Part shown: positions 1 through 29,737 of the stretch, in pieces | Position numbering within the stretch: the stretch's first letter is position 1 | Layout: each line of letters starts with the position of its first letter | Origin: an uncultured bacterium | GTDB lineage: Bacteria; CSSED10-310; CAZUFC01 | Direction of reading: 5' to 3' | DNA length: 29,737 nucleotides | Assembly (NCBI GenBank): GCA_964619725.1 | Contig: CAZUFC010000059.1 | Location: 21,038-50,774 of the forward strand | Made by a program: the position numbers and the translations under genes | The notes under the pieces: generated by a model | The model's input: the letters and a program-made list of their open reading frames with translations, nothing else | Told to the model about the DNA's origin: nothing | Databases searched by the model: none

Positions 1-55
1 GATCGTTTTCTGAATCTGCCTTTACCGTGTCAGGCTTGTCGGCATTGTTGTTCAG
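1..55. repeat. 55-bp direct repeat, copy 1 (may extend left of the window)
   Basis: gatcgttttctgaatctgcctttaccgtgtcaggcttgtcggcattgttgttcag is identical at 1-55 and 363-417. Confidence 0.95.
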
Positions 56-116
56 CCGCGTACTTTTCTGATTTCGAATTCGCCGGCGCCAGAGATGTTT
101 TCGACGGACCCTCTTG

Positions 117-304
117 TTCGCGTGAATTCGCGAAGTTTCGCGGACGAAAAAAAAGAAAACCACAATTTGTGGAAATTATAATAGATGTGAGCTTTAACCA
201 GATATGGATATGGAATGATTCTTTCGATAATGCGCATGCCGGTGCGACCGATGAACGGTGAGTGTGGAATATGCTGTCCGCGAATTTACGCGAATTTACG
301 CGAA
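117..304. repeat. Imperfect 29-bp inverted repeat pair (117-145 and 276-304) made of 10-bp periodic units (cgcgaattta)
   Basis: ttcgcgtgaattcgcgaagtttcgcggac (117-145) matches the reverse complement of gtccgcgaatttacgcgaatttacgcgaa (276-304) at 25/29 positions. Confidence 0.9.
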
Positions 305-362
305 AAAAGAAAAGGACTTGAAGGCTGGAGAAGTTGATTTACTTCAAGCGGTCGCCATGCCG

Positions 363-417
363 GATCGTTTTCTGAATCTGCCTTTACCGTGTCAGGCTTG
401 TCGGCATTGTTGTTCAG
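363..417. repeat. 55-bp direct repeat, copy 2
   Basis: Exact copy of 1-55. Confidence 0.95.
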
Positions 418-538
418 TCTTCCAGGTTCCTGTTTTTCCAGCTTTCCATGTACCGCCGGATATAGCCTGTGGTTTTTGTTCCTAAAAATCTGGGTATTCT
501 GATCACCGCCGATTTTTCAATTTCGCGGAGTCTCCCGG

Positions 539-2488
539 TCACTTTTGAAAAATCAATCCCAGACGATAGTCTCTGCCTGCCCTGTAATAGCCGATCTCTT
601 CGTAGTAATCCTCATCAAATATGTTTTTTACCGCCGCATAAACCCTCAGGCGACTCGTGATCTCCTGTTCAGCACGGATATCCCACAAGGAATAAGAATC
701 TACTTCCAGTTTGTTGTCGTCTCTATCATATTCGTAACGTGTCGAACGCCATATGCCGTTTAATGACAGTTGCAGACCGAAAAACGTTTTATATTCCGTA
801 AATAGATTTACCGAGTGAGTCGGTATGTGCGGCAGCTCTTCCTGCAACGTACCGGGAGATTCGTTTTTTGTCTCTGTCCAGGTATGACTCAAGCTGATCT
901 GTAGGTCTTCCGCCGGAAAAATGTCCACCCCGGTTTCCAGGCCGGACGATTTCGCTTCGTTGATATTCTCGAAGGGGTCATTGCGGCTTTTTCTGTCGAT
1001 CAGATTGGAAATGTCGCTGTAGAAAAACGCTGTTTGAAATTTTACCCGATTTAATTGCAGATTGTATCCTATTTCATAATTAACGCTTTCCTGTAATTTC
1101 AGACCGGGATTGCCGTACTCTTCCGTGTATAGCTGGTGAAGGGTCGGAAATCTGTTCTTGAACGCTGCCGCGGCGAATATTCGTTGCCCCTTTCCCGTCT
1201 CGTACCCCACGCTCAAATGAGGATTAAACGACGTGGCGTCGTTGCCGGCGGTCATGTGATCTCCCGTATCGATCTGATTCAGAAGATCATAATGGAATCC
1301 CGCCTCCAGGGTAACTTTCTTCAGGGGCTCCCAATCGCCTTCCAGGGCAAAACTGAACGTTTGCGCTTCATATTGTTCCCACGGTTCTCCAAGATCATCC
1401 TGAGACTTATGGTTGTCCTCAGTGAAGAAAATGCCCGATCTCAGATTATATTCATCGGAGGAGGTCAGAAAATATTGCAACTGCGCTCCGAAGGAATAAT
1501 CATCGTAAGCGCTGGTCCATTGAATTTCGCTGTATTCGTCGCTTTCGTACGATTTAAGAATGTTGTCGTATTTGTGGTAAAAAATATTGGACCGAAAATA
1601 TCCCATCGTACCCGTTGCAATTCTGGAATAAATGCCGGCGGTATGTTTTTTCCAGACAGGAAATCGCCAATACCTGGTTTTACCTTCCACTGAGGGCGGA
1701 ATGCCCTTTTCCGAATCCACCATGTTGTAAGAAACGGATAACTCATTTAAATCGTCCCATTCATAACCAAGCTTGAATGATGCATTGAATCCGGTGTAAT
1801 GACTGTTTTCCCTGAGATTGCCGTCTTCTGCCGGAGAAGCGCCTTCCGGGGGATCAAAATCCGAAGATAACTGAAAACCGTCGGTATCCTTGTATCCCGT
1901 GGACAATTGATAGTAGTAACCCTCTTGTGATTTGTACCCGTGATTCAAATTCAACCGGTAATAATCGTTGCGTCCCATTTCGGCCGTCACATCAAGATTA
2001 TAGCCTTCTAAGGGTTTCTGAGTCACCAGATTAACCACTCCGCCCATGCTGTTAACGCCATATAACGCAGATGATGCGCCTTTTTCCACCACGATCCGGG
2101 ATAAATTCCCCGTCGGCAGTTCCGATATATCCAGGTCTCCGTAATAGGGCGAATAAATCGGAACGCCGTCAAGCATGAATACTACTTTTTCCTGGTCGAA
2201 TCCCCGGATGATGATTCGAGCCTCATCTTTCGAGCCTGTCGTTATTACGACTCCTTTCATCGTGGAAAGCGCCTCAGAAACGTCGTCAGCGGTTTCAGCC
2301 GTTATACGGTCCTCATCCTTTATTTCCGTGGATTGCAATCCTGCGGATTCCTCACGCTCTGAGATTACGACTATTTCTCCCAGGTCGAACACTATTCGGG
2401 CGCCCGGTTTCTGTTCAGTCGCACCTCCCACAGCGCCGCTCACAATCAAAAATGTGAAAAGCAAGATATGTATTTTTCCTAATTTCAT
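539..2488 (-). CDS. TonB-dependent outer membrane receptor (BtuB/CirA-like size; substrate unknown)
   Basis: 649 aa; signal peptide; TonB-box-like LGEIVVIS; plug motifs IRGF, DGVPI, VEKGASSALYG, GGVVNLVT; barrel-end motifs GNPGLKLQES, VKNIFDEDY, GRDYRLGL; AGGAG RBS upstream. Confidence 0.95.
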   Translation of the reverse strand: MKLGKIHILLFTFLIVSGAVGGATEQKPGARIVFDLGEIVVISEREESAGLQSTEIKDEDRITAETADDVSEALSTMKGVVITTGSKDEARIIIRGFDQEKVVFMLDGVPIYSPYYGDLDISELPTGNLSRIVVEKGASSALYGVNSMGGVVNLVTQKPLEGYNLDVTAEMGRNDYYRLNLNHGYKSQEGYYYQLSTGYKDTDGFQLSSDFDPPEGASPAEDGNLRENSHYTGFNASFKLGYEWDDLNELSVSYNMVDSEKGIPPSVEGKTRYWRFPVWKKHTAGIYSRIATGTMGYFRSNIFYHKYDNILKSYESDEYSEIQWTSAYDDYSFGAQLQYFLTSSDEYNLRSGIFFTEDNHKSQDDLGEPWEQYEAQTFSFALEGDWEPLKKVTLEAGFHYDLLNQIDTGDHMTAGNDATSFNPHLSVGYETGKGQRIFAAAAFKNRFPTLHQLYTEEYGNPGLKLQESVNYEIGYNLQLNRVKFQTAFFYSDISNLIDRKSRNDPFENINEAKSSGLETGVDIFPAEDLQISLSHTWTETKNESPGTLQEELPHIPTHSVNLFTEYKTFFGLQLSLNGIWRSTRYEYDRDDNKLEVDSYSLWDIRAEQEITSRLRVYAAVKNIFDEDYYEEIGYYRAGRDYRLGLIFQK

Positions 2489-2650
2489 TTTCCGGCTCCT
2501 TCAATACTGATTAATTCAATTCTTAATTTATTCTCAGACCTGCTTCACCATCCACCGTAACTGCTGATTCCGCATTATTTCATTCGTTCCCTCTTTCAGT
2601 CCGAAAATTATTATATTATGTCCCTCCTGCATTACGGACGGATCGTTCTA

Positions 2651-2678
2651 TTTATCGAATTTTTTTATACAATGTCAA
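2651..2678 (-). promoter_or_regulatory. Candidate sigma70 promoter for the TonB receptor
   Basis: Minus strand TTGACA-16 nt-GATAAA; perfect -35, weak -10. Confidence 0.3.
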
Positions 2679-2872
2679 CCCTTCCGCCCGGCGGGTTTTT
2701 GAATGGGGACGGAACGGCTCCATTCTTCATTAAAACGGAAATGGTAATACTTCTGGAAGCTGAGTTGCTCTTATGGTCTGATGGGACCGCGGACAGGGCT
2801 TCGTCAAGAGTCGATAGGGCTCGGTTTTTTGAGGATTGAATGATTTGCCGGAGGAGATGGAGAAATTGCCGC

Positions 2873-2901
2873 TTGACCCTGGAAAAGGGAAAAAATATAC
2901 T
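2873..2901 (+). promoter_or_regulatory. Candidate sigma70 promoter for tricorn protease
   Basis: TTGACC-17 nt-TATACT, 5/6 match at both boxes with canonical spacing, ~190 bp upstream of the start. Confidence 0.65.
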
Positions 2902-3090
2902 GAATTTCCGAAAGTCGGAGGCAGGAGTTAAGGCATTGTATTTTTTAATTTATGGAAGAAGAATATGAGTCGGGCCGGTATAGGCGTTTCTGGAAAAAGC
3001 CGGTAATGGCTGCGATGAGAGAACGGTCCGGCAGGCAAATGCGCAGGAGTGCGAATCAGGCAGTTTAACAACGAAAGGAAGAGGAAAAAT

Positions 3091-6000
3091 ATGAGCAAGT
3101 CGGCAGGATATTACATGGAACCGACGATTTACGATGAGACTATCGTGTTCGTCAGCGATGATGATTTATGGGCAGTAGGGACTAAAGGAGGGCAAGCTCG
3201 ACGTTTGACTTCTGTTCCTGGAATTGTATCGACGCCGCGAATTTCTCCTGACGGTGAATGGACGGCTTTTATCGGACGTATAGAAGGTTATCCGGAAGTT
3301 TACGTCATCCCTTCGGCGGGTGGAAAACCGCGCCGAATAAGTTACAACGGCGGAAGGATGTGCAAGGTTCTGGGATGGAGCCGGGACGGAAATTCCGTCA
3401 TTTTCGCAACCCCGGCAGGCCGGCCTTTTTATTCGCTGAACTATGTCTATAGTATGCCGCTTGACGGAGGCCCTCCGGAAAAATTGCCGTGCGGCCCCGC
3501 CGCCAGTATTTCATTCGGTCCGCAGGACCAGATCGTGCTGGGCCGACATGGACGCGATCCCGCTCAATGGAAACGCTACAGAGGCGGTCGCATGGGCAGG
3601 ATATGGATAGATCGCGAAGGCGACGGTAAGTTTGAACTGTTGCTCGATATCGAATCCAACATGGCCTTCCCCATGTGGATCAAAGACAGAATTTACTTTT
3701 TAAGCGATCACGAAGGCATCGCCAATATCTACTCCTGTAATTTAATAGGTGAAAGGATAACCAGACACACTGATCATGAAGAATTTTACGCCCGGAATCC
3801 TTCCACAGACGGGAAAAATATCGCCTATCACGCCGGCGGCGACCTTTACGTCTTGAATATTAAAAACGATGAAATCAATAAAGTCGATGTGGACTTTCGC
3901 TCATCCAGAACTCAAATCGCCGGAAGATACCTGAAAGCCGGCAAATACTTTGAAACCTTCGACCTGCATCCTAAAGTGCACTCACTAGCCTTCACCTCCC
4001 GCGGAAAACCCTTCACTATGGGATTATGGGAAGGACCTTCAATACAACACGGCCTGGCAGGCGGAGCCGTCAGATATCGACTGGCGAAATGGTTGAACGA
4101 CGGACGGAGATTGGTCGCCGTTTCCGACGAAGGGGACGAAGAAGCCCTCGAAATCTTTCCTGTTGACGACAGTGAAATGGAACGTATCAGACTGGATGGA
4201 ATGGATATAGGACGCCCCGTTCTCATGGAAGTCTCTCCCGTTAATGATGAAGTCGTCCTGACGAATCATCGCAAGGAACTGTTATGGATAAATTTGAAAA
4301 AGAAAACGATGAGAATGCTCGATAAAAGTATGCATATTCGTATTTACGGCATCTCCTGGTCGCCGGACGGAAGATGGGTTGCCTACATGTTCGGAGTGAC
4401 TCATTCAACGTCGATCATAAAAATTTGCCGTATTGAAACGGGCGAAACCTTTGAAGTTACCGAACCAGTACTGATCGATTCGCAGCCTTCCTTTGATCCC
4501 GAAGGACGCTATCTCTATTTCATTTCCAATCGTATTTTTGATCCCGTTCCCGATCAGCACGCCTTCGACTATAACTTTCCCAAAGGGCAAAAACCAATGC
4601 TGATTACTCTCAGAAAAGATGTCCCATCCCCTTTCCTGCCGGCTCCAAAGCCTCTGGAAGAGGATGAAAAAAGCGATAAAAAAGAAGGCAAGGACTCCAA
4701 AGGCAAAAAAAGCGATAAAATTGAAATACATTTCGACGGTATAAAGCGGCGGTTATTGAGCTTCCCGGTTCCGGAAGGCATATACGGACAAATATCGGGA
4801 AACGCAAATAAAGTTTTCTTTAGCTCTTTCCCGATAAAAGGGACCATAAACCGGTCCATATTTTCCACAACGCCGGAAGCGAACGGGTCCATAGAATATT
4901 ATGATTTTACGGCGCAAAAAAAGGAATCGTTCGTTTCGAGCGTCACTTCCTTCTCCATGTCGAAAACCGGCAAAACGCTGGCTTACAGATCAGGCAATAA
5001 ATTAAGGGTTCTAAAGACGGAAGAAAAACCGGACGAAAAACTGGAAAAAGAACCGCCGGGACGAAAAAGCGGCTGGATCGATCTCAACAGGGCGCGACTG
5101 TGGATATATCCTCATTCCGAATGGAAACAGATGTACAGAGAAACCTGGCGTTTACTGCGGGAACATTATTTCACGGAAAATATGGCAGATGTCGACTGGA
5201 ACAAGATATACGAAAGATACCTACCGTTGATCGACAGGCTTTCCGCCAGATATGAATTGTCGGATTTGCTCTGGGAACTGGGCGGAGAACTCGGTACGTC
5301 CCATGCGTACGAAATCGGCGGCGATTATCCTTCCTATTCCAGACCGTCCCAGGGTTATCTGGCGGCTGATTTTTCTTATGATGAAAGGAAGAACGGTTAC
5401 AGGATCGATCATATCGTGCAGGGCGATTCCTGGGACCGAAACGAGGATTCGCCCTTGAATCAGCCGGGGTTGAATGTTTCTCCCGGCGATGTTTTGTTGG
5501 CCGTTAACGGACGGAAGCTCCATTCGGATAATTCGCCGAATGAATTGCTCATTGACCAGGGCGGCATGGAAGCGCTTTTGACTATTGCGCCGAAGAGAGG
5601 AAAACAGAAAAACATCACCGTAAAAACGCTGAGGGATGATATGCCGGCCAGACTTCGGGAATGGATCAGAAACAATACGGAATACGTTCACAAGAAAACC
5701 AAGGAACAGGTCGGATATATTTATCTTCCTGATATGTCGCCGCCCGGTTTCGCTGAATTTCACAGGGCTTTCCTCTCAGAAGTCCACCGTGACGCCCTTA
5801 TAGTGGATGTGAGAAACAATTCCGGAGGAGCCGTTTCTCCCATCATAGTGGAAAAGTTGTCCCGTAAACGGGTCGGTTACAACATTCAGCGCTGGGGAGA
5901 GATAGAGCCGACTCCCACAGAAGCGGTAAAGGGTCCCATCGTCTGTCTGACGGATGAGTTTGGGGGTTCCGACGGCGACATCTTCAGCCATGTTTTCAAA

Positions 6001-6354
6001 CAACTGAAACTGGGACTCCTGATCGGCAAGAGAACCTGGGGAGGCATCGTCGGACTGAATCCCACTCATCCTCTCGTCGACGGCAGCATTACCACTCAGC
6101 CCGAATTCTTCAACTGGTTCGATGATGTGGGATGGGGCCTGGAAAACAGGGGCGCCGAGCCGGACATTATAGTGGAATACAAACCGCAGGATTATGAAAA
6201 AGGGGTAGACCCGCAGCTTGACAGAGGCATCAAAGAAATCCTTAAACAGTTGAAAGCAGCCCCGCCTTCTATGCCCGATTTCGGTAAGCCTCCCTCCCGG
6301 GCAACGCCCAAACTGCCTCCGAAAACAACGAAAAAGAAGAGCGGGAAAAAATAA
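3091..6354 (+). CDS. Tricorn protease (peptidase S41B), no signal peptide
   Basis: Beta-propeller repeats (PRISPDG, WSPDGRW, FDPEGRYL), WKRYRGG, catalytic His (GTSHAYE), PDZ-like region, DVRNNSGG, catalytic Ser motif GSDGD, GKRTWGG, ENRGAEPD. Start moved from GTG 3049 to ATG 3091, which follows a purine-rich RBS (aaggaagagg). Confidence 0.95.
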   Translation: MSKSAGYYMEPTIYDETIVFVSDDDLWAVGTKGGQARRLTSVPGIVSTPRISPDGEWTAFIGRIEGYPEVYVIPSAGGKPRRISYNGGRMCKVLGWSRDGNSVIFATPAGRPFYSLNYVYSMPLDGGPPEKLPCGPAASISFGPQDQIVLGRHGRDPAQWKRYRGGRMGRIWIDREGDGKFELLLDIESNMAFPMWIKDRIYFLSDHEGIANIYSCNLIGERITRHTDHEEFYARNPSTDGKNIAYHAGGDLYVLNIKNDEINKVDVDFRSSRTQIAGRYLKAGKYFETFDLHPKVHSLAFTSRGKPFTMGLWEGPSIQHGLAGGAVRYRLAKWLNDGRRLVAVSDEGDEEALEIFPVDDSEMERIRLDGMDIGRPVLMEVSPVNDEVVLTNHRKELLWINLKKKTMRMLDKSMHIRIYGISWSPDGRWVAYMFGVTHSTSIIKICRIETGETFEVTEPVLIDSQPSFDPEGRYLYFISNRIFDPVPDQHAFDYNFPKGQKPMLITLRKDVPSPFLPAPKPLEEDEKSDKKEGKDSKGKKSDKIEIHFDGIKRRLLSFPVPEGIYGQISGNANKVFFSSFPIKGTINRSIFSTTPEANGSIEYYDFTAQKKESFVSSVTSFSMSKTGKTLAYRSGNKLRVLKTEEKPDEKLEKEPPGRKSGWIDLNRARLWIYPHSEWKQMYRETWRLLREHYFTENMADVDWNKIYERYLPLIDRLSARYELSDLLWELGGELGTSHAYEIGGDYPSYSRPSQGYLAADFSYDERKNGYRIDHIVQGDSWDRNEDSPLNQPGLNVSPGDVLLAVNGRKLHSDNSPNELLIDQGGMEALLTIAPKRGKQKNITVKTLRDDMPARLREWIRNNTEYVHKKTKEQVGYIYLPDMSPPGFAEFHRAFLSEVHRDALIVDVRNNSGGAVSPIIVEKLSRKRVGYNIQRWGEIEPTPTEAVKGPIVCLTDEFGGSDGDIFSHVFKQLKLGLLIGKRTWGGIVGLNPTHPLVDGSITTQPEFFNWFDDVGWGLENRGAEPDIIVEYKPQDYEKGVDPQLDRGIKEILKQLKAAPPSMPDFGKPPSRATPKLPPKTTKKKSGKK

Positions 6355-6370
6355 GGTTATTCTGCGGCGA

Positions 6371-6410
6371 ATAAAAAACGACCGGCTGAATCAGCCGGTC
6401 GTTTTTTTAT
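6371..6410. terminator. Bidirectional Rho-independent terminator
   Basis: aaaaaacgaccggctga-a-tcagccggtcgttttttt: perfect GC-rich stem with A-run left and T-run right, between convergent genes. Confidence 0.9.
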
Positions 6411-6460
6411 CTATATGAAAAGCCGCTGTTTTCAGCAACGGCTCGCAATACAGAGAAGGT

Positions 6461-7054
6461 TCAATATTCCTGTCTTTCGCCCTTTTCCGGTTCACTGTTC
6501 ATTTCGGGCGGCGGGTTCCAGTATTCCTGCTCTTCATATTCCTCGTATTCACCTTCATATCTTTGACGCCTTTCTCCTTCCCAGGCCCGACGACTGCTGC
6601 CCGGCCCCGTTCGGTATTCCCTGACAGGCGCCAGTCTCTGATTCATGCGTATCTTCATGCCGGGTCTCACCAGAACCTCAATAATCAAAGGTTCATAACC
6701 TTCTAAATAGGCATCGATCCGATACTCCCCCGGCTCCAATACCAGATACTCCGGCCATCCGTCAAAATCATCCGCCGTCCCTACATACCTGCCGTCAACA
6801 TAAATCGCAGCCTCCTCAGGAGCTATATCCGTGTCGATCGCTCCCATCGCCGGAACAGGTCTTACAGGAGGCGGAGGGGGAACAGGAACCACCGGTATGG
6901 GCGGCAGCGGCGGAAACGGAAAAGGTATCCTCACGTTCACATGCCGACCGGCCCTCCGATAACGCCGACCTCGCCACGCCTCAGCCTCAGAACTTATTCC
7001 CAACGTTCCTATCAAAATCGTCGCTGTTATTAAAACAATCATTGCCTTTTTCAT
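6461..7054 (-). CDS. Exported PEGA-domain protein with Arg-rich and Pro-rich N-terminal region
   Basis: Signal peptide (ends AEA); poly-Pro linker; PEGA-like IAPEEAAIYVDGRYVG...LEPGEYRIDAYLEGYEP; AGGAGG RBS 5 nt before ATG 7054. Confidence 0.85.
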   Translation of the reverse strand: MKKAMIVLITATILIGTLGISSEAEAWRGRRYRRAGRHVNVRIPFPFPPLPPIPVVPVPPPPPVRPVPAMGAIDTDIAPEEAAIYVDGRYVGTADDFDGWPEYLVLEPGEYRIDAYLEGYEPLIIEVLVRPGMKIRMNQRLAPVREYRTGPGSSRRAWEGERRQRYEGEYEEYEEQEYWNPPPEMNSEPEKGERQEY

Positions 7055-7082
7055 CACTTCCTCCTTTCGCTCCCTTCATCAA

Positions 7083-7098
7083 AGCAATTCCCATACCA
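7083..7098 (-). promoter_or_regulatory. Candidate sigma54 (-24/-12) promoter of the PEGA gene
   Basis: Minus strand TGGTATG-GGAA-TTGCT matches TGGCACG-N4-TTGCW with exact GG/GC spacing, just upstream of the RBS. Confidence 0.6.
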
Positions 7099-7257
7099 AT
7101 CTTTGACAAAATAAGCCGGCTTCGATAGATGCTCCTTCTTCAATGAAAAATGGCTGTCGGTTCGGTTTCGCTGAATTGAAAAGATACGCAGCAGAACTGA
7201 AGCATGTAATCCAGCGAGGACAGGTGTGATATCTCGTTGAAACAAAGGCGAGAGAGG

Positions 7258-7345
7258 GGAAGGATGGAAGATTGGAAGGACTGGGAGATTGGATGGATTG
7301 GGGGGGATGGCAGAGTGGGAGGGAAGAAGAGCTGAAGAAATGGAG
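7258..7345. repeat. Degenerate 8-9-bp periodic purine-rich tandem array
   Basis: ggaaggat|ggaagatt|ggaaggact|gggagatt|ggatggatt|gggggggat|ggcagagt|gggaggga; almost no C on + strand. Confidence 0.75.
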
Positions 7346-7350
7346 AATGC

Positions 7351-7429
7351 ATGGCTTAGCTTTATTGCCGGGGCATTAAACTGGCATCCGCCCGTTGTCC
7401 CATGGGGTCGGAGCCCGACGCAAAGCCAT
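7351..7429. repeat. REP-like palindromic segment downstream of the amidohydrolase
   Basis: atggcttagc (7351-7360) pairs 9/10 with gcaaagccat (7420-7429); internal hairpin gtcgg-agc-ccgac (7407-7419). Confidence 0.35.
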
Positions 7430-7459
7430 ATACGTTATCTTACGTTTGTCGGCGGGTAT

Positions 7460-10400
7460 CTATGGTTCGCATCCCCATTCTACGGCTTCCCAGTTACCGA
7501 TAATTTGATTCATCTCTTGATTGAGCATCGCTCCGTAGAAATAAAGTCCATGGATTTCAACATTTCCGATATCAGGCCAGGTTATCGTGGGTATGACCTT
7601 TACAGGAGTCGTGCCCGTGGGTACGTTCATAATCTGATAATCGATTTCTTCCGATTCCGGCGGGTTATAATACTTCCAGCAAGGCCAGAACCAGTATTCT
7701 CCATAGATATCCATCAGGAAAAAAACGGGCACGTCGGTCATGGTATCGCCCGGATTATCGATATAAGCGTTTACAAAAAAATCATCCCCGGCATGAACGA
7801 CAGTCGGCATTTCCATTCTTACTCCCAGTTGCCAAACGATTGCACCGCCGATCAGGGTAATTTGAGGTAGAAATTTTCTTATAAAAGCATTGACGGTCGC
7901 CAGCCGTTCTGTATCCTGGACTCCCTCCGGCGTTCTGCCCAAAGTTTCCAAAGAAGTTCCTCCGGGCCCTCTTATACCCAGCGGATTCGCTTTCCAGATG
8001 ATCATATCGGCAAACCAGCCCGGACTTTCAGAACTTTCGCGAGGAACAGCGATGGCGCCCATTTCCTGGTCCAGGCCGGAAACGTATGCCGGCCAGAAGG
8101 TCATAGCGCTGAGCGCCTGTTCCACGGACAACCGCATGGGATTCGCCGGCGTTTGCGTCGTTAATCCCAGCGGACCGTATACTTTGCCGGCCAGATAATC
8201 GGTGGGTTTACAGGCAGGGTCCTCGCCGAATTTCCCGACCCAATCCGTCGGATTAATCTCAATGGGCGTTCTGGCGACGGCTGATATGAGAGTTATCACG
8301 GGTCTGGGATCGCGCACAGCCGGCGGATCGGTATCCAGCGCAAACGGAATATCATAATCCATGAACAGAGGACACGGCATATGATGATGCGACCGCGGCC
8401 TCCACGGTAAATTTCGCCAGAAACTGCCGATTTCGCAATCCGGTATTTTCCACAACTCCTGAGCATAAGGAAAGCCATTGTTTCTGATCGACTGTCCGTC
8501 CAATGCAAGAAGAGAAGGCTGAACTGAAAATACGACGTTTCTCGAATCGGGCGTCGTTTCTGAATCGATGCCGCCTGTACCTCTGATATCCTGAACAGCC
8601 CGGCATGACATGTTCAGAATATGCTCTATCCTGTATCGCTCATTGTCGAATTCACGGTCAACCAGCGATAAATCCGCATCCTCCGGTATTACGTCCTGCC
8701 AGTAAGAGGGAAGCTCTCCCCAGGTTTCGGGAAAATGCTCTACGTCATATTTCAGTTGCCTGATTATCCTGGCCCACACATCAACCGCTCCGTCTCCGAT
8801 GCAATGACATACCGTCTGACACGGCATGGGAACGCCTTCCGCCTTCGCTGCAGAACGCTCATAAAATATTTTCGCCGCTGCAGCCAGCGTCCTCTCATAG
8901 CCATCCTGAATCTGCTCTATCAGATCGCCCAGTTTTCCGGCCAGTTCAGCAGGCTGATCCCTCGGCGGATAACCCGATGTAATAAGTTCCACGTGATCAA
9001 GAGCATTCAGATCGTCCCGCAAATCCTGCTCGCTGATCTCCCTGTTCAGAAAACCGACTATCCCTTCCTTGAAAAAGGTCCAGTCGTTTTGCAGCGCATC
9101 GTTGTAATGCGGGGACGAGGGGTCCGATTCACGAACAAGCCAGTATAAGGCAGCCGTTTCACGACTCGTAAAAACCTGCTCCTGCAGATTAGTCATGGTC
9201 AGCAGGCCGTAGCTGTGATTGAGAAACGTCAGTGTATTGCCGTCTTCATCCTCCGTTTCGTAAGAATCATCCATACGAGCTTTCGCCATAGGGGCATTCG
9301 TGCAAAGCGTCCGGGCCCCTGTACCTCCGTCCAGTTGTATTTTCCATCCCAGCCACCTGACCCAACCGGGATACTCAGAATGCCCCGCCGGAGCCTGCAG
9401 CCGCTCCACGTCATATCCGTCTGTCGGACTATGCGCCAAACTCATTGTCTTCTGAACCTCTACTGCATTTTCAATGTAATAATAGAGGCCGACACGCAAA
9501 TTAAAAGGATCAGCGCTCGTCGGAACAGAATCTCGGTAACCCCGGCCGGCGCCTCCGTATCCCTCGCCGTGATCATACGACAGCGCTTCATAAGATTCAA
9601 ATTCATAAGTATTCGTCACACGGCGATAAAACATAATGTCGTTCACCGCGGTCACGCCATGCCTATGACACCAGTCTGCCAGCCTCCGGCGATGCTCCAT
9701 GCAATCTTCAACCGTCGGTTCATCAATGACGAAAGATGAAAGAGCATCCCTCATAACATAATGCTCGGCATAACCGCTGGGACGCCAGACGCCCGCTTCC
9801 GCATCATGAAAATACTGGATCAGGCCCCTTTCCGCTCCGTTATACCAGTTTGTGCCGTGAGGTTCCCTGGGGTCCCAGTCGCCGTAATCAAGCATTTCTT
9901 CACTGACGCTGTGATCAGCGTATTCCGCCGCATCCTGCCATTCAGCGTCCGTTATGCATTCAACAATCGTACGGTAAAAAGGAACCGCAGCCGCCGTAAA
10001 CTCAACTTCATTGAAAGCATCATAAGCCAGGTCCTCGATGAAAGGCCGTACCTTCAGCTCATGTTCTTCCGCATCACGGGATAGCGTCTGAAAAGGCACA
10101 TAAAGGTCTTCCCCCGGCGGATCATAAACCACTGCAATATCAATGGGATAAGGCGGCGCAAGCGACATAAGCTCGTTTAAATCCGGGTCTCCCGCATCAA
10201 GCCTGACAGTCCAATCATCTTCAGACGGTGACGGAGGTGAAATCGACAGAACCGATACCTCGTCAAATTTCTCGCCTAACTCGTTTTCCTGGTAATCGTT
10301 AAATGCCTCCAGCGTTTCTGAATTATACCAGCATGCCTGTCCGCTGGTATGGACCAGTACCGCCGCAGTGCTCTCATACGTTACGGGCGGCCATTCTGAT

Positions 10401-11278
10401 GGATCGGAATTGCATGGATCGCCGGGCGGTTCCTGCGGCGCTCCCGGACCCCGGCCGATACGGTTTAACAGATATACGTCATTATAAGTATTATGGTTAC
10501 AGTCGCCCCCGAATTCATACAAAAAAGTGCTCGGAAATTCATCATCGCCGATCGGTTCATCTATTTCCGTAAACCAGTAACCATGAAGGTATATGCTGTC
10601 CTTGTCCATCTCAGCAATGTGTCGATTCGCATCAGCGACTATGCTCCAAAGCGCCTCCCTTACGCATACCCGGCCCCAAGTCTCTACGTCCGTATAATAA
10701 GCAGGGTCGCCTACATCCGCCCAGAAACCGAATGTGTTTCCGGCCGCAGGTATCTTCTTTGACCAGCTCGTTACGTGAAAGTGATCGTCGATCATCCCCG
10801 GAGTTACTACCGCTCCCTGCAAATCGACAGGTTCAAACCCCGTTAACAGCTCTTCATCAACGCCTTCCGCACGCCAGTAATTCATTATTTCCGTTATAGT
10901 GACCCCTGGAGCCGGCGGATGCTCCATCGTCAGAAGGTCCGGATACTCGGAAACCGGCTTCGCCGTCAACCAACCGGGACCGGGATTCCCCGGCAAGGAC
11001 GGATAAATAGCCGCTATGCGTCCGTTATCAGGATCGATCAAAACGGCATGCAGAACATACAATCGATAACGATCGGCCTTGCTTGCTGCATCCAATGCTG
11101 AAACAGGGTCTACCGTCAAAAAATAACCGTTATACAAACACCGTAAACGCTCCGCAGCATCCGCACCATATCCGGTAAATTCCTCGAATTCCCTTTCTGC
11201 TCTACAGATTCCCTCGATGCCTGACAACGCTATGCAAAAAATAACTGCTGCCGATGCCGAAATTGCTGAAACTTTCAT
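7460..11278 (-). CDS. Large exported metal-dependent amidohydrolase (amidohydrolase_3/YtcJ-like) with extra C-terminal domain
   Basis: Signal peptide-like N-terminus; family motifs in order: DLQGAVVTPGMIDDHFH, HTSGQACWYNS, GVTAVND, KIQLDGGTGART, HCIGDGAV, RYRIEH, SVQP, ALDTDPP, LSVEQALSAMT..PAY...EMGAI, ADM. Confidence 0.85.
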   Translation of the reverse strand: MKVSAISASAAVIFCIALSGIEGICRAEREFEEFTGYGADAAERLRCLYNGYFLTVDPVSALDAASKADRYRLYVLHAVLIDPDNGRIAAIYPSLPGNPGPGWLTAKPVSEYPDLLTMEHPPAPGVTITEIMNYWRAEGVDEELLTGFEPVDLQGAVVTPGMIDDHFHVTSWSKKIPAAGNTFGFWADVGDPAYYTDVETWGRVCVREALWSIVADANRHIAEMDKDSIYLHGYWFTEIDEPIGDDEFPSTFLYEFGGDCNHNTYNDVYLLNRIGRGPGAPQEPPGDPCNSDPSEWPPVTYESTAAVLVHTSGQACWYNSETLEAFNDYQENELGEKFDEVSVLSISPPSPSEDDWTVRLDAGDPDLNELMSLAPPYPIDIAVVYDPPGEDLYVPFQTLSRDAEEHELKVRPFIEDLAYDAFNEVEFTAAAVPFYRTIVECITDAEWQDAAEYADHSVSEEMLDYGDWDPREPHGTNWYNGAERGLIQYFHDAEAGVWRPSGYAEHYVMRDALSSFVIDEPTVEDCMEHRRRLADWCHRHGVTAVNDIMFYRRVTNTYEFESYEALSYDHGEGYGGAGRGYRDSVPTSADPFNLRVGLYYYIENAVEVQKTMSLAHSPTDGYDVERLQAPAGHSEYPGWVRWLGWKIQLDGGTGARTLCTNAPMAKARMDDSYETEDEDGNTLTFLNHSYGLLTMTNLQEQVFTSRETAALYWLVRESDPSSPHYNDALQNDWTFFKEGIVGFLNREISEQDLRDDLNALDHVELITSGYPPRDQPAELAGKLGDLIEQIQDGYERTLAAAAKIFYERSAAKAEGVPMPCQTVCHCIGDGAVDVWARIIRQLKYDVEHFPETWGELPSYWQDVIPEDADLSLVDREFDNERYRIEHILNMSCRAVQDIRGTGGIDSETTPDSRNVVFSVQPSLLALDGQSIRNNGFPYAQELWKIPDCEIGSFWRNLPWRPRSHHHMPCPLFMDYDIPFALDTDPPAVRDPRPVITLISAVARTPIEINPTDWVGKFGEDPACKPTDYLAGKVYGPLGLTTQTPANPMRLSVEQALSAMTFWPAYVSGLDQEMGAIAVPRESSESPGWFADMIIWKANPLGIRGPGGTSLETLGRTPEGVQDTERLATVNAFIRKFLPQITLIGGAIVWQLGVRMEMPTVVHAGDDFFVNAYIDNPGDTMTDVPVFFLMDIYGEYWFWPCWKYYNPPESEEIDYQIMNVPTGTTPVKVIPTITWPDIGNVEIHGLYFYGAMLNQEMNQIIGNWEAVEWGCEP

Positions 11279-11498
11279 TCCTGATGCCCCCTTACTTAAA
11301 TCTCCTCAGTCGTTAGTCCAGAAGATGAAAATCACCTCCCAAAACCTGGATATTTTGATCATCGCTGAAAAAAGAGGTTAAAACTGACATGAAACCCCGT
11401 TTGCAAAGCATCCTTGTCCGTGTTGCTAATGCGGTAATTGATCAGCTCCTGGCCGTGAAAGACTAATCATCCGCCATCCAGCATAAAGCATCCCGCAA

Positions 11499-11756
11499 CT
11501 ATTCCTCCCCTTCAATCCTGTTCCAGTCGAAACGGAATCCCTTTCCTTCCGGCAGGCTTCCGCACCGCTTTTTGAATAACATCACCGTTTTCATAAGCGT
11601 TTTATAAAGCGCTCTGCAACGCGGATGCTCGCATATTAAACGTTCAGCCTTTTTTTTCTGTTCCGGCGTCGCGTCTCCGTCCACCAGATCGTTGATTAAC
11701 TCTATTATTTCTTCACAGGGCGGTTTCGAATGCTCGTCCATATTATTATGCGTCAC
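11499..11756 (-). CDS. Cytoplasmic zinc-finger (zf-HC2-like) anti-sigma factor
   Basis: CEEIIELINDLVDGD...ICEHPRC; GTGA overlap with the upstream sigma gene; no TM segment. Confidence 0.8.
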   Translation of the reverse strand: MTHNNMDEHSKPPCEEIIELINDLVDGDATPEQKKKAERLICEHPRCRALYKTLMKTVMLFKKRCGSLPEGKGFRFDWNRIEGEE

Positions 11757-12313
11757 TTTGACCCCTTCTTTCTCTCAACGTAAGATTCCAGCTCCTTCCT
11801 TAAAAACATCCGGGCCCGGTGAAGTCTTACCTTGACATTTGACATCGATATCTCCAGGGCCTCCGCCGTCTGCTTCCCGCTTAATCCCTCGACGTCCCGC
11901 ATCAGGAATACTATGCGGTAAGACTCCGGAAGCTTCATTATCACTTCGTCAAGATATTCGTTCAGCTCTTCATTGAGCGTTTGAGTCAACGGATCATCAG
12001 ACCAGTCGGAAACAGCGGGCAATCCGTCGCTTTGAACCTCGGGGGACATTTCCTCCAGTATCTCCGGGTCCACGGTTTTTGTTTTTCCCTTTTTCTTTCG
12101 GGACATGCACGTATGAGCCGCAATGCGGTAAAGCCATGTCGAAATTTTTGAATCTCCACGAAACGTATGCCAGCTTTTTATGGCTTTCAATGCCGTATCC
12201 TGAAGCACTTCTTCGGCATCCTGCGGATTCCCGCATATTTTCCAGGCTATCCTGAACATCCTGTCCTGTTCTTCTTCCAAATGTTTTTTTAATATCACGG
12301 GCGATTTTCCCAT
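11753..12313 (-). CDS. ECF RNA polymerase sigma factor
   Basis: Region 2 DAEEVLQDT...FRGDSKISTWLYRIA; region 4 LPESYRIVFLMRDVEGLS...VKVRLHRAR. Confidence 0.95.
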   Translation of the reverse strand: MGKSPVILKKHLEEEQDRMFRIAWKICGNPQDAEEVLQDTALKAIKSWHTFRGDSKISTWLYRIAAHTCMSRKKKGKTKTVDPEILEEMSPEVQSDGLPAVSDWSDDPLTQTLNEELNEYLDEVIMKLPESYRIVFLMRDVEGLSGKQTAEALEISMSNVKVRLHRARMFLRKELESYVERKKGSK

Positions 12314-12431
12314 TTCTTTGTTCCGCCTTGTCTCCTTGAAACTGAATTATCCTTGAAACGTCAGCCGGCTCTTACCCAATATCAGTTTTATTTTGGTTGA
12401 GTCAATTCTGTTTTACATGTTACCCATTGTC

Positions 12432-12459
12432 TTGAATTTTTTCATTAAGTTGGTAAAAT
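12432..12459 (+). promoter_or_regulatory. Candidate sigma70 promoter of the peptide ABC operon
   Basis: TTGAAT-16 nt-TAAAAT with extended -10 TG, immediately upstream of the GGAGG RBS. Confidence 0.4.
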
Positions 12460-12479
12460 ACGCCCGGAGGAAATTCTCC

Positions 12480-14447
12480 ATGAAAACAGCGAAAACCATG
12501 AAAAAGAAGAGCGTGATGAAAAAAATGAAAAAAAACCGATTTTATTTTCTATTTTTGTCGATGGCGATAACCGTCGCTTTTATACTTCCTGCATCCTGGG
12601 CGCAGGAGGCAGCGGAAAGCGAACCGGTTGCCGAAGAAAATATGGAAGTAACCGTGACTCGCGATCCTGAAACCGACGTGATCATTATTGAAGATAAAGG
12701 CAATACCGTTGAAATGCCTCCATTTGAATATCCGGAGGTCATGCTTTTTACCGATCCGGAAATTCCGACGGGAGGAACGATACGGTTCGCCATTTCTTCA
12801 GAGCCCGCCAATTTAAATCCTGTAACGGGAAAGGACAGGGCATCGAGCGCGGTCAATTCCTGGGTCATTGAAGGACTTCTGACCCGGGATGTGGAAACCA
12901 GGGCCTGGCTTCCAGAGCTGGCTGACAGGTGGAAAATCGTGGAGCATGAGGATTACCAGGAGTTTTATTTTCATATTGATGAAGGGGCTTATTTTTCAGA
13001 CGGCGAGCCGGTAACTGCTGACGACGTGGTTTTTTCCTACTACGTCTATTTCGATGATGACATTCCCAATCAGCATCAGCGGCCCTATTTTTCGCACATT
13101 GAAAAAGTGGAAAAACTGACGGATCATATCGTCAAATTTACCACGAAAGACCCTTACTACATCAATTTCAATTTTGCCGCGGCAATCGACGTTCTCCCCC
13201 AACACATTTATGAACCCTTCTTCCGGGCGGTGTACAAGGAGAAGCGCGACATAGACACGGTAGAACCCAATCTCAATCTGATCAGTTACGGAAGCGGCAA
13301 TTATCTTCTGAAGGAATGGGTGAAAGGCAAACACATTATACTGGAGCGGGACAAAAATTACTGGTCGCGAAATAAGAGGCATCGAACAGGGCGTTGCAAC
13401 TTTGATTTCATGGTGGAAAAGATCATCCGTGACGATAAGATCGCCTATGAATATTTTAAGAAGGAAGAAACGGATTACCACGCGTTTACTCCGCGGGAAT
13501 GGGTCAAGGAAGAGGATTATAAAGGATTTCAAAGCGGCCGGCTTATTCGCATGGAAATTTACAATGACGTACCCCGGGGATACGGTTATATCGCCTGGAA
13601 TAATATCGATCCACAACAAAGCAATCCGGAAAACCTGGAATGGGCGCCTCATAAACTTTTCGGAGATGCCCGAGTAAGGCGCGCCATGACCCACCTGGTC
13701 GACAGGCGATTATTTTGCGAAAAACTCCTTTACGGTTACGGTGAACCGACTACCGGGCCTTACGGCAACAAGTCGATTTATACCGATCCGGGCATCGAGC
13801 CTTATCCCTTTGACCCGCAAAAGGCGGTGGAACTTTTGCACGAGGCCGGTTGGTTCGATACAGACGGCGATAGAGTCCTGGATAAAGAAATCGACGGTCA
13901 AAAGGTCGATTTCAAATTCACGTTGCTGATGCCTCAGAATACGGGGGAATCAGCGGCTTTCATGAGTATTGTCCAGCAGGATATGCACCGGGTCGGCGTT
14001 GAAATGAACATCAAACAGGTGGAATGGAACAGTTTTCAGAAGTTGACGGATGAAAAAAACTTCGATGCCATGACCATGAATTGGTCCGGAACTTTGAATC
14101 CAGACCCCGTTCCTATATGGCACAGTTCGAGCGCCCGGCCCGGCGGTTTCAACATGATCGCCTACAGCAACGAAGAAGTCGACAGGCTGGCGGTGGAAGG
14201 CATCAGCACAATGGATAACCAAGAGAGAATAGAAAAATTTCGACGTATTCATCAGATACTCCATGAAGATCAGCCCTATACTTTTCTGACGGAAATGAAA
14301 GGTTCTCTGCTCGCAAGAAACAACCGCATCTACACGCAACCTTCGAATTTGACAGGCAAAGAATATTACAGATACTACACGGGATTATCCTTCTGGTACA
14401 TCCCTGAACAACGTCGTATGGCGCCTCCCGTGGCTTCCGCCGAATAA
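12480..14447 (+). CDS. Peptide ABC transporter substrate-binding protein (family 5, OppA/YejA-like)
   Basis: Lys-rich signal peptide ending AWA; PTGGTIR, EPANLNP, PELADRW, FSDGEPVTADDVVFS, DARVRRAM, AVELLHEAGW, HEDQPYTFL. Start placed at ATG 12480 (GGAGG 9 nt upstream); later in-frame ATGs are possible. Confidence 0.92.
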   Translation: MKTAKTMKKKSVMKKMKKNRFYFLFLSMAITVAFILPASWAQEAAESEPVAEENMEVTVTRDPETDVIIIEDKGNTVEMPPFEYPEVMLFTDPEIPTGGTIRFAISSEPANLNPVTGKDRASSAVNSWVIEGLLTRDVETRAWLPELADRWKIVEHEDYQEFYFHIDEGAYFSDGEPVTADDVVFSYYVYFDDDIPNQHQRPYFSHIEKVEKLTDHIVKFTTKDPYYINFNFAAAIDVLPQHIYEPFFRAVYKEKRDIDTVEPNLNLISYGSGNYLLKEWVKGKHIILERDKNYWSRNKRHRTGRCNFDFMVEKIIRDDKIAYEYFKKEETDYHAFTPREWVKEEDYKGFQSGRLIRMEIYNDVPRGYGYIAWNNIDPQQSNPENLEWAPHKLFGDARVRRAMTHLVDRRLFCEKLLYGYGEPTTGPYGNKSIYTDPGIEPYPFDPQKAVELLHEAGWFDTDGDRVLDKEIDGQKVDFKFTLLMPQNTGESAAFMSIVQQDMHRVGVEMNIKQVEWNSFQKLTDEKNFDAMTMNWSGTLNPDPVPIWHSSSARPGGFNMIAYSNEEVDRLAVEGISTMDNQERIEKFRRIHQILHEDQPYTFLTEMKGSLLARNNRIYTQPSNLTGKEYYRYYTGLSFWYIPEQRRMAPPVASAE

Positions 14448-14535
14448 GGCGGAATTCCCGTGATGAAGCGCAATGAATAATGGAAGTCACAGCTATCGAA
14501 ATAAGGACATCTTGAAAGATTAAGGAAAAAACACT

Positions 14536-16446
14536 ATGCTCGCATACATCATTAGAAGGCTTTTCGCTATCATTCCCACGTTTTTCGGCATAACCATCGT
14601 CGTTTTCGTCGTGTTGAACATGGCGCCCGGAGGCCCGGTCGAACAGGCCCTTCAGAAAATCAGGTACAGCGGCATAATGGGCGGCGAAAGCCAGGCCATG
14701 GCAGGTTCAGCTTCCGCCACCGCCAAGGAAACTGCCGTCAATGAGGAAATACTGGAAGCGCTCCAGGAACAATACGGCTTCGATAAACCCGTTATTCTTA
14801 ATCCCAGAGTGGAAGACCGTCGCGTCGCAGGCATCGACCGCATCGGCGCCCTCATATTCAGCATCGATCAAAGACCGGAGTCAAAAAGTCATCAGGACCT
14901 CGAAGAAATGGGAACAGCGGTCGTTCCTTATCTCGTTCCGGCCTTAATCGATGATCAGGGCAGCGCCCAGGGCGTATTTAATCTTGTCTATGAAAACGGG
15001 TTGGACAAAATTCATGAGCGTATCGCTTATCTGACCCTGGCGAAACCGGATTTGAAACCCAAAGATGTTACGAGCGAAGAATTCAATCGATATATGCGTC
15101 AGGCGGAAAAACATATCGCCAAAGCTGTCGAAGCGGATAAAGAAAGCGTCTTTGAAAAACTCATCGAAGGCAGACAAGAAGCCGCTAAAGCATTGGAACA
15201 GGACGCTGAAAAACTGTCGATTGATAATTTCAGAAATCTAATTACGGCTCCTCTGCTTGAGTTCCTGGGCGATAAAATCGGGGAGGAAGCCGTCGAGAAT
15301 CGTGAAACCCTGGCTGAATGGCTGCAGCAAAATAAATCAAAATATACCGAAGAACATATTCAAAGCCTGGCCGATTCCCTGGCCGCAGGCGATCAACAGG
15401 CCGGGAATGAACTGAAACAAATGGGAAAAATTACGCTTCCCGTTATTGTTGAGAAAACCCTGGATGCCCGGGGAGATGCTTTCATCAACTTGCAGCCTGT
15501 TCTGCAGGCTGTCGCGGATAAAACTTTTACCATGGAAGATGTTTCTGACGTCAAGGTTCACGATACAGTCCGCAAGACGATAGACAGATGGTGGGAGGAC
15601 ACCTGGCTGTTGTTCACGGAAGTCGGAATCCTTCAGCGTATCCTTATGTTTTTTACTTATACCCAATACGGGATATGGATAGGCAACATTTTTACCCTGG
15701 ATTTCGGCAACTCCTTTACCTACGAACGTCCTGTCATTGAAGTAATTATCAGCAAGATGCCGATATCAGTCTGGTTCGGCGTCACGTCGTTTTTATTGAC
15801 CTACATGGTCTGCATTCCTCTGGGCGTCATCAAAGCCGTTCGTGACGGCACACCCTTCGATTACAGCACTTCCATACTCCTTTTCATTCTCTACTCCATC
15901 CCGGGATTCGTCCTGGGAGTGGCGCTGATTGTGCTCTTCGGAGGAGGTTCTTACTGGAGCCTTATCCCAATCGGCGGATTTACTTCCGATAATTTCGATC
16001 AACTCTCACTAATAGGAAAATTTCTGGATATGGCCTGGCATATGATAGGACCACTGGTTTCTTACATGGTGGCTTCCTTTACCATGATGACTTTGTTAAT
16101 GAAAAATTCGATTATCGAAGAAATTTCCAAGGATTACTGCAGAACGGCCAGAGCCAAAGGAGTCGACGACAGAAGAGTATATCTGAAACACGCCCTGAGA
16201 AATTCGCTCATTCCGCTCGCCACCGGGATAGGAGGTTTCCTCACCCTGTTCTTCGCCGGTTCCTTCCTCATAGAAAAAGTTTTTAATCTCGACGGTCTGG
16301 GTTTGCTGGGATACACTTCTCTTCTGTCGCGTGATTTTCCCATTCTTCTCGGCTTAATGGTTATACTCTCTGTCCTGGGACTGCTGGGACGCTTAATTTC
16401 TGATCTGGTCTACGTTCTCGTCGACCCCAGAATCGACTTCACATAA
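14536..16446 (+). CDS. yejB: Peptide ABC transporter permease, YejB/OppB-like, with ~290 aa insertion
   Basis: MLAYIIRRL..IPT..GIT, APGGPVEQ, YGFDKP, LDFGNS, KMPIS, EAA loop DYCRTARAKG, HALRNS, DPRIDF; 636 aa versus roughly 350 aa typical. Confidence 0.85.
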   Translation: MLAYIIRRLFAIIPTFFGITIVVFVVLNMAPGGPVEQALQKIRYSGIMGGESQAMAGSASATAKETAVNEEILEALQEQYGFDKPVILNPRVEDRRVAGIDRIGALIFSIDQRPESKSHQDLEEMGTAVVPYLVPALIDDQGSAQGVFNLVYENGLDKIHERIAYLTLAKPDLKPKDVTSEEFNRYMRQAEKHIAKAVEADKESVFEKLIEGRQEAAKALEQDAEKLSIDNFRNLITAPLLEFLGDKIGEEAVENRETLAEWLQQNKSKYTEEHIQSLADSLAAGDQQAGNELKQMGKITLPVIVEKTLDARGDAFINLQPVLQAVADKTFTMEDVSDVKVHDTVRKTIDRWWEDTWLLFTEVGILQRILMFFTYTQYGIWIGNIFTLDFGNSFTYERPVIEVIISKMPISVWFGVTSFLLTYMVCIPLGVIKAVRDGTPFDYSTSILLFILYSIPGFVLGVALIVLFGGGSYWSLIPIGGFTSDNFDQLSLIGKFLDMAWHMIGPLVSYMVASFTMMTLLMKNSIIEEISKDYCRTARAKGVDDRRVYLKHALRNSLIPLATGIGGFLTLFFAGSFLIEKVFNLDGLGLLGYTSLLSRDFPILLGLMVILSVLGLLGRLISDLVYVLVDPRIDFT

Positions 16447-16465
16447 TCTAAGGAGGGGAGACAGC

Positions 16466-17479
16466 ATGGCTTTTATTGACGATCTGACGCGAAGACGGCT
16501 CCGAGCCTTCAGAAAAAGACAGACGGCTTTCTATTCGCTCATTATTTTCCTGCTTATGTTCGTCGTCGGCATGGGCGCTGACTTTATCGCCAACGACAGA
16601 CCTTATGTCATGAAATACCAGGGCGAATTATATTTTCCCATCCTTTTCGATTACCACCCCGAAGAATTCGGCAACGAATGGGCCCTCCATATGGACTACA
16701 AGCAATTCCAAAGCGACCATCAGGATGCGTGGATGCTCTTTCCCCCCATCTCTTGGGGCCCCTTCACCATCAATAAATTCGTGGAAGAATACCCCTCGCC
16801 GCCTTCCTGGGAAAATATCCTGGGAACCGACGACAGAGGTCGCGATGTCGCCTCCAGGCTCATATACGGATTCCGCAATTCCATGATCTACGCCCTGGGC
16901 GTCTGGATTCTCAGCTTCATCATCGGCATCATTTTCGGCGGCATTCAGGGATACTTTGGAGGTAAAGTGGACTTCGCCGGACAACGCCTCATAGAAATTT
17001 ACAATTCCATTCCTTATTTCTTCCTCCTGCTGATACTGATCTCCATCTTTCAACCCAACGTCTGGCTCCTGGTCGCCCTTTCATCAATCTTCGGATGGGT
17101 CAATATATCGCTCTACATGAGAGCCGAATTTCTGCGCCTGAGAAAATTCGATTTCGTGGAAGCCAGCCGCGCCCTCGGCATGAAACACGGCAACATCATC
17201 TTTAAACAGATACTCCCCAACGCACTCAACCCCGTCATCACATTCTCCCCCTTCCGTATCGCAGGCGGAGTCGTCGCTCTCGCCAGCCTCGACTACCTCG
17301 GTTTCGGACTCGCTCCGCCCGCCGCTTCCTGGGGAGAATTGCTGGGACAGGCCCATAAATACTACGACATCGCTCCCTGGCTCATGTTCTCCACTCTCAT
17401 CGCCATCTTCGGCACCGTCAGCCTCCTTAATATGATAGGCGAAGGCGTCAGAACCGCCTTCGATCCCAAGAAATATTGA
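16466..17479 (+). CDS. yejE: Peptide ABC transporter permease, YejE/OppC-like
   Basis: IANDRPYVMKYQGELYFP, PSPPSWENILGTDDRGRDV, EAA loop FVEASRALG, SLDYLGFGL, SWGELL, GEGVRTAFDPK; AAGGAGG RBS. Confidence 0.88.
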   Translation: MAFIDDLTRRRLRAFRKRQTAFYSLIIFLLMFVVGMGADFIANDRPYVMKYQGELYFPILFDYHPEEFGNEWALHMDYKQFQSDHQDAWMLFPPISWGPFTINKFVEEYPSPPSWENILGTDDRGRDVASRLIYGFRNSMIYALGVWILSFIIGIIFGGIQGYFGGKVDFAGQRLIEIYNSIPYFFLLLILISIFQPNVWLLVALSSIFGWVNISLYMRAEFLRLRKFDFVEASRALGMKHGNIIFKQILPNALNPVITFSPFRIAGGVVALASLDYLGFGLAPPAASWGELLGQAHKYYDIAPWLMFSTLIAIFGTVSLLNMIGEGVRTAFDPKKY

Positions 17480-17523
17480 TGCCGCTGCAACGCGCCGGAT
17501 CAACGAAAATAACGGGAGGAAAA

Positions 17524-17757
17524 ATGGCCGTTCAAGTAACCATTCATGAAGCCAAAACACATCTGTCGAAACTGATAAAAAAAGCGCTGAAAGGCGAAGA
17601 AGTGATCATCGCCAACAGAAATCAACCGCTCATTCGCCTGATGCCCCTTCCCGATGCTCAACCCGACAGAAGAATAGGCGGCGCCGAGGACATCATCCTC
17701 CACATGACCGAAGATTTTGATGCTCCACTGGATGATTTCAAGGATTACATGGAATGA
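17524..17757 (+). CDS. Type II antitoxin, Phd/YefM family
   Basis: VTIHEAKTHLSKLI...GEEVIIANRNQPLIRL...DFDAPLDDF; ATG 17524 after GGGAGG; ATGA overlap with the toxin gene. Confidence 0.93.
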   Translation: MAVQVTIHEAKTHLSKLIKKALKGEEVIIANRNQPLIRLMPLPDAQPDRRIGGAEDIILHMTEDFDAPLDDFKDYME

Positions 17758-18140
17758 ACGTGCTTCTCGACACTCACGCTTTTCTCTGGCTCATTTCCGC
17801 AGACGCACGGTTAAGCCGTAAAGCCGTTGACGTATTTCTGGACAAAAAAACCAATCTCTTTTTAAGCATAGCAAGTTACTGGGAAATCTGCGTGAAAATA
17901 AGCCTGGGTAAACTGGAATTAAGATCAGACTGGCCCGAAAAAATAGAAAAAGAAATAAATGTAAACCGAATTCAATTGCTCCCCATAAAACCGGATCACT
18001 GCATCAAAACCACGAACCTCCTGTTCAGCCACAGGGACCCCTTCGACCGGATGATAATAGCCCAGGCCATATCAGAAAAATTCCAGGTAATGACCAACAA
18101 CAAAAGTTTCGCCGACTACCCCATCTCCATTATCTGGTAA
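17754..18140 (+). CDS. vapC: Type II toxin, VapC/PIN domain
   Basis: LLDTHAFLW, SIASYWEI..K..LGKL, HRDPFDRMIIAQA. Confidence 0.93.
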   Translation: MNVLLDTHAFLWLISADARLSRKAVDVFLDKKTNLFLSIASYWEICVKISLGKLELRSDWPEKIEKEINVNRIQLLPIKPDHCIKTTNLLFSHRDPFDRMIIAQAISEKFQVMTNNKSFADYPISIIW

Positions 18141-18259
18141 TAACAAACCCGAAAATCGAAATAATCAAAATGCCCGGATTTCCAAAACCAAATGATAAGC
18201 AATCAAACCCGAATGCCTTTATCGTCAACCTGGAAAAGCAAAAAAACTAAAATCTCCCC

Positions 18260-18293
18260 GTCCTTTATGTCCTTTAAGTCCCCTTGTCGTTTC
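18260..18293. repeat. Degenerate 9-bp periodic tandem array
   Basis: gtcctttat|gtcctttaa|gtcccctt|gtcgtttc downstream of vapC. Confidence 0.65.
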
Positions 18294-18369
18294 GCCCTTC
18301 AATAAATCCAGCCGATCATACTGACCGGTCACAGTCGCAACAGTTCCAATACCCATGCGGGAAAAGCGC

Positions 18370-18777
18370 TTAACGCTTATTTGTATTGTCATCATCAAGT
18401 TCAAAAGGAACCAGTATAAAATTACGCTCCTGAAGCATCTCTGCCGTCAACCGGGGAAACCTTTTTTCAGCTTCAGGCAGGTCGGGAATCTGATCTTCGG
18501 GAATGATGAAAATATTTAATTCAGGATGAAAAAGTTTCCCGGCTGGATGTGCCGAAAAGCCCTTTTTTTTAATAATTGCAGCAGTTTCGTCGTCAATGAT
18601 GTACATTTCGGCCGCATCCGCAAGCAGACGTTGCAGCCGGTACCAGGAACCCTTTGAATGTTTACGCTGACGATTTTCCCACCTGACGATCCGGGACCTG
18701 GACTTTATCCTGGAAACTCGCTTCCGCAACAGGCGAACTGCAAAGGATTTTTCGCCGCTATCCCTATCGGAACACAT
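18370..18777 (-). CDS. Hypothetical protein with basic N-terminal half, coupled to the nucleotidyltransferase
   Basis: 135 aa ORF starting 4 bp after the upstream stop; Arg/Lys-rich RLLRKRVSRIKSRSRIVRW...KHSKGSWYRL; no family recognised. Confidence 0.7.
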   Translation of the reverse strand: MCSDRDSGEKSFAVRLLRKRVSRIKSRSRIVRWENRQRKHSKGSWYRLQRLLADAAEMYIIDDETAAIIKKKGFSAHPAGKLFHPELNIFIIPEDQIPDLPEAEKRFPRLTAEMLQERNFILVPFELDDDNTNKR

Positions 18778-18781
18778 GGCA

Positions 18782-19474
18782 TTACACCTTTTCTATTCGC
18801 TGTATAAATTCAAAAATCATTTGTCGGCAAGGGCGCGGGTCCGGCATCGCATGATGAGGAGGAAGAGCTGACAGTAGCGTCAGATTGGTCAGAATCTGCT
18901 GCCGGAGCTCTGGATCGAGTTTTCCATACGACATAAGAAACTCGGTTTTCTCCTGTTCGTTGATGATAAGCAGGAGCGCAAGGGCAACCAGCAGGTCTCT
19001 TTCTCCTTTGATGCCTGAACGTTCCGTAAGGAGTTTTTCCAGAAGCAGTCCAGCCTTTTTCGGCATAGGTACGTTTATGCCGGCTATATTTATGACCTGC
19101 CCCGGCTCTATTAAAGATAAATTGCCCAGGACCATCATCGGCAGCCGGGAATCCTCCAGAACATAACTTTCCGAAATATCCGTCAATCTTCGGTCAATGC
19201 CGACTATATTGACTTCAAGCTGAGGACCCAGCGGCGTCAAAACGGATGGTTCATCTTCAGATATTTTAAAGGTTTGAAGTCCGGTGATTTTTTCTTTCAA
19301 TCCATTGTGCGCCTTAACATCTACCCCCAGATCGATATCCTTCGAAACGATAACAGGTGATTTTTCGTAGAAACTAAAAAGATTCGGCGCTTCCGATCCG
19401 ATGACTATAACCCCGTCAATAAATAAATCAGAAATATCTTTGATAGTCATTAAAAGTCTTTCAGCAAATTCCAT
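18782..19474 (-). CDS. Nucleotidyltransferase-fold protein (AbiEii/GSU2403-like)
   Basis: Pol-beta superfamily signature VIVIGS...SKDIDLGV and C-terminal P....LLEKL..R...K..RDL motif. Confidence 0.75.
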   Translation of the reverse strand: MEFAERLLMTIKDISDLFIDGVIVIGSEAPNLFSFYEKSPVIVSKDIDLGVDVKAHNGLKEKITGLQTFKISEDEPSVLTPLGPQLEVNIVGIDRRLTDISESYVLEDSRLPMMVLGNLSLIEPGQVINIAGINVPMPKKAGLLLEKLLTERSGIKGERDLLVALALLLIINEQEKTEFLMSYGKLDPELRQQILTNLTLLSALPPHHAMPDPRPCRQMIFEFIQRIEKV

Positions 19475-19617
19475 TTTTCCCTGAATTTTTCAGCCGAATG
19501 ACGGGTATCGCCGTCTCATCGGCTTAAAACGTTAGAAAATTACCGGTAAAACGATAAAAACGCCGAATCTTTCCCCGATTTCTTAACAATACCCCGTGTT
19601 TCTGATTAACAAACTCT

Positions 19618-20145
19618 ATGCAAATGCTTTTCAGGTCCTGCTCAAATCCGGCGAATCTTTACATCAATTCCAGAATAGTCGAACCGCCGCAAAAGTCAAA
19701 TACAAGTAGCATTGAACACCTCCAAAAGAGTACAAAAAACAGGAATTCAAACCTGGTTGAAACCGACTACAAATGCTATTATCAGCTTAAAACCAGTCAC
19801 AGATCTGAAGGAGTTTGTCATGAATTGGAATACGAAAACGTTACGGATAGAAAGATCATAGCGATAGAATTGGGACTGGTATCATTTGACGTATGGGATG
19901 ACTTCCTCCATTTCATGCACGGGTTGGATATGGAAAAACTTTCCCCTGGAAACGATGAGGACGGATTTTGGAAAGGCTATGACAAAAAAAGTTACTCTTT
20001 GAAACTGGGTATGGCTTTTGTTAATAGAGTTAGATTTGAAGACGGAGAAATCTGGCATGCTGACGCTGAAAAAATCCTTCAAGAGTTACAAAAGGTAGAT
20101 TCAAGCATTGACATTGACGACATCAAGAAGAAACGCGATAAGTAA
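19618..20145 (+). CDS. Hypothetical protein, start uncertain, possibly a 5'-degraded remnant
   Basis: C-terminal ~110 aa looks protein-like (YENVTDRKIIAIELGLVSFDVW...AFVNRVRFEDGEIWHAD); N-terminal ~55 aa looks low-quality and has no RBS; AT-rich. Confidence 0.45.
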   Translation: MQMLFRSCSNPANLYINSRIVEPPQKSNTSSIEHLQKSTKNRNSNLVETDYKCYYQLKTSHRSEGVCHELEYENVTDRKIIAIELGLVSFDVWDDFLHFMHGLDMEKLSPGNDEDGFWKGYDKKSYSLKLGMAFVNRVRFEDGEIWHADAEKILQELQKVDSSIDIDDIKKKRDK

Positions 20146-20189
20146 TAAATATAAAGAAAGAAAAAATATCGAAATAAATTGATTATACC

Positions 20190-23100
20190 CTATTCCTGTT
20201 CAGCATCCTCCGCAAGGGAAACCAATCCCGAAGAATCCTCGTCTTCATCCTCCAGGAACCGGACCAGGCCGCCCCAACGTTTATCGAGTTTAAAATTACG
20301 TTTGAGGTAAAATTCGGGTATAAAGTAGAACGTTTTAACGATTTTAATGCCCTGGTTGTGCATGCGGGCGCAGAAATCTTCCAGCAGGGCGCTTCCGATG
20401 CCCCGGCTGCTGAGGGTATTTTCCACTACTACGCCGTCGAGGTGCGCGGACACTTCATCATCCAGAATTTTATAAGAGATTCCGCCGATAATGCGTTCCA
20501 GCGAATCGACGGCTACGAAGAAGCGGTCCTGCTGAGAGATTGTTTTGGGGTAATGCTGTTCCAGAAACATTCTGTAAAGGCGGCCGATTTCGGAGGCTCT
20601 TGTCGGTTCGTAGACGTAGTATTCCCGTCCTTCTTTATCGGTAATCTGTGTTCTGACGATCACGTGTCTGGTTTCTGCTTCGCCGACGGCCAGGGCTTCA
20701 GCATGCCGAATCCTGGCGGTTCTGGGGAATATCATTTTACTGAAGACGTCCCGGTCCTTCTGATTCGTCAAAAGCGCCTGAAGATCGGACAACTCCGTCA
20801 TAACGGTAGGCGGAGTATCCGGCGAATGGTGCATTTTACGCAGAAGCCGGCTGAAAGCCTGGGTAACGTTTGAACCGGCATGATCGAAATAGGTATGGCG
20901 GAACAGGGCGAACCGGGCGGTGGCGGGATGCCTGTCTATGCGATACAAACGATAAAGCTCATCGACCAGGTTGGCCCTGGCTTCATGCGTCGCTTCCGGG
21001 TTCGCTTTTTCCCACATCTTGAAGCGGTCTATCGCGCTGGTTAGGGCCAAAGGAGCGAAATACATGGTTTTAATTTTTTCCAAATAGTCATCGAGTCTGG
21101 CGGACAATTCACCGTCATTCATCGCGATGTTTTCTCGTTTCAGGTCCTCCTGTAGTTTGCTAAAAAACGCCGGCGCGGCATCGCTTCCCAGACTTTCCAT
21201 AGCGGCATCGAATATCCAGGAAGACTCCAGCAATGCTTCAGTCCAGGGATAAAACGCCGCTGTTTTCCGATAGAAATTTTTGACGAGCGGTTTCACCAGG
21301 TCCAGGGTATTTCGGTATTCTGTCCAGCCCAGGACCGACAGTATCCGTGACCCGATTCTGAAATCAGGTTCGGGCACCACGGTATTCATAGGGTCCACGC
21401 TGCCGGGAATTATCTTGAATTCGCTGCTTTTCAGCCCCGAATAATAAGCTGAAATTGCACGTGTGAATAGTTTCTGCAGGAATCTTTTGCGTTGAGTCGC
21501 CGCAGGCGTTGAACGTATCCCGTCGTATTCCCGCAACCTTTCCCAAACGGTCAAGCCTTTGATGTAAGCGAGAGACATCGCTCCCATTTCTGGACGAAAA
21601 CTTCCCAGTCGCGGCAAAGGAGAGTCCCCATGCGGATAACCGGCCACCGCCAGGAACCAGTAATTATCCTCCATTATCATCTCTTTTATCCCCTTTTCCT
21701 GCATGGAAATCAGAAGATTGAAATGCCTGCCCGATTCCGTCCTTATGCTCGCCAGATACTTGTTGATTTCCCGACCGGATTGAAGGCGCGTTATCCATAT
21801 TCCCCCTTCTTTAACATCGTTCAAATCAAAAATTTCTTCATTAAAGGCCAGCATGAGCGATTTATGCAGAAAAGTCGTACCGGCAACCAGTTTTTTCAAT
21901 TTTTCAACCTCATATCCTGATATCGATTCATCGAATACTATCCGTTTCATCCATTCTGCAGCGGAGTATCCGGATATTTTTCTTTCGATCCTGGCATCGA
22001 ACCATTCTCCCAGACCCATGAGCGTTTGATGAGCCGTTTCCGCTAACTCCTTATCCTCCTGGTGAAGCGCCCAGGCGGCCAGTTCCGCTCTCACGGAAGA
22101 ATAATATGAAATGTTGTTCTGTACGAATTGAGTCAGCAAAACGAATATATGTTTGAATTGTTTCCTTACTGTCGGATCGGCAGGCCACTGCAACTGAGTT
22201 CTGTAAGAATGCAGCCGTTTTCGCAGGGCATCGAGTCTTCTTTTTTCAATGTTTTTTTCAGCCAGTATCTGGATTGATTCTTCATTCAGAAATGATAAAC
22301 CCGAATAAACGAATTCCGGGAAAACCTTGCCGTAGTCCGGCGTCGGGTCTTCAACGAGAATTATTCGATAGGCGAGACTTCTGATTTCTTCGGAAGGGTG
22401 GTGCGACAAAGCGCCTAACCGGCTGGTGATGAGTCTGCCCGTCCTGTCGTCGGCTTCCTTCAGCAGAGACTCCATCTCCTGAACAGCCGCCCTGGAATTA
22501 TCCGGACTCCCGAACAGCGCTTTAACGGAAAGGTCATTGATTTTAACTAATCTCTGATCTCTAATTTGACTTAACGGAAACTCCACGGGAACCGATGTTT
22601 CCATTTTTGCCCGGAACGGCAGGAATATCTGCTCAGAAACGGGGCCGAACGGAACATACCAGCCTTCTTTGCAGGGAGAGAATAAAATAAGCGAAGGATT
22701 GCCCGTCCAAAGTCCGGGTTTGCGGGAAAACAAGCCCATATCGACGATATCCTCTTTGATGCGGTATTCAAGGTCGCCGATAAGGATATTGCCGTTTTTC
22801 ATTTTTTCAAGCTTCAGGGTTAACTCTCTGTTTTTATCATACAAGGCATTATCCTGAAAAATAATGTCAGATTCAAGAATGCCCAGATCGCGGAAGAACC
22901 AACGGGGAATTCTGACGGTAAGGCGGCCTTTTTTCAGTTCAACGAACGCTTTTTCATACAGCCGCTCAATCACTTCTTTAAAGTTTTTTTCAATAACCTT
23001 CCGTTTGAAGGAACCCTTTGGCGTCAATTCACCGTGTTCCGCATCAAAATCACGGTCCAGCACTGCAATATTGACGACTCTTTCATAAGGCGCCAGCTCC

Positions 23101-24872
23101 TGGTTGGCTGCTGATGCAATGCGTTGATAATAGGAGAGTCGGTCTTCTTCCCGTTGCATGGATTCCGTTTTCATTAGGGGTTCTTCAGGATCGGGCGTTA
23201 TAAGCAGCACATTGTAATCCCTGCCGTCTCCCACCAGGAAGGTTTGCTTTATACCCGGCACATCGACGAATTTCTGTTCGACACGCCTGGGAGCCACTGT
23301 TTGTCCGCGATTATTTTTATATATATCTTTTATTCTGTCGACGATTTCATAGTGCCCGTCCTCACGCTTTCGAAACAGATCGCCGGTAGGCAGCCAGTAA
23401 TCATCGTCAAACGGGGGAATCCTCCACGAAGGTTCCTGATGATCGTCGAACGTATCCAGGTAACGGGCGATATAAGGACCGGAAATGAGCAGCTCTCCTT
23501 TTTCAGTAGACCGCAAATAAGCGCCGGGCAGCGCTTTACCCACGGAATTGTCCTGGTATTCTCCCGGAGGCGTCATAGTCAATCCGCCGGTAGCCTCAGT
23601 CATGCCGAAGCCGCTGCATAACGCCGTACCGTTCCGGTGAAAAAAATGAAATACGCCGGGGTCCAGGTATCCTGCAGCGGACAATCCCCATCTCAACCGC
23701 CCGCCCGTCAACTCGTCGAATATCTTTTTTTGCAACTCCAAAGATGCCGTTTGTCCCCCCTTTTCAATGCACTCATCACGCAATTGAATCCAACGAAGAG
23801 GTATCCCGATCAGACCCGTAGGACGCGCTTCCGGAAGACAGCGTAACAAAGCCTCGAAAGAAGGATTGCCTGAAAAGACATAAGTTCCGCCCCAGTAGAT
23901 CATTCCCAGCATCTCCAGAAAACGTCCGAACGTATGATAAAGCGGCAGATAACACAACAGAGTTTCATCACGTCCTACTCCAGGAAGCGCCGCAGCCCTG
24001 GCGAACCGCTTGGTCACCATGTTGAATTGCGAAAAACATACTCCCTTCGGCTTTCCCGTGCTCCCGGAAGTAAACAGTGCCGATGCGACTTCATCTACCG
24101 GCTTTCTGCGGCGGGACGACAACAAAGATTCAATATCAGCGGCAGAAAGCAGGGAACAAGCCTCTCCCAGATAATAATCCTCATCACGAAGCTCATCGTT
24201 GTCCTTATCCGTGACAAATATCTGAAAAGGCGTTTCAACTCTTGAAGAAACCTTCATCAAACGACGCAGGCGGTCCCGGGAATCGGTCACAGCGATATTT
24301 ATTCCAAGCTTGTTAAATATATGCGTCAAAGTCTCCTCATCAAAATGAACATTCAAGGGAACCGTAAGTATGTCATAAAACAGGCATCCCAGATCAGCAC
24401 AAGCCCCATCCGCACAGTTTTCAAGAAATATAACGACACGGGGTTCTTTTCTGCTCTTATAAAAAGCCGCCGCTATCCGCCGCGTATAACGATCGACATC
24501 GGCATAATTCCATTGGCGCTGAAACGAATTCACCGACTCCTCAAACAATACCCTTTCAGGCGACTCTTCCGCACGCTGTCGGAATAAATCCAGCAAATTA
24601 TAATCAGAATGAAAAACAGCCTTGAATACCGTCTCAGCCCAACGCTCCCGCAACTCATATTCCCCCAGACTAAGCAAAAACCGCGGCCGCCCGGTATAAT
24701 TCAAATACTCATGCCAGACCGAAGACTCGACTTTTTCACCAACGCCACGCTCCCACATATCCTCAGCAAGCGATAAAACCTGTAAAGCCTCCGCCGGCAA
24801 TAGTTCTTCAGAATGAATATCCTCTTTAAAAGCCCGTAACTTTTCAATCAATCTCACCGCCATAGCCCCCAT
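20190..24872 (-). CDS. Multidomain protein: long-chain acyl-CoA-synthetase-like adenylation domain, large central region, C-terminal GNAT acyltransferase
   Basis: AMP-binding motifs FTSGSTGKPKG, YLPLYH, GFGMTE, TGD, VDRIKD, ELTPKGSFKR; GNAT motif A SRGIGSALL and FYLKRNF at the C-terminus. Confidence 0.9.
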   Translation of the reverse strand: MGAMAVRLIEKLRAFKEDIHSEELLPAEALQVLSLAEDMWERGVGEKVESSVWHEYLNYTGRPRFLLSLGEYELRERWAETVFKAVFHSDYNLLDLFRQRAEESPERVLFEESVNSFQRQWNYADVDRYTRRIAAAFYKSRKEPRVVIFLENCADGACADLGCLFYDILTVPLNVHFDEETLTHIFNKLGINIAVTDSRDRLRRLMKVSSRVETPFQIFVTDKDNDELRDEDYYLGEACSLLSAADIESLLSSRRRKPVDEVASALFTSGSTGKPKGVCFSQFNMVTKRFARAAALPGVGRDETLLCYLPLYHTFGRFLEMLGMIYWGGTYVFSGNPSFEALLRCLPEARPTGLIGIPLRWIQLRDECIEKGGQTASLELQKKIFDELTGGRLRWGLSAAGYLDPGVFHFFHRNGTALCSGFGMTEATGGLTMTPPGEYQDNSVGKALPGAYLRSTEKGELLISGPYIARYLDTFDDHQEPSWRIPPFDDDYWLPTGDLFRKREDGHYEIVDRIKDIYKNNRGQTVAPRRVEQKFVDVPGIKQTFLVGDGRDYNVLLITPDPEEPLMKTESMQREEDRLSYYQRIASAANQELAPYERVVNIAVLDRDFDAEHGELTPKGSFKRKVIEKNFKEVIERLYEKAFVELKKGRLTVRIPRWFFRDLGILESDIIFQDNALYDKNRELTLKLEKMKNGNILIGDLEYRIKEDIVDMGLFSRKPGLWTGNPSLILFSPCKEGWYVPFGPVSEQIFLPFRAKMETSVPVEFPLSQIRDQRLVKINDLSVKALFGSPDNSRAAVQEMESLLKEADDRTGRLITSRLGALSHHPSEEIRSLAYRIILVEDPTPDYGKVFPEFVYSGLSFLNEESIQILAEKNIEKRRLDALRKRLHSYRTQLQWPADPTVRKQFKHIFVLLTQFVQNNISYYSSVRAELAAWALHQEDKELAETAHQTLMGLGEWFDARIERKISGYSAAEWMKRIVFDESISGYEVEKLKKLVAGTTFLHKSLMLAFNEEIFDLNDVKEGGIWITRLQSGREINKYLASIRTESGRHFNLLISMQEKGIKEMIMEDNYWFLAVAGYPHGDSPLPRLGSFRPEMGAMSLAYIKGLTVWERLREYDGIRSTPAATQRKRFLQKLFTRAISAYYSGLKSSEFKIIPGSVDPMNTVVPEPDFRIGSRILSVLGWTEYRNTLDLVKPLVKNFYRKTAAFYPWTEALLESSWIFDAAMESLGSDAAPAFFSKLQEDLKRENIAMNDGELSARLDDYLEKIKTMYFAPLALTSAIDRFKMWEKANPEATHEARANLVDELYRLYRIDRHPATARFALFRHTYFDHAGSNVTQAFSRLLRKMHHSPDTPPTVMTELSDLQALLTNQKDRDVFSKMIFPRTARIRHAEALAVGEAETRHVIVRTQITDKEGREYYVYEPTRASEIGRLYRMFLEQHYPKTISQQDRFFVAVDSLERIIGGISYKILDDEVSAHLDGVVVENTLSSRGIGSALLEDFCARMHNQGIKIVKTFYFIPEFYLKRNFKLDKRWGGLVRFLEDEDEDSSGLVSLAEDAEQE

Positions 24873-25102
24873 GAGTTACAACTTCCTTTCCGCGTTACAA
24901 AAAATTTACCTTCACCCGCCTTTCAGAATATCAAAAACAATAAACCGGCAAAAGCTGAACGGATGCAAGGAAAGTCAATTCGTGATAAAACGCTTCTCGC
25001 TCGAAGAAAGAATATAATGAAATCTTGCCCATTTATACCAAAGAATGATAAAAAACTTTCAGAACATGCGTCCGGCCCGGCGCGAAAGAAGAAGGAGTCG
25101 TC

Positions 25103-26164
25103 ATGAGCAAGATAAGTCTTTTTACCTGGTTTCCTCCATTGAAGAAAAAACTGCCTCACATATCGATCATAGAGGCGCCGACGCCTTTGGAAAAGCTGAC
25201 GCGGCTGGGTGAAAGCCTGGGGCACGACCAATTATGGGTCAAACGCGATGATGCCACGGTTAAACCTTACGGCGGCAATAAACCGAGGAAACTGGAATTT
25301 TTACTCGGCGATGCGAAACAGAGACGCGCTTCAGCCGTAGCCACGACAGGCGGCATAGGTTCCAATCACAGCCTGGCGACGACCATTTACGCCGGCAAGC
25401 TGGGTTTTCCCGTGCACCTCATACTCGTTCCCCAACCTGTGACGCCGCATGTCAGAATGAGTCTCCGGCTGTTCATTCATTTCGGCGCCCATTTGCATCT
25501 TTGTCCGGAATATGAGGAGGTAATGCAGCAGGTTGAGCGATTGCAGCGGAACATCGAAGGTCTATATTTCATACCGGCAGGCGGATCGAATGCACTGGGC
25601 GCGCTGGGATTCGTCAATGCCGCTTTGGAACTGGCCGACCAGACAACGCAACGGATAATGCCGGAACCGCAGGCCCTCTTCGTTCCTGCAGGCACCTGCG
25701 GCACGCTCGCCGGGTTAGCCCTGGGATTCAAAATCGCTCGTTTGAATACGAAAATATACGGCGTCAGGGTCGTCGACACATCCGTCACCAATGCCGATAC
25801 CGTCCTGGAATTAATGGACGGTTCGTGTAAAATTCTTCGAGACCTGACCCAGGATATTCCCAGGGTTAAAATAAATCAAAGCAATTTTGAAATACTCGAA
25901 GGTTACTTCGGGGAAACGTACGGTCAGGTCACCCCTGAAGGCATAGAGGCCAAAGAAATAATGAGAAAAACCGAAGATATCCCCCTGGAAACCACTTACA
26001 CCGCTAAAACGGTCGCTGCAATGAAAGACTATATTGACGAGTCGCTTCAGAAAAGACCGCTTTTATATTGGAACACCTTTGCCGGACCTGTACTGGAAAA
26101 GGAAGCGAAAACGGTCGGAATGGACCGCATACCCGAAGATTTTAAACAATTTTTCAAGGATTAA
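25103..26164 (+). CDS. PLP-dependent D-cysteine desulfhydrase/ACC deaminase family enzyme
   Basis: PTPLEKL, WVKRDD, PLP Lys motif GGNKPRKLE, GGIGSNH, IPAGGSNALG.LGFV.AALEL, GTCGT.AGL, LETTYTAK; AAGGAG RBS. Confidence 0.9.
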   Translation: MSKISLFTWFPPLKKKLPHISIIEAPTPLEKLTRLGESLGHDQLWVKRDDATVKPYGGNKPRKLEFLLGDAKQRRASAVATTGGIGSNHSLATTIYAGKLGFPVHLILVPQPVTPHVRMSLRLFIHFGAHLHLCPEYEEVMQQVERLQRNIEGLYFIPAGGSNALGALGFVNAALELADQTTQRIMPEPQALFVPAGTCGTLAGLALGFKIARLNTKIYGVRVVDTSVTNADTVLELMDGSCKILRDLTQDIPRVKINQSNFEILEGYFGETYGQVTPEGIEAKEIMRKTEDIPLETTYTAKTVAAMKDYIDESLQKRPLLYWNTFAGPVLEKEAKTVGMDRIPEDFKQFFKD

Positions 26165-26185
26165 TACTCAAAAAGAAGGACAAAA

Positions 26186-28408
26186 ATGAAACCGGTATAT
26201 CTCGACTATAACGCCACCACTCCCATAGACAAAGAAGTCGCTGAAGCCATGCAACCTTACCTGACCGAACATTTCGGGAATCCTTCCAGTTCCCACTGGT
26301 TCGGCATACAGACGAAAAAGGCGGTGGAAAAAGCCAGGGCTCAATCAGCCGAACTTTTAGGATGCGACATTGATGAAGTAATATTTACCAGCGGGGGAAG
26401 CGAATCGAACAATTACGCGATTAAAGGCGCTGCCATGGCTTATCGGAATCGAGGCGATCACGTCATTACGACAGCCGTGGAGCATCCGGCAGTGCTGGAA
26501 GTATGCCGGTATCTGGAGATGAACGGTTTTCGCATTTCAGTCGCTCCGGTAGACCGGCACGGTATGGTCAGCGTCCAGGAAATCGAAAAGCTCATAACCC
26601 CGCAGACAATACTGATAACGGTCATGCACGCCAACAATGAAGTAGGAACCATACAACCGGTCCGTGAGATTGCGGAAACCGCGAAAAAAAATGGAATACT
26701 CATGCACACGGATGCGGCTCAATCCGTGGGAAAAATTCCCGTAAACGTAAACGAGCTGGGAGTCGACCTGCTCTCGGCAGCCGGACACAAGTTTTATGCG
26801 CCCAAAGGCATCGGCGCTTTGTTTATCCGGCGAGGAACCGAACTGGAAAAACTGGTTCATGGTGCAGACCATGAGCAGAACAGGCGAGCCGGCACGGAAA
26901 ACGTCCTGGAGATCGTGGGAATAGGAAAAGCGGCTGAAATAGCGAAACGTGATTTAAACAAAAACAGTGAACATATGAAACGCATGCGGGACAGGCTGCA
27001 TGAAGGATTAAAAGAAAACTGCCGGAACATAGCCTTGAACGGTCATCCGGAAAAACGCCTTCCCAATACTTTAAGCATTGGTTTCAGAGGTATAGAAGCG
27101 AATACGCTGTTGTCCGAGCTGGAAGACGTCGCCGCATCGGCCGGCGCCGCCTGTCACGCTGACCAGGTTGATGTCTCATCGGTCCTGGAAGCAATGAAAA
27201 CCCCGGTAGAATACGCCATGGGAACCGTGCGTTTTTCAACGGGAAAGCTGACGACTGCCGATGAAGTAGACCGGGCAGTAAACAGGATATCAGAAGCGGT
27301 AAAACGCTTAAGTCCCCGGGAAACAGAAGATGAACCCGTTGTATTAACCGGAACGGGAGATGACGTTAAACTGACGCATTTTACTCACGGGCTGGGTTGC
27401 GCCTGTAAAATTCAACCTCAGTCGCTGGAAAAAATACTGGAAAAACTGCCGGTACCGACCGATCCCTCAATCCTGGTCGGTGCAGAAACCTCAGACGATG
27501 CAGCAGTTTACAGACTCTCTGATAACCTGGCTGCCATATTGACGCTGGATTTTTTTACTCCCATAGTAGATTCGCCCTACTATTTCGGCGCCATAGCTGC
27601 CGCCAACGCTCTAAGCGACATATACGCCATGGGCGGAAAGCCGGTTATGGCCCTGAATATAGTAGGATTCCCGGCCGCCAGATTACCCCTGACCATCCTG
27701 GAAACCATCCTGAAAGGAGCCTCCGACAAAGCTGAAGAAGCCGGCATAAGCATCCTGGGCGGACATACCGTGGACGATACGGAACCCAAATACGGCATGG
27801 CCGTTATGGGCATCTTATCTCCGGACGCTATTATAACCAATCGCAATGCTCAACCCGGAGATGCCCTCATACTGACAAAACCCCTCGGAACAGGAATAAT
27901 CACCACGGCCGGCAAACGCGGCCTGGCCGATGAACGAACCATGAATGAAGCCATTGAAATAATGAGCGCCCTCAACCATAAAGCCGCACAGACAATGATG
28001 AATTATCCGGTCAATGCCTGCACGGATATTACAGGCTTTGGACTGATGGGTCACCTCAAGGAAATGACACAGGGCAGCCGGACTGATGCCGTAATTTACG
28101 CCGAAAAAACTCCCATTATACCGAAAGCAAGAGACTTCGCCGCCGCCAATGTTGTGCCGGGCGGTTCCCTGAGTAACGTTCAGTATGTTTCAACAATCGT
28201 CGATTGGGATAAATCAGTTTCACAACTGGATAAAATATTGCTGTGTGATGCTCAAACTTCCGGGGGCCTGCTGATCTCATTGCCGGCGCAATATGAAGAA
28301 AGCTTCTTACAGGAATTGAAAAAACAGGGAATAAAAAACGCCGCAGGCATAGGATACATCCTCCAGAACGGATCAGGAAAAATAAACGTTAAATCGATGA
28401 AGGAGTAA
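26186..28408 (+). CDS. selD: Fusion of NifS/IscS-type cysteine desulfurase (selenocysteine lyase-like) and selenide, water dikinase
   Basis: N-half: YLDYNATTP, GNPSS, FTSGGSE, EHPAV, HTDAAQ, GHKFYAPKG, RAGTEN, SAGAACH. C-half: GCACK, DDAAVY, DFFTPIVD, ANALSDIYAMGG, GGHT, TDITGFGL.GH, DAQTSGGLL. Confidence 0.95.
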   Translation: MKPVYLDYNATTPIDKEVAEAMQPYLTEHFGNPSSSHWFGIQTKKAVEKARAQSAELLGCDIDEVIFTSGGSESNNYAIKGAAMAYRNRGDHVITTAVEHPAVLEVCRYLEMNGFRISVAPVDRHGMVSVQEIEKLITPQTILITVMHANNEVGTIQPVREIAETAKKNGILMHTDAAQSVGKIPVNVNELGVDLLSAAGHKFYAPKGIGALFIRRGTELEKLVHGADHEQNRRAGTENVLEIVGIGKAAEIAKRDLNKNSEHMKRMRDRLHEGLKENCRNIALNGHPEKRLPNTLSIGFRGIEANTLLSELEDVAASAGAACHADQVDVSSVLEAMKTPVEYAMGTVRFSTGKLTTADEVDRAVNRISEAVKRLSPRETEDEPVVLTGTGDDVKLTHFTHGLGCACKIQPQSLEKILEKLPVPTDPSILVGAETSDDAAVYRLSDNLAAILTLDFFTPIVDSPYYFGAIAAANALSDIYAMGGKPVMALNIVGFPAARLPLTILETILKGASDKAEEAGISILGGHTVDDTEPKYGMAVMGILSPDAIITNRNAQPGDALILTKPLGTGIITTAGKRGLADERTMNEAIEIMSALNHKAAQTMMNYPVNACTDITGFGLMGHLKEMTQGSRTDAVIYAEKTPIIPKARDFAAANVVPGGSLSNVQYVSTIVDWDKSVSQLDKILLCDAQTSGGLLISLPAQYEESFLQELKKQGIKNAAGIGYILQNGSGKINVKSMKE

Positions 28409-28412
28409 TCAG

Positions 28413-28883
28413 ATGCTGAACCTCGATATACCCGGTTTCGGAAAGATGGAACTGGAACATGCCGTTTTCGACTACAACGGCACTTTGGCGGTGGACGGTA
28501 AATTGATCCAGGGCATAACCGAACGCCTGGAAAAACTGTCCCAAATCCTGGTGGTTCACGTAGTAACCGCAGACACATTCGGCCTGGCCGCAAAGGAAAC
28601 GAAAAAATTCCCCTGCCGCCTTCACATACTGGAAAAAAATCAAGAAGAAACGCAAAAACTCGATTACATAAAAAAATTGAATAAAATAAAAACCGCCGCT
28701 GTAGGAAACGGAGCCAACGACAGGATGATGCTGAAACAGGCCCGCCTGGGCATAGCGGTAACAGGCCCTGAAGGAGCAGCCCAGGAAACATGCCGCGCCG
28801 CAGACATAATAGTCCCCGACATAGCCGCAGCCATAAATTTATTATTGAATCCCAAAAGAATAAAAGCCACACTCAGATGTTGA
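28413..28883 (+). CDS. Small HAD-superfamily hydrolase (soluble P-type ATPase-like)
   Basis: Motif I FDYNGTLAVDG, motif II TADTFG, motif IV VGNGAND, C-terminal PKRIKATLR; AAGGAG RBS overlapping the selD stop. Confidence 0.9.
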   Translation: MLNLDIPGFGKMELEHAVFDYNGTLAVDGKLIQGITERLEKLSQILVVHVVTADTFGLAAKETKKFPCRLHILEKNQEETQKLDYIKKLNKIKTAAVGNGANDRMMLKQARLGIAVTGPEGAAQETCRAADIIVPDIAAAINLLLNPKRIKATLRC

Positions 28884-28924
28884 TTCTCAAACACGATTAA
28901 ACCAGTAAAGAAAATAATAGGGCG

Positions 28925-29039
28925 CTGATCAAAAATGGCCATGTCAGGGTTACAATTTCTCAGTTTGAAACCCTCGTGCTCGTGCTCAGTGCAGCGGTAA
29001 TCGTAATCGAAACATTGGTCTGATCTGTACAGTCGTTTG
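28925..29039. repeat. 115-bp direct repeat, copy 1, containing 6-bp periodic core (ctcgtg)n...(gtaatc)n
   Basis: 110/115 identical to 29471-29585. Confidence 0.95.
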
Positions 29040-29069
29040 AAAGCAAAGCAGGGCAATCATCTTAATCGA

Positions 29070-29107
29070 TCGATTACGATGACGAGCGCCGCTCCGCTGA
29101 GCAAGAA
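29070..29107. repeat. Inverted, diverged copy of the 6-bp periodic core
   Basis: tcgattacgatgacgagcgccgctccgctgagcaagaa resembles the reverse complement of 28973-29010 (tcgattacgattaccgctgcactgagcacgagcacgag). Confidence 0.75.
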
Positions 29108-29470
29108 AGTTCTTTTTGAGTATCGAGATCACAATTTGTAACCCCTGTTTGATCAGTTCCGTCAGAAGAACACATATCTCCTCGTAATTATTTGTTGCGA
29201 TACCGATAACGACGCCGAGACAAACGGCCATCGATGTAAAAATTTTTGCCGGCATATCGGCTTGCTTTTTTGATTGTTGTAGAGGGGGAGTCAGATTGGG
29301 TTATTTTTGAGCTGGTCAGGGGTATAGTTGGGTTATATTTTGGCTGGTTGGGGGAATCACCTCCTTTACATATCCTGACATTGACCGGTAAAATTTTTGA
29401 ACAGTTTAAACAACACACAACAAGATTATAAAATTTCGGGATTGATCAAACCGGGGTTACACTTTTTTCA

Positions 29471-29585
29471 CTGATCAAAAATAGCCATGTCAGGGTTACA
29501 ATTTCTCAGTTTGAATCCTTCGTGCTCGCGCTCAGTGCATCGGTAATCGTAATCGAAACATTGGTCTGATCTGTACAGTCGTTTG
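29471..29585. repeat. 115-bp direct repeat, copy 2
   Basis: 5 substitutions and no indels relative to 28925-29039. Confidence 0.95.
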
Positions 29586-29737
29586 TAAGTAAAGTCTGAA
29601 CTCCTGACAAGAATGTCACAACCTATTGAAAAAGTGTGATTTTCTTGCAGTGTAAATCGGCATAATAATTGTGAAGTTTTTACCCCCCCTATATCCGGTG
29701 GAAGAGAGTCGATTAATCGAAATTCAAACATGAGCTC

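What the first reader, a model, noticed from the sequence alone, without database searches (positions are those of the whole stretch)
6461..29400. Saw-tooth strand skew: + strand turns C/A-rich approaching intergenic boundaries and G/T-rich leaving them, regardless of gene direction
Seen (hand counts on selected 60-nt lines): inside one gene (20190-24872), 20881-20940 has G25/C11 but 24601-24660 has G8/C19; within the + strand ABC operon, 12841-12900 has G18/C15 but 17221-17280 has G11/C26. The bias sits in synonymous positions: the 3' part of yejE, vapC and the HAD gene use almost only C/A-ending codons, while the PEGA gene and the 5' end of the 1560-aa gene use mostly G/T-ending codons. Switch points (~7100-7250, ~18200, ~29000-29250) coincide with the short-period repeats; others (~20150, ~24900) have no visible repeat. 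The polarity is that of a replication origin, but repeated every few kb. Inference: a local strand-asymmetric mutational process (e.g. nicking/resection or repair synthesis primed at these sites). Caveats: lines were hand-picked, and the TonB gene 3' end next to the 1-530 repeats shows no clear bias.
Basis: partly seen in the sequence, partly recalled or inferred. Interest (0 to 1): 0.7.

Follow-up and report, generated by a model that had tools for sequence, protein, structure and literature searches.

The report
Operon-anchored G/C skew saw-tooth
In this bacterial genome every transcription unit starts G-rich and ends C-rich on its coding strand, a real and unusually strong genome-wide pattern that is tied to operon ends and not to the small repeats.

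Summary
[quoted passage not shown] is reverse-complement symmetric. It simply means each unit's coding strand runs from G-rich (5') to C-rich (3'). At four-fold sites the first third minus the last third of a unit is +0.249 (1668 units). All 119 of 119 testable contigs show it, as do 623 of 699 units of at least 3 kb.

The unit is the operon, not the ORF. There is no reset across gaps of 100 nt or less, and a full reset across gaps over 200 nt. The best fit is two edge effects: +0.29 decaying over 1.4 kb from the start, and -0.23 over 1.7 kb before the end. The change is a G-for-C swap, with A and T nearly flat.

It is independent of tandem repeats, neighbour orientation and contig-scale strand skew. 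Of eleven other genomes, two show a weaker form, three the opposite sign, and six none.

The mechanism is unresolved. I favour a transcription-linked mutation bias (0.4) over selection on RNA composition for Rho (0.28).

The parts
6461..7057 (-). PEGA-domain gene, a short unit. The coding strand is strongly G-rich at third positions and falls 5' to 3'.
   Evidence: Pfam PEGA. Third-position coding GC skew by thirds is +0.74, +0.53, +0.28.
7058..7459 (.). Boundary between two - strand units (402-nt gap). It holds a G-rich (+ strand) low-complexity tract at about 7245-7335 and a 17-nt repeat of 2.7 copies at 7258-7302.
   Evidence: Sequence read; TRF; the tract is unique in the genome by blastn (1 hit). 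The + strand third-position skew changes from about -0.3 to -0.7 (PEGA) to -0.08 (the 3' third of the next gene).
7460..11278 (-). 1272-aa amidohydrolase-like gene, a single-gene unit that follows the gradient.
   Evidence: Pfam Amidohydro_3. Coding third-position skew is +0.23, +0.21, +0.08.
12314..12392 (.). Divergent boundary between the ECF sigma gene and the ABC operon. This is a clear C-to-G switch on the + strand.
   Evidence: The cumulative third-position GC sum has a local minimum near 12500 (-257) and then rises. See also the profile.
12393..17479 (+). Three-gene ABC transporter operon (solute-binding protein and two permeases). One continuous gradient runs through it, with no reset at the internal junctions 14448-14535 and 16447-16465.
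   Evidence: Pfam SBP_bac_5 and BPD_transp_1 x2. Coding third-position skew runs from +0.11 in the first third of gene 1 to -0.70 in the last third of gene 3.
18141..18369 (.). Convergent gap after VapC, holding a 9-nt repeat at 18260-18281.
   Evidence: TRF. The + strand third-position skew is about -0.45 in the last third of VapC and -0.33 in the adjacent orf135 3' third.
20146..20189 (.). Convergent boundary with a 44-nt gap and no repeat. This is a clear switch.
   Evidence: The cumulative third-position GC sum has a local minimum at about 20000 (-536) and rises to -504 by 21000.
20190..24872 (-). 1560-aa AMP-binding/GNAT gene, a single-gene unit that follows the gradient.
Evidence: Pfam AMP-binding and Acetyltransf. 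Coding third-position skew is +0.33, +0.04, -0.04.
24873..25102 (.). Divergent boundary with no repeat. The slope of the + strand skew changes from steeply negative to about flat.
   Evidence: Cumulative third-position GC sum: -576 at 24500, -622 at 25000, -620 at 25500.
25103..28883 (+). Three-gene unit (PALP enzyme, NifS-SelD fusion, HAD-like protein) with a continuous gradient.
   Evidence: Pfam. Coding third-position skew runs from +0.03 in the first third of gene 1 to -0.36 to -0.42 in the HAD gene.
28920..29050 (+). Copy of a dispersed repeat of about 130 nt, with a second copy at about 29471-29594.
   Evidence: blastn against the genome gives 52 hits at about 87-100% identity, many at contig ends. 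Sequence read.

Best explanation
Shown. The saw-tooth is a genome-wide compositional gradient anchored on transcription units. Reading 5' to 3' on the coding strand, synonymous sites begin G-rich and end C-rich. It is the sum of two edge effects. One is strongest at the start of the unit (amplitude +0.29 in GC skew at four-fold sites, decay length about 1.4 kb). A mirror-image one is strongest at the end (amplitude -0.23, decay about 1.7 kb). The middle of long operons sits near zero. The gradient runs through operons, stops at the stop codon of the last gene, and extends about 100-250 nt upstream of the first start codon. It adds linearly to a separate contig-scale strand skew.

Inferred (preferred mechanism). 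A transcription-linked, strand-asymmetric substitution bias affects DNA whose nascent RNA is not yet, or never, covered by ribosomes. Two kinds of RNA qualify. One is sense RNA in the first kb or so, before ribosomes couple to the polymerase. The other is antisense or read-through RNA that enters a unit from its 3' boundary. Either can leave the displaced strand, the one running 5' to 3' away from the boundary, exposed until Rho stops the polymerase about 1.5 kb in. That strand becomes G-rich. This genome shows no enrichment of hairpin-plus-T terminators after gene ends, so such transcripts should be common. The small tandem repeats are bystanders of non-coding DNA.
For: Scale and generality:
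- Gene deciles: four-fold GC skew falls from +0.19 to -0.09.
- Units: first third minus last third is +0.249, bootstrap 0.236-0.262, n=1668.
- 119 of 119 contigs with at least 5 units are positive.
- 623 of 699 units of at least 3 kb are positive.

The unit is the operon:
- Across tandem junctions with gaps up to 20 nt the flanks read +0.037 and +0.054 (n=502).
- Across gaps over 300 nt they read -0.124 and +0.221 (n=351).
- In two- to four-gene units the decline continues gene after gene.

Two edges:
- Long units decay to about 0 and dip again at the end.
- The two-exponential model beats the start-only, relative-position and linear models: AIC 802773 against 805275, 803224 and 806842, on 584,299 sites.

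Transcript-like limits:
- Upstream non-coding DNA is G-rich out to about 100-250 nt, while DNA after stop codons reads 0 to +0.05.

Not codon- or tRNA-specific:
- All 8 four-fold families shift, positions 1 and 2 shift the same way, and two-fold sites follow.

Same coarse signature as the contig-scale strand skew, which cannot come from selection on RNA:
- Both are G for C with A and T flat, and NNR sites shift more than NNY sites. The edge effect is about 1.6 times larger.
- The two edges mirror each other relative to the unit middle.

Other support:
- No enrichment of hairpin-plus-T terminators after gene ends: 20% on the sense strand against 21% on the antisense control, n=400.
- Rho is present.
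- Background: in E. coli, untranslated antisense RNA forms R-loops when Rho is inhibited (PMC5909445, abstract read).
- Amplitude is larger in units with native-like codon usage (rho 0.31), as expected for a slow cumulative process.
Against: No substitution was polarised, so mutation and selection are not separated.

The 3' edge is nearly as strong next to convergent neighbours (B 0.20-0.22) as next to tandem neighbours (B 0.24-0.25). The model therefore needs antisense RNA of similar strength from terminator-only gaps and from promoter-bearing gaps, and that is not shown.

The near-equal amplitude of the two edges and the near-zero middle are natural for a symmetric process. Under this model they are a coincidence.

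Cytosine deamination alone cannot make the pattern. The pyrimidine share at four-fold sites rises from 0.457 to 0.558 while T hardly moves, so a G:C to C:G type asymmetry of unknown chemistry is required.

The fine neighbour-context profile of the edge effect does not correlate with that of the contig-scale skew (r=0.22, p=0.22, 32 contexts).

The highly expressed ribosomal-protein cluster shows no larger effect (one unit, noisy). Units with low GC at four-fold sites, like ribosomal-protein genes, show smaller effects.

Mfd and RNase HI are present, so no obvious repair loss explains the lineage specificity.

Same-phylum genomes that also seem to lack terminators (G006, G010; only 18 gene ends each) show no gradient.
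Confidence: 0.4

Rival explanations
1. Selection on the composition of nascent RNA linked to Rho. RNA that approaches the end of a unit is kept C-rich and G-poor, so Rho can load. This applies to sense RNA near the 3' end and to antisense RNA near the 5' end. RNA leaving a boundary is G-rich, so it resists Rho. This would insulate neighbouring units in a genome without intrinsic terminators.
For: The axis is exactly G versus C with A and T flat, which is the composition Rho reads. C-rich rut sites are from the abstract listing of PMC10670590 and from recalled knowledge.

Selection naturally 'knows' both ends of a unit. It explains the near-symmetry (A 0.29, B 0.23, middle 0.02) and the independence from neighbour orientation.

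There is no terminator enrichment after gene ends and Rho is present.

The gain of C towards 3' ends is stronger after a pyrimidine (log-odds 0.62-0.71) than after G (0.39). The mirror holds for G followed by a purine.

The required selection is weak: the G/C odds ratio between the two edges is about 2.1.
Against: Sense RNA inside coding regions is covered by ribosomes, and C-richness 1-2 kb before the stop codon would favour premature termination.

Non-coding DNA after the stop codon, where rut sites are expected, is not C-rich (0 to +0.05).

Sites followed by C, where a C would create a YC dimer, show the weakest shift.

The same coarse signature appears in the contig-scale strand skew, which cannot be selection on RNA.

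Relatives and E. coli have Rho but show no gradient or the opposite one.
Confidence: 0.28
2. One reading: a DNA-level process starts in intergenic DNA, at the short repeats, and moves outwards on both sides. Candidates are nicking and resection, repair synthesis, or origin-like firing.
For: The polarity is origin-like and close to symmetric. The coarse signature equals that of the contig-scale skew. The decay length of about 1.5 kb is of the order of a repair or synthesis tract (inference).
Against: The jump is as large at the 784 of 1128 boundaries without any TRF repeat.

Gaps of 41-100 nt give no jump and gaps of 101-200 nt give +0.21. This is a threshold, not a dose response.

Non-coding DNA next to stop codons has a skew near 0 where such a process should act most strongly.
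Confidence: 0.07
3. Replication-fork explanation: preferred Okazaki priming or fork restart at unit boundaries changes how long the lagging-strand template stays single-stranded.
For: The decay length of 1.4-1.7 kb resembles bacterial Okazaki fragment length (recalled). The coarse signature is the same as that of the contig-scale skew.
Against: The model predicts that, read along the G-rich strand, the dip before a boundary exceeds the overshoot after it by the plateau value. In the 22 contigs with contig skew of 0.12-0.30 the plateau is 0.162, yet A is 0.225 and B is 0.240. The saw-tooth has full size in the 20 contigs with contig skew below 0.04.
Confidence: 0.04
4. Translation-level selection (a codon ramp, or rising codon optimality along genes) or amino-acid composition.
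For: C- and A-ending codons rise towards 3' ends. Weak gradients of this kind are described for E. coli genes (passages of PMC2777431).
Against: There is only a bump of about +0.05 at ORF starts inside operons, and the main trend crosses ORF junctions. All eight four-fold families and positions 1 and 2 shift alike. The 5' untranslated DNA shares the bias. The scale is kilobases.
Confidence: 0.03

Closest known systems
[quoted passage not shown]
   Same: The GC skew changes sign between the start and the end of transcribed units. The AT skew is roughly uniform. Four-fold sites and amino-acid usage are both affected. C-to-T deamination is judged insufficient. Mutational and adaptive readings are both left open.
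   Different: The sign is opposite: fungi are C-biased at the 5' end and G-biased at the 3' end. [quoted passage not shown] Here the unit is a bacterial operon, the bias stops at the stop codon, and four-fold sites respond three to four times more than positions 1 and 2.
Replication-associated skew jumps: bacterial origins, and the 'factory-roof' N-domains of mammalian genomes (recalled from memory, not read here)
   Same: There is an upward jump of G over C at a boundary and a decline towards the next one, and the pattern is reverse-complement symmetric.
   Different: The period here is one transcription unit (a few kb). The pattern is independent of and additive to the contig-scale strand skew. 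Junctions inside operons do not jump.
Bidirectional strand asymmetries that originate at CpG islands or transcription starts in the human genome (PMC2817419; only the search listing and the start of the abstract were seen)
   Same: Strand asymmetry emanates in both directions from promoter regions and decays with distance.
   Different: Here an equally strong edge sits at terminator-only (convergent) boundaries. The organism is a bacterium.
Intragenic nucleotide and codon gradients in E. coli (Hooper and Berg 2000; not held; known only through a citing passage in PMC2777431)
   Same: Synonymous nucleotide use drifts along genes.
   Different: In my own measurement on 300 kb of E. coli K-12 the unit gradient is -0.079 (-0.123 to -0.041). 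That is the opposite sign and one third the size.
Rho utilisation (rut) composition: C-rich, G-poor RNA (abstract listing of PMC10670590; details recalled)
   Same: The variable that changes is exactly C against G in the transcript.
   Different: rut sites are about 80-nt stretches, usually in untranslated RNA. Here a graded bias spans 1-2 kb of translated sequence, and the untranslated DNA after the stop codon is not C-rich.

Membership tests
Replication-origin type skew switch | The sign and size of the local switch depend on the direction of fork movement. | tested here: not met
   The edge amplitudes are the same in contigs with contig-scale skew of 0-0.04 and 0.12-0.30. B minus A is 0.015 where the model needs 0.16.
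Replication-origin type skew switch | An upward G-over-C jump at the site, read 5' to 3' on either strand. | tested here: met
   Jumps of +0.09 to +0.47 occur at all 12 boundary classes with gaps over 100 nt.
Gene-anchored opposite GC skews (fungal type) | [quoted passage not shown] | tested here: met
   A is +0.287, B is 0.229 and the middle is 0.02.
Gene-anchored opposite GC skews (fungal type) | C-biased 5' end and G-biased 3' end. | tested here: not met
   The sign is reversed in this genome. G003, G004 and E. coli have the fungal sign.
Gene-anchored opposite GC skews (fungal type) | The AT skew is roughly uniform along the unit. | tested here: met
   The four-fold AT skew is -0.13 to -0.08 along deciles, against a GC skew change of 0.28.
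Translational ramp or codon-optimality gradient | The gradient restarts at every ORF. | tested here: not met
   Across overlapping or touching ORFs (n=176) the skew goes 0.02 then 0.08 and keeps falling.
Rho-dependent terminator (rut) signal | A C-rich, G-poor untranslated stretch downstream of the last stop codon. | tested here: not met
   The mean GC skew in the first 250 nt after stop codons is 0 to +0.08 in coding orientation. Single examples exist, such as the - strand of 7245-7335.
Rho-dependent terminator (rut) signal | Termination depends on Rho activity. | not testable with these tools
   The organism is uncultured and no RNA run is listed.
   Jumps with versus without a TRF repeat: tandem 301-1500 nt, 0.384 vs 0.289; divergent 301-1500 nt, 0.377 vs 0.467; convergent 101-300 nt, 0.093 vs 0.154.

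The most novel reading that the evidence does not exclude
Transcription-unit boundaries in this lineage act as a genome-wide, two-sided composition code tied to Rho. Any RNA polymerase leaving a boundary writes G-rich, Rho-resistant and R-loop-prone RNA. Any polymerase approaching a boundary writes C-rich, Rho-sensitive RNA. The bias may reinforce itself: exposure of the displaced strand makes it G-rich, and that lengthens the exposure. It would then replace intrinsic terminators as the means of insulating operons. That would be an unreported organising principle of bacterial genomes, one that outweighs replication in shaping strand composition.
Probability: 0.2. Interest if true: 0.85.

Novelty: new variant of a known kind. 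Interest (0 to 1): 0.62.

Why it matters
Strand composition in bacteria is usually read as a record of replication, with transcription adding a uniform offset per gene. In this genome a position-dependent, operon-anchored component is larger: edge amplitudes are 0.23-0.29, against contig-scale values that are mostly below 0.2.

This has practical consequences. Skew-based calls of origins, of gene inversions and of leading or lagging strand would be distorted in such genomes. Operon boundaries could be predicted from composition alone.

It also has conceptual value. The gradient has two mirror-image edges, a G-for-C signature and a sign that varies between lineages. That gives a natural system for separating transcription-linked mutation from selection on nascent RNA, which the fungal case left open.

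Tried and rejected
- Chance or hand-picking: rejected by the genome-wide counts.
- Artefact of my crude gene calls: unlikely. The pattern is reverse-complement symmetric, so a wrong-strand call keeps its sign. The same pipeline gives flat profiles in six other genomes.
- Tandem repeats as the cause: rejected.
- Per-ORF translational cause: rejected.
- Okazaki priming or fork restart: rejected.
- Antisense RNA only from the downstream neighbour's bidirectional promoter: not supported, because B is similar at convergent boundaries.
- Loss of Mfd or RNase HI: both are present.
- Expression dependence: no usable proxy. Ribosomal-protein genes differ from the genome mainly by lower GC at four-fold sites (0.507 against 0.585). 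The single ribosomal-protein cluster is noisy, and the correlations are confounded with gene age.
- YC-dimer (Rho) context test: mixed. It is supported by the preceding base and contradicted by the following base.
- Shared fine-context fingerprint with the contig-scale skew: not found (r=0.22).
- RNA evidence: no RNA holder is listed. Read laying was not used, because the four listed DNA runs are kept as contigs, which show neither strand nor rare variants.
- The search of earlier findings returned nothing for this genome.
- Literature: five answered full-text searches found no description of an operon-anchored, two-edged skew in bacteria. Hooper and Berg 2000 is not held. Supplements were not consulted.
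Full report
WHERE THE WINDOW LIES

The window is G000:C59:21038-50774 and runs to the end of a 50.8-kb contig. The draft genome has 9.17 Mb in 344 contigs and 47% G+C. Its completeness is 90.9% and its contamination 6.5%.

Its Rho protein is 74-79% identical to Rho of Acidobacteriota assemblies. The genome library lists only 13 genomes as 'same phylum' and none closer. Four DNA runs of one study, labelled microbial mat metagenome, hold the stretch, and no RNA run is listed.

Pfam names the window's genes: a TonB-dependent receptor, a tricorn-like protease, a PEGA protein, a 1272-aa amidohydrolase-like protein, an ECF sigma factor, a three-gene ABC transporter, a PIN/VapC protein, a 1560-aa AMP-binding/GNAT protein, a PALP enzyme, a NifS-SelD fusion and a HAD-like protein.

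CHECKING THE OBSERVATION

The key logical point is about symmetry. A + strand that is C-rich before a boundary and G-rich after it, 'regardless of gene direction', is unchanged by reverse complementation. It is therefore the same statement as 'every coding strand runs from G-rich at its 5' end to C-rich at its 3' end'.

I called 5279 ORFs of at least 100 aa with a codon log-likelihood filter, covering 82% of the genome. I then measured coding-strand skews by position.

Over gene deciles (genes of at least 900 nt), the GC skew falls as follows:
- Third positions: +0.12 to -0.13.
- Four-fold sites: +0.19 to -0.09.
- Position 1: 0.32 to 0.24.
- Position 2: -0.10 to -0.18.
- The AT skew at four-fold sites stays between -0.13 and -0.08.

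WHAT THE UNIT IS

The amplitude grows with gene length, which pointed to end effects. Junctions between co-directional genes settle the matter.

| Junction type | Flank 1 (four-fold GC skew) | Flank 2 | n |
|---|---|---|---|
| Tandem, gap up to 20 nt | +0.037 (upstream 3' flank) | +0.054 (downstream 5' flank) | 502 |
| Tandem, gap 21-100 nt | +0.004 | +0.038 | 265 |
| Tandem, gap 101-300 nt | -0.103 | +0.130 | 327 |
| Tandem, gap over 300 nt | -0.124 | +0.221 | 351 |
| Divergent pairs, 5' ends | +0.229 | +0.189 | 307 |
| Convergent pairs, 3' ends | -0.094 | -0.069 | 287 |

In fine bins the trend crosses touching ORFs with only a +0.05 bump. The jump behaves as a threshold in gap length: about 0 up to 100 nt, +0.21 at 101-200 nt, and +0.32 to +0.36 above that. 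In two-, three- and four-gene units the decline continues from gene to gene.

I therefore defined units as runs of co-directional genes with gaps of at most 100 nt. That gave 3392 units. I dropped the 286 within 300 nt of a contig end, leaving 3106.

SHAPE OF THE GRADIENT

In units longer than 6.5 kb the skew falls from about +0.3 to about 0 within roughly 2.5 kb. It stays near 0 and then falls to about -0.15 in the last 2 kb.

A fit on 584,299 G or C four-fold sites gives:

skew = 0.02 + 0.287 exp(-x/1407) - 0.229 exp(-(L-x)/1722)

AIC values are 802773 for this model, 803224 for a relative-position model, 805275 for a start-only model and 806842 for a constant slope.

The amplitudes hardly depend on the neighbours. 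A is 0.31 with a divergent and 0.27-0.28 with a tandem upstream neighbour. B is 0.20-0.22 with a convergent and 0.24-0.25 with a tandem downstream neighbour.

Outside the coding run the bias ends abruptly:
- After stop codons the skew is 0 to +0.05.
- Before start codons it is +0.26 in the last 25 nt (the ribosome-binding region).
- It is 0.10-0.15 out to 100 nt and about 0 by 250 nt.

SIGNATURE

Between the first and last octile of units of at least 2 kb (n=1250):
- C at four-fold sites rises from 0.220 to 0.343.
- G falls from 0.345 to 0.257.
- T falls from 0.237 to 0.215.
- A is flat.
- All eight four-fold families shift.
- At two-fold sites C/(C+T) rises from 0.42 to 0.53 and G/(A+G) falls from 0.50 to 0.33.

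At four-fold sites, however, the change is a G-for-C swap. The pyrimidine share rises from 0.457 to 0.558, which transitions alone cannot produce.

HOW GENERAL IT IS IN THIS GENOME

- All 119 contigs with at least 5 units show a positive first-minus-last difference, with a median of 0.25.
- Among 699 units of at least 3 kb, 623 are positive. The mean is 0.326 and the true between-unit spread is about 0.22.
- The size of the effect rises with native-like codon usage (rho 0.31) and with GC at four-fold sites (rho 0.21).

RELATION TO LARGE-SCALE STRAND SKEW

Contigs differ in an orientation-independent four-fold GC skew. Its standard deviation is 0.10 over 80 contigs of at least 40 kb, the range is about -0.16 to +0.22, and it has no AT partner.

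The unit gradient simply adds to this offset:
- Units on the G-rich strand run from 0.29 to 0.00.
- Units on the C-rich strand run from 0.09 to -0.28.

The window's contig has -0.159 on the + strand. This explains why its + strand genes look C/A-ending and its - strand genes look G/T-ending. It also explains why several 'switches' in the window are changes of slope and not changes of sign.

A model in which forks prime or restart at unit boundaries makes a specific prediction. Read along the G-rich strand, the dip before a boundary should exceed the overshoot after it by the plateau value. In the 22 most skewed contigs the plateau is 0.162, while A is 0.225 and B is 0.240. That model fails.

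REPEATS

TRF finds only tiny arrays in the window. Across the genome, TRF rows are three times enriched in non-coding DNA.

Of 1128 boundaries with gaps of 101-1500 nt between genes of at least 900 nt, 784 have no TRF row of score 30 or more. These show jumps of +0.14 to +0.47. The 344 boundaries with a repeat show +0.09 to +0.38, with no consistent direction of difference. The repeats are bystanders.

The G-rich tract at 7245-7335 is unique in the genome. The element of about 130 nt at 28920-29050 belongs to a dispersed family with 52 hits.

OTHER GENOMES, SAME PIPELINE

The statistic is first third minus last third of units, with a bootstrap over units.

| Genome | Value | 95% interval | Data |
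|---|---|---|---|
| G000 (this genome) | +0.249 | 0.236 to 0.262 | 1668 units |
| G001 | +0.100 | 0.065 to 0.135 | 467 kb |
| G002 | +0.104 | 0.055 to 0.161 | 327 kb |
| G003 | -0.123 | excludes 0 | |
| G004 | -0.105 | excludes 0 | |
| E. coli K-12 | -0.079 | excludes 0 | 300 kb |
| G005, G006, G010, G029, G030 | near 0 | includes 0 | |
| G007 | near 0 | includes 0 | |

Of eleven other genomes, two share the sign at about 40% of the size, three have the opposite sign, and six show nothing. The samples are small and the relatives are not independent.

CLUES TO THE MECHANISM

Rho is present, and so are Mfd and RNase HI.

Hairpin-plus-T terminator-like sites are no more frequent after gene ends than on the opposite strand: 20% against 21%, n=400. 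They are enriched in an unrelated genome, G030: 29% against 12%, n=42.

The contig-scale contrast and the unit-edge contrast share a coarse signature:

| Measure | Contig-scale contrast | Unit-edge contrast |
|---|---|---|
| Four-fold dC | -0.076 | -0.125 |
| Four-fold dG | +0.066 | +0.092 |
| Four-fold dA | +0.001 | +0.011 |
| Four-fold dT | +0.009 | +0.021 |
| NNY sites | -0.055 | -0.100 |
| NNR sites | +0.109 | +0.172 |

The two edges mirror each other relative to unit middles.

At the level of 32 neighbour contexts, however, the two contrasts do not correlate (r=0.22).

A test for Rho's preferred YC dimers is mixed. The gain of C is stronger after a pyrimidine, and the mirror holds for G before a purine. 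Yet sites followed by C shift least.

The ribosomal-protein cluster (C63:32235-48172) shows no larger effect, but it is a single unit cut by the contig end.

INTERPRETATION

What is shown is an operon-anchored, two-edged G-for-C gradient. It is independent of repeats, of neighbour orientation and of the large-scale strand skew.

What is inferred is its cause. I favour a transcription-linked substitution bias acting where nascent RNA is not covered by ribosomes. That means sense RNA before ribosome coupling at the 5' end, and antisense or read-through RNA entering at the 3' end. The displaced strand would stay exposed until Rho stops the polymerase.

This accounts for several features:
- the transcript-like limits of the bias;
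- its continuity through operons;
- the abrupt end at the last stop codon;
- the neutral middle of long units;
- the kb-scale decay;
- the coarse likeness to the contig-scale skew;
- the apparent lack of intrinsic terminators.

It also fits the E. coli evidence that untranslated antisense RNA forms R-loops when Rho is inhibited (PMC5909445, abstract).

Its weak points are these. It needs similar antisense input at convergent and tandem boundaries. The near-equal edge amplitudes would be a coincidence. The G:C to C:G chemistry is unknown. The fine-context likeness to the contig-scale skew is missing.

The main rival is weak selection on transcript composition for or against Rho loading. It explains the symmetry and the pure G/C axis more naturally. 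It fits poorly with ribosome shielding, with the neutral DNA after stop codons, and with relatives that have Rho but no gradient.

Without polarised variants the two cannot be separated.

COMPARISON WITH WHAT IS KNOWN

The closest description I found is for unicellular fungi (PMC3315797; abstract and passages read). There the coding strand is C-biased at 5' ends and G-biased at 3' ends. The AT skew is uniform, four-fold sites are affected, deamination is judged insufficient, and the cause is left open. That is the opposite sign to this genome.

Five answered full-text searches turned up no bacterial, operon-level counterpart. The E. coli gradient paper of Hooper and Berg is not held. My own E. 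coli measurement is small and of opposite sign.

I therefore file this as a new variant of a known kind of feature: gene-anchored GC skew.

Noticed in passing
window 28920-29050 and about 29471-29594: Two direct copies of an element of about 130 nt. It has 52 blastn hits across the genome at about 87-100% identity. Many hits lie at contig ends and some form inverted pairs a few kb apart. It is probably a small mobile element or IS terminus that breaks the assembly.
   Followed up: partly
window 1-60 and 362-420: A direct repeat of about 60 nt upstream of the TonB receptor gene. The first copy has 5 blastn hits in the genome.
   Followed up: partly
window 7245-7335: A G-rich, purine-rich low-complexity tract on the + strand (C-rich on the - strand). 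It lies 130-210 nt downstream of the - strand amidohydrolase-like gene and looks like a single rut-like stretch. It is unique in the genome. It also creates a probably spurious + strand ORF at 7289-7870.
   Followed up: partly
window 3049-6354: The tricorn-like protease gene runs against the genome's rule, with coding third-position skew of -0.24, -0.06, -0.01. The region just before and at its start (2701-3300) has the highest all-site GC skew in the window (+0.31). It could be a recent arrival or a mis-set start.
   Followed up: no
window 26186-28408: A 740-aa fusion of a class-V aminotransferase (NifS/selenocysteine-lyase-like) with selenophosphate synthetase-like AIRS domains. It sits between a PALP enzyme and a HAD-like gene.
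   Followed up: no
window 20190-24872: A 1560-aa protein with an N-terminal AMP-binding (acyl-adenylate) module, a C-terminal GNAT acetyltransferase, and about 800 residues in between without a Pfam match.
   Followed up: no
whole genome G000: Hairpin-plus-T-tract terminators are not enriched after gene ends (20% sense against 21% antisense, n=400). The sampled same-phylum genomes look alike, whereas an unrelated genome (G030) shows enrichment.
   Followed up: partly
whole genome G000, 80 contigs of at least 40 kb: The contig-scale four-fold GC skew varies continuously from about -0.16 to +0.22 and is not bimodal. It has no AT-skew partner. Gene-strand bias is weak, with about 56% of unit bases on the G-rich strand.
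   Followed up: partly
G003, G004 (same phylum) and E. coli K-12 loci L174-L179: These genomes show a significant unit-level gradient of the opposite sign (-0.12, -0.105, -0.08). Position-dependent GC skew along operons may therefore be widespread, with a sign that varies by lineage.
   Followed up: partly

Follow-up and report, generated by a model that had tools for sequence, protein, structure and literature searches.

We find that a family of small, capless HAD proteins, annotated as soluble P-type ATPases, probably has, at least over part of its range, a functional tie to selenium metabolism, and that its members are likely best read, from sequence and genomic company, as phosphatases accessory to the SelD trait. 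At the locus considered here, a gene of this family follows a DcyD-like gene and a NifS–SelD fusion; the three-gene pathway that an earlier, sequence-only reading proposed for this arrangement lacks support, and the fusion is of an ordinary kind. Our reading as a whole, to which we give an even chance, is that a known type of fusion feeds the Sec machinery of the genome, that the HAD protein would serve as the accessory phosphatase, and that the DcyD-like gene lies beside them by chance.

Organization of the locus

The window, i.e., the whole stretch of 29,737 nucleotides that was analysed, contains the following features:

25103..26164, + strand: DcyD-like PLP enzyme, 353 aa (PF00291)
26186..27310, + strand: fusion, N-terminal part, a NifS/IscS-like PLP domain (PF00266, E 1e-81; K202, C323)
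27362..28408, + strand: C-terminal Cys-type SelD domain of the fusion (TIGR00476; motif C405-A-C-K408)
28413..28883, + strand: capless HAD protein, 156 aa, of the 'soluble P-type ATPase'/'ATPase P' family

As the sequence-only reading had it, ORF calls give three genes on the same strand with gaps of 21 bp (DcyD-like/fusion) and 4 bp (fusion/HAD); judging by these short gaps, the three may be co-transcribed. The middle gene is a single ORF (26186-28408, + strand, 740 aa) in which Aminotran_5 and SelD both score over cut-off, in agreement with its description as a NifS–SelD fusion, and selA, selB, selU, and yqeB/C are indeed missing from the window, none being found among its 17 profile-scanned ORFs. 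An Rfam search of the window returned no RNA family, and a promoter/terminator scan stayed near shuffle level (8 vs 5.1±2.2; 9 vs 6.7±2.7). The source contig (C59) is compositionally typical of its bin (tetranucleotide rank 42 of 137), on which ground a binning artefact was rejected for it.

The fusion and the selenium traits of the genome

The fusion (domains Aminotran_5, AIRS, and AIRS_C) carries the catalytic set of both its parts, namely the PLP lysine K202 and catalytic cysteine C323 in the NifS half and C405/K408 of the Cys/Sec-x-x-Lys motif in the SelD half; K202, C323, C405, C407, and K408 are invariant across 32 fusions. The SelD half scores 392.7 bits against TIGR00476 (cut-off 125). 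The IscS-subfamily model NF002806 is the sole such model that the NifS half passes, with the NifS equivalog TIGR03402 (481, cut-off 531) and the Sec lyase SclA model NF040779 (139, cut-off 525) both falling under cut-off. Fusions of this kind (NifS-SPS) have already been published (Zhang and Gladyshev 2008, PMC2398784; Mariotti 2015, PMC4561486) and, according to the latter, occur in genomes with Sec machinery. The present one shares with them an N-terminal NifS-like and a C-terminal SelD part, the Cys type, and a Sec-bearing genome, and nothing essential differs. The fusion is also far commoner than these two papers report: a set of 8,000 candidates, 407-1295 aa long, gave 3,689 matches at E<=1e-150, and the best 120 of those matches are all full-length.

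The sequence-only reading had implied an orphan selenium gene. Instead, the genome survey that it called for came out positive for selA (contig C74), selB (C22), and tRNA-Sec (C21), which together with selD complete the Sec trait, and negative for selU and yqeB, which, like yqeC and the SenB family, gave no over-cut-off match in the assembly (91% complete, 6.5% contaminated). A second SelD, of Sec type with an in-frame TGA and 48% identical to the SelD domain of the fusion, lies on contig C204. This machinery elsewhere in the genome excludes both an orphan SelD and a new selenium trait. C204 is a short contig that is compositionally farther from the bin (distance 0.0115, 95th percentile 0.0131), so that the bin membership of the second SelD is less sure. 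A UxxC selenoprotein candidate occurs on C56; a crude selenoproteome scan gave 321 raw candidates, mostly noise.

Very probably, then, the fusion supplies the ordinary Sec trait of this genome. Going by its families, the NifS half would move selenium from L-selenocysteine onto C323 and then to the SelD half, which would make selenophosphate from ATP and the selenium delivered. Since its SelD is of Cys type, its own synthesis needs no Sec, and the fusion may serve as a backup for the Sec-type SelD of C204, or prime it.

Conservation of the three-gene arrangement

For comparison we used 97 other fusion loci among the matches listed, 70 of them with at least 600 bp upstream. The metagenome part of this sample was picked by the Cys-type motif (at least 118 matches, 38 without flanks being left out), and the genome part comprises 16 full fusions among at least 72 loci. 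Among these 97 loci, a DcyD-like neighbour was never found and HAD adjoins the fusion once, in convergent orientation (L196); the commonest neighbour is selU/mnmH (11 loci), which was not found in the present genome. The families thus do not recur together among the loci listed, which excludes a conserved three-gene operon. The earlier proposal of a dedicated unit for salvage from D- and L-(seleno)cysteine fails on the same counts, for with the unit not conserved the D/L salvage pathway is unsupported; absence of linkage in other genomes was, moreover, the outcome of a neighbourhood search that its proponent had set beforehand as refuting it. HAD is present in only 5-6 of 17 fusion-bearing genomes (from a 35-genome set in which 20 are fusion-linked or related picks), so the fusion does not need HAD.

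The DcyD-like protein is a PALP enzyme whose best NCBIfam matches lie in the D-cysteine desulfhydrase/CuyA/XcbE group, all of them under cut-off; against the D-cysteine desulfhydrase models (TIGR01275, PRK03910) it reaches 184 bits with a cut-off of 289 (TIGR01275), and 164 against 429, 162 against 469, and 150 against 610. The closest PDB entry is Salmonella D-cysteine desulfhydrase (4d8t, E 3.9e-39), and alignment to it, together with conservation in 120 relatives, indicates that the DcyD catalytic set is kept (K60, S87, Y299, T300, T325). T300 and T325 stand where we take Glu295 and Leu322 of ACC deaminase to lie, a mapping made by way of PMC4048297, and TIGR01274 scores 84 with a cut-off of 392. 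PMC4048297 treats such positions as separating D-cysteine desulfhydrase from ACC deaminase. The protein shares the fold-type II PLP architecture of DcyD (Salmonella 4d8t), ACC deaminase, CuyA, and XcbE, but has Gly86, as do 120/120 of its relatives, where DcyD itself has Gln. By sequence, it falls in a separate, uncharacterised subfamily of the D-cysteine desulfhydrase/ACC deaminase family.

Genomic context separates it from the fusion. Within its phylum, the three orthologues nearest to it (48-49%) have threonine-synthase-like or deoC neighbours and come from genomes that lack the fusion; among 17 fusion-bearing genomes, 7 have only distant DcyD-family members (29-42%) with no selenium gene nearby; and none of 14 DcyD-family loci has a selenium gene within about 1.5 kb on each side. 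We therefore think there is a good probability that the DcyD-like gene is an incidental neighbour. A tie to the divergent AMP-binding/GNAT gene was likewise rejected, with no match in six homologous loci.

The HAD protein

Profile searches of the third ORF gave a weak HAD/P-type-ATPase-like match, and alignment places its motifs at D20-Y-N-G-T, T52-A-D54, K82, and G98-N-G-x-N-D103. Membership in the HAD superfamily follows from nucleophile D20, T52 (motif II), K82 (motif III), D103 (motif IV), and a Rossmann-like fold (structure model, pLDDT 97.2). It is not a canonical DxD HAD phosphatase, being without the general acid/base Asp at +2: across 196 sequences the residue at +2 of the nucleophile is Asn in 176, Thr in 12, Glu in 5, and Asp in 1, with 2 unmatched. 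Nor is it a transport P-type ATPase, given its 156 aa, DYNGT in place of DKTGT, and a TIGR01494 score of 30.6 (cut-off 62.3); it resembles the P-domain of those enzymes, but has no membrane, A, or N domain. By the model, the nearest solved folds are the capless C0 HAD phosphatases KdsC/YrbI (E 2e-7, TM 0.6-0.7), which have the Rossmann-like core without a cap in common with it, but identity is only 13-18%, the motif is DxN in HAD rather than DxD, and the sugar-phosphate pathway context is missing.

Close relatives are named 'soluble P-type ATPase' or 'ATPase P' in JGI, NCBI, and UniRef, a family whose number we take to be COG4087; by the source names of relatives it extends to Thermoplasmata. 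The archaeal family arCOG01579, of 'soluble P-type ATPase' type and tied to the present HAD by name only, occurs in >90% of methanogens outside Methanomassiliicoccales (PMC4153887), and Methanobacteriales are without selenoproteins (PMC3087415). The literature searched held neither a function nor a selenium link for the family. Longer representatives have N-terminal extensions only, and no HAD fused to SelD or NifS was found: the 3 longer matches among 1,011 candidates contain no such domain and are apparently mis-called or joined neighbours, and were rejected as Rosetta stones.

Association of HAD with selenium genes

Across Bacillota, selD is present in 84/85 HAD-bearing and 128/216 HAD-less genomes (p 1e-14, kinship ignored). 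As a control we used one gene, cbiD, whose bearers have selD in 102/124 cases, fewer than those of HAD (p 7e-5, kinship ignored); the HAD-selD excess holds within both cbiD strata (50/51 vs 52/73; 34/34 vs 76/143). In Chloroflexota the figures are 19/21 with HAD and 88/130 without (p 0.04, kinship ignored), and in Bacteroidota, where power is low, the lone HAD-bearing genome among 251 has selD. Desulfobacterota show no enrichment (64/72 with HAD, 121/129 without; p 0.28). As kin genomes are not independent, all these p-values overstate the association. Of the genomes sampled in three anaerobe-rich phyla, 14-36% have HAD; six HAD-bearing genomes, which may be incomplete, have neither selD nor selA (G494, G068, G088, G200, G233, G259) and two more, perhaps incomplete as well, lack selD (G829, G953).

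A selenium gene directly adjoins HAD on the same strand in 15 of 184 HAD loci, with a naive expectation of 0.5-1.6. These comprise selD in 7, selA in 1 (selC-selA-HAD), the selenium LysR without selD in 6, and TIGR01977 in 1; LysR_Sec_metab and the Sec-lyase-like TIGR01977 entered the list of selenium genes post hoc, after being seen beside HAD. The 15 loci have varied gene orders and fall on several branches of the HAD tree (quick trees, deep forks unsupported). In addition, selA-selB-selC lies 1.3 kb from HAD in L425, and YedF is near HAD once. The other 169 loci have no adjacent selenium gene, including all 21 in Chloroflexota, and the loci examined of stand-alone selD or nifS had no HAD within 6 kb. 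Other single-copy genes also recur beside HAD, presumably nifU-like (9 loci), secA-like (8), and enolase-like (7), and L283 has the order HAD-nifU-nifS. A fluoride riboswitch was detected in 4 of 79 HAD loci scanned, directly upstream of HAD in L460.

Similar genome-context evidence underlies the accessory selenium genes YedE, YedF, LysR_Se, as well as DUF3343 (Lin 2015, PMC5322559) and TIGR01977 (Haft and Self 2008, PMC2276186). HAD rests on like evidence, co-occurrence with selD and clustering, and, as with DUF3343, some genomes that have it lack selD, but it is a predicted hydrolase. It goes unnamed in the main text of Lin 2015 (PMC5322559), PMC2432076, PMC9312934, and PMC13188914, and supplements (Lin 2015, Mariotti 2015, PMC5029168) may list it; its selenium link we did not find in print.

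Alternative explanations and a possible role for HAD

An alternative that we regard as unlikely is that the three genes are unrelated neighbours and HAD does general housekeeping in anaerobes as a fluoride-sensitive phosphatase, acting for example on acyl phosphates or phosphoanhydrides, with its overlap with selD due to lineage or lifestyle and the selenium adjacency to a few old syntenies. The roughly 92% of HAD loci without an adjacent selenium gene, the Desulfobacterota result, the same-named family in most methanogens and Thermoplasmata, and the enolase-like and secA-like neighbours would all fit, as would the fluoride-riboswitch cassettes, which also hold pyrophosphatase, DUF190, and MutS, a context explained in PMC11139923 as overexpression of fluoride-inhibited phosphatases. 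Against this, the 84/85 of Bacillota beats the cbiD control in both strata, and five selenium genes adjoin HAD in varied orders in at least two phyla, besides the window and L196.

It is improbable, in our estimate, that HAD has a part in sulfur/selenium trafficking more widely, or that it partners SelD-fold enzymes as a phospho-acceptor and removes a phospho-intermediate or by-product, instead of acting on free selenophosphate. This would cover the nifU/nifS neighbours and the methanogens, every one of whose genomes then sequenced has a SelD homologue (PMC3087415), and the P-domains of P-type ATPases come nearer to the HAD motif than DxD phosphatases do; but the archaeal family is equated with HAD by name only, and the lack of SelD or NifS fusions among longer matches is weak evidence on the other side. 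Very improbable is the dedicated unit itself, in which the DcyD-like enzyme would act on D-selenocysteine, the NifS half on the L form, SelD would make selenophosphate, and HAD would tune it. Tight co-orientation, DcyD-type rather than ACC-deaminase-type residues, and Sec machinery in the genome speak for it, as does the acceptance of DL-selenocystine and DL-selenocysteine by the E. coli D-cysteine desulfhydrase (PMC4048297), and a recent lineage-specific assembly of the operon is possible since the database holds no relative of the same family or genus. Its DcyD-like member, however, scores under every DcyD cut-off, and the neighbourhoods of the fusion and of the DcyD-like orthologues described above run against it.

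The accessory-phosphatase reading gains genomic support from the co-occurrence with selD and the adjacency to selD, selA, LysR_Sec_metab, and TIGR01977 in other phyla. HAD would be a capless, Mg-dependent aspartyl phosphotransferase, and its lack of a general-acid Asp at +2 is in keeping with a substrate that is small and has a good leaving group. It might hydrolyse surplus selenophosphate or, alternatively, thiophosphate made in error when sulfur is what the NifS half delivers; that seleno- or thiophosphate is the substrate is, from sequence, possible but doubtful. By such hydrolysis the selenium LysR regulator, proposed in print as a selenophosphate sensor, would be reset as well. Disposal of surplus selenophosphate, and the exclusion of sulfur from the pool of selenium donor, are not addressed in the literature that we found. 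With such a role, the SelD pathway would gain a step of catabolism or proofreading, and a family that wrongly bears the name of an ATPase would acquire a function. We offer only as a tentative and rather unlikely conjecture that this family is the missing selenium off-switch, a seleno/thiophosphate phosphatase by which the product of SelD is proofread and LysR reset; if so, like chemistry with X-PO3 species that are small and inorganic (X = Se, S, F) could account for the recruitment of other copies into fluoride-riboswitch cassettes.

Genomic setting of the three-gene unit

The three genes lie where the sequence-only reading had placed them, all on the forward strand and separated by 21 and 4 bp. 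The first encodes a PALP enzyme that scores below cut-off against each of its best NCBIfam models (CuyA, TIGR01275, DcyD and XcbE); the second is a single 740-aa frame joining a class-V aminotransferase domain to a SelD domain, the latter above its cut-off; and the third encodes a 156-aa HAD protein with only weak family matches. No further selenium gene was found among the 17 window ORFs scanned. This lack of selenium genes beside the unit does not extend to the whole genome: a survey of the source genome, in which the window contig has a composition typical of the bin, recovered selA, selB and tRNA-Sec, another SelD whose catalytic position is an in-frame TGA, and at least one UxxC selenoprotein candidate. 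No selU, yqeB or yqeC, and no SenB-family match above cut-off, was found in the 91%-complete assembly. One such candidate, on the minus strand of contig C56 of this genome (G000), is an exported redoxin-like gene with T-U-G-G-C at the in-frame TGA.

The NifS-SelD fusion and conservation of its neighbourhood

The window fusion belongs to an already known kind of protein. NifS-SelD fusions are described in PMC2398784 and PMC4561486, the latter presenting them as nearly always Cys-type and co-occurring with Sec machinery. Among 8,000 candidates, 3,689 proteins match at E<=1e-150, and the 120 matches listed align over their full length at 62-69%; K202, C323, C405 and K408 are invariant across 32 aligned fusions.

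We examined 97 other fusion loci among the matches listed in metagenome and genome scans (80 metagenomic and 17 from genomes, forming 92 clusters at 90% identity, after 38 more metagenomic matches without flanks were dropped), with at least 600 bp upstream in 70 and at least 400 bp downstream in 78. By tblastn at E<=1e-3, a DcyD-like gene adjoins the fusion at 0/97 of these loci and the HAD at one (L196, convergent and 14 bp apart); elsewhere the same search did pick up DcyD-family members of 29-31% identity. The unit is not conserved, and the proposed pathway, in which the three products would together salvage selenium from D- and L-(seleno)cysteine, is unsupported. As the database holds no relative of this genome closer than phylum level, a recent local operon is conceivable, if unlikely. 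The commonest fusion neighbour is selU/mnmH, at 11/97 loci (L040, L046, L129, L137, L139, L145, L157, L159, L177, L187 and L190). In two Calditrichaceae MAGs (L041, L042), a gene with an NAD(P)H-hydrate epimerase domain (TIGR00197) precedes the fusion and an enoyl-CoA hydratase-like gene follows it; at one of the 97 loci the SelD motif reads GLGEACK, and the catalytic Cys is absent.

The subfamily of gene 1 shows no tie to selenium in the genomes examined. DcyD-family matches occur in 6/13 same-phylum genomes, where the three closest (48-49%) adjoin threonine-synthase-like or deoC genes, and 7/17 fusion-bearing genomes hold distant members only; across 14 DcyD-family loci, no selenium gene lay within the flanking DNA fetched. 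Action of the window enzyme on D-Sec is possible on chemical grounds, since it retains the DcyD-type active site and E. coli DcyD takes DL-selenocyst(e)ine as a substrate (a table in PMC4048297).

A possible accessory role of the HAD protein in the SelD trait

The HAD gene does adjoin selenium genes in other genomes. In an evenly drawn sample of 201 Desulfobacterota genomes (the phylum to which we assigned a 'Deltaproteobacteria' MAG), it is present in 72 genomes at 75 loci: directly upstream of selD at six, last in a tRNA-Sec-selA-HAD run at one, and behind a LysR gene without selD at three more. In Bacillota (85/301 genomes, 88 loci), one HAD directly follows selD in the gene order of the window, three loci adjoin a LysR, one HAD precedes a TIGR01977 gene (a probable selenocysteine lyase according to PMC2276186), another HAD lies 0.9 kb from a YedF-family gene on the opposite strand, and at L425 selA-selB-selC is followed 1.3 kb on by the HAD. 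There (L425:1767-4884) the HAD sits just past tRNA-Sec, between an integrase and a toxin-antitoxin-like pair, and an element integrated at selC may be involved. Of eight HAD-adjacent LysR proteins scanned, seven score above the curated NF040786 cut-off (selenium metabolism-associated LysR); that of L405 falls below it, and that of L334 was assigned through 70% identity to a passing one. In two phyla the selenium LysR and the HAD pair up as a two-gene unit, whether selD is present or not (L275, L276, L279, L282, L301, L334, L354, L373 and L396). None of 21 Chloroflexota HAD loci has a selenium neighbour.

In total, 15/184 HAD loci, examined over flanks of about 1.5 to 5 kb, show direct same-strand adjacency to a selenium gene, against a naive expectation of 0.5-1.6. 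With the Desulfobacterota cases merged into one old block, about six separate arrangements remain, L425 included (P between 2e-5 and 6e-3, calculated with the same naive model); L196 and the window are additional to this count. Co-occurrence points the same way, with significance overstated by the non-independence of kin genomes in figures lacking tree correction: selD is present in 84/85 HAD-bearing Bacillota genomes versus 128/216 without HAD, an effect that holds inside both strata of cbiD, a control unrelated to selenium (selD in 102/124 cbiD genomes), and in 19/21 versus 88/130 Chloroflexota genomes. The single HAD-bearing genome among 251 Bacteroidota is selD-positive. Desulfobacterota, where selD is near-universal, show no enrichment (64/72 versus 121/129).

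The evidence against a dedicated selenium role is substantial. About 92% of HAD loci have no selenium neighbour, in six HAD-bearing genomes neither selD nor selA was found and two more lack selD, and the HAD is present in only 5-6 of the 17 fusion-bearing genomes. Genes that we take to be nifU-like, secA-like and enolase-like also repeatedly adjoin it, the nifU-like gene at nine loci (L283, L288, L307, L310, L313, L314, L318, L351 and L353). Fluoride offers another context: a fluoride riboswitch occurs at 4/79 HAD loci scanned, all four within the 20 picked for suspicious neighbours, and HAD-annotated genes are reported in PMC11139923 to be common behind such riboswitches, which is read there as offsetting fluoride inhibition. 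One such cassette is the following.

L460:4078-6242 (NZ_CP143553.1), Burkholderia multivorans plasmid: fluoride cassette with three fluoride riboswitches; hydrogenase-like, DUF190, HAD, pyrophosphatase, dynamin-family and MutS genes, a riboswitch preceding the HAD

In Clostridium drakei, a Na+ riboswitch (RF03071; L336:1320-1377) separates the HAD from an NhaA-like antiporter gene. Relatives of the HAD carry the source name 'soluble P-type ATPase', and a family matched to it by name alone occurs in >90% of methanogens (PMC4153887), many of which have no selenoproteins; PMC3087415 describes a SelD homologue in all methanogens sequenced by then.

The confidently predicted HAD structure (pLDDT 97.2) most closely resembles the capless KdsC/YrbI phosphatases. 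The nucleophile D20 and T52, K82 and D103 are conserved, and D54 and E120 are invariant and specific to the family. In HAD chemistry, an Asp two residues after the nucleophile protonates poor leaving groups; this position is Asn in 176/196 sequences and Asp in one, so a phosphoanhydride, acyl phosphate or small X-PO3 substrate (seleno-, thio- or fluorophosphate) fits. SelD-family enzymes can make thiophosphate. Together with the genomic surroundings of the HAD and the suggestion in PMC5322559 that LysR_Se senses selenophosphate, this Asp loss leads us to propose, tentatively and with considerable doubt, that the HAD is a phosphatase that would remove surplus selenophosphate or mis-made thiophosphate. 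Main-text literature outside subscription journals gave no selenium link under the family names, nor did term searches of the main text of comparative-genomics papers and reviews. The genomic support is mixed but real, and we regard the HAD as a new candidate for an accessory function in the SelD trait.

Other features of the window

An interspersed repeat (about 240 bp) is present in two incomplete copies, at 28920-29160 and 29470-29595; at least 26 near-full copies (88-94% identity) occur in the genome, often at contig ends, and the repeat looks like a miniature mobile element. Further features are as follows.

7460-11278, minus strand: 1,272-aa protein whose only match is a weak one to amidohydrolase-3; ECF sigma factor gene nearby
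17476-18140, plus strand: toxin-antitoxin pair (PIN-domain toxin, Phd/YefM-DUF2281 antitoxin) immediately following an oligopeptide ABC operon
18370-20145: three ORFs (135, 230 and 175 aa), none of them matched in Pfam or NCBIfam
20190-24872, minus strand: 1,560-aa protein encoded divergently to the DcyD-like gene; AMP-binding (acyl-CoA ligase-like) domain at the N-terminus, GNAT domain at the C-terminus and a long stretch without domain assignment between them
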